Positions 1 to 64,000 of a stretch of 64,000 nucleotides of DNA are shown piece by piece (within the stretch, counting starts at the first letter, position 1; the number at the start of each line of letters is the position of its first letter). Source of the DNA: Vicinamibacteria bacterium (lineage in GTDB: Bacteria; Acidobacteriota; Vicinamibacteria; Marinacidobacterales; Marinacidobacteraceae). Below the pieces are notes generated by a model. That model did not search any database and was not told the DNA's origin. It was given only the letters and a program-made list of their open reading frames with translations. The DNA lies in the NCBI GenBank assembly GCA_963668695.2, contig CAXXLQ010000004.1, positions 3,296,001 to 3,360,000 on the forward strand, in the 5' to 3' direction. The position numbers and the translations under genes are program-made.

Positions 1-1068
1 CGCGAGCTGCCCGAAGAGGTCGAGATCGGCCTCCATCTCTTTTGTCTCGATCTCGAGACCGGGAAAATGCTCTGGGAGCGGGAGCTCTATCGCGGGCATC
101 CGCTCGGAGGCCGCCACCGGAAGAACAGCTACGCCTCGGAAACGCCGGTGACCGACGGCGAGAACGTCTACGTGTACTTCACCCACCACGGGCTGTTCGC
201 CTTCGACATGGAGGGGAATCCGGTCTGGGAGACGCCGCTCGCTTCTCATCCCACCGTGCGCGACTTCGGCACCGGAGCTTCCCCCGCGCTTCACGCGGAA
301 CGGCTCTACGTGCTCAACGACAACGAGGAATCCGGCTTTCTCGCCGCCTTCGACAAGCGCAGCGGCAAGGAGCTCTGGCGCACGCCGCGGGAGATCGCGG
401 AGCGGAGAAAGACCGGCTGGTCCACTCCCTTCGTGTGGGACAACGAGCTTCGTAGCGAGATCGTGACCGTCGGGCCCGGCATCGTGATCAGCTACGACCT
501 CGACGGCGATCCGCTCTGGCAGATGGGGCGCACGGCGGGAAACCCGATCCAGAGCCCGTTCGCGTGGGAAGGGCGGCTCTTCGTCTCCGCGGGCTCGGGC
601 GGCCAGTACCGGCCGCTCGCCGCGATCCGCCCCGGGGGCGCGGGAGATATCACCCCGCCCGAAGGGAGCAACCACAGCGACCACGTGCTCTGGTACGACC
701 GCCTCGGCGGCGGGACCTATCTGCCAACGCCGGTCATCTACGACGGCGCCCTCTACGTCCTGTATTCGCGCGGCATCTTCGCCCGCTACGACGTGGATAC
801 CGGAGAGCGCATCTACCGGTCCCGCATCGCGGAGGGGGCGGCGGCGTTCACCACCTCCCCCTGGGCCTACGGCGGATACATCTTCGCGATGGGAGAAGAG
901 GGCGACACCTTCGTCATCGAAGCGGGCGACGAGTACCGGCTGGTTCGAGTGAACGATCTCGAGGATTGGACGCTGGCGTCCCCGGCCATCGTTGGGGATC
1001 GCTTGCTGATCCGCACCCAGACCCGCCTTTACTCGATCCGCCAGGGCGAAGCGGCGGTAGATCCCTGA
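1..1068 (+). CDS. PQQ-like beta-propeller repeat protein (BamB-like), 5' partial
   Basis: Frame open from base 1; repeated W-x-x / A-x-D-x-x-(S/T)-G-x-x-x-W blades, YASETP, GTGASP, WSTP, PTPVIYDG motifs. Confidence 0.85.
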   Translation, partial: RELPEEVEIGLHLFCLDLETGKMLWERELYRGHPLGGRHRKNSYASETPVTDGENVYVYFTHHGLFAFDMEGNPVWETPLASHPTVRDFGTGASPALHAERLYVLNDNEESGFLAAFDKRSGKELWRTPREIAERRKTGWSTPFVWDNELRSEIVTVGPGIVISYDLDGDPLWQMGRTAGNPIQSPFAWEGRLFVSAGSGGQYRPLAAIRPGGAGDITPPEGSNHSDHVLWYDRLGGGTYLPTPVIYDGALYVLYSRGIFARYDVDTGERIYRSRIAEGAAAFTTSPWAYGGYIFAMGEEGDTFVIEAGDEYRLVRVNDLEDWTLASPAIVGDRLLIRTQTRLYSIRQGEAAVDP

Positions 1069-1107
1069 CGCGATCCCTGACGCGATCCCTGACGCGATCC
1101 CTGACGC
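1060..1107. repeat. 12-bp tandem repeat GATCCCTGACGC x4 overlapping the stop codon
   Basis: Read directly. Confidence 0.95.
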
Positions 1108-1126
1108 GGCCGGGGCTTCGTCCTTA

Positions 1127-1538
1127 ACAGCCGGTGGTGAAACCCGCGTGAGCGCCGAGGCCGGCCAGTTCTCCCGGTGGGGGCGAGGCCCAGTTCTCCC
1201 GGTGGGGCCAGTCCTCCCGGTGGGGGCCCGGCTGACAAGGCGCGTGAGGGAGGAGCCCCCACCGGGAGAACTGGCCCAGGTGTATTCCGACCGAAACGCA
1301 ACGATGAGCGGCGCGCAGCGACGCGGTTCAGCCGGGATGGATCGCCGGCCGAGCCCCCACCGGGAGAACTGGGCCGCGTGGGTTTCATCACCGGTTGTGG
1401 CCGGGATGGATCGCCGGCCGAGCCCCCACCGGGAGAACTGGGCCGCGCGGGTTTCATCACCGGCTGTTTGGCCGGGATGGATCGCCGGCCGAGCCCCCAC
1501 CGGGAGAACTGGGCCGCGTGGGTTTTGCCACCGGCTGT
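1127..1538 (+). mobile_element. Family A MITE-like element, expanded (7 short modules, triplicated right end)
   Basis: TA|ACAGCCGGTGGTGAAACCC...GGGTTTTGCCACCGGCTGT terminal inverted repeat; core shared with 14 other loci. Confidence 0.85.
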
Positions 1539-1621
1539 CAACGCTCGCGGTGTTCCGCCGCGACGCATCCGCTGTTCCGGGTCGTGGACGGCTCAGTCGA
1601 TTGGCGTCGATTAGCAGATGG

Positions 1622-1670
1622 CCGGCCTCATAAGCCGGAGGTCGCGGGTTCGAGTCCCGTCCCCGCCACC
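1622..1670 (+). tRNA. tRNA-Met(CAT) 3' half only (fragment/pseudogene, possible att scar)
   Basis: Anticodon arm CCGGC-CTCATAA-GCCGG, T arm GCGGG-TTCGAGT-CCCGT, acceptor strand CCCCGCC-A-CC; no matching 5' acceptor strand upstream. Confidence 0.7.
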
Positions 1671-1900
1671 CGCCCGTGGCACTGGTGGCAGAACATCCCG
1701 CGAGCGGCGCCTTCCCGACACGCTACCCGACTCCCGGTCGTCGATCCTGCGCCCGACCCCAACAATCCGGTGAGAATCCGGTGAGGCGCGTGGTGCGTCC
1801 CAACCATCCCCACCAACCCAAGAAACCGACCAAATCCCCGGGAAGAACCCGGGATCAGCGTCGATCCGGGAGCTGAGACCGGTCCCGAATCAGCCCCGAA

Positions 1901-2200
1901 TCAGCCCTGCTCCGCCCGCCCGGCCTCCTGGGCGAACCACATCGCCGCCTTCTTGAGAATGTCGCGTTCCTCCCGGAGGCGGCGAATTTCCTGTTTCGCC
2001 TCCCGAAGCTCACGGCGCTCGCCCTCGCTCCAGTCTTCGGACGCCCCGTTATCGGTTTCGGAAGCCGTCACCCAGTTCCGGATTGCCTGGGCGCTCGGCT
2101 CGAACTCGCGCGACAGCTCTTCCGGCGTCCGACCCGCCCGTACGAAATCGATCATCTGACGCCGAAACTCTTCCGTATAGCGGCGGGGCCTCTTGGTCAT
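1901..2200 (-). CDS. IS3-family OrfA-like HTH protein (no downstream OrfB)
   Basis: MTKRPRRYTEEFRRQMI...LSREFEPSAQAIRNWV...EIRRLREERDILKKAAMWFAQE is a typical IS3 OrfA; GGAG RBS. Confidence 0.85.
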   Translation of the reverse strand: MTKRPRRYTEEFRRQMIDFVRAGRTPEELSREFEPSAQAIRNWVTASETDNGASEDWSEGERRELREAKQEIRRLREERDILKKAAMWFAQEAGRAEQG

Positions 2201-3111
2201 TCTTGCTGCTCTCCTGGATCCGACGCCGCGACGCCGGGGTTTTCGGACGGAAACGAAGTTGCCGTTGCTGATCTCGACCCGGATTTCCGGATCAATTGGA
2301 GTCGCCTGTCCTCTCGCGCTTCCCAGCCGGACGCTCCGGCGCTGGCGCCACCACCCGCCGCCGCCAAGCGGGACGCGCCTCCCAACCCCATGATGATGCT
2401 GGGTGTCCACGACACAACCGGATCGGCAGCCAGATATGGTGCGAGACGGGACTTCATCTTCGTTGGGACATCTTACCCCGTTTTTGTAGCCAGTGAATTT
2501 TCTTGGGCGCCCCGATTTGCCAAACCCACCCACAATGAGCGGCGCGGGTTCGCACCGGGACCAAGGCGGGATACCCCGACTCTCCAGCGCGTCGGCCGTG
2601 GTCCGCGCTGCGGGCGCTCGATCAGCCCGACCGCTTTGGGGTTCCGGGTTTTTTCGCTACGGCCCGCGCTCGAACGCGCGACTCCTCGCGGGAGCGTCCC
2701 TCATCCGGACGGCGACGGCAGAGCTTCCGAAACCGGCCCGTCTCCTCAAACTTCCGGACCGGCGCGCGCCTTTCTTCCGCTTCGCGCCGCAAGTGTGCCG
2801 CACGCGCAGTCCCCCGTTCGCATCCAGAGGGGTCCGGGGCCCGCCGCAACCGCATTCCGGATCCCGACGTGATTTTCTTCGCACATTGGTTCGGGATCGT
2901 GTCATTTATGTAACGGACTTGTGTACACTTTTTGGGCATTCGCGCGACCGCTCTGGTGTCACTTTAGTGATTTGGGGATGGGGTAACTGGAAGCCCGCGC
3001 CGGGACCGTGCCTGAGAAGAAAACGGAAATGCCGCCCGACGGACCTTCGGCCGATCCGCGATCTTCGGCGCGACGGCGGAACCGGGGACCGAAACGCCTT
3101 CCGGGTGCCTG

Positions 3112-3645
3112 ATGGGAGACGCGCTGACTCTGGTGGGAGGCCAAAACGGCGGCGGCACGAGCCGCCTGCACGGTGCTTCCGGGGGTCTCCCGCGACCGGA
3201 GCCGGCAGAAGCATCCGGCGAGGGAAGCGTCTCGACCCCGAGCGAGGTGGCCTCCTCCCTTCCGAGTCCCGACAGCCCCCTCTGCAGCGTCGATCACGAC
3301 GTCATCTATCGGTTCATCGACGCGTACAAGTCCGAGCATCGAATCGCCACGATGGCGCGGATTCTCGGCGTCTCGCGGAGCGGCTTTTACGCTTGGAAGA
3401 CCCGACCGCTGAGCTGCCGGGCCCGGACGGACGAGGTACTCAAGAAGGAAATCCGCAGTGTGCATGCCTGTCACCACGGCACCTACGGCGCTCCCCGAAT
3501 CCACGGCGAGCTGCAACGCCAAGGCTGGAAGGTCAGTCGAAAGCGCGTTGCCCGGCTGATGCGAGAACTCGGCATCGACGGTCTGCCGGGCGGACCACGC
3601 CGGAGCAGAAAGAGGCTGACCCGCGTCGGTTCCCGCGTCGGTTAA
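3112..3645 (+). pseudogene. IS3-family OrfB N-terminal (HTH-like) fragment lacking the DDE domain
   Basis: YRFID...MARILGVSRSGFYAW...TYGAPRIHGELQRQGWKVSRKRVARLMRELGI; ends at a TAA formed by a MITE end. Confidence 0.8.
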
Positions 3646-3861
3646 CAGCCTGTGGTGGAACCCGGGTGAGCGCCGAGAGCGGCCAGTTCTCCCGGTGGGG
3701 GCGAGGCGCCCGCCTGACAAGGCGCGTGAGGGAGGAATACCTGGTGTATTTCGACCGAAACGCAACGCAGAGCGCCGCAAGCGCCAGTTCTCCCGGTGGG
3801 GGGGCGGTTCAGGCGGGATGGATCGCCGCTCGAACGCCGCGTGGGCTTCACCACCGGCTGT
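3645..3861 (+). mobile_element. Family A MITE-like element with modules in two slots
   Basis: TA|ACAGCCTGTGGTGGAACCC...CACCACCGGCTGT|TA. Confidence 0.9.
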
Positions 3862-4033
3862 TAAGGCACGCGCCCGCGTGCCCCTGCCCGCCGCAGCCGC
3901 AGACAGAAGGCGAGCAGCCGAAGCAACTCCGCCGACGGGACCGCACACCCCCGCATCCGGATCGGGGCACCCGGGGCGCCCCCGCAAACCGCCCGGGCCG
4001 GTTTGGAGATGCTCCGCGGCTCGCTGCCGCGGT

Positions 4034-6625
4034 TCAGGCGGGGCGCAGTTGCCGGCCGATTCGGGTCCACAGCCAGGGGACGCGCCGAACCGACAGGTCG
4101 AGGAGATAGGCGATCAAGCCCAGCAGCGCGAGGATCGGCCAGAGGGCGCGCGACCGCACCACCCGATCCCCATTCGCCGAAAGTACCTGCGCCGGAGTGG
4201 GACCGACGACGCCGCCCGTCTCCGCGGCCAGCGCCCTGAGGGCGGCGTCGTCCGCCGGCAGGAAGCGGTACTCGTCGGGATAGCTCAGGTGGATGGCCCG
4301 CTCCAGGTCGGCTCCGGCGGCGAGATCGGCCGGAAGGGAATCGCCGACGATGCGGAAGCGCGCCGTATCGCCGGGACTGAGATCGAGAGGCACCTCGGTC
4401 TCGAACCGCCCGGGGCCGGTCTGCCGGATGATGGTGCGGCCCACAAGTCCGCCATACGAAATCTCGAGTTCGGGAACCACGTCTTCGGGATAACTCCCGT
4501 CCTCGCGGATCAGCGACAGGCTCACGACGCCGGCGTTCCCGCGGCGCGACACCTCGAAGTCCAGGTCGGCCCCCTCCCCCCGGCGCATCGCGTCCCGAAC
4601 CACCTGGGCCCAGAACTTGCCGTAGCCGTCCCATTCCACCCAGTTGGCAGCCCAGCGATTCTTGCAGTCGGAAGTGAACATCGAGGCCCGGCCAAGCCCG
4701 TACTGCCAGCGGGCGAGCAGCGGCTCTTCATCGGGGCCTTCAAGAAGCACCTCGGCGGTGTCCTTGGCCATGGTCGCCACGAAGCCCTTCAGTTCGGGCG
4801 CAGTCTCGAAGTCCAGACCCTCGAGGACGCGGGCCATCTGCCGGACCACCGGGCGGAAGGGCTCCTCGACCAGCGTCGCGTCGAGAGCGATCTGGGTCTC
4901 TTCGACGAAGATCTGCTGGACCCGCGCTGCGTCCCGGATGAAGTAGCTGCGTCCGTCGCCCCACTCCGCGATGTCCGAGAGCAGTTCCCGGTCGGCCTCT
5001 TCCCCCACCGCGACCGTGGAGATGGTGATCTCGTCCTCCTTCATTCGGGTCGCCAGTTCCTCGTAGTCGTCGGGATAGGTCTTGCCGTCGGAGAGCAGGA
5101 TCACGTGCTTGACCTTGGAGGGGCTCTCCGTGAGCTGCTCGTAGGCGCGATCGAGCGCGGGGTAGATGTTCGTCTGGGCGCTCGCCTGAATCCGGCTGAT
5201 GCCCTCCTTGATCCACTCGCGGTCGGCCACGAGCTGGAGCGGGATCGTGGTGTAGGGATTCCAGTCGAAGGTCACGACGCCGAAGCGGTGGGTGTCTTCG
5301 AGCAGATCGAGCGCCGCCTTGGTGGCTTCCTTGGCCAGCGCGATCTTCCGCCCGTACATGCTGTAGGACTTGTCGAGCACGATCACCAGCGACAGGTCCT
5401 TCCACTTTTCCTCGATCTGGAAGTCCACCGGCAACGCCTCTTCGAGCACCGATTCCGAATACCCGTCCTCCCCGTAGCTCGACTCGCCGGCGGCGAAGAC
5501 GAGTCCCCCGCCCTCGTCGCGGACGTAGCTGGCGAGCTGCCGCATCACCGGCTCGGGAAGACGGTCGGGCGCCACGTCGCTCAACACGACTACGTCCCAG
5601 GTGTTCAGATCGAGGCGGGGAAGCGCCGACGCCGGCGCCGTGTTCACCGTGACGCCCTGCGATTCCAAGGCGTCCCGGAGGTAGCGGGCGCTCTCCGGTT
5701 GTCCCTCGATATAGAGCACGTTCGCCTCGTCTCCGACCGGCACTTCCACGGCGCGGCGGTTGTTGACCTCAAGCCGGTCCCCGGCCACCTGGATCTCGGC
5801 TTCGAGGACCGTCATCCCCGATTCTTCGATCCGCACCGGAACCGGGACCGTCGAGGCGCCGCGTGGAAGCTCGACCTCGATGGCCGCGAGCGTCTCGCCG
5901 TCGGCCAGGATCCGGATCTCCGCCGGCCCTCCGGCAGCGGAGAACACCTCCACCTCAACCCCCGTCATCTCTCCGGCCCGGACGGCGGGCGGCAGGTGGA
6001 TCGCATTCACGAAACCGCCGCCGTCGCTTCTCACTCCGGACGGCGCGGGGAAGACCCGCACCCCAGCTTCCTTGAGGAACGCCATCGCCGCAGCGGTATC
6101 GCCCTCGGTCTCGCGTCCGTCGCTGAACAGCACCACCCGCTTGAGCCGGTCCGGGGGCAGGCGGGCTGCCGCGTGGCGGAGGGCTGCTTCGATGTTGGTC
6201 CGGCCCTGATCCAAGGCTCCCGGCGGGGGGCGCCCCGCGGCGGCCCCGCTGTCAAAGACCTGAACTTCGAGCAGGGCGTCCGCACTCGGCACCGACACCG
6301 CACGATCCGCGAAGGCCACGAAGTGCGCATCCTCGCTGGCGAGCGCCCGGCTCGCCTCCCGGGCCCAGGCGACCGCCTCCTGCATCGACCCCGACGCCAC
6401 GCTGCGGGACAGATCCACCACGAACGCCACCGCGACGTCCCGCGAACCGGCGCGCACCACCGGACGGCAGAGCGCGAGCAGCAGAAACGCTGCCGCGAGC
6501 AGGCGAAGGACGAGCGAAGCGCGCAGCCTGAGCTTCGGCCAGCGGAGGTTCGACCGCAACGCCACCACCACCATCACGCCGAGGAGCGGCAGCAACAGGA
6601 GCGGCCAGAGGGCTTCAAAAATCAT
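4034..6625 (-). CDS. Membrane-anchored double-VWA domain protein with GATase-like (DUF1355-type) central domain
   Basis: N-terminal TMs, MIDAS motifs DLSRSV and DKSYSM, LLSDG, VLYIEG, C-terminal TM (LWPILALL). Confidence 0.85.
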   Translation of the reverse strand: MIFEALWPLLLLPLLGVMVVVALRSNLRWPKLRLRASLVLRLLAAAFLLLALCRPVVRAGSRDVAVAFVVDLSRSVASGSMQEAVAWAREASRALASEDAHFVAFADRAVSVPSADALLEVQVFDSGAAAGRPPPGALDQGRTNIEAALRHAAARLPPDRLKRVVLFSDGRETEGDTAAAMAFLKEAGVRVFPAPSGVRSDGGGFVNAIHLPPAVRAGEMTGVEVEVFSAAGGPAEIRILADGETLAAIEVELPRGASTVPVPVRIEESGMTVLEAEIQVAGDRLEVNNRRAVEVPVGDEANVLYIEGQPESARYLRDALESQGVTVNTAPASALPRLDLNTWDVVVLSDVAPDRLPEPVMRQLASYVRDEGGGLVFAAGESSYGEDGYSESVLEEALPVDFQIEEKWKDLSLVIVLDKSYSMYGRKIALAKEATKAALDLLEDTHRFGVVTFDWNPYTTIPLQLVADREWIKEGISRIQASAQTNIYPALDRAYEQLTESPSKVKHVILLSDGKTYPDDYEELATRMKEDEITISTVAVGEEADRELLSDIAEWGDGRSYFIRDAARVQQIFVEETQIALDATLVEEPFRPVVRQMARVLEGLDFETAPELKGFVATMAKDTAEVLLEGPDEEPLLARWQYGLGRASMFTSDCKNRWAANWVEWDGYGKFWAQVVRDAMRRGEGADLDFEVSRRGNAGVVSLSLIREDGSYPEDVVPELEISYGGLVGRTIIRQTGPGRFETEVPLDLSPGDTARFRIVGDSLPADLAAGADLERAIHLSYPDEYRFLPADDAALRALAAETGGVVGPTPAQVLSANGDRVVRSRALWPILALLGLIAYLLDLSVRRVPWLWTRIGRQLRPA

Positions 6626-6863
6626 GAATTGCAGGCGCGGAATGCGGAATTCTATGCGCGCGGGCCGAACGAGCGCTTCCCCCTGCATCCCAAGCGGCCG
6701 CAACCGACTCCCAGCCGGACACCCGCGGCCCGGCATGACGCCGGGAGCCCGAATGGACTACGGTTGCTTTCCCGTGCCATTTCTTCAAGTCTGTGAGCGC
6801 TTGCGACTAATTTCGGCGACCCGGCCCGCCCCACGCCCGCCCGCCAATTCAAGGAGTCCCGCC

Positions 6864-8961
6864 ATGCCTCGTTCGTCCATCACCCTCCGCCGGCTTCGCC
6901 GCGCTGCCCTCGGGGCCGCCGCGCTTTCCGGCCTCGCCATCGGCGCGGCTTCCGCCCGGCAGGGGACAAGCCGCCTCCATCGTCATCGAACCCGCGTCCC
7001 TGAATCTTGAGGTGGGGGAGACGGCGCAGGTAACCGCCACCGTGATGGACGCCGCCGGCAACCCGGTTCCGGATGCGCAGGTCGTCTTTTTCTCGGGAAA
7101 CCGGCTCGCGCTCACCGTGACCCCGGGGGGGCACGTCTCGGCGAATCGTCCCGGCGAGCACCAGGTCACCGCGCTGCTCCCGGATCAGGCGTTCGACGGC
7201 AACTGGGACTACTACAGCTCGCGCGATCCGGGGCTCCGCGCCTCCATCCGGGTGAGCGTGGCGGTTCCCGGGTTGGCCGGCATCTTCTTTGAAGACGCGC
7301 CGCCGCGCGTGTGGGAGGGCACCGGCGTGCGGTTCCGGCTCGCGGGTCGCGACGCGGCGGGGGAGGTTCGTCGCGGAATCGAGGCGGGCTACGCCACGAG
7401 CGACGCCAGCGTCGCCGTGGTGGACGAACTCGGGATGGTGTCCTTCCTGACCACGGGGTCGGTCCAGGTCGCCGCCATGCATGGTGAAATGACGATCTAC
7501 CACGAGGTCCAGGTCCTGCCCAACCCGACCGCCCGGGTGGTCCTGGAAGCTCCGGACCGAACCGAGGTGCGTACCGGGGACGTGATCGCCTTCCGCGCCG
7601 AGGCGCAGGACACAAGCGGGGCGGCGCTCCCCGACCTGCCGATCCGCTTCGCACTGGAGGCGCGTCCGGACGCCCACCGGCCCGAATCGCTCGGCGCCGG
7701 CGCGTCGGCGCAGATCACCGCGGACGGCCGCTTCGTGGCCGAACAGCCCGGCGTGTACACGGTGATCGCCATGAGCGGCGACCGGGTGGCGCGGCAGACG
7801 GTCCGGACCGTCCCCCGCAACGTGCAGCAGGACATCGAGTTCCTGGGCCACGCCCGCGTCTCCGACCGGGTGACCGGGGACCTCTGGGTCTGGGAGGGCG
7901 TGGACGGGCGCGACTACGCGGTCCACGGCACCTGGAACGCCGAGGGGCACGCCTACTTCTACGACGTGACCGATCCCCGGAACATGGAGCTCATCGACAC
8001 CGTGCAGGTGGACGCCCGCACCGTCAACGACGTGAAGGTGTCCGAGGACGGAACGCTTTGCGTCATCAGCCGGGAGGGCGCCTCGAACCGCCGGAACGGG
8101 ATCGTGATGCTCGATTGCACGAACCCGCGCGAGGTCGAGATCCTGAGTTCCTTCGACCAGGGCCTCACCGGCGGCGTCCACAACGTGTTCCTCGACCAGA
8201 ACCATGTCTATGCCGTGAACAACGGCCGCCGCTGGGACGTGGTGAACGTCGAGGATCCCCGCAATCCCTTCCGCGTCTCGCGCTTCGAGACCCAGAGTCC
8301 CGGCCGGTCGGTGCACGACGTCTGGATCCGTGACGGCATCGCCTACCAGGCGGGGCGAACCGACGGTCTGATCATGGTGGACGTAGGGGGAGGCGGCCTC
8401 GGCGGCAGCCCCAACACGCCGGTCGAGATGGGGCGCTTCTCCCAGATCACCGGCTGGAACCACGCGGTGTGGCCCTTCCGCAGCCCCTCGACCGGGAAGC
8501 TCTACGTCATCGGCGGCGACGAGGCGTTCTACCTGAACCCGCGCCGTCCGGAAGCGGGGGGCATCCTCTGGGAAGAGGAGATTCCGTCGCGCGCCAAGGG
8601 CTGGCTGCACTTCGTGGACTTCACCGACCCAAGCAACCCCGAGGAGGTCGCGCGCTTCGAGCTCGCCGACTCCGGTCCGCATAACCTCTGGATCGACTGG
8701 GAGGAGGAGATCATGTACGTCGGCTACTACGACGCCGGCCTCCGTGTGGTCGACGTCTCCGGCGACCTGCTCGGCGACCTCTACCGGCAGGGACGGCAGA
8801 TCGCCCGCTTCTTCCCCGAGGACAACGAGGGCTTCCTCGCCAACGCCGCCTTCACCTGGGGCCCGCAGCCGCACAAGGGGACGATCTTCCTGGCCGACTT
8901 CAACAGCGGTCTGTGGGCCGTCCGGCTGAAGGACGTGGACTCGGACGCCGGCGGTAACTGA
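6864..8961 (+). CDS. Secreted Ig-like + LVIVD repeat protein (+1 frameshift near 6950-6966)
   Basis: AAGGAG RBS and signal peptide from ATG 6864 lie in a different frame from ORF 7012-8961; DLWVWEG, RTVNDVKVS, GGVHNVF, SVHDVW, GPHNLW, YYDAGLRVVD. Confidence 0.8.
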
Positions 8962-8969
8962 GAAGCAGC

Positions 8970-9161
8970 ATGCCCATGGACGAAACCGCGCGCGGCCTCG
9001 GAGGCTTCCTCGCCCGCCGGCTCCAGACGCTCCGGTTCCTGGTCAACACTTTCCGCTTCATCTTCCTGTTTCTCACCAAGGCGCGCGAGGTCCGGCGCCG
9101 CTACGCCGAGGCCGAACGGCGCGGAGAGAAGATCTGGCTTGATCATGGTCCGTTCCGCTAA
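8970..9161 (+). CDS. Small hypothetical protein with one hydrophobic segment
   Basis: 63 aa, follows the upstream stop by 8 bp, gene-like codon usage. Confidence 0.55.
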   Translation: MPMDETARGLGGFLARRLQTLRFLVNTFRFIFLFLTKAREVRRRYAEAERRGEKIWLDHGPFR

Positions 9162-9325
9162 CAGTCTGTGGATAAAGTGACGTGTGCGCCGAGGCTGGCT
9201 AGGCGCCCGAGGGAGGAATACCTGGTGTATTTCGACCGAAGCGCAACGACGAGCGCCTCGAAGAGGCGCGGTTCAGCCGGGATGCATCGCCAGTTGAACG
9301 CCGCGTGACTTTGTTCACAGGCTGT
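9161..9325 (+). mobile_element. Family A MITE-like element, DnaA-box end subtype, module-free
   Basis: TA|ACAGTCTGTGGATAAAGT...ACTTTGTTCACAGGCTGT. Confidence 0.85.
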
Positions 9326-9357
9326 TCGAGGCTCCGAAGAGGGGGGCGCCCACTGAA

Positions 9358-10344
9358 ATGAAAGCCGCCAAGTGGAAGCTCCAGGAAGTTCCCCCCGCCA
9401 AGTACGCCTTCGGCTACCAGGTTCCCCCGCGCTCGGGGAACGAGATCAACGGCCACGGGGAACGCGCGCGGCGCCGCGCCACCCAGGTGTTCCATAACGC
9501 CGACGGGACCAAGCCGATCGCCTGGCAGGGGCTCGACGACTTCTTCATGTGCGTGAACCCGTGGCAGGTCGTCCGGCACCGGCTCATCAACAAATTCGAG
9601 CTGCGAAAGGAACGGGGACCGGTGGCCCGCCGGGTCGTGGACGAGGGTCCCGACAGGAACGCCGCGTTCGTGAAGGCCGCCGCCACGGAAGCCGGCGCGA
9701 CCCTCGTCGGAATCACCGAAGTGCAGGAGAACGACGTCTTTGAGGGCCACCGGGCGCCGCACCGCTACGCCATCTGCCTGGGTTTCCCGATGCAGCGGGA
9801 GGAGATGGCCTACGCCGCGCGCCCCCGGGGGGCCGCCGAAGTGATGCGGGCATATCGCCAGATCGCCCTCATCGCGATGAGCCTCGGGAAAACGATCCGG
9901 GGCCGGGGTTTCCCCGCCAAGGCCTACGGGGACGCGAACGCCACCGACATCCTGCACATCCCGCTTGCGGTCCGCGCCGGACTCGGCCAGCTCGGCAAAC
10001 ACGGCTCCTTGATCAGTCGCGAACACGGCTCCAACTTCCGGCTCGCCGCGGTGCTCACGGACATGCCGCTCGCGTCGGACGAACCGCGCGACATCGGGGT
10101 GGACGACGTGTGCACGCGCTGCCGCCGCTGCGTGATCGACTGTCCTCCCGACGCGATCCACGAGGAAAAGCAGTGGGTGCGGGGAGAACAGCGCTGGTAC
10201 GTAGACTTCGACAAGTGCGTCCCCTACTTCACGAAGACCTTCGGCTGCGGCATCTGCATCGAGGTCTGCCCCTGGTCGGAACCGGGACGGGGCGAGAAAC
10301 TCAGCGAGCTGATGCTGGCGAAACGGGAGCGGGCGCAGCCCTAG
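9358..10344 (+). CDS. Reductive dehalogenase/QueG-like 2x[4Fe-4S] protein
   Basis: AGATLVGIT, HIPLAVRAGLGQLGKHGSLI, RLAAVLTDMPL, CTRCRRCVIDCP and C-x9-CGICIEVCPW. Confidence 0.8.
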   Translation: MKAAKWKLQEVPPAKYAFGYQVPPRSGNEINGHGERARRRATQVFHNADGTKPIAWQGLDDFFMCVNPWQVVRHRLINKFELRKERGPVARRVVDEGPDRNAAFVKAAATEAGATLVGITEVQENDVFEGHRAPHRYAICLGFPMQREEMAYAARPRGAAEVMRAYRQIALIAMSLGKTIRGRGFPAKAYGDANATDILHIPLAVRAGLGQLGKHGSLISREHGSNFRLAAVLTDMPLASDEPRDIGVDDVCTRCRRCVIDCPPDAIHEEKQWVRGEQRWYVDFDKCVPYFTKTFGCGICIEVCPWSEPGRGEKLSELMLAKRERAQP

Positions 10345-10643
10345 CAGCCGGTGGCGAAACCCAGGTGGCGTTCGAGCGGCGATCCATCCCGGCTGAACCG
10401 CGCCGCTATGCGGCGCTCTGCGTTGCGTTTCGGTCGAAATACACCAGGTATTCCTCCCTCACGCGCCTTGTCAGCCAGGCGCCTCGCCGCTCTCGGCGCT
10501 CGCCCGGGTTCCACCACCGGTTGCTAGCAGCCGGTGGCGAAACCCACGCGGCCCGGTTCTCCCGGTGGGGGCTCGGCCGGCAATCCATCCAGGCTGAACC
10601 GCGTCGCTTCGCGGCGCTCGTCGTTTCGTTTCGGTCGATACCT
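10344..10643 (-). mobile_element. Family A: complete module-free copy (10344-10524) plus truncated tandem copy (10527-~10643) sharing a TA
   Basis: TA|GCAGCCGGTGG...CCACCGGTTGC|TA|GCAGCCGGTGG. Confidence 0.9.
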
Positions 10644-10701
10644 GGGGGCTGTTTTTCCGGACGGTGCGGCCCCATCCATCCACTCCCGAGGAGAAGGAAC
10701 C

Positions 10702-12294
10702 ATGCAGAACATGTGCGCGAATAACCCCGTCGCTGGCCGGAAACTCCGGCGGTCGACTCCTCTGGCGTTAGCCATCACCGCGGTTCTCTCCGCCTGCGGC
10801 CCGCCGCCGGCCGCTGACCTCACCCCCCTCCGCTTCGCCGTTGCGCGTTTCCAGCACGAGACCTGCACCTTCTGCCCCGGCGGCGACACCGAGATCGAGG
10901 ACTGGCTCCGCTACCGCGAGCCCGTTTCGGGCGACGCGCTGCTCGGTGCCGGCAACTACGTCGGCGGCTTTGTCCAGCGGGCCCGCGAGCTCGGCGATGT
11001 GGAACTCGTGCCCCTGACCTCGCCGGTAGGAGTGTTCGGCGGCTCGTCGCGCAGTTGGAACACGAAGGAGACCTTCGACCACTTCCTGGGCGTCATGCTC
11101 GCCGAACTCGAGGAACAACTGCCGGTGGACGGGGTCTATCTCGCACTGCACGGGGCGATGGCCGTGAGGGACGTCCCGCGGCCCGAAGCCGAGATCGCGC
11201 GCCGCTTCCGTGAACTCGTCGGCCCGGACGTTCCCATTGCCGGCACCTTCGACCTGCACGGTAACGAGGACGCCGAATTCCTCGAGCACGCCGACTTCGC
11301 CTTCGTTACCAAGCGTTTTCCCCACTACGACGCCACCATTCAGGGCGAACGCGCGGCCCGCGCCCTGCGGCTCGTCGCGCGGGGCGAATACGAGCCCACG
11401 AGTGCCACCCGAAAGCCCGGGATCATCACCGCCACCGTACTCCAGTGGACCGGCCAGTCCCCCTCGGTGGACATCATGGAGCGGGCGCGGCGCTGGGAGG
11501 CCCGCGAGGACGACGCCTACGTGAGCGTCTTCTACGGCTATCCCTGGTCGGATGTCCCCGACGTGGGCGCCACCATCCACGTCATGACCAACGGCGACCA
11601 GGAACTCGCGGACCGGATCGCCGATGACATGGACGACTTCATGTGGCGGGTCCGCGAGGACTTCGCGCTCGGCAGTTACCCCGTACCCGAGGAGGCCGCG
11701 CGGATCGTCGCGGCAGCCATCGCCCGCGGCGAGACGCCCGTCGCGGTCGGCGACCACAGCGACCGCCCCGGCGACGCGACGCACATTCTGAACGCCTTCG
11801 AAGCGGCGGGCATCGGCAAGACCCTCTACGGCACGATCAGTTCGCCCGCCACTCTGGAGCGCCTCGCGGCGGCGGACGCCCAGCCCGGCGACCCCTTCGA
11901 CCAGGAAATCGGCGGCTTCACCCCCTCCGGCGGGTCGCCCCGGCGCATCACCGGCACGCTCGAGTACTTCGGAGAAGGCTTCGGTTACGACGCCATCGCC
12001 GCCGCCTCCTTCGGCGACGGCAACCTCGTCGTCCTCGTTCCCGCCTATGAGCAGGTGCTCTACCCGGAGGCGTTCCGCATCGGGACGATCAACCCCGATG
12101 ACTACGAGGTCTTCGTGGTCAAGTCACGGGTGCACTTCCGGCGCGGCTTCGACGAAACCGGCTACGCGCGCACCATCCTGGTCGTGGAAGCACCCGAGCC
12201 CTTCGTGGGGACGACCTTCCTCGACGCGCTCCCGTACGAGAATGTGGATCTCGGTGAGCTGTACCCCTACGGGGTGCCGGAGAAGCGGCGCTGA
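10702..12294 (+). CDS. M81 family metallopeptidase (MlrC-like), probable lipoprotein
   Basis: LSAC lipobox; HETCTF, YLALHGAM, FDLHGN, FPHYD, VKSRVHFR. Confidence 0.85.
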   Translation: MQNMCANNPVAGRKLRRSTPLALAITAVLSACGPPPAADLTPLRFAVARFQHETCTFCPGGDTEIEDWLRYREPVSGDALLGAGNYVGGFVQRARELGDVELVPLTSPVGVFGGSSRSWNTKETFDHFLGVMLAELEEQLPVDGVYLALHGAMAVRDVPRPEAEIARRFRELVGPDVPIAGTFDLHGNEDAEFLEHADFAFVTKRFPHYDATIQGERAARALRLVARGEYEPTSATRKPGIITATVLQWTGQSPSVDIMERARRWEAREDDAYVSVFYGYPWSDVPDVGATIHVMTNGDQELADRIADDMDDFMWRVREDFALGSYPVPEEAARIVAAAIARGETPVAVGDHSDRPGDATHILNAFEAAGIGKTLYGTISSPATLERLAAADAQPGDPFDQEIGGFTPSGGSPRRITGTLEYFGEGFGYDAIAAASFGDGNLVVLVPAYEQVLYPEAFRIGTINPDDYEVFVVKSRVHFRRGFDETGYARTILVVEAPEPFVGTTFLDALPYENVDLGELYPYGVPEKRR

Positions 12295-12355
12295 GCTGGA
12301 GGTGGAAACAGGGGCGAAGACTCACCGCGCCGATTGTGGGGAGATCCGGTTGCCC

Positions 12356-12555
12356 ACTGCCCGCGGTGGGACCCGGGTGAGCGCCGAGGCCGGCCGGTTC
12401 GCCCGGTAGGGTAAGGCGCCCGGCTGACAAGGCGCGTGAGGGAGGAGCCCCCACCGGGAGAACTGGCCCGGGTGTATTCCGACCGAAACGCAGCGATGAG
12501 CGGCGCGAGACGGAGTGGTTCAGCCGTGATGGATCGCCGGCCGGACACCGCGTGC
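12356..12555 (+). mobile_element. Family A MITE, degenerate/truncated
   Basis: Core GTGAGCGCCGAG...CTGACAAGGCGCGTGAGGGAGG...GATGGATCGCCGG with eroded ends. Confidence 0.75.
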
Positions 12556-12571
12556 CACCCTGGCCCGCGCG

Positions 12572-13306
12572 TCAGTCCGATCCTCGGTTGCTCGGCACCC
12601 CGAGCGCCGGCTTCGGTTTGCCGCTCCAGGGACTCGGGACGGTTGCGGTTGGAGCCGGTGCGGCCGCCACGTCCGGGTTCCAGTCCAGCATGAAATCGGC
12701 GTGTGCCCTGAGTTCTCGGCGGATCCCCTCGAACCCGAGCGTGCAAAGCCCGACCCGCAGACCCTCACGCCGAGCAAATCGCATCGCAGGGACCATGTCG
12801 GCATCACCGGTCACGAGCACAACGGTGTCGACCAAACGCTTTAGGGCCAACGCGGCGATATCAAGACCGATTCGCATGTCCACACCTTTTTGCACCAAGT
12901 CCGGCACAAAGTCCGATGCGGAGAGCATCCTGCGTGGCTCTCTTCTCAGGGAACGTCCGGCGCTCTCTCCCACGCGCCAGCCCCGAAAAGCCAGTTCCCC
13001 ACGCCGAACGGCGAAATCCTCCGCTTCCTCAAGCCCCTCAACCAGGCGCGCACCGTAACGAGCCGTCTTGGTGTCGGCGAACCGGATCTCCTTGGCGTCG
13101 AGAGGCCGGATTTCTGAGCCACGGTAGGGATCCGCGTTGTAGAAGAAGATGCGGTACAGGTCCGCACCAGAGAGGGAATCCAGCAGGAACGCCGCCAAGC
13201 TCTGTACATCGCCCACCGCGGGGAAACGGCGGTTCTCTTTCTCGAAGCGCTTGATCACGTATCCACCATCCATCAGGAGCGCCGTCCTTCCACAAGACCG
13301 GTTCAC
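12572..13306 (-). CDS. NYN domain (PIN-like) ribonuclease family protein
   Basis: MDGGY, YRIFFY, QKGVDMRIGLDIA, VLVTGDADMVPAMRFARREG. Confidence 0.9.
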   Translation of the reverse strand: MNRSCGRTALLMDGGYVIKRFEKENRRFPAVGDVQSLAAFLLDSLSGADLYRIFFYNADPYRGSEIRPLDAKEIRFADTKTARYGARLVEGLEEAEDFAVRRGELAFRGWRVGESAGRSLRREPRRMLSASDFVPDLVQKGVDMRIGLDIAALALKRLVDTVVLVTGDADMVPAMRFARREGLRVGLCTLGFEGIRRELRAHADFMLDWNPDVAAAPAPTATVPSPWSGKPKPALGVPSNRGSD

Positions 13307-13563
13307 AACCGCACACCCTCACTCATGTTGACGCCTGACCACGTGTGAGTCACAACCGCAGTCATGACCCAGCTTCCATCAGCGACGCAGCCAGGCGCCG
13401 TTTTTGTCGCTTACCGGAAGCCTAACAACCCGGCGTGCATCCGGCCATCGTGAGGCAGAGCATCGGTGGACGCGCGCCTTTGCCGCACTGCCAAAGGGTG
13501 ACCTCCTCATGCGCTACCCAGGCCCACGTCAACCTCTGGATACCGCCTGCGAACGGCGCGCTT

Positions 13564-14232
13564 CTAAGGAAGCACCACGGGCCCCAGGAAGCCGGCCCAG
13601 AGGACCACACCCATCCCCATTCCGAGCACCACGGCCGTTACCGCGACCCACCGGTTCTCCCGAGGGAAGTACTTCCAGAGGAAGATGCCGGCTCCCACCA
13701 GCGAAACGACTCCGGGCAGCGCCCAAACGGCCAGGGGAATCCCGGTGATCCGCTCCAACCAGCATTCGTCACATCCGGCTTCGATCCTGGCTCCGAAAAT
13801 CGGAAACACGAGAACACCCAGAGCGGCGGTAATACGAAAGTTGGACAAGTACCCCATGGCCACCAACACCGGGTGCGCCTTCCACTTCGCGCACAAAAAG
13901 CAACAGGCCAAGACGACCACGTAGGTAGCCACCAGCCCCATCGCGAACATCGTCGTCACCCCCCACACGGGAGCGACCTCCGCGGCGGCGGCGAAGTCCC
14001 CCTCCAAGACTGCGCGACCGAAATCGTCGCTTCCGCTGAAGCTCGCCGAGCCGTAGCGCAGGACGGCGCCCGGGAAGCCCAGTCCCCAAAAGACCAGGAA
14101 ATGACCGAGTTCGTGCAGGAGCACCGTGGGCGGTGCGGAAACGACTCCCCAGAACCACCAGCGCAAGGCGACCCGTTTCCGCGAAGCGCGTGCGGGTTGG
14201 GCGCTGTCGGAGATCGAACCGTCGACTGTCAT
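13564..14232 (-). CDS. Polytopic membrane protein with HExxH (M50-like metalloprotease motif)
   Basis: LLHELGH next to the first TM, several TMs, GCDECW. Confidence 0.75.
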   Translation of the reverse strand: MTVDGSISDSAQPARASRKRVALRWWFWGVVSAPPTVLLHELGHFLVFWGLGFPGAVLRYGSASFSGSDDFGRAVLEGDFAAAAEVAPVWGVTTMFAMGLVATYVVVLACCFLCAKWKAHPVLVAMGYLSNFRITAALGVLVFPIFGARIEAGCDECWLERITGIPLAVWALPGVVSLVGAGIFLWKYFPRENRWVAVTAVVLGMGMGVVLWAGFLGPVVLP

Positions 14233-14286
14233 GGAGTACCTCGCTCGAACCGGAGATCGAGCAAGCCGCTACGGCCTGGCCCCGCC

Positions 14287-14393
14287 CCGCCTGACCGCCC
14301 GCCTGACCGCCCGCCTGACCGCCCGTCTGATCGCCCGCCTGATCGCCCGTCTGATCGCCCGTCTGATCGCCCGTCTGATCGCCCGTCTGACCG
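14287..14393. repeat. 12-bp VNTR CCG(C/T)CTGA(C/T)CGC x9
   Basis: Read directly; lies between the two paralogous membrane-protein genes. Confidence 0.95.
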
Positions 14394-14434
14394 GCTGTAG
14401 CGCCGCGGGAATTCCCGCATCCGGTCGTTCAAGC

Positions 14435-15422
14435 CTACGGAAGGAGCAAGGGGCCCAGGAAGCTGGCGTAGAAAGCCAACCCCATCGCGATGCCGAGGCA
14501 CATCGCCCCCACGGCGACCCGGCGATGGTCGCGCGGGAAGTACCTCCACAGCCAGATGGCGGCTCCCACCAGGGAAATGACGCCCGGTAGTGCGAGAACG
14601 GCCAGGGGGATCCCCGTAATCCTCTCCAGCCAGCATTCGTCACAGACGGCATTCACCCGGGCCCCGCCGAGGGTAAGCACGACAGCGATCAGGGCAGCGA
14701 AGATACGAAGGTTGGACAGATAACCCATGGCCACGAGCAACGGGTGTGCTTTCCACTTCGCACATAGATAGCAACAGGCGAAAACGACGGCATACGTCGC
14801 GACCAGTCCCATGGAGAGAGCCGTCGCCACCCCCCACACCGGAGCGATCTCCGCCGCCGCCGCCAGGTCGCCCTTCATCACCGCGTTGAAGAAACCGCCG
14901 CTCCCGCTAACAGCCGGTGGTGGAACCCGGGTGAGCGCCGAGAGCGGCCAGTTCTCCCGGTGGGGGGGCGGTTCAGCCGGGATGCATCGCCGCTCGAACG
15001 CCGCCGGGGTTTCACGACAGGCTGTTAACAGCCTGTGGTGGAACCCGGGTGAGCGCCGAGAGCGGCGAGGCCCAGTTCTCCCGGTGGGGGTCCGGCTGAC
15101 AAGGCGCGTGAGGGAGGAATACCTGGTGTATTTCGACCGAAACGCAACGATGAGCGGCGCGAAGCGACGCGGTTCAGCCGGGATGCATCGCCGCTCGAAC
15201 GCCGCCTGGGTTTCACCACAGGCTGTTAAAGCCCGCCGAGCCGTAGTGGAGCGCCGCGCCAGGAAGACCCAGAGACCAGAAGACCAGGAAATGACCCAAC
15301 TCGTGCAAGAGCGCCGCGGGCGGCGTGGACAGGACGCCCCAAAACCACCAGCGCAGCGCAACCTGCTTCCATGATGCGGCTCCGAGCGGGGAGCTTTCGA
15401 CGATCGTGCTGTCGGTGGCCAT
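14435..15422 (-). pseudogene. Paralog of 13564-14232 interrupted by two tandem MITEs
   Basis: Removing 14910-15228 restores ...HYGSAGF-SGSGGFF..., collinear with the intact paralog (RYGSASFSGSDDF). Confidence 0.9.
14910..15226 (+). mobile_element. Two tandem family A MITEs (14910-15025 internally deleted; 15028-15226)
   Basis: TA|ACAGCC...GGCTGT|TA|ACAGCC...GGCTGT|TA; empty site reconstructable. Confidence 0.95.
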
Positions 15423-15455
15423 GGAACTCCCTCCCCCGGGAATCCCGGCGGCGGC

Positions 15456-16688
15456 CTACTCCGGCTCCCTCAGCCGGTTGTACTTCCGGAGGATCTCACG
15501 GAGCCGGTCGTGCGGTAACCCGTAGATTTTTCGGCCGTTCACCCCGACGATGTCGCGTCCCGCAACCAACGCATTGATGATGGCCTCTTCGGTGGCCTGC
15601 ACCACCCCCTCGAAGAGGGGATTGATGTTGTTGTTGGCGAGGTTCTCGAGCGGAGCGATGCCACTCTCGTTGTGCGCGGCCTCCTGGTTCGCGGTGGAGA
15701 AGGCGACGAAGATGTCTCCGGAGCCGTTCGAAGAAATGCTGCCGACCCGGCCGAGGGCGAGCGAGGTCCGGCGGATGAAGCGGTTGAGCTGGTGCGGCAG
15801 CAGCGGCGCGTCGGTCGCCGCGACGATGATGATCGAGCCATCGCGGCCCTCGGCGTCGTCCCCGGCCGCTTCGTCGTCATCACGGGGGGCGTCGAACGGC
15901 CCGCGCTCCGGCGTCAGATCCGGGATCTCCCGTCCCACCGGCACCCCGGCGATGGTCATGAGGTTCCGGCTGCCGAAATTGGACTGCACGAGCACACCGA
16001 CCACGTACTCGTTCCCTCCCGCCTCAACGATCCGGGAAGCGGTGCCGATCCCGGCCTTGAAGCCGAACGTGCGCATCCCGGTCCCGCCTCCCACCGAGCC
16101 TTCCGCGACCGGGCCGCCCCGCGCCGAGTCGAGCGCGGCGAAGACGTGCTCCTGCCGGACGTGAAAGCCGTTGATGTCGTTCAGGAAACCGTCCCAGGTC
16201 TCGGCAACCACCGGCAGGCTCCAGTCCGGCGCGTCGAGGTTCTGCTGCGCCCAGGCGATGGTGGCCTCATGCACGGCGCCCACGCTGTGCGTGTTCGTGA
16301 TCATCACCGCGCCCTCGAGAATGCCCCGGTCGCGCATCCAGGTGGTGCCCGTCATTTCGCCGTTTCCGTTCAAGGTGAACCAGGCGGCGAAGACCCGCCC
16401 GCGGCTCGCGCGGCCGCGCGGCAGCACCGCCGTCACGCCGGTGCGAACCGGGCCCTCGCCCACCACGAGTTCCCCTTCCCCGCGGATGATCGTGTGGTGT
16501 CCCACCTCGATCCCGGCCACGTCGGTGATGGCGTTCAGCGGACCCGGCGTGCCCTCGAACGGCACTCCGAGATCGCGGGCCCGGGGCGAATCCTGGCCGG
16601 ACGCGGCAGCCGCCCACCCCAGCAGCCCTACGGCAACGGCGGCAAGAGCGGCGATGAGTCGCTGCGAAGCGTTTCTGCGGGTGTTCAT
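15456..16688 (-). CDS. dmpA: DmpA-like aminopeptidase (peptidase S58/P1 family)
   Basis: RARDLG, NAITDVAG, NGNGEMTG, PVVAETWDG, GGGTGM, G-SII cleavage site, GSGDIF; signal peptide. Confidence 0.9.
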   Translation of the reverse strand: MNTRRNASQRLIAALAAVAVGLLGWAAAASGQDSPRARDLGVPFEGTPGPLNAITDVAGIEVGHHTIIRGEGELVVGEGPVRTGVTAVLPRGRASRGRVFAAWFTLNGNGEMTGTTWMRDRGILEGAVMITNTHSVGAVHEATIAWAQQNLDAPDWSLPVVAETWDGFLNDINGFHVRQEHVFAALDSARGGPVAEGSVGGGTGMRTFGFKAGIGTASRIVEAGGNEYVVGVLVQSNFGSRNLMTIAGVPVGREIPDLTPERGPFDAPRDDDEAAGDDAEGRDGSIIIVAATDAPLLPHQLNRFIRRTSLALGRVGSISSNGSGDIFVAFSTANQEAAHNESGIAPLENLANNNINPLFEGVVQATEEAIINALVAGRDIVGVNGRKIYGLPHDRLREILRKYNRLREPE

Positions 16689-17797
16689 GAGGACGTCTCC
16701 TTCGACTCGGGAAGCTTGTCAAACAACGAACGGGGTGCGCCCGGCGCCCGCGGCGGACGGAAGAGATCCATTCGGAACGGCGGATGTTGCCGGTCGTACC
16801 CGAGCCGCCGGGAAGCCACCCGGAACCGGTTGGCCAGCAACTCCGCATAGGGTCCCTGTCCCCGCATCCGCTCGCCGAACTTCGCCTCGTAGAGCTCTCC
16901 GCCACGCGTATCCCGGATCAGGCTTTCGACGTGGGCCGCGCGGGTCGGAACGTGCGTCTCCAGCCACTCCGAGAAGAGCTCCTTGAGTGAGTGCGGCAGC
17001 CGGACCAGGATGAACCCGGCCGAACTCGCACCCGCCTCCGCCGCGGCCTCCAGGATGGCCTCGAGTTCGGAGTCGTTGAGCGCCGGAATCATCGGCGACG
17101 CGAGCACCCCCACCGGGACCCCCGCCTCCCGGAGCGCGGCGATGGTGCCCAGCCGCCGCGCGGGAGCCGCCGCGCGGGGTTCCATGGCCCTCGCGAGGTC
17201 GCGCCGGAGAGTGGTCACCGAGACCATCACCCGCGCGAGCCCGTCGCCGGCCATCTCGGCGATGATGTCGAGGTCCCGCAGGATCAGCGCCGACTTCGTG
17301 ACGATGCCGGTGGGGTGGCGCGCCTCGCGGAGCACCTCGAGGATCTGCCGGGTGATGCGGAGGTCACGCTCGACCGGCTGATATGGATCGGTGTTCGAGC
17401 CGAGCGCCAGCGGACCGACCCGGTAGCCGGGCTTCCTGAGTTCGCGGCGCAGCAGGTTGGCGGCCTCCGGCTTGGCCACGATCTTGGTTTCGAAGTCGAG
17501 GCCGGACGAGAACCCCAGGTACTCGTGGCTCGGCCGCGCGAAGCAGTAGATGCAGCCGTGCTCGCAGCCCCGATAGGGGTTGATGGACCGGTCGAACGGG
17601 ATGTCCGGCGAGTCGTTCCGGGCGATGATCGTCTTCGTCCGGTCGATGATGACTTCCGTCGGAACGCGCTCGGGCGGGGGATCGCGCGAATCCCACCCGT
17701 CGTCGAACGCCTCCTCGCGAAACCGCTCGAAGCGCCCGGCGGGGTTGGACAGCGCCCCCCGGCCCCGGAGGGGCTTCCCCCGGCCTCCGGGATCCAC
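16685..17797 (-). CDS. Radical SAM protein, PA0069/SplB-like family
   Basis: NPYRGCEHGCIYCFARP (CxxxCxxC), NTDPYQP, MEPRA. Confidence 0.9.
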   Translation of the reverse strand: MDPGGRGKPLRGRGALSNPAGRFERFREEAFDDGWDSRDPPPERVPTEVIIDRTKTIIARNDSPDIPFDRSINPYRGCEHGCIYCFARPSHEYLGFSSGLDFETKIVAKPEAANLLRRELRKPGYRVGPLALGSNTDPYQPVERDLRITRQILEVLREARHPTGIVTKSALILRDLDIIAEMAGDGLARVMVSVTTLRRDLARAMEPRAAAPARRLGTIAALREAGVPVGVLASPMIPALNDSELEAILEAAAEAGASSAGFILVRLPHSLKELFSEWLETHVPTRAAHVESLIRDTRGGELYEAKFGERMRGQGPYAELLANRFRVASRRLGYDRQHPPFRMDLFRPPRAPGAPRSLFDKLPESKETSS

Positions 17798-17809
17798 GGC
17801 CTTGCCTTA

Positions 17810-18098
17810 GCAGCCTGTGGACAAAGTGACGCGGCGTTCCCGAGCCAGAAGGGATGGGGGTCGGGTGACCCCGCCCCCCGTCCCTTCCGCTCCGGGGTCT
17901 CCGCGGTGCTGGCGCCCCGCTCCGGAAGCGACCGGCGATGCATCCCCGCTGAGCCGCGCCGCTTCGCGGCGCTCATCGTTGCGCTTCGGTCGAAATACAC
18001 TCGGGCCAGTTCTCCCGGTGGGGGCTCCTCCCTCGCGCGCCTTGTCAGCCGGGCGCCTCACCGGTCTCGGCGCTCTCGTCACCTTGTCCACAGGCTGC
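17810..18098 (-). mobile_element. Family A MITE (DnaA-box ends) carrying a ~90-bp nested cargo at 17837-17927
   Basis: TA|GCAGCCTGTGGACAAAGT...ACCTTGTCCACAGGCTGC. Confidence 0.85.
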
Positions 18099-18108
18099 CG
18101 AACCGGAG

Positions 18109-19039
18109 CTAGCCCGGCAGGAGGGCGTCGAGCAGCCCTGCGAGGGCGGCCTCGATCTCCCCGGCGTCACCTGAGGTACGGACCAACTGCCCGCCGCTGA
18201 TTTCGGCCAGGTGGGTCAGCACCCAGAAGGGATCCACATTCCGGAGACCGCGCAGGTCGCGTCCGGAATCCTGCAGATTGCGGCCCTCGAACACGATCTG
18301 GTTCGCCAGATCGTCGGCGCCGATGCTCCCGTAGGTCCCGCCGACCCTGCCCGATCTGCTCATCGTCGGGGGGGCGGTTACCGCGAGTACGATGGGAGGC
18401 ACCGCTCCCGCGGCGAAGAGCGGCCACGCATCGCGGGCCCAACTGGCTCCGTCCACTCCGTCCGTGAAAACAACCACAACCGGACGCCCCGGGGAATCCG
18501 CGACGAGCCCGAACGCAAGGGTGAGCGCGTTGTTGAGCGCCGCCGGACCGCCGCTGCGGAGCTCCTCGGCCGCAGCCGCCGCATCGGCACAGGTCCCGTC
18601 CCAGCCGGCGTGAAGCTCCACCGAGCGGGTGAACCCGAGGAGCGCGCAGCGATCCTCCGCGTCGAGCGAAGCGAAGAGGGCGCGGAGCCCGGCGACGGCG
18701 GCCTGCAGCCGCGCTCCGGAAACGCTGGAACTCAGGTCGAACACGACGACCAGCGACAGGGGTTCCTCCCCGGTCCACACCGGCCGGGGCAGGTCGTCTC
18801 CCCGGCGCCGCAGCAGTTCCAGACCCGCGCCTCCGACCCCGGGAGCCGCCCCCGCGCGAGGATGGGCCTGGGCCGCAACCGCGGCGACCGACTTCGCAAC
18901 TGGCGCCGCAACTGGCGCCGCAACTGGCGCCGCAACTGGGCTCCGCGTGTTTTCCCCGGTGGCGGAGTCGGCAACTCCGCCTGCAAGGAAGGAGACCCGT
19001 GAGCAGGATCGTCAGCGCAACGCCCGGGAACGCTCTCAT
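18109..19039 (-). CDS. Secreted VWA domain protein (+1 frameshift near 18985)
   Basis: ATGA overlap with upstream gene; DLSSSV MIDAS, VFTDGVD; removing one CCTT copy restores the frame. Confidence 0.75.
18895..18939. repeat. 12-bp tandem repeat CGCAACTGGCGC x3.7 (PVAA linker)
   Basis: Read directly. Confidence 0.9.
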
Positions 19040-20037
19040 TCTCCGCCTCCGCCCACCGCGGGCTCCCGCACCTCGTCCTTCATCGCCTGGAACATCTCGG
19101 GGTATTCCAGTGCCGGGCCGAGCCAGTACCGCCATTCCGGCTCCCAGCCCGCGGGCGCCCGTTCCAGCAGGGTTCGCGCAGCCTGGGCCGCACCCTTCGG
19201 GTCCCCCAAGCTGAGCCTTGCCGCCACCAGTCCGGCGACGGCCGCGGGAGATAGCCGGGCTCGACGGACCGCCTCGGCGAATGCGGCTTCGGCGGCTTCG
19301 AAATCGCCGGCCGAAAGCGCCGCCTCCCCCCGGAGCATCAGGGACGCGAGGCGCGGAGACCCTCCCAGGCGCACCCCTTCGAGCCGATCGAGTTCGGCGA
19401 CAGCGTCCTCGGCCAGGCCGTAGTCGAGCAGCACCCCCGCGAGCTGCACTCGAAGCGCGGCCTCATCCGGAGTCTCCTCGAGGAGACGGGTGAGCAACTG
19501 ATGGGCTCGGGCCAGATACGCGGGTTCTTCACGCTGTCGGCCGAACATCCACAGTGTCGAAGCGAAGGCGGCGCGCAACGCACGGTCATCCGGAAGGTCT
19601 TCGAGCGCCGTCTCGAAGGCTGTCACCGCGGGGCCGACCGCAAGCTGCACCTGGTAGGAATAGCAAAGCGCCAGCCACCACCGGCGCGTCCAGTCGGTGC
19701 GCTCCTCCAGGTCCGGAATCGCCTTCAGCAGATTCCGCGCCATCTGCAGATGGGTCTCGGATTGCCCCTGGCCGACCGCCTCCGTATGGAGGAGAGCCGC
19801 AGTCTTGAGTTCCAAAACTGTAGGCCCCGACGCGATGAAGTCGCGGACCACCCGCTCGACGGAATCCGGAGCGAAACCGGCGAGCACCCGGCCCGAACTG
19901 ATGAAGAGTCCGCCGCGCACCTCGTTCAGCAGTCCCTGGTAGGCGTCGCTGTCGATCCGGCCCTGCGCCGGGGAGGGACTGGAGGAACCGACGATTGCCG
20001 CCAGCGCAAAAGCAACGGTTACAGACAACGAACGCAT
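19036..20037 (-). CDS. Secreted TPR-like protein
   Basis: Signal peptide (SPA-Q), helical A/L-rich repeats, GEAALSAGDFEAAEAAF. Confidence 0.75.
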   Translation of the reverse strand: MRSLSVTVAFALAAIVGSSSPSPAQGRIDSDAYQGLLNEVRGGLFISSGRVLAGFAPDSVERVVRDFIASGPTVLELKTAALLHTEAVGQGQSETHLQMARNLLKAIPDLEERTDWTRRWWLALCYSYQVQLAVGPAVTAFETALEDLPDDRALRAAFASTLWMFGRQREEPAYLARAHQLLTRLLEETPDEAALRVQLAGVLLDYGLAEDAVAELDRLEGVRLGGSPRLASLMLRGEAALSAGDFEAAEAAFAEAVRRARLSPAAVAGLVAARLSLGDPKGAAQAARTLLERAPAGWEPEWRYWLGPALEYPEMFQAMKDEVREPAVGGGGE

Positions 20038-20173
20038 CCAGATCTACGACCCGGAATGTAGCAGGATACGTGCCGCGGCGCCGCCTGGCGGGCAGCTTGC
20101 CGGCGGCGGCGTGCCCGTATCGAAGCGGGCGATGTAACGTAAAAAAGAACCCGCCGCATCCAAGGAACGCCCC

Positions 20174-21424
20174 GTGTCAGCGACTCCCCTCCCCCACCCC
20201 ACGCCTCGCGACCCGGTCGTGACCGGAATGGGACTGCTTTCCCAGGTCGGAACCGGAATCTCCGAACATCGGGACGCCCTCAAGCCCGGGACTCAGGTCC
20301 CCTTCTCGGTCTACGAACCAGGCGTGACCTGCCAGACCGGCTGCCAACTGGTGGGCGCCTACCGGGAACCGCTCACCCCCGGCGACCTCGGGCTCGAGCG
20401 CTCGGAAGCGCGCTTCATGGGCCGCATGTCGCTGCTCGCGGTGCGCGCCGCGCGGCTCGCGCTCGAACAGTCGGGACTTCCGACCCGGGATCTGGCGGTG
20501 GTGGTCGGAACCGGCACCGGCGAGATCGCGACGCACCGTGAAATGGTGCGCCGGGTCGACCGCGGCGGGCGCGTCCGGGTCCTGCCGACCACCATCCCGC
20601 GCATCATGGCCTCTACGGTTTCGGCCAACCTGGCCACGTTGCTGAAAACGCGGGGCCCTTCGCTGTCGGTGACCGCGGCCTGTGCCGGAGGCGCTTACAA
20701 CCTCGCCATCGCCGCCTCCTGGATCCGGGAAGGCGTCGTGGACCACGCCCTCGCGGGCGGAGTCGAGGCGGAGGACGTGCACTTCCATCTCGGGTTCGAC
20801 TCCATGCGCGCCTACACCCGGGTGGACAACCACCGCCCGGAGTGGGCTTCGAGACCCTACGCCGCCGATCGCGCCGGTTTCATCTTCGGCGAGGGCGCCG
20901 GCATCCTGGCCCTCGAGTCACGAGAATCCGCCGAGCGGCGCGGCGCGGAAATCCTCGGCTCCCTCCGCGGGTTCGGAATGTCCTCCGACGGGAGCGGAGA
21001 GATGGTGGCCCCGGACAGCGAGGGAGCGGAACTCGCCATTCGACGGGCGCTCCGCCACAGCGGCGTGCCCCGGGAGGCGATCGGCTATATCAACACCCAC
21101 GCCACTTCGACCCCCCTCGGCGACATCTCCGAGGTCCGGGCGATTCGCCGCGTCTTCGACGACGCCCTCGTCCCCTACGGTTCGACGAAGGGGTACACCG
21201 GCCACACGGTGTCCGCCGCCGGCGCGCTGGAGGCCGCCTTCACTCTCCTGATGCTCCGGGAGGGCTGGCTCTCCCCCTCGCTGAACGCGGAACCGCTCGA
21301 TCCCGAACTGGAGAACTACCCTCCCGTGCTCCGCCCCACCGGCACCGACGCCGAATGGGCCCTCTCGAACTCCTTCGGCTTCGGCGGCACGAACATCGCG
21401 CTCGTCCTCCGCCGCGAACGCTGA
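20174..21424 (+). CDS. fabB: Beta-ketoacyl-ACP synthase (FabB-like)
   Basis: MASTVSANLAT, TAACA catalytic Cys, NTHATST, KGYTGH, SNSFGFGGTN. Confidence 0.85.
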   Translation: MSATPLPHPTPRDPVVTGMGLLSQVGTGISEHRDALKPGTQVPFSVYEPGVTCQTGCQLVGAYREPLTPGDLGLERSEARFMGRMSLLAVRAARLALEQSGLPTRDLAVVVGTGTGEIATHREMVRRVDRGGRVRVLPTTIPRIMASTVSANLATLLKTRGPSLSVTAACAGGAYNLAIAASWIREGVVDHALAGGVEAEDVHFHLGFDSMRAYTRVDNHRPEWASRPYAADRAGFIFGEGAGILALESRESAERRGAEILGSLRGFGMSSDGSGEMVAPDSEGAELAIRRALRHSGVPREAIGYINTHATSTPLGDISEVRAIRRVFDDALVPYGSTKGYTGHTVSAAGALEAAFTLLMLREGWLSPSLNAEPLDPELENYPPVLRPTGTDAEWALSNSFGFGGTNIALVLRRER

Positions 21425-21430
21425 GGCCGA

Positions 21431-21666
21431 GCGGTCCGGAAGGGGGGCGCCTGACCGGAACGACGACCGACCGTTAGTTCTTTTGGTGGGCCCGCCCCCC
21501 TTCCGAACCGCCCGGCGCTTCGCGCCGGCAATCGAAACTCCCTTGCGCGCCTTCGGCGCGCGGCGGCGAGTTCCGATTGGTCGTTACCTTTTTGTGAAAG
21601 GGGGGCAGTAGCCCCCCTTTCACACTTTCCCCCCGGTCACGCGGGCAGCGAACGGGGTTCGCTGCC
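21431..21666. other. Highly structured non-coding segment (five stems); candidate ncRNA or repeat
   Basis: Complementary arms read directly; last hairpin followed by a T-rich tract. Confidence 0.55.
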
Positions 21667-21704
21667 ATTGTTTTTGCGGGCTCGGCAGTACGCCACCGCG
21701 CTTC

Positions 21705-21797
21705 AAGCGCGGGGACGGCTTGGAGCGCCGACCTCTGGGCAGTTCTCCCGGTGGGGCCCGGCACGCGCGGGAGCGCTAAACCAGCGCCGATGACGCT
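21705..21797 (+). repeat. Family B REP-like unit with the 18-nt module in its hairpin
   Basis: AAGCGCGGGGACGGCT-GGAGCGCCG...CCGGCA...AACCAGCGCCGATGACGCT shared with 41960-42134. Confidence 0.75.
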
Positions 21798-21914
21798 GCG
21801 TTCGGCCAACGGACGTGCCGCACGCTCTCCTGATCCCGGATGGCGCGACCGCTCGCCCCACCCCCCCAGGGCGATACCGTATTCCCCATGCCCTCACCCC
21901 AGCAAGAGAAACCC

Positions 21915-22310
21915 ATGCGCGTCGATCTCGAATGGAACGGAGCAACCGGTTACCACCTGACCACCCCCTCCGGGGCCTCGCTCACTCTCGATAGCGACGC
22001 GCAGGACGGGGCCTCTCCCATGCAGGCCCTGCTCGCCGCGGTGGCCGGCTGCATGGCGATCGACGTGGTGCACATCCTGAAGCGAATGCGCCGCGCTCCG
22101 GAACGGCTCTCGGCCCGCGTCTCGGGAGAGCGCGCCGACGACCATCCGCGCCGTTTCGTCCGGATACGGCTGGAGTTCACCGCCTCGGGCGGCGCCGTGG
22201 TCCAGGACCGCCTTGAGCAATCCGTCGAACTCTCCTTCGCGAAGTACTGCAGCGTCCTCCACAGCCTCGCGAAGGACACCGAAACCTCCTGGTCCGCCCG
22301 CATCGAATAG
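21915..22310 (+). CDS. OsmC family protein (YhfA-like)
   Basis: SPMQALLAAVAGCMAIDVV, LSFAKYCSV. Confidence 0.9.
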   Translation: MRVDLEWNGATGYHLTTPSGASLTLDSDAQDGASPMQALLAAVAGCMAIDVVHILKRMRRAPERLSARVSGERADDHPRRFVRIRLEFTASGGAVVQDRLEQSVELSFAKYCSVLHSLAKDTETSWSARIE

Positions 22311-22349
22311 CGGGACGGTGCACGCCCGCCGGCGCTTGACCGACCGTGC

Positions 22350-23501
22350 TCAGTGGGCTTCGATCGGAGAGAGGCCGTGCGGCCGCTCTCCCAACCGAAG
22401 CAATGGGTCGCGGATCTTCGAACTGTCCGTAGCGAGGTCTACCGTGATGAACCGGAACCGGCATCCCTGGATGATTGCCGCCTCGTCGACGTTCTCTCCA
22501 ATGGCAGGGTGTAGCAGGACCGCTTCCGTAGTCCACACACCGGGATCTTCAAGGCAGAGTTGGGAAAAGACGTACGCATAGATTTGGTAGAGATAACCGC
22601 TCCTCAAGGTGTCCTGTCCGAACTGACCCTGCGTGAGGATTCCAGTGAACTTCGTGTCGACAACGATCCTGCGATGGTCGGTGGCTTGTTCCAGAGTGAT
22701 GTCCGTCTGCATTCCAGGCAGGATCGACGTTGCACGAGGCGTGGCTTCCTCAACCTGCCAGCCGAGCCTACGGCTGCCTACCCTCCATCCCACTGGCTCG
22801 AGCGTGACTTCGTAGAACCCCCTAACGGCATGCTCGAAGAGGCGGCGGACCCATATATCTTCTCTTTCGGCCAACGGAAGGCGCTCCGTTCCGGGCGACT
22901 CCATGGGCAGGGTGAGATCCAGGGCCAGGGTCGCCGCGGAGACCATGTGGCGGTCCTCGGTCTCATGGCGGCCGATTGTGTCGGTGCTCATTTCTCGCCT
23001 GGTTGGTGCCTTTCCGGAAACCCCCAACGCCCGCATCGCGCCGGCCGCACGCCGACACCGGGTGCCGAGTTCGGGCTTCGTGACGAGGCCCGCAATTCGT
23101 TCGCAGGCAGCCCGAATAAAGCGGTTCCTTGGCGTGTCCATTGCCAGTTCCTCGAATCGGCAGGCAACGAGTCCCCGACTCAGCAGCTGGTGCCGTTCGG
23201 TCTCAAGCATGTCGATGCGGCCCCGAACCCGAGGAAGTGCCGCAGCGCGCCGCCGGTACCCGCTACTCAGGAGACGCCGGAGTCTCCTCTCCACAGCGTA
23301 GGCAAGTAGCTCCGCGACCAGGTCGGGTAGATTGTCAGGCGCGTCCTCGACAGCCGCATTGATGGCGCCCCGGTGACGCCATAGATCGGACGCGTAAAAC
23401 ATCAAGAGCCACAGATTTCGGACCGGCACGCGTCCTACGAAACCCGGCGTCGAAGCCTTCGTCCTCGCTTCGACAGATACCGAAGGGACTTCCACTACCA
23501 A
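22350..23501 (-). CDS. mcrC: McrC restriction subunit (PD-(D/E)xK nuclease)
   Basis: PVRNLWLLMFYAS, RGRID, MQTDI...VVDTKF, LYQIYAY; downstream of mcrB. Confidence 0.9.
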   Translation of the reverse strand: MVVEVPSVSVEARTKASTPGFVGRVPVRNLWLLMFYASDLWRHRGAINAAVEDAPDNLPDLVAELLAYAVERRLRRLLSSGYRRRAAALPRVRGRIDMLETERHQLLSRGLVACRFEELAMDTPRNRFIRAACERIAGLVTKPELGTRCRRAAGAMRALGVSGKAPTRREMSTDTIGRHETEDRHMVSAATLALDLTLPMESPGTERLPLAEREDIWVRRLFEHAVRGFYEVTLEPVGWRVGSRRLGWQVEEATPRATSILPGMQTDITLEQATDHRRIVVDTKFTGILTQGQFGQDTLRSGYLYQIYAYVFSQLCLEDPGVWTTEAVLLHPAIGENVDEAAIIQGCRFRFITVDLATDSSKIRDPLLRLGERPHGLSPIEAH

Positions 23502-24913
23502 CCCTTGACCAGTTCGAGTGTGGCGTCGTCCGCCTTCTTCGGATCATCGAACCAGTATTCCTGGAGCAGCGGCCCGATCTCAGTTTCGACGACATCGCGG
23601 AACCACTCCCTTGTAGCTCCGGTTGCAAGCGGCTCTGCCGGTGTGATGAAGCTGTGACCGACGCAGAAGTGACGGCCGAGATTCCGGTCTGTTCGAATCT
23701 GATCGTTCAGGTGTTGAACTCGCGTGGCGATATCGTCGGCAAGAGCGCCGTCGACCCCTCGTTCTTTCACGACCCAGTCCTTCCAGCGAGTGCCGATCTG
23801 AGGTTCCAGCGTCGCAAACGCGAACCGACGCCGCAGCGCAAAGTCCACCATCGCTAACGACCGGTCGGCCAAGTTCATCGTGCCAATCACATGTAGGTTG
23901 TCCGGCAGATAGACGGCTCGATCACCCCTTTCGTCCGCGTACGGAAGTTCAATCGCCTCCTCTGGCGTCCTCTTGTCGGTCTCAAGCAGCGTCAATAACT
24001 CCCCGAAAATCTGCGTTGGGTTGCCTCGATTGATCTCCTCGATAACGACCACAAACTGGGACTCCTGCGTATCCTGAGCCTCTCGCACGGCTGTCAGGAA
24101 CACCCCATCTACAGCCTTGAGAATGCCATCCCCTCCGGGGCGAAAACCGCGCACAAAATCCTCGTAGGAAAGGCTCGGGTGGAACTGGACCGTGCGGACT
24201 TTCTCGGGATCCTTCTTTCCGATCAGGGCGAACGCCAGTCGTTTGGCCAACCAAGTCTTGCCGGTGCCGGGAGGACCCTGGAGGATCAGGTTCTTCTTGG
24301 CTCTTAGGCGCCCGAGCAAACGTTGCAGATCCTCTTCGGCGAGAAAACACCCGTCATCGAGAATGTTCCCAATGGAGTACTCGGTGCGGTCCGGAGTGCC
24401 CTTCCGAGGATAGAGGTCTCTCCAGTAAGGCAAATCCAGGAAGCGTTCAATATCTTGCGGTTTCCCATCGAATGCGAAGGCGATAAGGGACTCCGACAGC
24501 CAACGCTCGTCGGCAGGTCGGTCTTCCGGATTGATCCTCCACAGCGTGGGCTGATAGGTGTAAAAGCGCCATTCGCGCGGCGGATCGAGAACCTGTTCCC
24601 AACTGACGTACACCTGTTGCCCATTGCCTGGATTGTGGGTGATTGTTCCGGTCGCTTTGATCCGCATCATGGAGACCCGCCGACCTCCTGTATCAAACGG
24701 ATGACCCTCCCTTCGCGTAAACACCGCCTTGATGGCAATGCGATCGCCCGCACGCATTCGGCGCACGTTCGTCCGAATGCCGAGCTTGTCTTTGCGGAAT
24801 CCGTGCTCCCAGATTCCCTCCGCCAGGAACCGCTGCGTCTGATCTTCTACTCCTCGCCAACTGGCGCCGACAAACCAAACCGGACGCGATCCCGAACCGT
24901 TCTCATCTCCCAT
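23495..24913 (-). CDS. mcrB: McrB AAA+ GTPase subunit
   Basis: GPPGTGKT, QFHPSLSYEDF, IEEINRGN, GTMNLADRS (NxxD), ALRRRF, VGHSF. Confidence 0.92.
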   Translation of the reverse strand: MGDENGSGSRPVWFVGASWRGVEDQTQRFLAEGIWEHGFRKDKLGIRTNVRRMRAGDRIAIKAVFTRREGHPFDTGGRRVSMMRIKATGTITHNPGNGQQVYVSWEQVLDPPREWRFYTYQPTLWRINPEDRPADERWLSESLIAFAFDGKPQDIERFLDLPYWRDLYPRKGTPDRTEYSIGNILDDGCFLAEEDLQRLLGRLRAKKNLILQGPPGTGKTWLAKRLAFALIGKKDPEKVRTVQFHPSLSYEDFVRGFRPGGDGILKAVDGVFLTAVREAQDTQESQFVVVIEEINRGNPTQIFGELLTLLETDKRTPEEAIELPYADERGDRAVYLPDNLHVIGTMNLADRSLAMVDFALRRRFAFATLEPQIGTRWKDWVVKERGVDGALADDIATRVQHLNDQIRTDRNLGRHFCVGHSFITPAEPLATGATREWFRDVVETEIGPLLQEYWFDDPKKADDATLELVKGW

Positions 24914-25176
24914 TTACTTTCTCCTTTCGTCACAGGATTCCCGGGACTACGTCCGGCATAGTCAGAAACCCGTTTTCTCTGACGATTTTCCCACGAGATC
25001 AGCTCCGCCGAGCAGACGTACGGGTCGCTGCTCAGGAACTGATCCGCGCGCTTAAGGGCCGCAACCCTGCGAGTCACACGGATGTCTCAACGACGCGATT
25101 CGCCGTCCTCGCGGGCCTGAAGGCCGGCGGGCCCTCTCCTCCTACGCCCGTAAACGATGCGGCGCGGACTCCGAGC

Positions 25177-27604
25177 CTACAGCGACCGGAGGGCCGCCCA
25201 CGAATCGCCGCGCAGCGTCCGGAACCCGGCGGCCGCCGAAGCGATCAGCATGATGAGCAGCAGCAGCGCCGCCGGCCCCAGGTAGAACAGCGGATCCCCG
25301 GTCTCGATCCAGGGCACGCGGGCCGCCACCGCCCGCGACACGAACCAGCCGAGCAGCGTCCCGAGCGACACGCCGGCCGCCGCCGCCAGCGCCGTGGAAC
25401 GAAACGCCCCCCACACCAGCAGGTCCGGGTCGGCGCCGAGCGCCATCCGCACCGCCGTCGCGTGGGCTTCCCGGACCACGAAGTCGGCGATGTGGCCGAT
25501 GCCCCCGACCACCGCCAGCAGCAGCCCGGCGACGGCGAAGATCCCGAGCGCGACCGCCGCCAGCAGCGGAGCGCCGAGTTGACGGATCCGGCGCTCCCGT
25601 ACCGACGTCGTCCCGGTCGCGCGCATCGAAGCGTCCACCTCGGACGGAAGACGGCTGAGCGCCGCCACCTGCCCGGCCGTCGGGCCCTCCCGGAACCGGG
25701 CCACCACCTCGACCTTGTGGTGACTGCCCCCATGCGGAGGGACCGCGAACGGGACGTACGCCGTGGGATAGAACGAAGTGTCCGGGAAGACGCGCAGGTC
25801 CGGCGCGACGCCAACCACCCGCGCCTCCGCGAATCCCAACAGCATCGTCTTTCCCACCACCGGTGCGGGGAGCTCCGAAGCCCGCGCGTAGGACTGGTCC
25901 AGAACCGCGACGCTCTCCGCTCCGGGCCCATCCGCTTCCCCGATGCCCCGGCCGGCAACGAGAGGAATTCCGAGCACCCCGAGCAGTCCCGGACTGACCG
26001 ATCGCGTCGCCCGTCCAGAGTCCGGATCCCGGGGCTGGCCGGGCCCGGCGCCGGTGAAGGTCACCATCCCCCCCGGCTCGTCCGGCAGCGCGTCGGTGTA
26101 GCCGGCGGCGGCGACCGCCGGGATCGCCTCGATCCGTTCGACCAGCCGGTCGAGCAGGACCACCTGCTCGCTGTGCGGCAGCGACGCCCCCCCGGAATGA
26201 CCGCCGAAAGTCCACCGTGAGCTGGGCTAGCCCCCGGTCCGCATAGCCGCCCCGGCCGGCGAAGAGCCGCCAGGCGCTCCCCCCCAGCACGGCGGTGGCT
26301 ACCAGGATCACGGTCGCCGCCGCCACTCCGAACGCCAGGGTGGGCGGGACCGTACGCATCCGGTGCGGGAGGGCGAAGCGCGCCATCCCCACCGCCTGTC
26401 GCCGCGTCCGCAGGGTGTCGAGCAGCGGCGCGGCCTCGGCCAGCGCAACGGCGAGCAAGGCGACGATGAACGCCCCTCCGGCGGCGCCCCAGCCGGCGGT
26501 CCAGCCCTCGGCGAACGGGAGTTCCGCCCCGTACCGGCGAAAGAGCGGCAGGGCCAACGCCGCCAGCAGCGCGCTGCCCGCGGTCACCGCCGCCGCCAGC
26601 AGGCTCACCCGGAAGACCGCCGCCAGGAATTCATCCCGGACGGAACCGCCGAGCGCCCTCCGGATCGCGGCGGCGCGGCGTCCCGCGACGGAGCGCGCGA
26701 GTCGCAGCCCGGAGACGCTGACCGCGGCGGCCAGCACCAGCAGGAGCGCCCCGGCGCGCAGGATCTCGAGCACGGGGCGCACCGAGGCCGTCAGCGCCTC
26801 GGACAGCGGGATCGCCTGGACCCGTTCTTCCTCCTGCCGGAATCCGGCTTCGCTGAGCAAGGCGGAGGCTTCGGCGGCGGCCGCCGCGGGCGAGACGCCC
26901 GGCCGGAGCCGTGCGAACGCATTTGAAGAACGCGACGATCCTCCCGGTGCGGCGCCCACCTGGCGGCGCCGGGCGGGCAGCCACGCTTCGCCCCGCAGCA
27001 GCGGGGTGACGAAGCCTTCCGGCATCACCCCGATGATCCGCGTGGGTTCGCCGTTCAACACGATCTCGCTGGCGACCGCGTCGGGCGAGCCGCCGAAGGC
27101 CGTCCTCCAGAGTCCGTGGCTCAGCAGGGCGACCGCTTGGCCCCGATCGAGCGTCCCCGGCGAGAACGAAGGGTTCGCAGCCGGCCCCTCGTGGTCTTCG
27201 GGAAGAAACGGCCTTCCCAGCAGCGGGGACACTCCGAGAACCTCAAGGAACCCCGGCTCCAGCGCCTCCACCCACAGCGAGCGTGCGGCCGGGTCTCCCA
27301 AGGTCATCGAAGCCCCCCACAGGTGTCCCACCCAGACGAAGGAATCCGCCCGTTCCCGCAGCAGGGCCGCTTCTCGATCGCTGAGGAAGCGCCCGAAGGG
27401 GGTTGCGGACTCCCCGCCGTTGAGGGCCACCAGTTCCTCGGGAGCGCGGTAGGGAAGCCCGACGCCGACCGTGGAATCCCAAACGGCGCCCACCGCGTGC
27501 CACGCCCCGACCGCAAAGACCAGCGCCATGACGACCGCGAGCGTGTTCGCGGGCGCGAAGGCCAGGGAGCGCCAGGCGGCAACGAAGGCGGTTGCGGTTC
27601 GCAC
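25177..27604 (-). CDS. ADOP/FtsX-MacB-type duplicated ABC permease (+1 frameshift near 26190-26210)
   Basis: LPYRAPEEL, LGRPF, LSHGLW, IIGVMP, AIRRALG and AVRMALGA repeats; the halves lie in two frames. Confidence 0.8.
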
Positions 27605-27611
27605 GGGTTCC

Positions 27612-28403
27612 TCAGCGCGGACGCTCGCCGGAGCCCTGGTCCCCGTCCGCCAGCAGGGCCATGATCTCGCCCCCAATTCCCTGCGCCAGCATCGCCGGCG
27701 AGAGGGACCCCGGAGCGAGGTGGGGGTCGGCCCCGGCCGCGAGCAGCGCCCGCGCGGCGGCCAACCGTTCTTCCTCCCGCGCCTCGATCCCGAGAGGATT
27801 CGGAGACCGGCCCACCGACCAGCCGAACAGCAGTGCCAGGAGCGCGGTCTGGTTGTTCGGCTCCGCGTGCGCGTTGGGGTCGGCGCCGGCTTCGAGCAGG
27901 ACCGCGACGGCGTCCGCGCGGCCGAAGATCGCGGCCCGGTTCAACGGCGTGTTTCCCACCCGATCCACCGCCTCGACATTGGCTCCGGCGGCGAGCAGCA
28001 CCTCCAGCACGGCAACGGAACCGTTCGCCGCGGCGTGGTGCAGCGCGACGTACCCCCCGCTCTCGGCGTCGGCCGGAACGCCGTCGGCGAGCAGCTCGCG
28101 CACCAGGGCGGCATCACCCTCCCTCGCCGCCGCGACCAGCCGCCCGGCCGGGCTGTCGTCCGGCGGGTCCGCCAGAGCCCCGTTCGCCCCCGCGGCGCCC
28201 CCGGCCGGCGTTCCCGGCGCCGCGCGCACCACGACGCCGGGTTGCGCGGGGGCGGCGCCCGGCGCGTCGTCCGGCGCGTCGGCGACCAGGCTTTCGGCCC
28301 CGCCCGAGGACGGGGGCGACACCGTCCCGAGCCGGATGGCCGCGAACACCACCACGACGAGCAGGATCGCGAGTGCGGTGACGAATACGGTTCGAGGGCG
28401 CAC
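27612..28403 (-). CDS. Membrane-anchored ankyrin repeat protein
   Basis: GAGGAGG RBS, N-terminal TM, ALHHAAANG, GNTPLNRAA, LLEAGADPN. Confidence 0.85.
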   Translation of the reverse strand: MRPRTVFVTALAILLVVVVFAAIRLGTVSPPSSGGAESLVADAPDDAPGAAPAQPGVVVRAAPGTPAGGAAGANGALADPPDDSPAGRLVAAAREGDAALVRELLADGVPADAESGGYVALHHAAANGSVAVLEVLLAAGANVEAVDRVGNTPLNRAAIFGRADAVAVLLEAGADPNAHAEPNNQTALLALLFGWSVGRSPNPLGIEAREEERLAAARALLAAGADPHLAPGSLSPAMLAQGIGGEIMALLADGDQGSGERPR

Positions 28404-28413
28404 GGGATCCTCC

Positions 28414-29251
28414 TCAGCGCGGGCCCCGGTCGGGGCCGGCCGGATCCCCAGCGTACAGCCGCCCGATTTCGCCGCCGATGCCCTTCGCCAGTTCAACCGG
28501 CGGCGGGTGATCTCCGGGACCGAAGTGCGGATCGCCCCCGGCCTCGATGAGCGCCCACGCGGCGTTGAACCGTTCCTCTTCCTTTGGCGCGATCCCCGGG
28601 AACCTGCGCGTGAGACTCAGCGTCCAGCCACTCAGGATCGCCATCAGCGGTGTCATGTTATTCGGTGCCGCGTAGGCGTTCGGGTCGGCGCCGGCGCCCA
28701 CCAGAAACGCTACCGCTTCGGCGTTGCCGAGGAACGCAGCCTGGGTGAGTGCGGTGTTGCCGAACTGGTCCAGCGCCTCCAGGTGCGCGCCAGCCGCGAC
28801 CAGGAAGTGGAGCGCCGCAACCGAGCCGCTGCCGGCGGCCCCGTGGATGGCGAAGTACCCCGCGCTCTCGGAGTCCGCCGCTGCCCCCGCGGCAAGCAGC
28901 TCCCGCACGCAATGAGCGTCGCCCGCACGCGCTGCCGCCACCAGCAGCCCCGCCGGACTGGTGTCCTCCGCCGTGTCGGCTACCGGATTCCAACCGGAAA
29001 CCCCCGCCGGCGCGGCCCCGGCGCCCGACCCGGTCCCGGACTCCGCAGTTTCGGAAGTCGGCTCGGCCCCAGGATCCCCCAGGATCCGGCCCAGAATTCG
29101 GCCCAGAATTCGGCAAGGCCGCCGCCTCCTCGACCAGACCCCTGGACGGCGATGGGACCGCCGCGAGCCTGAGGGCGGCGAATACCACCACGAGCGCCAG
29201 CGACAGGAGGACACCTCCGAAAACCGCTCGGCGGCGGGTGAGCTGGGGCAT
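28414..29251 (-). CDS. Ankyrin repeat protein paralog (+1 frameshift at 29067-29086)
   Basis: TM leader and ankyrin repeats (GNTALTQAA, GAGADPN) in different frames; 10-bp duplication CCCCAGGATC at the shift. Confidence 0.8.
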
Positions 29252-29254
29252 GGC

Positions 29255-30175
29255 TCAGGGCCTGGAGGTGTACCCCTCCCGGGCGCGCACCCGGACCCGG
29301 GGCCGGGTCACCCGGACCTCGATCGGCACGAATCCCTGCCGCCCGGAGCTGGGAGTGAAGGCGAGCACGTAACGCACGCGGAGATCCCGCAGGATCTCCT
29401 CGAAGGCTCCCTGGAGGTCGTCGTCGGACCGAATGGTGACCGTGCGTCCACCGGTCATCCCGACCAGGTCCTCCAGCAGATCGACTCCTTCGCGGTCCGG
29501 ACGGAGGACCCGGGACGGCCGGGGCGCCGGCGCCAGAATCGAATACAGCAGGACATCGGATGCCCGGACGGCGCGGCGGATGTGGGTCTCGCGGGCCCAG
29601 CTCAGGTTGTCGAGGGCGTCGGAGAAGAGGAGCAGCACCGGACGGCCGCTCCCCCGGTGGAGCGCCGCCAGCGAAAGCGCGACCCCGTCCCAGAGCGCCG
29701 TCGCTCCCCCGCCGCCGACCTGGAGGAGTCCTTCGCCCACGTCGGGGCCGCAGGGGCCGAACTCGCGGACCCAGCGCGCGCGGGTGGAGAAGGACACCAC
29801 CGCGCAGTCGTCACGCTCGTCGAGCGCCTCGGCGAACTGCCGCGCCCCGGCCGCGAGGCGGCGCCGGCGCTCGCCGGCGGTGCTGGCGCTCACGTCCATG
29901 GCGAAGAGGACCGCGAGCGTCAGGGAGTCCGGATCCAGCAAACGGAACTTCGTCTCCTCGCCGGCGACCCGCAGCCGGAAGTCCGCTTCCCGAAGGCCGC
30001 GCACCGGACCGTCCCGGCTCACGGAAACATCCACCAGCACGACGCGGGTCTCCACCCGGAATTGCCCAAAGGCCGCGGACCCGGCACCGCACAGGAAGAA
30101 AGAGACGAACAGACAAACCCCGGCGGGTCGGGACAACCGGGCCCCCACCGGACCGTTCCCGCGTCGAACGTTCAA
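29255..30175 (-). CDS. Secreted VWA domain protein (start 30148 or 30175)
   Basis: AFG-QFRVETRVVLVDVSV, DVSAST, GATALWD, LFSDALD, LRVRYVLAF, VRAREGY. Confidence 0.85.
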   Translation of the reverse strand: MNVRRGNGPVGARLSRPAGVCLFVSFFLCGAGSAAFGQFRVETRVVLVDVSVSRDGPVRGLREADFRLRVAGEETKFRLLDPDSLTLAVLFAMDVSASTAGERRRRLAAGARQFAEALDERDDCAVVSFSTRARWVREFGPCGPDVGEGLLQVGGGGATALWDGVALSLAALHRGSGRPVLLLFSDALDNLSWARETHIRRAVRASDVLLYSILAPAPRPSRVLRPDREGVDLLEDLVGMTGGRTVTIRSDDDLQGAFEEILRDLRVRYVLAFTPSSGRQGFVPIEVRVTRPRVRVRAREGYTSRP

Positions 30176-31281
30176 ACCGCGACCAGCTTCCGGAGCCAGA
30201 ACTGCTCGGGCTCGCGGGGCTGGGCCCAGGTAATCAGGAAATCGGACCAGGGGCGAGTTCCGCCCCGCAGGCGGAGTTGTTCGGTGGCCAGCGCCGCTGC
30301 TTCGTCCCACTGTCCGCGGGCCTCGAGGGCGGCCACCAGCGCCGCTACCACGGCGTGCGAATCCGGGGCCAGGTCGGCCGCTTCGCGGAAGTTCGCGACC
30401 GCCTGCGGCAGCCGATCCCGGGCAAACGAGGTCTCGCCGAGCAGCATCAGGCGCGGCACCCGGAGCAGGGCCGCAGGTTCGTCCCTGACCTCACGGAGCC
30501 GATCGTGCGCCCGCCCCTCCCGGCCCTGCCCGAGCGCCACGAGCGCCAGGCGGAGATTCAGATCGTCCGGGTCGCCCATCGCCCGGGCCACCGTGCGCGA
30601 CGAGTTCAAAGCGATCTCGGGCGTCACGAACTGCCTCGAATCCGCCTCCCGAAACAGCTTCCGGACATCCGGCCAGAGTTCCTTTTCCCGTACGTAGCGG
30701 GCGCGCACCGCCCATACGGCGGCGAGTTGCCAGGCGAGAGGCGGGTCCCGCTGTGGATCGGCTTCTTCCAGGACGCGGCTCGCGGCCCACAGATCCATCC
30801 GCGCCAGCCGGAGCCGGGCCGTCGAGAGCACCAACTCCCTCCACACCAGTTTGCGGAAGTCGGACGCTCCCTCCTCCCCCCAGGCCGTCAGCGCTTCCTC
30901 CCGGAGGTGATCCGGAATGCCGCGAACCCACTCCCGCGGAATCTGATTCACGGGCTCGCGAAACAGCCGGTGATCCGAGTTCGGGGTCCAGCCGAAATGG
31001 GCCACCGCTTCGGAGTGCACGAGCGCCGCGGCCAGCCGCCCCCGGAAGCCCTCGAGTACGTCCGACGGGGGCAGCGTGTCGATGAAACGGCGCTGCGCCT
31101 CCCTGAGTTCCATCACCCCCCGGCTCCCGGCGCGGCGGGCGATCTCGACGAACCGGCCCGCGCGGTAGAAACCGACGAGCTCCCCGTAGCCCTCGGGAGT
31201 GATCTCCTCCACCTCGACCTGGGTGACGCGCGCCGGCGAGAAGAACGCCCGGCGGCTCATCCGGCGCACCAGTGTGGTCAT
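30172..31281 (-). CDS. TPR-like helical protein, paralog of 46137-47270
   Basis: Shares PDDL(N/H)LRLALVALG, ALVAAL, WDEAA, RPW with 46137-47270. Confidence 0.75.
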   Translation of the reverse strand: MTTLVRRMSRRAFFSPARVTQVEVEEITPEGYGELVGFYRAGRFVEIARRAGSRGVMELREAQRRFIDTLPPSDVLEGFRGRLAAALVHSEAVAHFGWTPNSDHRLFREPVNQIPREWVRGIPDHLREEALTAWGEEGASDFRKLVWRELVLSTARLRLARMDLWAASRVLEEADPQRDPPLAWQLAAVWAVRARYVREKELWPDVRKLFREADSRQFVTPEIALNSSRTVARAMGDPDDLNLRLALVALGQGREGRAHDRLREVRDEPAALLRVPRLMLLGETSFARDRLPQAVANFREAADLAPDSHAVVAALVAALEARGQWDEAAALATEQLRLRGGTRPWSDFLITWAQPREPEQFWLRKLVAV

Positions 31282-31401
31282 GCGTTCCGGGTCCCGAACT
31301 CCATCCGCAAGAGTACCGCGTGCAACCGTTATGCCGTGAGTGAGGTGGCATCACCAGGCAACACCACGCCCACCGAGACCGAAGCGCACACAATTGCACG
31401 G

Positions 31402-32724
31402 ATGCTTCTTCCGACCCGCCGCGAATTCCTGGCCCGCACGGCTCCCGCCGCCGCCCTCTGGCCCGCTCTCCTGCGGGCTCGCACTTCCCAAGCCCTTCCG
31501 GACGGGGTGCAGAGCGAACGCATCGCGAGCCGTATGGAAGCCGTTTCCCGGTTCGGCGCGACCCCGGAAGGGGGTGCCTCCCGCACCGCGGGGAGCGACG
31601 CCGACCTCGCAACCCGGGACCGTTTCAGCAGCTGGCTCCGGGAATCCGGGCTCGAGGTGCGCACCGACCTCGCGGGAAACCTCATCGGCCGCCTGTCCGG
31701 AGCCGATCCCTCGCTGCCTCCCCTCCTCACGGGTTCCCACCTTGATTCCGTCCCGGAAGGCGGAAACTTCGACGGGGTGGTCGGCTCGGTCGGGGCCCTC
31801 GAAGCCGCGACCGCCATCGCCACCTCGGGCGCCCCGCTCCGGCATCCCCTCGAAGTGGCGGTGTTCTTCAACGAAGAAAACGGGAAGACCGGCAGCCGGG
31901 CCCTGGCCGGTGAAGTCACGCCGGAGGAAATGGACCAGCCGGTGTACGGAGGACTCACCCTCGGCGAGGCGCTCGCCCGGGTAGGCGGATCGCCGGAGCG
32001 GATCACCGAGGCGGCGCTCGCACCCGGCCACTACGCCGGTTTTGTCGAACTGCACATCGAGCAGGGCCCCACCCTCGCCACCGAGGGGATCGAGATCGGG
32101 GTGGTCCAGGGCATCGTCGGCATCCGCCGCTTCCGCGTCCGGGTGTCCGGATTTGCGAACCACGCGGGCACCACCGCCATGGGCATCCGCAGGGACGCGC
32201 TCGTCACCGCCGGCCGCTTCCTGGTGTCGGTCCACGAGGAGACCCAGTCCTGGCCGGGGCGTCAGGTCGCGACGGTGGGGCGGATCGAGGCCCGTCCCGG
32301 CGCCCCGAACGTCATTCCCGGGGAAGTCGAGCTGAGCCTCGAGATCCGGGACCTCCGGATGGAGACGATCGAGGCGCTCTACCAGCGCTTCCAGGAACTC
32401 GGCAACGAACTGGCGGCGCGGAACCAGACGAGCATCGCCTTCGAGCCCTACTACCTGAGCCGGGCGGCGCCCTGCGATCCGGCCTTCATGGACGTCGTCG
32501 AGGCATCCGCAGAGAGTCTCGGATTCTCACGCCTTCGCCTGCCCTCCGGCGCGGGGCACGACGCCCAATCCATCGCCGTACTCGCGCCCATCGGCATGAT
32601 CTTCGTCCCGAGCCGCGACGGAATCAGTCATTCCCCCCGTGAGTTCACGAGCGTCGCCGACATCACGAATGGCGCGCGGGTCCTGATCGAGTCGCTCCGC
32701 CGGCTGGACAGAGTGCTGGACTAG
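31402..32724 (+). CDS. M20 Zn-dependent hydrolase (allantoate amidohydrolase/N-carbamoyl-L-amino-acid hydrolase family), Tat signal
   Basis: TRREFL; GSHLDSV, NEE, ELHIEQG, HAGTT, SGAGHD. Confidence 0.9.
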   Translation: MLLPTRREFLARTAPAAALWPALLRARTSQALPDGVQSERIASRMEAVSRFGATPEGGASRTAGSDADLATRDRFSSWLRESGLEVRTDLAGNLIGRLSGADPSLPPLLTGSHLDSVPEGGNFDGVVGSVGALEAATAIATSGAPLRHPLEVAVFFNEENGKTGSRALAGEVTPEEMDQPVYGGLTLGEALARVGGSPERITEAALAPGHYAGFVELHIEQGPTLATEGIEIGVVQGIVGIRRFRVRVSGFANHAGTTAMGIRRDALVTAGRFLVSVHEETQSWPGRQVATVGRIEARPGAPNVIPGEVELSLEIRDLRMETIEALYQRFQELGNELAARNQTSIAFEPYYLSRAAPCDPAFMDVVEASAESLGFSRLRLPSGAGHDAQSIAVLAPIGMIFVPSRDGISHSPREFTSVADITNGARVLIESLRRLDRVLD

Positions 32725-32941
32725 CAGCCTGTGGTGAAACCCACGCGGCGTTCGAGCGGCGATCCATCCCGCCTGAACCGCCCCCCCACCGGGAGAACTG
32801 GCGCTTTGCGGCGCTCTGCGTTGCGTTTCGGTCGAAATACACTCGGTATTCCTCCCTCACGCGCCTTGTCAGCCGGGCGCCTCGCCCCCACCGGGAGAAC
32901 TGGCCGCTCTCGGCGCTCACCCGGGTTCCACCACAGGCTGC
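32724..32941 (-). mobile_element. Family A MITE-like element
   Basis: TA|GCAGCCTGTGGTGAAACCC...CCACCACAGGCTGC|TA at a stop codon. Confidence 0.9.
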
Positions 32942-32967
32942 TAGGGAACGCCGGTGTTCACACCGGC

Positions 32968-33792
32968 TTAGCGGTCGTCCACCGGGATGACGGTCTCGCT
33001 GTCGGCATACCCGACGATTCCGGCGGCAATCACCCGCCGGAAGCCATCCTGGGAGGCGGAGTTCTCGTCATCCAGCTCCAGATAGAAGCCCTCCGGAAGG
33101 GCCGCAAGCTGCGGGAAGGAATGTCCGGGGCCGCTCCGAAGCGCGGCGCCGGGTTGCACCACCACCGCGACCGGTGGAGCGGTGACCCGGAGCCGCAGCA
33201 GCGCGCCCGACGCGGCCGCCGCCAACATCACCAGCCCGAGGCCCGCCACCACCAGGCGCCGCCGGCCGCGGCCAAGCATCAGGAGGGTCCAGAGCGCGCC
33301 CGCGAGGAGGGCGGACGCGCTGAGCACCCACGCGATGCGGTCCGGGGAGCTGCGGCGCAGCCAGGCCCCGAAGCCCTGCATCGAGCGGAGCAGCTCGAGC
33401 GAGAAGGTGTCCGAAGCTCCCGAAGCCGCGGCTTCGGTCAGCCGCCGATCGAGCAATTCATGGGCGAGCCCGAGGTTCGCCCGGGCGTCATCGTCGCCGG
33501 GGTGGAGGGCGAGCGACCGCTCCCAGTGGAGCATCGCGTAGCCGAGCCGGCCGGCCCGGTATTCGGCGTTTCCGAGGTTGTAGTGGAGCGCCGCCCGATC
33601 GACCCCCTCGTCGGCCTCTTGCAGCAGGCGGCGATACAGAACTCCTGCGGCCTCGTAGTCCCCCTCGTCATAGCTCCGGGCGGCGGCCGCCGCGTCCACC
33701 CCCGGACTCTCCTGAGCGCGGGCGATCCCCGGCTGGAAGCATCCCAGACCAACCGCCACCAGGAGCCAGCCCGGCACGAGCAGGCGCTTCAT
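32968..33792 (-). CDS. batE: BatE-like TPR + SH3b protein
   Basis: LHYNLGNAEYRAG, ARANL, two TMs, LRSGPG; last gene of the bat operon. Confidence 0.8.
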   Translation of the reverse strand: MKRLLVPGWLLVAVGLGCFQPGIARAQESPGVDAAAAARSYDEGDYEAAGVLYRRLLQEADEGVDRAALHYNLGNAEYRAGRLGYAMLHWERSLALHPGDDDARANLGLAHELLDRRLTEAAASGASDTFSLELLRSMQGFGAWLRRSSPDRIAWVLSASALLAGALWTLLMLGRGRRRLVVAGLGLVMLAAAASGALLRLRVTAPPVAVVVQPGAALRSGPGHSFPQLAALPEGFYLELDDENSASQDGFRRVIAAGIVGYADSETVIPVDDR

Positions 33793-35714
33793 CCGGCTTC
33801 CCCGCCCCGCCCGAGCTGATCTTCGAGCTGGCGTATGAGTTCGGTTGCCTCGGTCGCATCGGAGTGCGCCGCATCGCCACCCCCGGGAGCGGCGAAGCGC
33901 GCACCCTCCGAGCGGGAGAGCAGCGCCCGGAAGCGGCGTGCCGCCTCGGGTTCCGCGCCCGCCGCCACGAGACGGCGGGCCGCCCCCTCGGGAGTAAAGC
34001 CGTGGCGGGAACCTCCGAGCCGCGCCGCCGCGTATTCGGTGAGGGCTTCGCCCACCCGGGCGGCGGCCTCGGGCCCGCTGCCGCCGACCCGCGCGAGCGC
34101 CCGCTGCGCGTTACGCGCCGCTCCCCGGCGGCGGTACTCGGCCGGATTCGCATCCCGCCAGGCGCGGCGGCGCCGGGCGGCGAACAGCCCGAGATTCCAG
34201 AGCACCGGCAGGCCGAGGCTCAGGAGGAAGAAGGTCCCGGGCCGCCAGGGGCCGGCCGGGCGGCCCGCTCCCTGCCCGACGGGCTTCAGGTAGCGGATGT
34301 CCTCCGCGAGACGCTCGACCGCAACCGGCCCGTCAACTCCGGGGGCGGTCGCGGTGGACCCCTCGATCCGGATCTGGAGGGGGTCGGACGCCAGCCGTTC
34401 GTAGGCGCCGGTCCGCGGATTGAACACGTCGAGCGTGACCGCACCGATGTTCCGCACGCCCCCCGCTTCGGGCACCAGCGGGAATTCCCAGATCTGGCGG
34501 CCGCCGAACGTAATCCCTTCCCCCTCGTCCCGGAGGCCGGTCTCCGCGGAGGTATCCGGATCGAAGAACCGGAAGGCCCTGCGGACCTCCGGACTCTCGG
34601 GGAGCGCCGGAACCCCTGCCGCCCGCAGATTGCCGCTGCCCTCGAGTTCGACCCGCAGGACCAGCGGCTCGCCGGCCACCGCCACCTGGTCGCCGAGCGG
34701 AGCGTCGTCGCGCGTGATCTCCGCGCTCAGCCGGTAGTCCCCCACGGCGCCGGTGAATCCGGGAGGCCGCCCCGCCTCGGGGAGGGGCTCCGCCCGAATC
34801 GTGACGGGGGGCGCTTCCCGCACCACCACCGCCTGCTCTGGTCCGAAGAAGGACCGCCGCCGCCGTTCGCCCTGGATCCCGATTTCGAAAAGCGGGCCGG
34901 CGAGCTGGCGTTCGCCCGCGCCGGTAGGAAAAACCGCCCGCATCAGCAGCGGGTAGGTCTCGTACTCCACCCCGTTCAGGGCGCGGCGTTCGCGGCGGGG
35001 TCCCGGGCGGCTCCGGCGCTCCCGTATTTCGTTGCCGCTCAGGCCGCGCTCCTGCCAGGGGACGTCGGGAAGTTCCACCTCCTCGGTCCAAAAACCCTCC
35101 GGCTGCGCCAGCTCGACCGGGCCCGCCGCGTACACCGGGAGCCGCGACCAGAGCCGGTAGAGCACGAGCACCTGCTCGCCCACCTGGACCTCGGCGCCCG
35201 GCGCTTCCGCCCGAATGAAGATGTCCTCCTCCCGAACCTCCGGGCCCCTCTGCTCCCGGCGCCGCCGGTTGAACGGATCCATCCGGCCGAACGGCGAAGA
35301 AAACGGCGACGAAAAGGGTGATGCAAACGGATCGGGGGAGCGGGGACGGACGCTTCCCTGTTCGACGCGCACCGGGATCGGAGAAGCGGGCGCGTAGCCG
35401 GGAACCGCAATCTCCGGAATCACCAGTTCCCCGACCGTGAGCGGCCGAAGCCGATAGACCCACTCGATCGCGCGGGTCATCTGCATGTTGACGATCTGTG
35501 TCTTCGAGATCCGCTGGCTGCTGAGCACCTCGAAGCCGGCGAGGTCGGGGATCACCGGCTCACCTCCGCGCTCCTCGGGCACGGACACCGTCAGCGCCAA
35601 CGTGTCTTCGATCCCGATGTGGTCGGCGTCCACGCTCGCCTCGGCAGCCTCCTGGCCGTGGACCGGTGCGACGAAGAAAACCGTGAACAGCGCGGCCACC
35701 AGCAGCCGTTTCAT
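33789..35714 (-). CDS. batD: BatD family protein
   Basis: Signal peptide, VGEQV, GFWTEE, FTGAVG, GSGNL, DIRYLK, C-terminal TM. Confidence 0.85.
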   Translation of the reverse strand: MKRLLVAALFTVFFVAPVHGQEAAEASVDADHIGIEDTLALTVSVPEERGGEPVIPDLAGFEVLSSQRISKTQIVNMQMTRAIEWVYRLRPLTVGELVIPEIAVPGYAPASPIPVRVEQGSVRPRSPDPFASPFSSPFSSPFGRMDPFNRRRREQRGPEVREEDIFIRAEAPGAEVQVGEQVLVLYRLWSRLPVYAAGPVELAQPEGFWTEEVELPDVPWQERGLSGNEIRERRSRPGPRRERRALNGVEYETYPLLMRAVFPTGAGERQLAGPLFEIGIQGERRRRSFFGPEQAVVVREAPPVTIRAEPLPEAGRPPGFTGAVGDYRLSAEITRDDAPLGDQVAVAGEPLVLRVELEGSGNLRAAGVPALPESPEVRRAFRFFDPDTSAETGLRDEGEGITFGGRQIWEFPLVPEAGGVRNIGAVTLDVFNPRTGAYERLASDPLQIRIEGSTATAPGVDGPVAVERLAEDIRYLKPVGQGAGRPAGPWRPGTFFLLSLGLPVLWNLGLFAARRRRAWRDANPAEYRRRGAARNAQRALARVGGSGPEAAARVGEALTEYAAARLGGSRHGFTPEGAARRLVAAGAEPEAARRFRALLSRSEGARFAAPGGGDAAHSDATEATELIRQLEDQLGRGGEAG

Positions 35715-36598
35715 CAGTGGCGACCCCTCCGAAGCGCGCGAGCCCGGCGTTTTTCGAGACGGTCCTCCTGGAAGGCCCGCTCGACGTCGGCGAGCGCGGC
35801 GAGGATCCGCTCGGCCTGCTCGGGGCTGATTTCGGGAACCTCGCCGGGCAGGGAGTCCGGAGTGTCCGCGCCCGGCCCCGCATCCTGGGGCGGATTGCCG
35901 CTCGGGTCGTCGGCGGGCGGCTGATCCTGCCCTTCCCGAGGTTCTTGGGGAGGAGACTGCCGCCCCTCCCCGGAGTCCTGGTCCGGATCGCCGGAAGACG
36001 GCGAGTCCTGCGGCTGCTGTCCCCGATTCTGGTCCTGCTGATCCTGCTCCTGTTGCTCCTGGTCCTGTTGGTCCTGCTCCTGTTGCTCCTGGTTCTGCTG
36101 GTCCCCGCCCTGCCCCCCGTCCTGCTGTTCGTCCTGCTGTTCTTGGTCGTCGGCCGCCTGGAGCGCCCTCTCCAGATTCTGGCGCGCTTCGCGGTCGTCC
36201 GGATCCAGAGCGATGGCCTCCCCGTAAGCGGCCGCCGCTTCCCGAAACGCGCCGGCGCGGAAGAGGGTGTTCGCCAGGTTGTAGAAAGCGTCGCGCCGGA
36301 CCTCTCCGTCCGCGCCGCCCCCGAGCGCCGCCTGATAACCGCGCAGCGCTTCGGCGAGCGGGCCCTCTTCGCCGCCGGACGCCGGACCACCCTCCGCCTC
36401 TCCCAGGCGGTAGTGGACCCCGGCGATGTTGAGATCGTTCTCGGGGGCGTCCGGAAAGGCGCCCTCGGCCCGCGAAAAGGCCCGGAGCGCCTCCTCCAGC
36501 CGGCCCGCTTCGAAGTGTTCCGCTCCTTCCCGGGTGTTCTTTTCGCCGCCGCCGAACAACTGCATGGCCATCAGCAGCACGAACGCGGTGCGGATCAC
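35714..36598 (-). CDS. batC: BatC-like TPR protein with Q/D/E-rich linker
   Basis: FYNLANTLF, ARQNLERA, Q-rich tract, EQAERILAAL. Confidence 0.8.
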   Translation of the reverse strand: MIRTAFVLLMAMQLFGGGEKNTREGAEHFEAGRLEEALRAFSRAEGAFPDAPENDLNIAGVHYRLGEAEGGPASGGEEGPLAEALRGYQAALGGGADGEVRRDAFYNLANTLFRAGAFREAAAAYGEAIALDPDDREARQNLERALQAADDQEQQDEQQDGGQGGDQQNQEQQEQDQQDQEQQEQDQQDQNRGQQPQDSPSSGDPDQDSGEGRQSPPQEPREGQDQPPADDPSGNPPQDAGPGADTPDSLPGEVPEISPEQAERILAALADVERAFQEDRLEKRRARALRRGRH

Positions 36599-37626
36599 GA
36601 GACCCCTCCTTGACCTGCCAGCCGACGGCGGCGCCGGCGGGACGGGGCGGCGAACGCGGCCCCGGCGATGGCACAGACCGCCAGTCCGGCCGGGATCCAG
36701 AACCGCTCACGGTAGCGCCGGGAGATCTGCGCCCCGAGTTCCCCGCCTTCGATCCCGGCGATCCGGGCCGTGAGTCCCTCGATCTCCCGGTCGTCGGGGG
36801 AGATCTCGAAGAAAACTCCCTCCGTGAGCGCGGCCAGTTCGGAGAGCGCCGCCCGGTCCAACCGGCTCACGATGGGAGAGCCGGCGGCGTCGCGCATCAG
36901 GGTCGGGCCCGACTCGGAGGCCGCCGGAATGGTGGCGCCGCCGGGCGTCCCCACTCCGACGGAAAGCACCGCGATGTCGTGCTCGTTCGCGATCCGGGCC
37001 ACCTCGGAGATCTCGGTGACCCGCAGGTCGTCCTGCTGCCCGTCGGTGAGCAGCACCACCACCCGGTGCCGGCTTTCCTGCCGCTCGAAGGCCCGCGCCG
37101 CCTCCTCGATCATCGCCGCCAGGTTCGTTCCGGGGCTTTCCACCGCGCCGGTGGCGATCCCGGAAAGCAGGGTCCGGACCGCGCCGAGGTCATGGGTGAG
37201 CGGGCACTGGGTAAACGCCGTCCCGGAAAACGCCACGATTCCCACCCGGTTCCCGACCATCCGGTCGAGCAGCTCCCCCGCGATGTAGCGGGCGCGCTCC
37301 ATACGCGAAGGCGCCACGTCGCGGGCGTCCATGCTGAAGGAAGTGTCCATCGCCAGCACGACGTCCACCCCCACGAGCGTCACTTCCTGCTCCTGCCTCC
37401 CCCACTGGGGACGGGCGGCAGCCGTCGCCAGCAGCAAGACCGCGCCCAGCAACAGGAAATCGCGGAACCGGCGCCGCGTCCGGCTGTCCCCCTCGATGAG
37501 CGCCGGAGTCCGGGTTCCGAAACGGTCCAGAACCGCCCGGCCGCGGCGTGCGGCCCAGAAGACGAGCGCCGCCCCCGCCGGGAAGAGGAGCAGCAGAAAC
37601 AGCGCCGCTGGCGCCCCGAAACGCAT
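36595..37626 (-). CDS. batB: BatB-like VWA protein
   Basis: ARPQWG, DTSFSM, PSRMERAR, PLTHD, LLTDG, GVGTPGG. Confidence 0.85.
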   Translation of the reverse strand: MRFGAPAALFLLLLFPAGAALVFWAARRGRAVLDRFGTRTPALIEGDSRTRRRFRDFLLLGAVLLLATAAARPQWGRQEQEVTLVGVDVVLAMDTSFSMDARDVAPSRMERARYIAGELLDRMVGNRVGIVAFSGTAFTQCPLTHDLGAVRTLLSGIATGAVESPGTNLAAMIEEAARAFERQESRHRVVVLLTDGQQDDLRVTEISEVARIANEHDIAVLSVGVGTPGGATIPAASESGPTLMRDAAGSPIVSRLDRAALSELAALTEGVFFEISPDDREIEGLTARIAGIEGGELGAQISRRYRERFWIPAGLAVCAIAGAAFAAPSRRRRRRLAGQGGVS

Positions 37627-37683
37627 CTCAGCGAACCCCCTCCAGCAGGTGTGTTCCAGGGAGCGGGGTGCGTCCGGACACAG

Positions 37684-38661
37684 TCATGGCGCGGTCCGCA
37701 ACACGGTGGCGCCGAGCGCGAGCCCGGAAAACAGGAGCATCGCCGCCCAACCGGCGAGGAGGGGTCCGTCGTCCGACCAGCTCGTCCAGGTCGGCGCCTG
37801 GATTTCGGTCCGTTCGAGCGCGTCGATCTCTTCGTAGACCGCCCTGAGGCCCTCGCTGTCGCGGGCCCGGAAATACCGGCCGCCGGTCGCGTCCGCGACC
37901 TTCGTGAGCATCTCTTCGTCGATCCCCGGCGCCCGCCGGACATCGAGCGACCCGTCGGGACGCCGCGTGACCATCTGCCCGCCCTGCTGGCTCCCGGCGC
38001 CCACCGTATAGACCCGGATCCCCCGGGTCTTGGCCAGCCCGGCGGCGGTGAGCGGATGGATCTCTCCGGCGTTCGAGACGCCGTCGGTGAGCAGGACGAT
38101 CACCCGGCTCTCGGCCTCCGAATCCACCAGCCGGTTCACCGAGGCGGCGATGGCGTTGCCGATCGCCGTGCCGTCGGGAATGTCCCCGATGTTCACCTCC
38201 CGCAGCCTCTCCGTCAGGACGCCGTGATCCAGGGTCAGCGGGCTCAGCGTCACCGCATTCCGCGCGAACGCCACGGCCCCCAGGCGGTCGTCCGTCCTCC
38301 GGTCGATGAAATCCTCGAGCACCTCCTTGGCCGCGGTAAGGCGGTTGGCGGGGGCGAAGTCCTCGGCCCGCATGCTCGAGGAAATGTCCAGCGCGAGCAC
38401 GATGTCCACTCCGAGGCTGGTGCCCGTCTCCTCGGTGATCCCGGTCTGGGGGCGGGCGAGCGCGACCGCGGCGAGAGCCAGCGAGGCGAGCACGAGCGCC
38501 CCGGGCAGGAACGCCAGTCGCGAACGAAGCGACCGGGGCAGTTCCCGGAGCCCGGCGGCTTCCGGGAACCGGAGCGCCGGAGCGGCGAACCGCCGGGCAT
38601 GCACGACGAAGAGCGGAATCAGGAGCAGAAGCAGGAGCGCCCCCGGCCACAGTAGCCGCAT
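37684..38661 (-). CDS. batA: BatA-like VWA protein
   Basis: ALARPQ, DISSSM, PLTLD, GTAIG, LLTDGVSNAG, TGGRYFRA. Confidence 0.9.
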   Translation of the reverse strand: MRLLWPGALLLLLLIPLFVVHARRFAAPALRFPEAAGLRELPRSLRSRLAFLPGALVLASLALAAVALARPQTGITEETGTSLGVDIVLALDISSSMRAEDFAPANRLTAAKEVLEDFIDRRTDDRLGAVAFARNAVTLSPLTLDHGVLTERLREVNIGDIPDGTAIGNAIAASVNRLVDSEAESRVIVLLTDGVSNAGEIHPLTAAGLAKTRGIRVYTVGAGSQQGGQMVTRRPDGSLDVRRAPGIDEEMLTKVADATGGRYFRARDSEGLRAVYEEIDALERTEIQAPTWTSWSDDGPLLAGWAAMLLFSGLALGATVLRTAP

Positions 38662-39767
38662 TAGTGAGACTCCATCCGGGGAGACTCCATCCGGGGAGAC
38701 TCCATCCGGATGGTCGCATCCGGAGCGCCCCCGGCGGGCAGTGCGGGCGTTTCGGTTGGGCCCTCGCCCACCTCGCCTTCAGCGGTCAGGAAAGGCCGGG
38801 TCCGGTCCAGGAACATGCCGGCCTCCCGGAACCGCGCCGCCGCGGCAGCGGGTCGGAAGGACCGCTCGCTGAACTTGGCGAGATCGGCCTCGCTCAGAAT
38901 CGCCGCCAGCAGCGCCAGCGCCTCCCGGTGCTTCGGCTCGGCGCGGAGCCTCAGGTCTCGGAGGATCTCGCCGGTCGTCCGTTCGCTCCACGGGGTTTCA
39001 AACCGCCGGCCCGCGTACCGCTTCATGATCCCGGCGAGCCGGTCGTAGTAGGCCACCACCTCGCCCGCTTCGAGCAGTCCGGCGCGCGCCAGCCGAGCGA
39101 GGGCCGCTTCGGCCTCCGCTGCCGGCGGAGGAAGCGCCACGACCGGCGCGTCGCGGGCGCCCCGCCGGCGCCACCACCAGGCGGCGGCCCCCAGGACTGC
39201 GAGCAGCGCGATTGCCAGGAGGCCGATCTGCCCCCAGCGCGGAGGCAGGCTCAGATCGAAGGGCCCCCGGATGTCATGGATGTCTCCCCCGGCCTCCTCC
39301 GCGTCGGGAGGCAGCGACGAAACCACGCGCACCGGCGCCGGCGGCGTCTCGATGAGCGAAAGCTCGCCGTCCGCCGTCCGGATTCCAACGGGAACCCCGG
39401 GGATCTCATGGTCGCCGGGGAGCACGAACGCGCCGAGCTGGAGCCGGAACCGGCTCTCTCCCGGCCGGTCGTCGTCGCCTTCGAGCGGGGCCGCACCCAT
39501 CACCCGGAAGTCGCCGAGGCTTTCCTCGACCACCGGGGCAGCCTCCGCGCCTGCGAGATGCTCCACGACGATCTCCAACTCGAAGACCGAACCGACCTCA
39601 ACCGGCTCGGAGACCACTTCGGCCAGGGCGCGGGTTTCAGCGGACGGCGCCGGACCGGTCTGACCGGCCCCGCTCGCGTCGGGAGCGACCGCCGCCAGGC
39701 CCACGAGCGCCAGCGGAGCCAGACACGCGCCAAGGCCGAAGCCAACCGTCCCTCGCCCGGATGTCAT
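38661..39767 (-). CDS. Bat-operon membrane protein (DUF4381-like)
   Basis: Signal peptide, DIHDIRGP + TM, ERTTGEI, ADLAKFS; position between DUF58 and batA. Confidence 0.75.
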   Translation of the reverse strand: MTSGRGTVGFGLGACLAPLALVGLAAVAPDASGAGQTGPAPSAETRALAEVVSEPVEVGSVFELEIVVEHLAGAEAAPVVEESLGDFRVMGAAPLEGDDDRPGESRFRLQLGAFVLPGDHEIPGVPVGIRTADGELSLIETPPAPVRVVSSLPPDAEEAGGDIHDIRGPFDLSLPPRWGQIGLLAIALLAVLGAAAWWWRRRGARDAPVVALPPPAAEAEAALARLARAGLLEAGEVVAYYDRLAGIMKRYAGRRFETPWSERTTGEILRDLRLRAEPKHREALALLAAILSEADLAKFSERSFRPAAAAARFREAGMFLDRTRPFLTAEGEVGEGPTETPALPAGGAPDATIRMESPRMESPRMESH

Positions 39768-40786
39768 CGCCGCCGCCTCTCCCGCATGCGGAAGAACTTC
39801 CGGAGCGGGGCGTCGTAGGGTTCCCCCGCCGTCACCTCGACCACGTCCACCCCGGTCTCGCGAAGCGCCCGGGAGGCAGCCGCGTGGGTCCGATGCGCAA
39901 GCTCGCGGTAGGCCTCACGGACCTGGCGGTCCGAGGTGTCGAGCCTTACGAGAGTTCCGGACTCCGCATCCTCCAGTTCCAGGAGGCCGACGTCCGGCAT
40001 CTCGTGTTCCCTCGCATCCGTGACCCGGACGGCGATCAGGTCGTGTCGCCGCGCGGCCACGCGGAGTGGAGGCAGCCAGCGCTCGGGAGGGTCTCCGCGG
40101 AAATCGCTGACCAGAAAGACCGTGGCCCGCCGGCGGACCGCCCGGTTCAGCAGGCCGAGGGCTTCGGCGATGTCGGTCCCGGCGCCCTCGGGCTCGAAGT
40201 AGAGCAGGTCGCGAAGTACCCGAAGCCCATGCCGGCGCCCCTTCCGAGCCGGGAGCCGGATCTCGGCGCGGTCGGTGAAGAGCAGCGCTCCCACCCGGTC
40301 CCCGGAACGGATCGCCGAGAAGGCGAGGGCGGCCGAGGCCTCGGCGGCGGTCGAGCGCTTGAAGTCACGGCGGCTGCCGAAGGCAAACGAGCGTGAGACG
40401 TCGAGCAGGAACAGCACCGTCTGCTCGCGTTCTTCGACGAACTTCTTGACGTGGAGGTCCCCGGTTCTCGATGTCACGTTCCAGTCCACCGACCGGATGT
40501 CGTCGCCCGGGGCGTACTCGCGCACCTCGGAGAACTCCATTCCCTGCCCCTTGAAGGTGCTGAGATAGGCGCCCGCCAGCGCCTCGGTCACGAGTTTCCG
40601 GGTGCGGATCTCGATGTGCCGCACCCTGGCGAGAAGCTCGGCGGTGGACACCGGCGCGGACCGCCGTTCCTCCTTCTCGCGTTCCTCCTTCTCGGGCGGG
40701 TTTCGCCAGGGCGCGCGCAGCGAACTCCAAAACCCGCCGCGCAGCCTTTCGCGCCGATCTTCGGTGGTGGTTCCGGAGCGGGGCAC
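39764..40786 (-). CDS. DUF58 domain protein
   Basis: GQGMEFSEVREYAPGDDIRSVDWNV, FVEERE, DVSRS, LVSDF. Confidence 0.92.
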   Translation of the reverse strand: MPRSGTTTEDRRERLRGGFWSSLRAPWRNPPEKEEREKEERRSAPVSTAELLARVRHIEIRTRKLVTEALAGAYLSTFKGQGMEFSEVREYAPGDDIRSVDWNVTSRTGDLHVKKFVEEREQTVLFLLDVSRSFAFGSRRDFKRSTAAEASAALAFSAIRSGDRVGALLFTDRAEIRLPARKGRRHGLRVLRDLLYFEPEGAGTDIAEALGLLNRAVRRRATVFLVSDFRGDPPERWLPPLRVAARRHDLIAVRVTDAREHEMPDVGLLELEDAESGTLVRLDTSDRQVREAYRELAHRTHAAASRALRETGVDVVEVTAGEPYDAPLRKFFRMRERRRR

Positions 40787-40827
40787 GGCGAGATGGGAAA
40801 CGGGAAGGATCTGGAGAGGATCGGTCC

Positions 40828-41823
<996 letters not shown>

Positions 41824-41875
41824 GTGAATTGAAACTCCCGGAACTACTTGACCGTTCCCGGGAATTCTAGGCCGT

Positions 41876-42134
41876 GCCGGGAACGCCGGGATTCAGGAGC
41901 GCCGGCCTTCAGACCGGCATCGCGGCCAAGGCCGCGAAACTCCCATCGCCAACCGCAAAGAAGCGCGGGGACGGCTGGGAGCGCCGGCCTTCAGACCGGC
42001 ATCGCGGCCACAGGCCGCGAAACTCCCATCGCCAACCGCAAAGAAGCGCGCGACAGCGGGCCCCCACCGGGAGAACTGGCCACCGGCCTCCGGCCGGCAT
42101 CGCGCGAGAGCGCGAAACCAGCGCCGATGACGCT
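41876..42134 (+). repeat. Family B REP-like tandem (~82-bp unit x2 plus a third unit with the module)
   Basis: GGAGCGCCGGCCTTCAGACCGGC at 41896 and 41978. Confidence 0.85.
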
Positions 42135-42501
42135 CCGCCATGCCAGCGTGAGGCCCGCACCACCTTCCCATCCCGGAGGGCGCGACCGCTCGCTCTCCCG
42201 CTACCCGGGCCGTGCCTTTTTCATGACGGGCGAGGGGGTGCAGGAGGATCCGATCATGAGGGTTTCTCCCGGTGGAGCCCTTCAGACCGGCACGCCCGGC
42301 ACGCGGGGCCCGGAGGGCCGCGACAACCGCGCACCGCGGATCATCCTGAAGCGCGCAGGAAGGCAGGAACCGCGGCGAACCAATCCACGGTGCGCACTCT
42401 GGAACCGGCGCGCCGCGAACGCCCTGACGTTCGCGCTCAAAGTCGGGACTTCGCTAAAATCAACGCTTCCAGACGCCAATCGCGCTGCCACGGAGGGTTC
42501 C

Positions 42502-44124
42502 ATGTTCAAAAAACTCCGCGTCCCCGGACGCCTCTTGCTCGCTTTCGCCGCACTCGCGCTGATGGCGGCACCCGCCTTCGCCGAAGAGCCCGACCTCGGC
42601 AAAGTGGATTTCCCGAACTCCGGCTCGGAGGCCGCGCAGGAGGCTTTCCAGCGCGGGGTAGCCGCGCTCCACAGCTTCTGGTTCGAGGAGGCCGGGGAAG
42701 CGTTCAAGAACGCGCAGGAAATCGACCCCGACTTCGCCCTCGCCTACTGGGGCGAGGCGATCAGCCACAACCACCCACTGTGGTCCGAGCAGGACATCAG
42801 CGCCGCGCGGGACGTCCTGAAGCGCTTTGGGGCGACCCGTTCCGAGCGCCGTGCCAAGACTCCCACGGAGCGTGAGCGTCTGTATCTGGACACCGTGGAG
42901 ATCCTCTACGGCCCCGGTGACAAGTACGAACGCGACGAGCTGTACCACCAGGCGATGCGGCGGCTCGCCGAGGCGCACCCGGAAGACAACGAGGCCAAGG
43001 CGTTCTACGCGCTTTCCTATCTCGGCCTGGTCCGGCGCGGGGAGCCTGGCTTCCACCGGCAGATGAAGGCCGGCGCGATCGCGACCCAGCTCTTCCAGGA
43101 GCAGCCAAACCATCCGGGCGCGGCGCACTACGTGATCCATTCGTTCGACGATCCCGAGCACGCTCCGCTCGCTCTCGAGGCCGCGAACCGCTACGCCGAG
43201 ATCGCGCCCGAGGCGCACCACGCGCAGCACATGCCCTCCCACATCTTCGTGCAGCACGGCATGTGGAACCGGGTCTCGAAGTCGAACACTGTCTCCTACA
43301 ACGCTTCAGTCAAGTGGGTGGAGGCGAAGAACCTCTCCATCACCAAGCGGGACTACCACAGCCTCGAGTGGAAGGCGTACGCGGATCTGCAGCGCGGTGC
43401 GTACGGCGCGGTCCTCGGCGCGGTCGCCATCGTGGACGACGCGGTCGCCGAGACCGACGACAATCGGCTCCGGCGGATTTCCGCCTCCATCGTGGCCCGC
43501 CACGCCATCGAGACCGGGCGGTATGACGCCATCTCCCTCCCGATGGGCGACGTGGACACGAGCCGCTACAACTCGACTGCAAACCTGCTGCTCGCAGTGG
43601 GAATGAAGGCGTTTGCCGAGAAGGACGCCGCCGCCGCGAACGAAGCGGCGACACAGCTCCGGGCGCTCGCCGACAAGCGTGTCGAGGCCGGTGAGGCCTA
43701 CCAGGCCGACTCCGTCCGCATCATGCAGCACGAAGTCGAAGCGCTCGCCGCCCAGCTCGAGGGCAATACGGAAAGCGCTCTGAAGCATGCAGCGGCCGCC
43801 ACCGCCATCGAGGAGAACCAGGGTCCGCCCTCCGGTCCGACCTATCCGATGAAGCCGTCCCACGAGCTTCGCGGCGAACTCCTGCTCGCCGCCGGCAAGG
43901 CGGAGAAGGCACGCGCCCAGTTCGAAACGAGCCTGACCCGGACCCCGAACCGGACCGCCTCGCTGCTCGGCCTGGCCCGCGCCGCCACCGCGCTCGGCGA
44001 CACGGCCACCGCAAACCGCGCCTACGCCACCCTCCAGACCTTCCTGACCGAAGCCGATAGCGATGTCGCCTTCCTCGACGAAGTCCGGAGCCACGCGATG
44101 GCGACCACCGACCAGCAGCAGTAA
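42502..44124 (+). CDS. Secreted TPR repeat protein
   Basis: GGAGG RBS, signal peptide (AFA-E), FQRGVAALHSFW, HPGAAHYVIHSFD, HAQHMPSHIF. Confidence 0.85.
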   Translation: MFKKLRVPGRLLLAFAALALMAAPAFAEEPDLGKVDFPNSGSEAAQEAFQRGVAALHSFWFEEAGEAFKNAQEIDPDFALAYWGEAISHNHPLWSEQDISAARDVLKRFGATRSERRAKTPTERERLYLDTVEILYGPGDKYERDELYHQAMRRLAEAHPEDNEAKAFYALSYLGLVRRGEPGFHRQMKAGAIATQLFQEQPNHPGAAHYVIHSFDDPEHAPLALEAANRYAEIAPEAHHAQHMPSHIFVQHGMWNRVSKSNTVSYNASVKWVEAKNLSITKRDYHSLEWKAYADLQRGAYGAVLGAVAIVDDAVAETDDNRLRRISASIVARHAIETGRYDAISLPMGDVDTSRYNSTANLLLAVGMKAFAEKDAAAANEAATQLRALADKRVEAGEAYQADSVRIMQHEVEALAAQLEGNTESALKHAAAATAIEENQGPPSGPTYPMKPSHELRGELLLAAGKAEKARAQFETSLTRTPNRTASLLGLARAATALGDTATANRAYATLQTFLTEADSDVAFLDEVRSHAMATTDQQQ

Positions 44125-44143
44125 CTCTCCGGAAACTCCGCAG

Positions 44144-44177
44144 ACGGGGGCGGCGCATCCGCGCCGCCCTCGTTTTA
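44144..44177 (+). terminator. Rho-independent terminator
   Basis: ACGGGGGCGGCGC-ATCC-GCGCCGCCCTCGT followed by a T tract. Confidence 0.7.
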
Positions 44178-44222
44178 TGTACGACGCCGGGACACCCGTC
44201 GCCGTACCGTCATTCTCCGGGA

Positions 44223-44627
44223 CTAAAGCCGGTCCGGCACAGCGGAGGCACCACCCATCCGGGCAAGATCCCGATCAAAAGTGAACAGCGGCGTAGCCCC
44301 CGCACGCTGCGCAGCCGCCAGGATCATCCGGTCGGCGAACTCCGGTCCACCCCGTCCGTATTCCACTGCGGCACGGCTCACGTCGGCTGCGTCCTCGAAC
44401 AACAGGCCACTCGTGTCGAGCAACTCCACGAGAATCTCCGCTATGCGTTTGCGTGGGAGTCCATAGCCGCGGCTGAGGACCCACACGAGTTCAAGCACGA
44501 CCTCGCGAGAAACGAAACCCGGCTCCGCGGGGGTGAGGTGCTCAAGCACAGCACTCGCGTCCGCCTGCTGCTCAGCGCCATCGCCGGTGAGATACCGGAC
44601 GAGGACGTTCGTGTCGAGCCCGATCAA
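44223..44627 (-). CDS. vapC: VapC-type PIN domain toxin
   Basis: IGLDTNVLVRYL, ELVWVL, FADRMI, LFTFD. Confidence 0.9.
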   Translation of the reverse strand: MIGLDTNVLVRYLTGDGAEQQADASAVLEHLTPAEPGFVSREVVLELVWVLSRGYGLPRKRIAEILVELLDTSGLLFEDAADVSRAAVEYGRGGPEFADRMILAAAQRAGATPLFTFDRDLARMGGASAVPDRL

Positions 44628-44857
44628 GATTCGCAGGCGCCCTCGGCGATGGCCCGGTCCATATCCTCGAGCGAGAGAGGGGGGCCCTCGTGCTTCACGA
44701 TGCCACGCAGCCGAGAGATGGGCCGGAGCGGTCGGATGTGCGCCACGCCGTTCTCAATGGTGTATCGAACCCGATCTCCGGCCTTCAGTTCCAACGCCTT
44801 ACGTACTGCTATAGGTACCGTAGTCTGTCCTCGGGAAGTAATTGTGGATTCGATCAT
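44624..44857 (-). CDS. AbrB/MazE-fold antitoxin (VapB-type)
   Basis: STITSRGQTTVPIAVRKALELKAGDRV; overlaps the toxin start. Confidence 0.9.
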   Translation of the reverse strand: MIESTITSRGQTTVPIAVRKALELKAGDRVRYTIENGVAHIRPLRPISRLRGIVKHEGPPLSLEDMDRAIAEGACES

Positions 44858-44861
44858 GGGT

Positions 44862-44896
44862 CTTTCTAGCGCCTTATATTATAGCGAGTGCCTTGT
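44862..44896 (-). promoter_or_regulatory. Probable TA promoter: TATAAT (44878-44883) between AAGGC(A/G)CT repeats
   Basis: Perfect -10 hexamer in GC-rich DNA just upstream of the antitoxin ATG. Confidence 0.55.
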
Positions 44897-44999
44897 TCCG
44901 AACGACCCTGGACGAGAACTCATAGGCCCGATTCCCTTGCGGCCTCAGAAACCCGCATGATCAGGTCGGCCCGTTCACCCCGCCCGCATGAAGAAGCGC

Positions 45000-45155
45000 T
45001 AGAGGTCGGCGTTGCCGGGCCTGCGCGCCACCCTGCATTCAGAGGTACGCGCCGAGAAGGGAACCATTCCAACGGTTGGGGTCTGCGCCGCCGCGGCCCT
45101 CGAGGCCGCTGTGCCGGGCCCCACCGGGAGAACTGCCCAGAGGTCGGCGTTCCCT
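45000..45155 (-). repeat. Family B REP-like remnant with the module
   Basis: 45111-45149 is the reverse complement of 21726-21764. Confidence 0.65.
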
Positions 45156-45234
45156 TGCCTGCGCGCGATCCGCTCGGTCGGGGGCTCGGCGCAACTGCTT
45201 TTTCAGGGCAACTGCCCGGCGGTCCCTGCCGCTC

Positions 45235-46140
45235 TCAGGGGCGCGCTACGTACCCCGGGCGGTTGCGCACCTGAACCCCCCGCCGTTTCACCCGGACTTC
45301 GATCGGCACGAACCCTTCGAATAGCGGATCGGGCGTGAAGGACAGGATGTAACGCGCCCGCAGTTCCTCCAGCACTTCCTGGTAGGCGCCCGCCAGGTCC
45401 GCATCCGATGACACTGCGAGCAGCCGGCCGCCGCTCGCCTCCGAGACGTCGCGAACCAGCCGGTAGCCGTCGTCGGTAGGACCGAAGAACGGAAGGACGC
45501 GAGGCGGACGGGCGACGATGGAATAAATCAATGCCTCGGAACCCCGGACGGCCGTCATCACGAGGTCGTCCGAGGTCCAGCTCTGGTTGTCGAAGGCGTC
45601 AGTGAACAAAAGGAGCACGCCCCTGCCTTCCTCCCGATGGAGCGTCGCGAGGGAAAGGACCACGCTGTCCCGGAGCGCGGTGGCACCCCCGGGCGGTGTG
45701 GTTTGGACATCGTTTCCGACCTTGGGGCCGCAGGGAGCGAACTCGCGGATCCAGAAGGGTTCCATCGCGAACGCGACCACCGCACAGGAATCGTGATCCG
45801 TGAGCCCCCCGGCAAAAAGGGCCGCCCCTTCCCCGAGATGGCGCTGCCGCTCTCCCACCGTGCTGGCGCTGACGTCCATGGCAAAGAGAACCGTCACCGG
45901 CAGCGACGCCGGGTCGATGACCCGGAACGGCACCCGCTCACCCTCTTCGTACAACTCGAAGTCCGCGTGGCGGAGGCCCAGGACGGGGCCGTCGTCGAAA
46001 ACGGAGACGTCGACGAGGACCGCCCGACTCTCAATCCGGAACTGGGCAGTGGCCGGCGAGCCGGCGGGGCTCAGCCCGGCCAACATCACGAGCCCCAAAC
46101 GGAGACGGCCGCGGTCTCGCCTCCCGAAGAAGCGCTTCAC
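45235..46140 (-). CDS. Secreted VWA domain protein, paralog of 29255-30175
   Basis: ATA-QFRIESRAVLVDVSV, DVSAST, GATALRD, LFTDAFD; GTGA overlap with the upstream stop. Confidence 0.85.
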   Translation of the reverse strand: MKRFFGRRDRGRLRLGLVMLAGLSPAGSPATAQFRIESRAVLVDVSVFDDGPVLGLRHADFELYEEGERVPFRVIDPASLPVTVLFAMDVSASTVGERQRHLGEGAALFAGGLTDHDSCAVVAFAMEPFWIREFAPCGPKVGNDVQTTPPGGATALRDSVVLSLATLHREEGRGVLLLFTDAFDNQSWTSDDLVMTAVRGSEALIYSIVARPPRVLPFFGPTDDGYRLVRDVSEASGGRLLAVSSDADLAGAYQEVLEELRARYILSFTPDPLFEGFVPIEVRVKRRGVQVRNRPGYVARP

Positions 46141-47270
46141 GCGATCCCCGCAACCTGGCGTAGCCACGGGAGCCCTTCTCCGAATTCCGCCCAGGCCGTA
46201 AGGAACGCCAGCCACGGACGCGCCTTCTCCCGAACCGAAAGGAAATCGGACGCCAGCTCTGCAGCCTCGTCCCAGCGTCCGGCGGTTTGCAGCGCGGCGA
46301 CGAGCGCTGCCACTGCCGCGGGCGAGGTCGGCTCGGTTCGGGCGGCTGCCTGGAGGCCCTCGATCGCCGGCCGGACACGATTCTCCCCGAGATCCAGTTC
46401 CGCCTGCAGCAGGAGCCGCGGCAAGCGGAGACGTGGCGCAACCTCCCCGCGAACCTCCTGGAGGTCCCGGGCCGCGGCGCGCCGGTAGCCCCGCCCGAGG
46501 GCCACCAGCGCGAGCCGCAGATGCAGATCGTCCGGATCTGCCATCGCTTGCACGATGGCGCGCGGGGACGCGCCCTTGTCCGGCAGGCTGCCCGCCCAAC
46601 GCGCGACACCGCGGCGCAACCCACCCCGCGCGTCGGGCCAGAGATGGTCGTCACGGAGATAGCGGGCCTGGAACGCGCTGGTAGTCGCGAGCTGCCACTC
46701 GGCGGCCGGATCGCGGTACTGAACCGCATAGCTCAGCACGCGACGGGCGGTCCTGATATCGAGGTGCACGAGGCGGGATCTGGCGGCCATCAGCAACACT
46801 TCGCGACGCAACAGGGCCCGCAGGTTCTCGGACGGCCGGACGCCCCACGCCTCTCGCGCTGATGCGCGCTGATCGGCCGGTATGCCGCGCGGCCACCTGG
46901 CCGGAATCGCGCGGAGAGGCTCCCCGACGAGCTGCAGCCGCTCTTCCGATCCCTCCCCGAAGTGGGCCACTACCTCGGCGTGGAACAAAGCCGTGGTGAG
47001 TCTCGCCTGGAGGCCGCGGACGGTGTCCGGTTCGCCCAGCGCCTCCAGGTAATCCCGTTGGGCCGATCGGAGCTGCCTCGTTCCCCGCCTCCGGACCGCG
47101 GCAGCCACCTCCTGCAGCCGGCCGCGCCGGTACTGTGCAATCCAGCCCGCGTACTGCGAGCGTTTCACCTCACCCCGCTGCGCCAACCCCCGAGGGATGG
47201 GAAGCGCAAGCAGGGCGCGCCGCCCAATTCCTCGCTCCCCGACCGGTCCCCGTCCGGAGCGCGCGCTCAT
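46137..47270 (-). CDS. TPR-like helical protein
   Basis: Paralog of 30172-31281. Confidence 0.75.
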   Translation of the reverse strand: MSARSGRGPVGERGIGRRALLALPIPRGLAQRGEVKRSQYAGWIAQYRRGRLQEVAAAVRRRGTRQLRSAQRDYLEALGEPDTVRGLQARLTTALFHAEVVAHFGEGSEERLQLVGEPLRAIPARWPRGIPADQRASAREAWGVRPSENLRALLRREVLLMAARSRLVHLDIRTARRVLSYAVQYRDPAAEWQLATTSAFQARYLRDDHLWPDARGGLRRGVARWAGSLPDKGASPRAIVQAMADPDDLHLRLALVALGRGYRRAAARDLQEVRGEVAPRLRLPRLLLQAELDLGENRVRPAIEGLQAAARTEPTSPAAVAALVAALQTAGRWDEAAELASDFLSVREKARPWLAFLTAWAEFGEGLPWLRQVAGIA

Positions 47271-47294
47271 GGCGACGAGGAGCTTTCGCCCCTA

Positions 47295-47825
47295 GGAGCC
47301 TGTGGATAAAGTGGCGTGAGCGCCGAGAGCGGTGAGGCGCCCGGCTGACAAGGCGCGCGAGGGAGGAATACCGCGTGTATTTCGACCGAAGCGCAACGAT
47401 GAGCGACGCGAAGCGGCGCGGTGAACAGCCGGTGGTGGAACCCACGTGAGCGCCGAGGTTGGCAAGTTCTCCCGGTGGGGGCGAGGCGCCCGGCTGACAA
47501 GGCACGTGAGGGAGGAATACCGCGTGTATTTCGACCGAAGCGCAACGATGAGCGACGCGAAGCGGCACGGTGAACAGCCGGTGGTGGAACCCACGTGAGC
47601 GCCGAGGTTGGCCAGTTCTCCCGGTGGGGGCGAGGCGCCCGGCTGACAAGGCGCGTGAGGGAGGAATACCGGGTGTATTCCGACCGAAACGCAACGATGA
47701 GCGGCGCGAAGCGACGCGGTCAGCCGGGATGGATCGCCGGCCGAACGCCGCATGGGTTTCATCACCGGTTGTTTGGCCGGGATGGATCGCCGCTCGAACG
47801 CCGCGTGACTTTGTCCACAGGCTGC
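47295..47825 (+). mobile_element. Family A array (three head-to-tail units within DnaA-box ends)
   Basis: TA|GGAGCCTGTGGATAAAGT...ACTTTGTCCACAGGCTGC|TA; internal junctions GGTGAACAGCCGGTGG. Confidence 0.9.
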
Positions 47826-48955
47826 TAGGGCTCCTCCGCGGGACCCGTCATCGGTGTGCGAATCAGGTCCAGAATCGCGCCGGGGTGGGACACCCGGATG
47901 GCGGCACCCTCTGCCAACTGCACGGGTTCCCGGAAGCTGAACTTCTCCGCCCAGTCGGAATCGAAGCGGCGGATGCGCAGCAGCGGAGTCACCGCTCCGT
48001 CGCTCGCCACCGCGTCCACCGCAAATCCGTCCGGGCCGGGATCAAGTCCCTCGGGCGGCAGTACGGACAACAGCGTCGCCGGGCCCACCGGGGTGGATCC
48101 CGGCTCGACCGCCAGCATCTCAACTGTCCGGCCCCCGCCCGAATCCGGAGCAAAGACAACGATTTGCGGGTCGTCCTCGAACGCCAGACCCTCGGTATCG
48201 AACCCCTTGCGGTAAGTGAGTTGCAGGAACAGGCTCGCAGGCAGGCGGTCGACGAAGCCCTCCGGCCGCAGGCGCGGTCCCTGCCCCACCACCCAGGTGA
48301 AGATCGGCGCTCCGCTCGCGCAGTCGTCGCCGGCGTAGAGCACCGCGCGGCGAAGAATCGAAACCGCCTCACCCGGCACCAGCGCGAACCCGGCCGCGGC
48401 GTCTCCTACCCCGTCACCCCGAACCAGTGGCGCGCAAACCGCTGCCTCGGACTCCATCTCCCCGATCTGCACGGGCTCGGCGAGCGTCAGCCGGGACGCC
48501 GGCAACTCGGTTTCCATTTCGGCCGCCAGCGGCTCCTCCGCAGGTGCCGGGCCTTCCGGCGCAAGACCGATCGCCCAGTCCACCAGCAGGTCGGTCTCGC
48601 GTTCGTCGAGCGTCCGGGCATGGGCGAATTCGCCGGCGCCATCGTCGGGCAACCAAGGCGGCATCCGCCGCTCGAGTACCTGACGGGCGATGGAGTTCGC
48701 CCACGGCAGCGCCTCCAGGTACCGCATCAGGTTCACCGGGGCGGGACCGCCTCCAGAGTGGCAGGAGGCGCAGTGCTGCTCGATGACAGGGCGGATGTCG
48801 CGCCAATACGTGTACCGGGAGAGTTCGGGTTCATGAGCGGCGGCGGTACCGAACCACCCCGGGACCGCGAGCAGGACGGCGGCGACCCCTGCGGCAACGC
48901 CGGTCAGGATCGCGGCAACTCGTTTGGGTCCCTTCATTCGACTCTCCAGGGTCAC
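47825..48955 (-). CDS. Secreted c-type cytochrome domain protein
   Basis: Signal peptide, single CASCH heme motif, RRMPPW. Confidence 0.75.
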   Translation of the reverse strand: MTLESRMKGPKRVAAILTGVAAGVAAVLLAVPGWFGTAAAHEPELSRYTYWRDIRPVIEQHCASCHSGGGPAPVNLMRYLEALPWANSIARQVLERRMPPWLPDDGAGEFAHARTLDERETDLLVDWAIGLAPEGPAPAEEPLAAEMETELPASRLTLAEPVQIGEMESEAAVCAPLVRGDGVGDAAAGFALVPGEAVSILRRAVLYAGDDCASGAPIFTWVVGQGPRLRPEGFVDRLPASLFLQLTYRKGFDTEGLAFEDDPQIVVFAPDSGGGRTVEMLAVEPGSTPVGPATLLSVLPPEGLDPGPDGFAVDAVASDGAVTPLLRIRRFDSDWAEKFSFREPVQLAEGAAIRVSHPGAILDLIRTPMTGPAEEP

Positions 48956-50049
48956 TGCGGCGCTCGCTCCGGGAGTCCTCGCATCCCCTCGGCAAATATC
49001 TCGTACGCCTCGCCAACCCGGGTCCGGTCGCCCTCATCTCCGTAGAGATCGAGCAGCCAAGCTCCCCGTACGATCCGCTTGAGCGCAACCCAGGGCCGGT
49101 CCGCCGCCCGCTCGCTGTAAGCGAGCGCCAGTTCCTTGGCTTCAAGCGCCGGAATGAAGAGGTCGGCCCAGCGGCCCTGGTCGATCAGCGCCTGTATCCG
49201 GAGGCCGCGGGCCCGGATGGCGTCCAGGATCGCTTGCGGGGAGTCGGGCACCCGCAACTCGGGCAACTCCGCCGGAGCCGCCTCCGCGGCGAGCGCCGCC
49301 CGCTCGGCGTCGGAGAGGAAGATGAAGTCGAAGCGGTCCTCCTCGTCGCGCTCCGGGAATCGCACGAAGGCGGTGAACGCCGCCCGCTCCCCGGCGTTCG
49401 CGGCAACATCGGTCTCGAGGGCGTCCGCGGCCCCGGAGAGCGCCACCGGATCGCCGAGGGGCGCGCCGTTCTGATCTGCCGGGACCAGCCGCGCCTCGAA
49501 CGAGCCGGGTTCGATCGGGCGGGTGAAGGAGTCGTAGAAGTAGAGGCGGAACGCTCCGTCCTCCAGCGTGCCCTCCAGGTGATGCGTCCCGCTCGGCGCC
49601 ATGAACAGGACTCCTCCGTGGCGCGGGTTGTGGTCCCCGTGTTCGGAGACGCGGGACGTCATCTCCCGCGGCATGTCGCCCTCACACACACCGGACTCGA
49701 CGAAGACCCGCTCGGGATCGGACGGGCAGAACCAGACCACTTCGCGCGTCGCGGGGACGAGGGGTTCTCCGGTATCGGGACAGATCCCCGGGCCCGCTTC
49801 GACCATCCCTTCCTCCTGCCCGAGGCAGACGTAGCGGGTCACCAGGGTTCGGCGGACGAGGGCCATCCCGCAAAGCGGGCAGCGGCCCTCATCGTGCGCC
49901 TGGTGGTCCCGGTGCATCGGGCAGAGCCACACGGTGTAGGCGTCCTCCGGGCCAGTCGCTTCCGTCTGAGCCGCGAAAGCACCGACGGAGGAGGACCCAA
50001 ACAGGAGCGCCAGGGTCGAGGCAGCCAGAAGGCCCATCCGGACACTCAT
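48952..50049 (-). CDS. Secreted heavy-metal-binding-domain protein
   Basis: WLCPMH...GRCPLCGMAL plus two degenerate copies; HGDHNPRHGG, HHLEG. Confidence 0.75.
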   Translation of the reverse strand: MSVRMGLLAASTLALLFGSSSVGAFAAQTEATGPEDAYTVWLCPMHRDHQAHDEGRCPLCGMALVRRTLVTRYVCLGQEEGMVEAGPGICPDTGEPLVPATREVVWFCPSDPERVFVESGVCEGDMPREMTSRVSEHGDHNPRHGGVLFMAPSGTHHLEGTLEDGAFRLYFYDSFTRPIEPGSFEARLVPADQNGAPLGDPVALSGAADALETDVAANAGERAAFTAFVRFPERDEEDRFDFIFLSDAERAALAAEAAPAELPELRVPDSPQAILDAIRARGLRIQALIDQGRWADLFIPALEAKELALAYSERAADRPWVALKRIVRGAWLLDLYGDEGDRTRVGEAYEIFAEGMRGLPERAPQ

Positions 50050-50125
50050 GGCCGGGAAATTAGCAGGATGCGAAATGGGCGGGGTGCCGGCTGGCTCGGG
50101 GCGGGAGCGCGCTCCCAACGCGGTG

Positions 50126-50611
50126 CTACCCATCCCTGCGGGTGAGGTTCACCACGACGGCGTTCGCGGCGCGAACGAGATCCGCGGGGGTGATGAGGAT
50201 CTCCTCGCCCCAGACCCCGGCGCCCACCCCGAGCACCGGCTCTTCCATCAGCGCCTCGTCGAGAAACGTCCTCGTACCCTCCTGCTGCCACGAGAACGGC
50301 GGGATCGAGCCGATCCGATAGCCGGTGAGCTCGATGACCGCGTCGGGGCTGGCCAGGCGAATGTTGCGGTTGCCCATCGCCTTCTTGAGTTTGCCGGAAA
50401 TGACGTTCTTGTCGCCGCCTACCGCGATGAGCGCGCGCTCGCCGGTCCCGGATTCGAAAATCAGGGTTTTGACCATTTGGCTCTCGCGGAAACCGAGAGC
50501 GTGGGCGACGGAGGCCGCGCCCTTCGCGGTCGATGCCGGGAAGGTGCGCCGCTCCCAGGCGATTCCGAGTGCATCGAGGTGCCGGTGCGCCGGCAGGCTC
50601 CCCCCGGTCAT
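50126..50611 (-). CDS. YbaK/EbsC aminoacyl-tRNA deacylase family
   Basis: MVKTLIF, TGYRIGSIPPF, VGAG. Confidence 0.88.
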   Translation of the reverse strand: MTGGSLPAHRHLDALGIAWERRTFPASTAKGAASVAHALGFRESQMVKTLIFESGTGERALIAVGGDKNVISGKLKKAMGNRNIRLASPDAVIELTGYRIGSIPPFSWQQEGTRTFLDEALMEEPVLGVGAGVWGEEILITPADLVRAANAVVVNLTRRDG

Positions 50612-51408
50612 CGGGGCGTCCGGTTCATCTGGCCGCCCACCATTTTCCCGAGCCAGCGCACCACGAACCGTGGCAACAACCGCGGCACGAGCGGGACCAG
50701 CCGCGGGAGAAAACCGGGGTTGATCACCACCTTCCCGCGCAACGCCCCCCGGTAGCCGGCCCGAGCTACTCCCCGCGGATCGGCGAGAGCAAGGCGGCGG
50801 ATCCCCGCGAAACCCTCGATTCCCGCCGTTCCCAAAAACGGCGTGTCCACCGGACCGGGACAGAGCACACTGACCGTCACTCCGGTTCCGGCGAGCTCGC
50901 CGGCCAACCCTTCGGTCAGGTGCAAAACGAAGGCCTTGGTGGAAGCGTAGGTGGTGAAGCCGAGGCCCGGGACATAACCGGCACCCGATCCTACGTTCAG
51001 GATCCTTCCCCTGCCCCGTTCCAGCATTCCGGGAAGGTAGAGATGGCAAAGATCGGCGAGCGCCGCCAGATTCAGCCCGATCATCGCCCGCTGGACCCGG
51101 AGGGGAACCTCGAGGAAGCGCCCGCTCATTCCGAAGCCGGCGTTGTTGATGAGGAAGTCGACGCTCATGCCGCGCTCCTCGGTTTCGGCATGGAGACGTT
51201 CGGGTGCCCCCGGCTCCGCGAGATCCATCGGCAATGCCACCGCGCGCACGCCGTAAGCGGCCCGGACCTCTCGGGCGGCCTGCTCGAGACGCCCCGCGTT
51301 TCTGGCCACGAGCACCACGTCGCGGCCGTCAGCGGCGCACAGGGACGCGAGCTCACGACCAATGCCGGTCGAACCTCCCGTGATCAGGGCCCACCCGGAA
51401 GTCGTCAT
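50608..51408 (-). CDS. SDR family oxidoreductase
   Basis: TGGSTGIG, NNAG, YASTK, LCPGP. Confidence 0.92.
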   Translation of the reverse strand: MTTSGWALITGGSTGIGRELASLCAADGRDVVLVARNAGRLEQAAREVRAAYGVRAVALPMDLAEPGAPERLHAETEERGMSVDFLINNAGFGMSGRFLEVPLRVQRAMIGLNLAALADLCHLYLPGMLERGRGRILNVGSGAGYVPGLGFTTYASTKAFVLHLTEGLAGELAGTGVTVSVLCPGPVDTPFLGTAGIEGFAGIRRLALADPRGVARAGYRGALRGKVVINPGFLPRLVPLVPRLLPRFVVRWLGKMVGGQMNRTPR

Positions 51409-51413
51409 GGTGA

Positions 51414-51585
51414 GCAGCCCATAGACCGGATACGCCGGCATTCGAGCGACGATCCATCCCGGCTGAATCGCTCCGCTCGGCGTTGCGATCCGGTCGAAAT
51501 ACGCAGGGTATTCCTCCCAACTCGCGCCTGCTCAGCCGGGCGCCTCCCCGCTTTCGGTGCTCGGCCTGTTCGGTCCATGGACTGC
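51414..51585 (-). mobile_element. Highly diverged family A copy
   Basis: CGATCCATCCCGGCTGAA, CGGTCGAAATAC, GTATTCCTCCC, CAGCCGGGCGCC retained; ends GCAGCCCATAGACC/GGTCCATGGACTGC|TA. Confidence 0.7.
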
Positions 51586-51636
51586 TAGTCTATTCACGAC
51601 AACCGCCCGGAATCCGTTCCGGGCGTCGCTTAATTC

Positions 51637-53859
51637 ATGACCCGCAACTACCGACACCGACCCAGCAAGATCATCCCGCGTGAGCTGTCGCAGGTCGCTT
51701 TCAACGGCCGGGTCCTTCAGGAGGCGCGGGACGAGACCGTCCCGTTGCTCGAGCGGCTTCGTTTCCTGGGTATCTTCTCGAGCAATCAGGACGAGTACTA
51801 CCGGGTGCGGGTAGCCGCGCTGCAACGCATCCAGAAAATCGGCTCGAATCGAAAAGGGTCTCTCGACTGGGACCCTTCCGTCCTGCTGGCCGACATCCAG
51901 CGCCAGATCCTCCGCGACCAGTCCATATTTCTCAAGACCTACGATGCGCTGGTTCGCGAACTGGAGGGGCGCGGCATTCGCATCATTACCGAAGCCGACC
52001 TGAACCCCGAACAGGGCGAGTATGTCCAGGATTACTTCGTCCGCGAGGTCCGCCCGCACCTGACCCCGATCATGCTGGGACGAAGCGGGGAGATTTTCAA
52101 TCTCGACGAACGGGACATCTACCTGGGCGTCCGGGTGCTGCGCGCGGGCCGGCGACGGCCCATGTACGCCATCGTGGACATCCCCACCCGGGCCGCGGGG
52201 CGTTTCGTTCGGGTGCCTTCGGCGCCGGGCCGGACCGATGTCATCCTCCTCGAAGACGTGATCCGGTATCGCCTTCCGCAGATCTTCTCGATCTTCCAGG
52301 TAGAGGCGGCGGAGGGCTACGTCGTCAAGATCACCCGCGATTCAGGCCTCGATCTCGGAGGCAGCCCGAAGGACAGCTACCTGCGCCGGGTGGAGAAAAG
52401 CGTGAAGCGGCGACTCACCGCCTCGCTCGTGCGTTTCGTCTTCGACGAGACCATGCCGAGCGACCTGCTGGAGGCGCTTTGCCGGAGCCTCGAGATCGAA
52501 GACCGGAGCGTGCTCGTCCCGGGTGGGCGGCACCACAACTTCAAGGACTTCATCCGCTTTCCCCGGTTGAAGAGCGGGCTTGTCTACGAACCCTGGCCTA
52601 CCCTCGGACTCCCCGCCATCGATCGCGAACGCTCCATCATGCGGGGCATGCGGCACCGCGACATCCTGATCCACACCCCCTATCAGCGCTTCTCCTATCT
52701 GATCGACCTGCTCCGGGAGGCGGCGATCAACCCCAAGGTCACGCGCATCGCGGTCACCATGTACCGGGTCGCCAACAACTCCGGAGTGGTGAACGCCCTC
52801 GTCAACGCCGCGCGCAACGGGAAGAAGGTCACGGCCGTGGTGGAACTTACGGCGCGCTTCGACGAGACCTCGAACATCGAGTTCACGGACGTGCTCGCTC
52901 GGGAAGGCGTCCGAGTGGTCTTCGGCCCCGAGGGCCTCAAGATCCACGCCAAGATGGGACTGATCGAACGCCGGGAGCGCGGCAAACCGGCCCTCTACGG
53001 ATTCATCGGCACCGGAAACCTGAACGAGGACACCGCGACCCTCTACGCCGACCACTTCCTCCTGACCACGCACGAGGGGATCTGCCGGGATCTGGGCCGG
53101 CTCTTCCGGGTCATTCGCCGGCCTTACGAGGCCCGCGAAATGGATCATCTGCTCGTTTCTCCCTGGACTCTGCGGACAACGGTGGACCATCTCATCCACG
53201 CGGAGATCGAACGCGCACGCAGAGGAGAGCCGGCGTCCATCGAAGCGAAGCTGAACCACCTGACCCACCCGGAGGTCATTGCCCTGCTGGAGGATGCCGC
53301 CGAGGCTGGCGTCAAGATCCGGCTGATCGTGCGGGGAACCTTCTCGGTCCCCACCGAGAACATCCCGGCAACGGCAGATTTCAAGGCGATCTCCATTCTG
53401 GGCCGCTACCTGGAGCACTCGCGCATCCTCGTCTTTGGAAACGGTGGCGATCCGCTCTACTACTGCACCTCCGCCGACTGGATGCCGCGCAACTTCGATC
53501 GACGAATCGAGGCCGCTTTCCCGATCTATGACTCGCGTATCAAGGCCCAGTTACGCCGCTACCTCGATCTGCAGTGGGCTGACAACTGCAAGGCCAGAAA
53601 CCACGACTCGGCGGGCCGGAACAAGCGGGTTCCGTCGGGAACGCCGAGGCGGGCCGCTCAGGAGTCCATCTATCGGTGGCTGGCGGATCAGCCCGGCGGC
53701 GAAACCGCGCAACTCCCGCGCGAAGCGGCCAGCGAACCCTCTTCTTTCTCGACGGAGGAACGCCCCACCCGGGAGCGCGAAGCCGCTCAGGCGGAGGCGC
53801 CGGGGGCGCTGCTGACCAGCAGTGCGGCCAGCGCTTCGCCGGCGTCGAGCCGAGCGTAG
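51637..53859 (+). CDS. ppk1: Polyphosphate kinase 1
   Basis: RELS...FNGRVLQEA, PLLERLRFLGIFSSNQDE, ELTARFDE, KIHAK, GRYLEHSR, SADWMPRNFDRR. Confidence 0.95.
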   Translation: MTRNYRHRPSKIIPRELSQVAFNGRVLQEARDETVPLLERLRFLGIFSSNQDEYYRVRVAALQRIQKIGSNRKGSLDWDPSVLLADIQRQILRDQSIFLKTYDALVRELEGRGIRIITEADLNPEQGEYVQDYFVREVRPHLTPIMLGRSGEIFNLDERDIYLGVRVLRAGRRRPMYAIVDIPTRAAGRFVRVPSAPGRTDVILLEDVIRYRLPQIFSIFQVEAAEGYVVKITRDSGLDLGGSPKDSYLRRVEKSVKRRLTASLVRFVFDETMPSDLLEALCRSLEIEDRSVLVPGGRHHNFKDFIRFPRLKSGLVYEPWPTLGLPAIDRERSIMRGMRHRDILIHTPYQRFSYLIDLLREAAINPKVTRIAVTMYRVANNSGVVNALVNAARNGKKVTAVVELTARFDETSNIEFTDVLAREGVRVVFGPEGLKIHAKMGLIERRERGKPALYGFIGTGNLNEDTATLYADHFLLTTHEGICRDLGRLFRVIRRPYEAREMDHLLVSPWTLRTTVDHLIHAEIERARRGEPASIEAKLNHLTHPEVIALLEDAAEAGVKIRLIVRGTFSVPTENIPATADFKAISILGRYLEHSRILVFGNGGDPLYYCTSADWMPRNFDRRIEAAFPIYDSRIKAQLRRYLDLQWADNCKARNHDSAGRNKRVPSGTPRRAAQESIYRWLADQPGGETAQLPREAASEPSSFSTEERPTREREAAQAEAPGALLTSSAASASPASSRA

Positions 53860-54833
53860 GCCTTTCCCGCTTCCGCCAGCGGGATCCGGTGGGTCACCAG
53901 CGTCTCGAGAGCGACGCTTTCGAGCAACGTCCAGGTGAGCTGGCGCCGGCGCGCGACGGTCCAGGACGGCCCCAGCGCGGGCAGGTGACTCACCTGGCTC
54001 GACACCACCCGGATTCGTCCGCGGTGGAACCAACCGCCGAGATCGAGCGCCGTCGGAGCGCCGGCCAACCACGAACCCGCGATCACCCGTCCCTCCCGGG
54101 CCGCGAGCCGGATCGCCAGATCCAAGGCCGACCGGCTCCCCGACACTTCCAGGATGAGCTCGGCTCCCCCCTGAAACGTGCCACGCACCCTCTCTTCAGC
54201 CTCTTCCGGCGCGACCGCATCGTGTGCCCCGAACTCGAGCGACAGGCGCTGCCGTTCCGGCCTGGGTTCGACAGCAATCAGCCCTCCGAGCGGATAGCGG
54301 GCGAGGAGCGCGGTGAGCGCCAGACCGAGCATCCCCTGACCCACCACAACCACCCGTTCCCCGATCCGGGGCGCGCCGTCAAGAAGCACATTCACCGCGG
54401 TCTCAAGATACGGGAAGAGAGCGGCACGGTCGTCGGAGACGGTGTCCGGAACCCGGAGCAGTTCCTCTGCCGGAGCGCAAAAGGCGCTCTGGTGGGGCAC
54501 GAAAGCGAAGACGCGGGCCCCGATCCCCGGCGCGCCTTCCGGCGGTTCGGCTCCCAGGGCTTCCACCCGACCCACCGAGGCGTAGCCATAGGGAAACGGA
54601 AAGGTGAACGATCCCTCGCGGTGCGCGCCCAGAGTTTCGTCCCGCGCCAGGCGGGGATCGAGCTGTCCGCGGTAAGCAGCCAATTCGGACCCGGTGCTGA
54701 TCGCCGAGACGCGGGTCCGTACCAGCGCCTCGCCGGCCGCGGGCCCGGAAACCGCTTCCCTCCGCACGTTCACCCGACGTGGCCCTTCGAACCACACGGA
54801 TAGCCGTTCTCCGGCAGCTTTCGACCCGGTCAC
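53787..54833 (-). CDS. Zinc-binding alcohol dehydrogenase-like (MDR) protein
   Basis: SAISTGSE, PYGYASVG, PHQS, ETAVN, GQGMLG, SSQV. Confidence 0.85.
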   Translation of the reverse strand: MTGSKAAGERLSVWFEGPRRVNVRREAVSGPAAGEALVRTRVSAISTGSELAAYRGQLDPRLARDETLGAHREGSFTFPFPYGYASVGRVEALGAEPPEGAPGIGARVFAFVPHQSAFCAPAEELLRVPDTVSDDRAALFPYLETAVNVLLDGAPRIGERVVVVGQGMLGLALTALLARYPLGGLIAVEPRPERQRLSLEFGAHDAVAPEEAEERVRGTFQGGAELILEVSGSRSALDLAIRLAAREGRVIAGSWLAGAPTALDLGGWFHRGRIRVVSSQVSHLPALGPSWTVARRRQLTWTLLESVALETLVTHRIPLAEAGKAYARLDAGEALAALLVSSAPGASA

Positions 54834-54837
54834 GGAG

Positions 54838-55575
54838 TTAACGATCGGTGGGACGGGAGCGTCCGGAAGCGCCGAACCGTGGACGTCCGGCGAACACCAG
54901 GTCGTCATCGAGACGCGCCCACGCGAGGCCCGAGAGATCCGCCGGCACCGGAACCCGGGCGAGGGCCGGCTCGCCGCCGACGAGCCGCGGTGCGACGGTA
55001 ATCACGACCCAGTCTGCAAGTCGCTCCGCGAACATCGAAGTCAGTACGCGGCCTCCGCCCTCCACCAGCAACCGCCGGACACCGCGCCGGTGCAGGGCGC
55101 GCATCACGGAACGAAGCGGTACCCGTCCTCCCGACTGCCGAAACCTGAGCACGGTCACGCCGTGCTCACGGAGCCGGGCGGCCTGCTCCGGCGGCGCCTC
55201 AAAGCTCGTCGCAACGAGCGGTGGGGGGGCCGTCCCGGATGTCCGGCGCTCCCGGAGCAGCCGGGCAGTGAGCGGGAGGCGAAGCCGGCCATCGAGGATC
55301 ACCGGTATGGGGTTCTCCCCCGCTGCGAGCCTTACATTGAGCCGCGGATCATCAGCCAGAACCGTGCCGATGCCCACGAGAATCGCGTCATGCCCGGCGC
55401 GCAACCGGTGCGTGAGTTCGAGCGACCGCGACCCGCTCAATCTGAGTGGCTCACCCGGCCGCGCGGCGATGGAACCGTCGAGGCTCTGGGCGTAGCTGAC
55501 CGTAACCCGGGGCCGGCGCCGCACCGACGCCGCGTCGGACGAGGTCAACTGGGCAACCAGACCTTCGAGGCCCAC
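54838..55575 (-). CDS. RibD C-terminal domain reductase (start uncertain)
   Basis: YAQSLDGSIA, HDAILVGIGTVLADDPRL, LLVEGG, APRLVGG. Confidence 0.85.
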   Translation of the reverse strand: MGLEGLVAQLTSSDAASVRRRPRVTVSYAQSLDGSIAARPGEPLRLSGSRSLELTHRLRAGHDAILVGIGTVLADDPRLNVRLAAGENPIPVILDGRLRLPLTARLLRERRTSGTAPPPLVATSFEAPPEQAARLREHGVTVLRFRQSGGRVPLRSVMRALHRRGVRRLLVEGGGRVLTSMFAERLADWVVITVAPRLVGGEPALARVPVPADLSGLAWARLDDDLVFAGRPRFGASGRSRPTDR

Positions 55576-55602
55576 CGCGAGCGGTCCCGCGTAGCCGGCG
55601 TA

Positions 55603-55855
55603 ACAGTCTGTAGTGGAACCCGCGTGAGCGCCGAGGCCGGGGAGGCCCAGTTCTCCCGGTGGGGCCAGTCCTCCCGGTGGGGGCCCGGCTGACAAGGCGC
55701 GTGAGGGAGGAGCCCCCACCGGGAGAACTGGCCCGGGCGTATTTCGACCGAAGCGCAACGATGAGCGGCGCGAAGCGACGCGGTTCAGCCGGGATGGATC
55801 GCCGGCTGAGCCCCCACCGGGAGAACTGGGCCGCGTGGGTTTCACCACAGACTGT
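55603..55855 (+). mobile_element. Family A MITE-like element with four modules
   Basis: TA|ACAGTCTGTAGTGGAACCC...GGGTTTCACCACAGACTGT. Confidence 0.9.
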
Positions 55856-55861
55856 TCAACG

Positions 55862-58201
55862 TCACGAAGCGCCGCGGGCCGCCGTGACCTCCGCCGGTCC
55901 TGCGGGGGCGCTCCGAAATCCCACGTCATCCAGCAGGACGCTGCCGGCGACCTCCGCGTCAAACCGGAACCGCACCCCAATCACCGGGGGAGGCGGCGGG
56001 GCAACGGACGCGGCGCCCGGCGTGCCGTCCGGCGTGCCGTCCGGAGCAGGCGGTGGCTCCGGCGCCGCCGGCAACAGGTCGGCGCCCTTGATGGCTACCG
56101 TCTGAGGAATCTCTTCGACGATGCGGCGATAGCGCTCGCGATTCATCCGGCGGGACTTCAGGAACTGCACCTCGAACGGAGGCTCCGGAGAGAGGGCGTC
56201 CACGATTCCGATGGCCGGCCCCTCCACCCCTTCCGGAAAGAGCAGTTGCACCGTCATCGCGATCGGCGGAGCGGCGGGCGGAGGATCCGATGCCTCCTCG
56301 GGGGGAGCAGGATTCCAGACCACGGACAACACGAAATCGTCCTCTCCGGTTACCGCGATTGGTTCGGCAAGGCGGATCTCATAGGCGACCTCCTCGCCGC
56401 CATCCTCGCCCGCGGAGATCTCGAGCCGCACAGCCGACGTGGCCTGTTTGGATCCATCCCGGAACAGGACTTCCTCCTCACTCCAACCGGAAAACCCGCG
56501 GGCCTCGATCGTCGCGCCCTCGGCGGTGGCGGTTCCCAGATGGAGATCCTCCTCAAAGCCGGCGACGATGCGGGTGCGGGAGTCCGCATACTGGCTCTGG
56601 TAGCGGGTCTCGGGAAGAAACGCGGCGCCGGCGCGGTAGTCCCGCAACAACCGGACGAACCGCTCCTCTCCGAGCAGCGTGGCACGCAGGAACGCGGAGA
56701 CATACACCTCGGCGACCCGCTGCTGATCGGCCGGGGCAAGGAGCGGTGCGCTGTTCAGCCAGAACATTCCCCAAAGGCCCGAGTCCATACCCCACGTGGT
56801 GTTGAACTGCCCGTGGTTGCCGCGGTGCGCCACCAGCCCCGCCTTGAGGCGGAACCCGAGGGGCCCCCCGGGACGCTCGGCGGCTCCGTCCAGTCTCGTC
56901 CGGTGGAATTGGCGGAGTCCGTGAAAGCTCGGCTCATCGGTGTCATATGAACCCTGGAGCGCCAGGAAGTTGATGTCCTCAAGCACGATCCGCCGCGAAT
57001 AGCGGTGGTCGATCTGCGCAATCGCGACCACGGACTGGATCCCGAATCCATAGTCGAACAGGTAGTCCGCGTTATCCGGGAAGTACGGGAGATCGTTGAA
57101 CGCTGCCGCGATGGCGGCGGCTTCGCCGCCCCGCGAATGCCCGAGCAACGCGACCCGATCCAGATCGAGGCGGTTGTAGAGGGGGGAGCGCGGGTCCCGG
57201 TTCCAGGTTCGGAAGAGCCTGAGGTGCTCCAGCAGCAGTATCCCGCGGGCCGGCATCTCGCGTCCGCCGAAATCACCGGACCAGGTTCCGTTCAGGAAAT
57301 TTGCGTCGACGGAAACCGCCGCGATGCCATGGCTCGCCAGCAGGCTTCCCAAATAGTCGTAGCCGGCGTCGGAAAAGTCGTCCATCCGGTGATTTCCGTG
57401 AACGATCAGCGCCACCGGGCGCCGATCTCCGGGCTCCGTATCGGGCAAGTGGAGGCGTCCGTTCCGGGGAGCATCCTCCAGGCCGAAGCCCCACCACCAC
57501 TCGCGGTGGACCGCGCGAAACCCGCGCCATTCGGGCAGAACTTGACTGAGGTCCACGGAAGGCGCCCGGATGTTCACGTCGTCGCCGTATTCGGGTCTTC
57601 GCGAGTCGCGTCCGCTGCCGTACGTCAGGAGGCGGACCGGGTAGCGACCGCGAGCCGCGGGATCTTCCGCCAGCAGTGCGGGCGGATCCGGCTGGGGCTG
57701 CGGTCGCCGCACATAGGGATCCTGCCCGGGCGCGAAGAACCACGTCCCCCCCGCGACAATGACTGCGATCCCCGCTCCGGCAAGAACCAGACCGCCCCAC
57801 CGATACGCCGGCCGGTGCGGGCGGAACACCATCGCGAGACCGCACCCAACGAGAAACGGTCCGCCGAAGACGACCACCAGAAGTCCCGCCAGAAGCGCAT
57901 CCGGCCAACGGAACATCGTGCTCCGGAGCAACCACAGGCTCGCTCCCGCCGCCAGGAGCAGCAAGAAGGCATCGGTGGAAAGCCACCATACGAAACGCTC
58001 GGCGATCCGGCTCAGCGCGACGAAGACCACCAAAGACACCACCCCCGCCACGAGTCCGGCGAGCGCCGCCAGCAGCCAGCCGGGAATGGCCCCGAACGAA
58101 ACCGCCGCCAGAGCGTGGAGGACGACCACGCCGAGGGCGCTCGAGGCCGCGCCGGCCAACAGATAGCGCCGGACTATCGGGGAGTGGTCTCGGCTCCGCA
58201 T
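55862..58201 (-). CDS. Membrane-anchored alpha/beta hydrolase
   Basis: Several N-terminal TMs; VHGNH, GYDYLG, GHSRGG nucleophile elbow, GNHGQFN. Confidence 0.8.
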   Translation of the reverse strand: MRSRDHSPIVRRYLLAGAASSALGVVVLHALAAVSFGAIPGWLLAALAGLVAGVVSLVVFVALSRIAERFVWWLSTDAFLLLLAAGASLWLLRSTMFRWPDALLAGLLVVVFGGPFLVGCGLAMVFRPHRPAYRWGGLVLAGAGIAVIVAGGTWFFAPGQDPYVRRPQPQPDPPALLAEDPAARGRYPVRLLTYGSGRDSRRPEYGDDVNIRAPSVDLSQVLPEWRGFRAVHREWWWGFGLEDAPRNGRLHLPDTEPGDRRPVALIVHGNHRMDDFSDAGYDYLGSLLASHGIAAVSVDANFLNGTWSGDFGGREMPARGILLLEHLRLFRTWNRDPRSPLYNRLDLDRVALLGHSRGGEAAAIAAAFNDLPYFPDNADYLFDYGFGIQSVVAIAQIDHRYSRRIVLEDINFLALQGSYDTDEPSFHGLRQFHRTRLDGAAERPGGPLGFRLKAGLVAHRGNHGQFNTTWGMDSGLWGMFWLNSAPLLAPADQQRVAEVYVSAFLRATLLGEERFVRLLRDYRAGAAFLPETRYQSQYADSRTRIVAGFEEDLHLGTATAEGATIEARGFSGWSEEEVLFRDGSKQATSAVRLEISAGEDGGEEVAYEIRLAEPIAVTGEDDFVLSVVWNPAPPEEASDPPPAAPPIAMTVQLLFPEGVEGPAIGIVDALSPEPPFEVQFLKSRRMNRERYRRIVEEIPQTVAIKGADLLPAAPEPPPAPDGTPDGTPGAASVAPPPPPVIGVRFRFDAEVAGSVLLDDVGFRSAPAGPAEVTAARGAS

Positions 58202-58239
58202 GCTGCTCAAGAGGCTCCTTCGGGCGCCTTGGGTGTCCA

Positions 58240-58456
58240 GCAGCCTGTGGACAAAGTCACGCGGCCCAGTTCTCCCGGTGGGGGCTCGACCGGCGATGCA
58301 TCCCGGCTGAACCGCGCCACTTCGTGGCGCTCTGCGTTGCGCTTCGGTCGAAATACGCTCGGGCCAGTTCTCCCGGTGGGGGCTCCTCCCCCGCGCGCCT
58401 TGTCAGCCACGCGCCTCGCCGCTCTCGGCGCTCACGCCACTTTATCCACAGGCTGC
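58240..58456 (-). mobile_element. Family A MITE, DnaA-box ends
   Basis: GCAGCCTGTGGACAAAGT...ACTTTATCCACAGGCTGC|TA at the cupin stop codon. Confidence 0.9.
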
Positions 58457-58839
58457 TAGTCGTCTCCCCCGCGCAGGTAAGCGTCGGTTCCGTCCAGCCA
58501 GTCCTGTCTGGGCGGGGTGAATATGTCGACGTCGAGGGTGTCTTCAAGCGCGATCGCCTTGTGGGGCACCCAGGAGGGAAGCACCAGAACCTCCCCCGCT
58601 CCCACGTCGATCGGTTCCGAATCCTCGTCCTCGATCCAGAAGCGGAGCACCCCGCTGATCACGTAGGTGATCTGTTCATTCTCGTGCGAGTGCATCGGTA
58701 CCACCGCACCCTTGTCCAGATAGACGTGGGTGAGCATGGCGCGTTCCCCGGTGATGATCCGGCGGGTAAGCCGGTCGTTCAGGCGCTCCTTGTCCATGGA
58801 TTCCCAACGGATGTGACGAACTTGATCTCTGGCTGTCAC
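58456..58839 (-). CDS. Cupin domain protein
   Basis: PMHSHENEQITYV, PSWVPH, DIFTPPRQDW. Confidence 0.9.
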   Translation of the reverse strand: MTARDQVRHIRWESMDKERLNDRLTRRIITGERAMLTHVYLDKGAVVPMHSHENEQITYVISGVLRFWIEDEDSEPIDVGAGEVLVLPSWVPHKAIALEDTLDVDIFTPPRQDWLDGTDAYLRGGDD

Positions 58840-58939
58840 GCGGCGTCCCCTTCCCGCCCCACCTTGGACGGACTCCGATGATACCCGGGCCGAAGCACCG
58901 AAGACTGCTAACAGTCGGTGCCGAAACTCTGGCGCGATC

Positions 58940-59853
58940 CATTCGCGGCGCCGAGCGCCGCGGGGGAGGGGCGTGGGGAGGGATTCCCCTCCCCACGAAA
59001 GACGATGGCGCGGATCGCGAAGCGATGCGCGCCATCACCCCGTGGGGTTAACAGCCTGTGGTGAAACCCACGCGGCGTTCGAGCGGCGATCCATCCCGCC
59101 CAAACAACCGGTAGTGAAACCCACGCGGCGTTCGGCCGGCGATCCATCCCGGCTGAACCGCGTCGCTACGCGCCGCTCATCGTTGCGTTTCGGTCGGAAT
59201 ACACCCGGGCCAGTTCTCCCGGTGGGGGCTCCTCCCTCACGCGCCTTGTCAGCCGGGCGCCTCGCCCCCACCGGGAGAACTGGCCAGCCTCGGCGCTCAC
59301 CCGGGTTCCACCAAAGGCTGTTAGCGCCCCGCATCCGAAGAATGCAGGGAGCAGGTGTGCTTTTTCGCCGGGTGGCGCGATGCCGGGTGCTTGCCCCTCG
59401 GGGAGATTCCCTCCCGGCGCGGACTCAATGCAGAGATCCGGCGGCGCGGAGCGCCGCCGGGGAGGGGTGTGGGGAGGGGTTTCCCCTCCCCACGTAAGAC
59501 GATGGCGCGGATCGCGAAGCGATGCGCGCCATCACCCCGTGGGCTGTTAGCGCCCCGCATCCGAAGAATGCAGGGAGCAGGTGTGCTTTTTCGCCGGGTG
59601 GCGCGATGCCGGGTGCTTGCCCCTCGGGGAGATTCCCTCCCGGCGCGGACTCAATGCAGAGATCTGGCGGCGCGGAGCGCCGCCGGGGAGGGGCGTGGGG
59701 AGGGATTCCCCTCCCCACGGGAAAGGGTGGGGAGAATCGCGAAGCGATTCTCGACGCCGCCCCGAGGGGTTAGCGCCCCGCATGCGAAGAATGCAGGGAG
59801 CAGATGTGCTTTTTCGCCGGGTGGCGCGATGCGGGGTGCTTGCCCCACGGGAG
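58940..59853. repeat. Family C ~225-bp tandem repeat (half unit, two full units at 59322 and 59548, partial at 59771)
   Basis: Units start TAGCGCCCCGCAT; internal hairpins GTGGGGAGGG-x-CCCTCCCCAC and GATGGCGCG...CGCGCCATC. Confidence 0.9.
59051..59321 (-). mobile_element. Family A MITE inserted at the TA of a family C junction
   Basis: GGGGT|TA|ACAGCC...GGCTGT|TA|GCGCCCC; empty junction seen at 59766-59779. Confidence 0.9.
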
Positions 59854-59854
59854 G

Positions 59855-60226
59855 TCAGTTCCAGTAACCCACCTGGAGCCCCAGAACGATTCCCGTACCC
59901 CCGACGACCAGCGGGAACAGGGCGAATCCGAGGAGGGTCCGCAATCCGAGGCTCAGGGATCCTGGGACGAACACGGCCGCCCCTTGGACGAGAAACGTTG
60001 CGTAGAGCGCGCCGTAGGCGACGTCCGGCTGCGCGCAGAAGGGGCAATCGGGCGGACCCGCCGTCTGGATGTTGCAAAACGCAGCGCCGCCGTTCCATAG
60101 CGAGACGCAGCCGCAGTCGAAGATCAGGTGGCAGACATTCAGGAAGAACGTCGCGGCGAACGCCACCATTGCCGCGAGCACGAGAAGGCGGCCCATGAGC
60201 CTGCGGGAATCGATTCGTTTGCCCAT
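59855..60226 (-). CDS. Small Cys-containing membrane protein
   Basis: Three hydrophobic segments; CHLIFDCGC...CNI...CPFC. Confidence 0.65.
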   Translation of the reverse strand: MGKRIDSRRLMGRLLVLAAMVAFAATFFLNVCHLIFDCGCVSLWNGGAAFCNIQTAGPPDCPFCAQPDVAYGALYATFLVQGAAVFVPGSLSLGLRTLLGFALFPLVVGGTGIVLGLQVGYWN

Positions 60227-60380
60227 GCGCCGCCCCCCCTGCGATCTATCGTGCGTGACCGGAGTCTAAAGGGGGAACCGGGTCCCCTGCGGCCCCCGGA
60301 CCCTGGCAGAGGGGAATGGTCCCGGGAATGGTCGCCGCCGCCGTGCCTTCGCGTATCGCTGTTCCCTTCCCGCCCCCCGA

Positions 60381-61238
60381 GCAGCCTGTGAACAAAGTGG
60401 CGCGGCGTTCCGGCGGCGATGCATCCCGGCCAAACAGCCGGTGGTGGAACCCAAGCGGCGTTCGGCCGGCGATCCATCCCGGCTGAACCGCCAGTAATGA
60501 AACCCGCGCGGCGTTCGGCCGGCGATCCATCCCGGCTGAACCGCCAGTAATGAAACCCGCGCGGCCCAGTTCTCCCGGTGGGGGCTCGGCCGGCGATCCA
60601 TCCCGGCTGAACCGCGTCGCTGCGCGCCGCTCATCGTTGCGTTTCGGTCGCAACACACCCGGGCCAGTTCTCCCGGTGGGGGCTCCTCCTTCACGCGCCT
60701 TGTCAGCCGGGCGCCTCGCCCCCACCGGGAGAACTGGCCAGCCTCGGCGCTCACCCGGGGTCCACCACCGGCTGTTCACCGCGTCGCTTCGCGCCGCTCA
60801 TCGTTGCGTTTCGGTCGCAACACACCCGGGCCAGTTCTCCCGGTGGGGGCTCCTCCCTCACGCGCCTTGTCAGCCGGGCGCCTCGCCCCCACCGGGAGAA
60901 CTGGCCGGCCTCGGCGCTCACCCGGGTCCACCACCGGCTGTTCACCGCGTCGCTTCGCGCCGCTCATCGTTGCGCTTCGGTCGCAATACACCCGGGCCAG
61001 TTCTCCCGGTGGGGGCTCCTCCCTCACGCGCCTTGTCAGCCGGACGCCTCGCCCCCACCGGGAGAACCGGCCGGCCTCGGCGCTCACCCGGGTTCCACCA
61101 CCGGCCGTTCACCGCGCCGTTTCACGTCGCTCATCGTTGCGCTTCGGTCGAAATACACTTGGTACGCCTCCCTCGCGCGCCTTGTCAGCCGGGCGCCTCA
61201 CCGCTGTCGGCGCTCACACCACCTTGTCCGCAGGCTAC
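60381..61238 (-). mobile_element. Large family A tandem array (about 4 core units plus repeated end segments)
   Basis: GCAGCCTGTGAACAAAGT...TTGTCCGCAGGCTAC|TA; ~167-bp periodicity. Confidence 0.9.
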
Positions 61239-61253
61239 TAGAATGCCTCGAAC

Positions 61254-62108
61254 ATGGATCGGAGTGGGCGACGGGTCGCCGGCCTGTTGCTCCTGCCGGC
61301 CCTTCTCGTCGTGGTTCTGGTGGCCGCGGTGCCCATCGGGTTGCTGTTCCGGGTAGCGCTCTATCCGCCCGGCCCGGTAGCTCCACTGAGCGGCGGTCCG
61401 GTGCTGGATTCCTTCGCCGGATTGCTGAGTGCTCCGTATCCGTCCGTGGCGCTGCGCACGCTGCGCCTGTCAGTGTTGACCACCGTTCTGGTGACGCTCC
61501 TGGGTTTTCCCGTGGCCCTGTTCCTCTCCCGCTCGCGGGGGCTCTCCCGACGGGTTCAGACGCTGCTGATCGTCTCCCCGCTACTCATGTCGGTGGTCGT
61601 CCGGGCTTACGGATGGATGTTGATTCTCGGAAGGCAGGGATTCGTCGGTGAGACGCTCGCCGCGCTGTCACTCCCCCGCGCCGGTCTCCTCCACACGGAG
61701 GCCGCGGTTCTGCTCGCGCTGACCGAATCCTTCCTTCCGTTCATGATTCTGGCGCTGGCGGCGAGCCTCGATCGGATCGATTCGGACCTCCTGGCAGCGG
61801 CGCGGGGACTGGGGGCTTCTTCGGCGCGCACCTTCTTTGCCGTCGTGGTGCCCCTCACGCTACCCGGTTTCCTCGCCGGAGCGAGCTTCGTGATGGTCGG
61901 AAGCCTCTCCGCCTACGCCATACCCTCCTTGCTCGGCGGGTCGGCCGCCCGCACCTTCGTGATGGAGATCTACGAACTGGTCACCATCAACTTCGACTGG
62001 CCCACAGCGGCCGCCGCCTCCATCGCGCTGCTCCTGTTCGCCTCGACGCTTCTCGGCGGAGCGGCGCTCCTGAGTCGCCGTCGCTCGGCGCGCGCCTTCG
62101 GGACCTGA
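61254..62108 (+). CDS. ABC transporter permease (PotB-like)
   Basis: PLLMSVVVRAYGW, LLAAARGLGA (EAA loop), PSLLGG. Confidence 0.88.
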   Translation: MDRSGRRVAGLLLLPALLVVVLVAAVPIGLLFRVALYPPGPVAPLSGGPVLDSFAGLLSAPYPSVALRTLRLSVLTTVLVTLLGFPVALFLSRSRGLSRRVQTLLIVSPLLMSVVVRAYGWMLILGRQGFVGETLAALSLPRAGLLHTEAAVLLALTESFLPFMILALAASLDRIDSDLLAAARGLGASSARTFFAVVVPLTLPGFLAGASFVMVGSLSAYAIPSLLGGSAARTFVMEIYELVTINFDWPTAAAASIALLLFASTLLGGAALLSRRRSARAFGT

Positions 62109-62113
62109 CCCGA

Positions 62114-62312
62114 GCACCCTGTGGACAAAGTCGCGCAGCGTTCCCGAGCCAGAAGGGATGGGGGTCGGGTAGTTCCGCCCCCCGTCCCTTCCGCTCCGGG
62201 GTCTACGCGGTGCTTGCGCCCCGCTCGGAAAACAAGCGGCGATGCATCCCGGCTGGCCCCCACCGGGAGAACTGGCGCTTTCGGCGCTCACGCCACCTTG
62301 CTCACAGGCTGC
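62114..62312 (-). mobile_element. Family A short derivative with the same ~90-bp cargo (62141-62231)
   Basis: GCACCCTGTGGACAAAGT...CTCACAGGCTGC; cargo matches 17837-17927. Confidence 0.85.
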
Positions 62313-62320
62313 TGCCAAAA

Positions 62321-63169
62321 ATGCGTATAGCGCTCGGAGCGATCACAGCGGTCGCCTACGCGGTGTTGCTGCTCGCTCCGCTCGCGGTGATCGTCTATTC
62401 CGTGAGTCCGGGGGCGGCGCTCGAGATCCCGCCTTCCGGCGTCAGCCTGCGTTGGTACGCGGGCCTCACCGATCAACCGCGCCTCATTTCCGGGCTCGTC
62501 ACGAGCCTGGTGCTGGGAGCGATCTCCACGGGGGCGGCCCTGATCACCGGCATTCCGGCAGCCCTGGCCCTCACCCGGGGTTCGCTTCCGGGCCGGGAGG
62601 TCTTGCTCGCGGTTCTTCTCTCGCCCCTCAGCCTCCCCGGCCTGGTGCTCGGGCTCGGGGTGCTGACCAGCGCCGCGGTGCTCGCGAGCGCTACCGGGAT
62701 TCAGGCCGCGGGAACGCTGCTGCCGTTGGTCGCAGCCCACCTCCTCATCACCATCCCGTGGGTCGTCCGCAGCGTGGCCGCCTCCTTGGAGTCCACCGAC
62801 CCCGCGCTTGAGGATCAGGCGCGCAGCCTGGGAGCCGGTCCGTTCGCCACCCTCTTCCTCGTGACCCTGCCCAGCGCCCGGGCGGGTATCGTTGCCGGCG
62901 CGGTGTCCGCCTTCGTAATCTCCTTCGGCAACTTCGCGCTCTCCCTACTCCTGGCCAGCGGCCGGACCGTCACCCTCCCCGTAGCCATCTACGAGACCAT
63001 GGACCGCTATCAGGATCCGACGGTTGCCGCCGTCAGCACGCTCACCATCGCGGCCGCGGTCGGTGCGGCCCTCCTCACGGATCGGCTGTCGGGGCCGCTC
63101 AAGGCTCGGAACGTCTCCTCCCGGAACACCAGGGGAACGAGCCCGGGCGGGGTCGAACACGCTCGATGA
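62321..63169 (+). CDS. ABC transporter permease (PotC-like)
   Basis: SLRWY, LEDQARSLGA, AFVISF, TLPVAIY. Confidence 0.88.
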   Translation: MRIALGAITAVAYAVLLLAPLAVIVYSVSPGAALEIPPSGVSLRWYAGLTDQPRLISGLVTSLVLGAISTGAALITGIPAALALTRGSLPGREVLLAVLLSPLSLPGLVLGLGVLTSAAVLASATGIQAAGTLLPLVAAHLLITIPWVVRSVAASLESTDPALEDQARSLGAGPFATLFLVTLPSARAGIVAGAVSAFVISFGNFALSLLLASGRTVTLPVAIYETMDRYQDPTVAAVSTLTIAAAVGAALLTDRLSGPLKARNVSSRNTRGTSPGGVEHAR

Positions 63170-64000
63170 ACCGCGAAAGGCGACCGCGACGGGGTGTCAA
63201 GCACCTCCGCCTCGCTCTCATTCTGGCTGGCGGGCTGCCGATCGGCTGTGGCGGACGCGCGGCCGAGGACCTGGTCATCGCGGTCCCGCCCGGCCGCATC
63301 GCCGACCTCGAGGCGCATTTCGCGGGACCCTTCGAGGCCGCGACGGGCGCGAACATCATCCCGGTCGGGCTGCGTTCGGCCGAACAGGCAGCCCGGGTAC
63401 GGGTCGAACGCGGGAATCCGTCCCTTGACGTTCTCTGGATCGACGCCGGTGAGGCGGCGCTGCTCGCCCGCGAGGGACTCATCGAAACACCGTTCGGACC
63501 AGCGGGTTCCGCGGACAGCGGTTTGCGGATTCCCAATGTCGCGTGGGCGCACCCGGAGGCCTGGTTCACCGAGGGGGCGCTCCCCGCAACCTTCGCTTCG
63601 CCCATCGGATTTTTGTACAACACGGACGCGCTCGCCTCGCATCCCGCCTCCTGGGCGGCGCTCGAAGACCCTGCCCTCCGAGGCCGGCTCGCCCTGTTCG
63701 GCTTCGGGAGCACGCTTGGTCCACTCACCGTCGCCGCCCTGGCCCGTATCGAGACCGGGAACGAAACCGACGCGGATGCCGGCTTCGCCCGACTCACCCG
63801 GCTCCAGCCCAACGTCCTCCATTACGGAACCAGCGGACCGGCAAACAACCAGCTGGTGGCGCAGGGCGAGGCCTGGCTCACTCTCGGGCTTCCATCCCAG
63901 GCGCGACACCTCGCCCGCGAGGGCGCGCCGGTCGGATGGGCTGCCCCGGCCGAGGGCGCGATCGCCCTGCCGCAGGGGGTCCAGATTGTGGCCGGGAACC
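63166..64000 (+). CDS. ABC substrate-binding lipoprotein (PotD/SBP_bac-like), 3' partial
   Basis: ATGA overlap; lipobox IGC; GNPSLDVLW, YNTD, PASWAALEDP, PAEGA. Confidence 0.8.
   Translation, partial: MNRERRPRRGVKHLRLALILAGGLPIGCGGRAAEDLVIAVPPGRIADLEAHFAGPFEAATGANIIPVGLRSAEQAARVRVERGNPSLDVLWIDAGEAALLAREGLIETPFGPAGSADSGLRIPNVAWAHPEAWFTEGALPATFASPIGFLYNTDALASHPASWAALEDPALRGRLALFGFGSTLGPLTVAALARIETGNETDADAGFARLTRLQPNVLHYGTSGPANNQLVAQGEAWLTLGLPSQARHLAREGAPVGWAAPAEGAIALPQGVQIVAGN

What the first reader, a model, noticed from the sequence alone, without database searches (positions are those of the whole stretch)
1165..62275. A fixed ~18-20-nt module repeatedly written into repeat elements (candidate undescribed micro-mobile/templated-insertion system)
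Seen: CCAGTTCTCCCGGTGGGG(GC) or its reverse complement occurs about 38 times by manual count, none inside an intact CDS. Compared with module-free family A copies (9161-9325, 10344-10524), it is present or absent independently at five slots: AGCGGC^GAGG (3683, forward), GAGGC^GCCCGG (15072, forward), GGAGGA^ATAC (1255, reverse), AAGCG^ (3784, forward) and GCCGA^ACGCC (1353, reverse). It usually replaces 1-4 host bases rather than making a clean target duplication. It forms head-to-tail doublets with an 18-nt period (1190-1225, 55647-55684). It also sits in the unrelated family B repeats (21740, 42060, 45118), so it is not simply part of one MITE. It has no terminal inverted repeats and is much smaller than typical MITEs. 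Inference: a constant oligomer is captured at breaks in hairpin DNA, for example an RT/retron-like product, repeat addition or a transposase-end fragment. It could instead be a selected protein-binding or uptake signal.
Basis: partly seen in the sequence, partly recalled or inferred. Interest (0 to 1): 0.82.

Follow-up and report, generated by a model that had tools for sequence, protein, structure and literature searches.

The report
Tiny 18-base mobile DNA module
An 18-22-base DNA unit, present about 1,600 times in this sponge-associated acidobacterial genome, appears and disappears on its own inside other repeats and even inside two genes, making it one of the smallest apparently mobile DNA units seen, by a mechanism still unknown.

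Summary
CCAGTTCTCCCGGTGGGG (M) occurs 37 times in the window and 1,631 times in the 4.1-Mb genome. It is found in 22 of 28 genomes of the bacterial family, in independent assemblies, so it is not an adapter.

M has sharp edges and almost no partial copies. It sits at six or more slots of a ~181-nt MITE (family A) in nearly all combinations, and also in small hairpin repeats.

At orthologous loci M is gained or lost while equally long backbone blocks are not: 14 of 52 M absent in the sister species, against 1 of 244 control observations.

M alone has inserted in frame (+18 nt) into two conserved genes, an AcrB-type transporter (G000 and G001 only) and CoaBC (G010 only). Junctions replace 0-4 host bases and make no target duplication.

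I found no reverse transcriptase and no Y1/RAYT gene, and no IS, phage or plasmid source.

Best reading (0.55): a very small non-autonomous insertion module, closest to the cyanobacterial "small dispersed repeats". Primary insertions are rare; the MITE and recombination spread it further. The mechanism is unknown.

Earlier scan notes described the host MITE in this genome, but not the module.

The parts
1165..1182 (+). M copy, family A slot a
1190..1207 (+). M copy, slot b, first unit of an 18-nt-period doublet
1208..1225 (+). M copy (T6C variant), slot b, second unit of the doublet
1257..1274 (-). M copy, slot c
1355..1372 (-). M copy, slot e
1424..1441 (-). M copy, slot e type, in a tandem ~71-nt right-arm sub-repeat
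1495..1512 (-). M copy, slot e type, in a tandem right-arm sub-repeat
3637..3861 (+). Family A MITE copy (slots a and d filled). The orthologous copy has a only in G001, and b doublet + c + e in G004
3683..3700 (+). M copy, slot a
3784..3801 (+). M copy, slot d (absent from the orthologous copies in G001 and G004)
9161..9325 (+). Family A variant copy without M
10344..10524 (-). Full-length family A copy without M, used as the reference; folds as one long hairpin
10553..10570 (+). M copy (1 mismatch), slot e type
12449..12466 (-). M copy, context not examined individually
14948..14965 (+). M copy joining the left flank of slot a to the right flank of slot d (internally deleted family A form)
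15072..15089 (+). M copy, slot b, single
18006..18023 (+). M copy, context not examined individually
21739..21756 (+). M copy (1 mismatch) in a family B hairpin repeat. The G001 orthologous region has two family B units without M
32784..32801 (-). M copy, context not examined individually
32886..32903 (-). M copy, context not examined individually
42062..42079 (-). M copy directly 3' of a family B hairpin
45119..45136 (-). M copy (1 mismatch) in a family B repeat
47463..47480 (+). M copy (1 mismatch), context not examined individually
47612..47629 (+). M copy, context not examined individually
55647..55664 (+). M copy, first unit of a doublet
55665..55682 (+). M copy (T6C), second unit of the doublet
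55714..55731 (-). M copy, 31 nt after the doublet (the usual b-to-c spacing)
55812..55829 (-). M copy, 80 nt further on (the usual c-to-e spacing)
58266..58283 (+). M copy, slot e type; shared with the G001 orthologue
58364..58381 (+). M copy, slot c type; shared with the G001 orthologue
59210..59227 (+). M copy, slot c type; shared with the G001 orthologue
59266..59283 (-). M copy, slot a type; shared with the G001 orthologue
60566..60583 (+). M copy, slot e type
60664..60681 (+). M copy, slot c type
60720..60737 (-). M copy, slot a type
60831..60848 (+). M copy, slot c type
60887..60904 (-). M copy, slot a type
60997..61014 (+). M copy, slot c type
61053..61070 (-). M copy (1 mismatch), slot a type
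61100..61240 (+). Last partial family A unit of the array, with both slots empty (TAC and ACCGCTGT where neighbouring units carry M)
62258..62275 (-). M copy in a divergent family A-like copy

Best explanation
M is CCAGTTCTCCCGGTGGGG, usually extended by G then C at its 3' end and preceded by G then G or C. I read it as a very small (18-22 nt), non-coding, non-autonomous insertion module.

Shown:
- M is a discrete all-or-none unit with sharp edges.
- It occurs in several unrelated hosts: family A MITE slots a-f, family B hairpins in at least four positions, a short MITE, and unique DNA.
- It is gained or lost in place at orthologous loci between strains and species, whereas equally long stretches of the host repeat are not.
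- On its own it has entered two conserved protein-coding genes in frame.
- Insertion adds a net 17-19 nt (mostly 18), replaces 0-4 host bases, makes no target duplication, and occurs in either orientation.

Inferred:
- Primary insertions are rare, homology-independent events in which a preformed or precisely copied ~20-nt unit is joined into G+C-rich sites, often in or beside hairpins. They depend on an unidentified trans-acting activity, or on end joining of a defined fragment.
- Most of the ~1,600 copies then arose secondarily. Family A amplified in the clade that also carries IS630 transposases. Short-tract recombination between the >700 homologous family A copies flips slots between the filled and the canonical empty state.
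For: Abundance and edges:
- 1,631 copies with up to 2 mismatches, 1,288 of them exact.
- Per-position conservation is 0.98-1.00 inside M (position 6 is T or C), falling to background within 3 nt outside.
- The 5' 12-mer lies outside a full M in only 7 of 1,341 cases, and the 3' 12-mer in 44 of 1,577.

Independence from the host repeat:
- 601 full-length family A copies show almost all slot combinations, and 148 are empty.
- Slots a and b are only 7 nt apart yet nearly independent: 58 both, 140 a only, 105 b only, 298 neither.

Turnover in place:
- Two strain-variant contigs differ only by ATA versus a 21-nt M unit at slot c, in two adjacent copies.
- One orthologous family A copy reads a+d in G000, a in G001, and bb+c+e in G004.
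- In 384 kb aligned to G001: 44 M shared, 23 G000-only, 21 G001-only. In 307 kb aligned to G004: 16, 14 and 15.
- With flank quality filters, M is absent in 14 of 52, 14 of 51, 7 of 19 and 12 of 27 cases. Four control 18-mers of the family A backbone are absent in 1 of 244 observations in total.

Insertions at unique sites:
- AcrB-family gene (Pfam ACR_tran 3-1020 of 1021). G000 and G001 carry PHRENW, encoded by M; the other 22 orthologues in the 24-sequence alignment lack it. DNA is net +18.
- CoaBC: G010 carries +18 nt, which is M, against 5 aligned congeners.
- A non-repeat site in G001: ATC replaced by 21 nt.

Other points:
- Low-M complete genome G010 has 15 M but many contiguous module-free family A copies.
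- M is not an artefact. It is in 22 of 28 family genomes and in long-read and Illumina MAGs. The unique flanks are held without differences by runs from two studies.
Against: - No enzyme, source locus or intermediate was found. Pfam RVT_1 and Y1_Tnp are absent. IS630 and IS110 copies are not bounded by M. No multicopy segment is bounded by M pairs.
- Gains at a given family A slot always show the same junction. That fits copying from other filled copies by recombination better than repeated de novo insertion.
- At window 3784 the gained slot d comes with two nearby lineage-specific substitutions, as a conversion tract would.
- Only three clean unique-site events were found, so primary insertion is rare.
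- The near-random fit of occupancy to the backbone tree is weak evidence, because 93 columns of a star-like burst carry little phylogenetic signal.
- My test for M-specific sequence constraint failed its control. Orthologous M pairs differ at 2.6-3.2% (G001), but control backbone 18-mers chosen the same way differ at 1.7-5.3%.
Confidence: 0.55

Rival explanations
1. There is no insertion activity. M is simply a conserved sub-module of the repeat families. The presence/absence pattern comes from ectopic gene conversion, unequal recombination and deletion among hundreds of homologous copies, plus MITE transposition. The few unique-site cases are accidental illegitimate recombination.
For: - Junctions are identical at each slot across hundreds of copies.
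- Empty slots always show the canonical family A sequence, for example ATA at slot c.
- There are possible co-converted substitutions beside the gained slot d.
- M-to-M fusion forms such as window 14948 show recombination between modules.
- Tandem arrays of up to six or more units fit slippage.
- M and family A have exactly the same phyletic distribution, 22 of 28 genomes.
Against: - M sits in at least a dozen unrelated contexts that need separate founding events.
- The insertions into AcrB and CoaBC have no flanking homology to any other M locus.
- Slots a and b, 7 nt apart, assort almost independently, which is hard to explain by homologous tracts.
- M's edges are sharp, whereas template switching would give ragged extents.
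- M per family A copy differs more than tenfold between congeners.
Confidence: 0.25
2. M is a functional sequence signal, such as a binding site for an abundant DNA- or RNA-binding protein or a DNA-uptake-type signal. It is kept and multiplied by selection or by a molecular drive, and the repeats are merely its carriers.
For: - The same 18-mer, and the same T/C variant at position 6, occur across at least five genera.
- There are about 1,600 copies, equal on both strands and with no replichore bias.
- Copies often form inverted pairs 31-38 nt apart.
- These features resemble DUS/USS (this comparison is from my own knowledge).
Against: - Copy number ranges from 1 and 15 to 1,566 between complete genomes of the same family, and from 15 to 1,566 within the genus.
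- Almost none of the copies lie in coding DNA, although M has no stop codon in any frame (frames read by eye).
- New copies arise as 18-nt indels, not by point mutation.
- No excess conservation over control blocks at orthologous sites.
- M alone has no special fold: z = +0.64 against shuffles.
Confidence: 0.12
3. M is written by a reverse transcriptase, retron or telomerase-like repeat-addition enzyme from a fixed RNA template.
For: Head-to-tail arrays with an exact 18-nt period, and a fixed unit.
Against: - No RVT_1 match in the 4.1-Mb assembly, and no first-look candidates at all.
- No series of 5'-truncated copies.
- M occurs in both orientations at internal sites.
Confidence: 0.03
4. M is an adapter, primer or assembly artefact.
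For: None found.
Against: - M is present in 22 of 28 genomes of one bacterial family and in 0 of 16 genomes of two sister families.
- It is present in MAGs from different projects and sequencing technologies.
- It lies in frame in conserved genes.
- There is only one hit in 2.9 million viral contigs, and nothing significant in the phage or plasmid collections.
Confidence: 0.005

Closest known systems
Small dispersed repeats (SDR1-8) of Nostoc and other cyanobacteria (Elhai et al. 2008, Genome Res 18:1484). The paper is not held. I rely on my recollection and on passages in papers that cite it (PMC4390886; PMC2884548; PMC3116915).
   Same: Both are roughly 20-nt dispersed repeats too small to be MITEs. 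Both are found inserted precisely inside other repeats and are regarded as possibly mobile. [quoted passage not shown] Both are sometimes tandemly repeated (PMC2884548), and neither has a known mechanism.
   Different: The phylum differs (Acidobacteriota, Vicinamibacteria). M is shorter (18-22 nt against 21-27 nt as I recall) and shows no hairpin of its own. M replaces 0-4 host bases, occupies many slots of one MITE in combination, and has entered genes in frame. I could not check the SDR paper for these points.
NIME arrays with dRS3 repeats of Neisseria (PMC1797815; passages read)
   Same: A fixed ~20-bp unit is interspersed among many families of 50-150-bp repeat units in dynamic mosaic arrays that differ between strains. 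It has been proposed to be a recombinase site.
   Different: dRS3 has 6-bp terminal inverted repeats and a variable centre, and it flanks the repeat units. M is asymmetric and invariant, and lies inside the units. No phage or IS110-type recombinase link was found here.
REP / REPIN elements with RAYT transposases, and BIME mosaics (PMC3116915, passages read; PMC3733652, abstract seen in the search listing)
   Same: High-copy short extragenic units, often as inverted pairs that can form a hairpin, combined in mosaics with other motifs.
   Different: REPs are palindromic hairpins of 20-40 bp; M is not. No Y1/RAYT gene is present in the genome.
Rickettsia palindromic elements (recalled: Ogata et al. 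2000; no paper consulted)
   Same: Repeats that insert in frame into protein-coding genes and are tolerated in loops.
   Different: RPEs are about 100-150 nt palindromic elements; M is 18 nt. The 102-nt family B element in the sacsin-domain gene is the closer parallel.

Membership tests
Cyanobacterial small dispersed repeats (SDR) | Dispersed repeat of about 20-27 nt at high copy number | tested here: met
   An 18-mer core with a 20-22 nt conserved span; 1,631 copies. It lies slightly below the recalled SDR size range.
Cyanobacterial small dispersed repeats (SDR) | Present in some copies of an otherwise homologous sequence and absent from others, with precise edges | tested here: met
Cyanobacterial small dispersed repeats (SDR) | Sequence relationship or common descent with the described SDR families | not testable with these tools
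The host phylum is different.
REP / REPIN-RAYT | The unit is an imperfect palindrome that forms a hairpin | tested here: not met
   M with flanks folds at -3.1 kcal/mol, z = +0.64; 150 of 200 shuffles fold at least as well.
REP / REPIN-RAYT | A cognate Y1 (RAYT) transposase gene in the genome | tested here: not met
   PF01797: 0 matches in the own genome (completeness 91.7%); the control search hits 6 of 14 reference genomes.
MITE | Terminal inverted repeats and a target-site duplication | tested here: not met
   M has no inverted termini (sequence). Junctions replace 0-4 bases and duplicate nothing. The host family A does have inverted termini.
NIME / dRS3 | 20-bp unit with 6-bp terminal inverted repeats flanking RS units | tested here: not met
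   M is asymmetric and lies inside its host units.
DNA uptake sequences (DUS/USS) | About a thousand or more copies of an exact motif on both strands, conserved in a bacterial family | tested here: met
DNA uptake sequences (DUS/USS) | Motif arises by point mutation and is common within genes; copy number is similar among competent relatives (recalled features) | tested here: not met
   Copies arise as 18-nt indels. At most 2-3 of the copies are in coding DNA. Counts range from 1 to 1,566 in complete genomes.
DNA uptake sequences (DUS/USS) | Preferential uptake of M-bearing DNA | not testable with these tools
   Needs transformation assays; the organism is uncultured.
Retron / RT-templated DNA | A reverse transcriptase gene | tested here: not met
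   PF00078: 0 matches and 0 first-look candidates.
CRISPR repeat | Identity with the repeat of a CRISPR array | tested here: not met
   The only array (C4:3280875-3283431, 43 repeats) has an unrelated repeat.

The most novel reading that the evidence does not exclude
M is the smallest autonomous unit of DNA mobility yet seen in bacteria. A dedicated, sequence-specific machinery that is not a reverse transcriptase, a Y1 transposase or a DDE transposase acting on inverted ends cuts out or copies a ~20-nt oligonucleotide. It then pastes that oligonucleotide into G+C-rich sites while replacing a few bases. This would be a new class of mobile element shared with the cyanobacterial SDRs.
Probability: 0.22. 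Interest if true: 0.9.

Novelty: new variant of a known kind. Interest (0 to 1): 0.66.

Why it matters
How can DNA units far too small to carry transposase binding sites at two ends move at all? That question has been open since the cyanobacterial small dispersed repeats were described. This lineage offers a clean natural experiment:
- One invariant 18-mer.
- Complete long-read genomes spanning 0 to about 1,600 copies within one family.
- Dated gains and losses at orthologous sites.
- Two in-frame insertions into essential-type genes that give exact empty and filled sites.

That makes phyletic profiling for the responsible factor, and population-level detection of new events, directly feasible.

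The module also matters in practice. It breaks short-read assemblies, changes hairpin structures downstream of many genes, and can add six residues to proteins.

Tried and rejected
Sources and enzymes:
- Reverse transcriptase and Y1/RAYT source: none in the genome.
- IS630 as carrier: three loci, none with M at its ends. One sits between two family A copies.
- IS110-family link, following the dRS3 analogy: the family is present in 11 of 28 genomes, including 8 M-bearing complete or nearly complete (1-20 contigs) assemblies, and in none of the 6 M-free ones. But only 2 of the 11 fetched IS110 loci hold an exact M at all, the nearest about 350 nt from the gene. Rejected as a carrier; the correlation is left as a lead.
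- Multicopy segments bounded by M pairs: none that look like an IS.
- CRISPR repeat identity: rejected.
- Phage, plasmid and viral-contig origin: nothing significant.
- Rfam: only a tRNA in the window.
- Ku: present in 27 of 28 genomes, so uninformative.

Mechanism and constraint tests:
- Quasi-palindrome 'mirror copying' between the arms of family A: the main slots are not mirror positions. Mirror positions are occupied only 3 and 12 times.
- Replichore strand bias: none, overall or for family B copies.
- Sequence-constraint test: orthologous M looked 8-fold more conserved than its flanks, but the control with backbone 18-mers chosen the same way gave similar values. I withdraw that claim.

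Reads:
- Public reads: only Logan contigs were available. They break at the repeat, so they say nothing about insertion polymorphism or transcription at the locus laid.

Failed or uninformative calls:
- Junction clustering by single linkage over-merged everything. Junction diversity therefore rests.
- One search failed (sequence too long) and was done. One search failed (term too long) and was redone.

Literature:
- Elhai et al. 2008 is not held.
- A search for 'Marinacidobacterium' found 0 papers.
- 'Acidobacteria + sponge + miniature inverted-repeat' found 1 paper, which I did not read.
- My statement that this module is not in print rests only.

Full report
**1. The observation.**

The 18-mer CCAGTTCTCCCGGTGGGG (M) occurs 37 times in the window with up to 2 mismatches: 30 exact and 7 with one mismatch. 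None is expected by chance.

The window lies in a 4.1-Mb, 67.5% G+C genome that holds 1,631 copies, 1,288 of them exact. Contigs C1 and C3 are strain-variant duplicates of parts of the chromosome, so the non-redundant figure is 1,565 on C4.

Every position of M is 0.98-1.00 conserved over 1,565 copies, except position 6 (T 0.90, C 0.10). Conservation extends to G at -2, G or C at -1, and G and C at +19 and +20. Beyond that it collapses.

Copies are equally frequent on both strands all along the chromosome. They form 601 clusters, 259 of which are single copies. Preferred spacings are 0, 7, 31, 38, 53 and 80 nt.

**2. Not an artefact; where it lives.**

M is found in 22 of 28 genomes of the bacterial family. 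It is in all 15 genomes of the genus and in four further genera. It is in none of 16 genomes from two sister families.

Record titles name marine Acidobacteriota: 'Ca. Marinacidobacterium', Vicinamibacteria, and sponge MAGs. They come from long-read and Illumina assemblies of different projects.

In complete or nearly complete assemblies the counts are:

| Genome | M copies |
|---|---|
| G000 | 1,566 |
| G004 | 776 |
| G001 | 747 |
| G008 | 692 |
| G018 | 259 |
| G009 | 121 |
| G014 | 87 |
| G019 | 70 |
| G010 | 15 |
| G020 | 1 |
| G017, G022, G024, G042, G043 | 0 |

Contigs of runs from two studies and two host organisms hold the unique flanks of the locus I laid without differences.

**3. 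The hosts.**

Family A is a ~181-nt element with inverted termini that folds into one long hairpin. Earlier notes of this scan call it a TA-duplicating, IS630-linked MITE; I did not test the target site. The genome has 732 copies, 601 of them full length.

Of the M copies, 1,218 lie in family A and 413 lie outside it.

The outside copies sit in:
- partial or variant family A units;
- a family of small G+C-rich hairpin repeats (family B), in at least four different positions relative to the hairpin;
- a short MITE;
- other minor contexts;
- 34 singleton contexts.

Other genomes add further junction types, including M as the loop of a hairpin.

For the commonest family B hairpin the genome holds about as many empty forms (58) as filled ones (58).

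**4. Independence from the host.**

In family A, M occupies slots at consensus positions 29-41, 44, 73, 111-126, 154-158 and about 168. Nearly every combination exists, and 148 copies are empty. Slots a and b, 7 nt apart, are almost independent.

Occupancy hardly follows a tree of the backbone. For slot c, 168 changes are needed against 193 for shuffled labels. Copies with identical backbones share all five slot states in only 40% of 58 pairs. These two tests are weak on their own, because a burst-like family carries little tree signal.

**5. Direct evidence of turnover in place.**

- The strain-variant contig C3 and the chromosome differ, within 400 nearly identical bases, only by ATA versus GCCCCCACCGGGAGAACTGGC at slot c of two adjacent copies.
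- The family A copy at window 3637-3861 is orthologous in three species and carries a+d (G000), a (G001), or b doublet + c + e (G004).
- Over 384 kb aligned to G001 (92.5% identity), 44 M are shared, 23 are only in G000 and 21 only in G001, and 15 align to diverged sequence.
- Over 307 kb aligned to G004, the figures are 16, 14, 15 and 9.
- Of these, 7 of 22, 12 of 20, 6 of 14 and 8 of 15 are clean module-only indels by my criterion. The rest lie in larger indels or poor alignment.
- With a filter on flank quality, M is missing from the other species in 14 of 52, 14 of 51, 7 of 19 and 12 of 27 cases. Four control 18-mers of the family A backbone are missing in 1 of 244 observations.
- Outgroup states were available for only 11 clean events and point both ways.

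**6. Insertion of M alone into unique DNA.**

(i) *AcrB-family transporter.* The gene has a full-length ACR_tran match. G000 and its sister G001 have six extra residues, PHRENW, encoded by M. The other 22 orthologues in the 24-sequence alignment, from seven genera, lack them. G008 was not in that alignment, but its match is 18 nt shorter. In DNA, GAGCCGGTGCGGGAC (G004) corresponds to GAGCCCGGCCCCCACCGGGAGAACTGGCGGGAT (G000), a net +18.

(ii) *CoaBC.* In G010 only, a loop reads GGGCCCG-ACCAGTTCTCCCGGTGGGGGG-CCGACC where five congeners read GGGCCCG-GAC-CCGACC, a net +18.

(iii) *A non-repeat site in G001.* ATC is replaced by 21 nt.

Neither gene insertion has flanks resembling those of any other M locus.

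M has no stop codon in any of its six frames (read from the sequence).

**7. Junction rules.**

| Site | Bases inserted | Host bases replaced | Net |
|---|---|---|---|
| Slot b | 18, or multiples of 18 | 0 | +18 |
| Slot e | 20 | 2 | +18 |
| Slot c | 21 | 3 | +18 |
| CoaBC | 21 | 3 | +18 |
| G001 unique site | 21 | 3 | +18 |
| AcrB | 21-22 | 3-4 | +18 |
| Family B | 19-20 | 0-1 | +19 |
| Slot a | not resolved | not resolved | about +19 |
| Slot d | not resolved | not resolved | about +17 |

There is no target duplication and no fixed target motif beyond G+C-rich flanks. Both orientations occur. Partial copies are rare. Tandem arrays reach six or more units.

**8. What I could not find.**

- No reverse transcriptase, no Y1/RAYT gene, and no IS with M ends.
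- The CRISPR array has an unrelated repeat.
- No phage, plasmid or viral source.
- M alone has no fold.

IS630 transposases occur in 7 of 28 genomes, including all four M-rich, family A-rich genomes. They are absent from complete genomes that still have 15-259 M. They therefore probably explain the family A burst, not M itself.

Family A and M have the same phyletic distribution. Yet G010 has many module-free family A copies and only 15 M.

IS110 genes track M presence loosely but are not adjacent to M.

Ku is nearly universal in the family.

**9. A claim I withdraw.**

Orthologous M pairs differ at about 2-3% while flanks differ at 8-15%. However, backbone 18-mers selected by the same near-consensus rule differ at 1.7-5.3%. 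Extra constraint on M is therefore not shown.

**10. Reading.**

The identical junction at each slot, and the canonical empty state, indicate that most slot flips are copied from other repeats by recombination. The founding events need a homology-independent insertion of a sharply defined unit.

I therefore favour a rare primary insertion process (unknown factor, or end joining of a defined fragment), followed by amplification through the MITE and recombination (0.55). The rivals are recombination alone (0.25) and a selected or driven sequence signal (0.12).

**11. Comparison with what is known.**

The closest described things are the cyanobacterial small dispersed repeats. These are ~20-nt units that insert precisely into other repeats and may be mobile (passages in PMC4390886 and PMC2884548; the original paper is not held). 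Next closest are Neisseria dRS3/NIME mosaics (PMC1797815).

M fails the defining features of REP/RAYT, MITE, dRS3, retron and CRISPR repeats.

I found no description of this module or of repeats in this lineage.

Noticed in passing
Genome contigs C1 (144.5 kb) and C3 (31 kb) against C4:304-421 kb and C4:3505-3538 kb; outside the window: Both small contigs are strain-variant duplicates of chromosome segments (about 99.5% and 97.6-99.7% identity). This probably explains the 9.3% 'contamination' figure, and it gives a built-in two-strain comparison.
   Followed up: yes
G000 C4:1820206-1821105 (locus L131:1036-1137); outside the window: A 102-nt family B element that includes M is inserted in frame in a sacsin-domain gene of G000 only. 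The orthologues of G001, G008, G010, G004 and G006 are contiguous across the site. Family B is therefore itself recently mobile and can enter genes.
   Followed up: yes
G000 C4:3280875-3283431 and C4:3284095-3284739; 11-15 kb upstream of the window: A CRISPR array of 43 repeats (GGTCCATCCCCGCGCGTGCG...) beside a weak Cas1 match.
   Followed up: partly
Family-wide: IS630-type (DDE_3) transposase genes are confined to 7 of 28 genomes. Among complete or nearly complete genomes of the genus they occur exactly in the clade with 427-608 first-look family A candidates and 692-1,566 M copies.
   Followed up: partly
Family-wide: IS110-family genes are present in 11 of 28 genomes, all of which carry M, and in none of the 6 M-free genomes. 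They are not adjacent to M in the 11 loci fetched.
   Followed up: partly
window 1066-1107: A 12-nt tandem repeat (CTGACGCGATCC, about 3.5 units) directly upstream of the family A pile-up.
   Followed up: no
window 1603-1668: A tRNA gene (Rfam RF00005, 34.1 bits) about 60 nt downstream of the end of the family A pile-up (about 90 nt after its last M copy).
   Followed up: no
window 1330-1540 and 60400-60590: The right arm of family A is tandemly reiterated with a ~71-nt period. Units with and without M alternate in the same array.
   Followed up: partly
Loci L017, L018, L032, L057 (another genus of the family): Partial 13-nt units (CCAGTTCTCCCGG) are stacked in tandem in front of a full M. M also occupies slots not used in G000.
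   Followed up: no
G000 C4:574339-575917, 3896182-3897045, 2554739-2555621 and others; outside the window: Several other satellite-like arrays, of up to 25 regularly spaced repeats and unrelated to M. An earlier scan note describes one such family.
   Followed up: no
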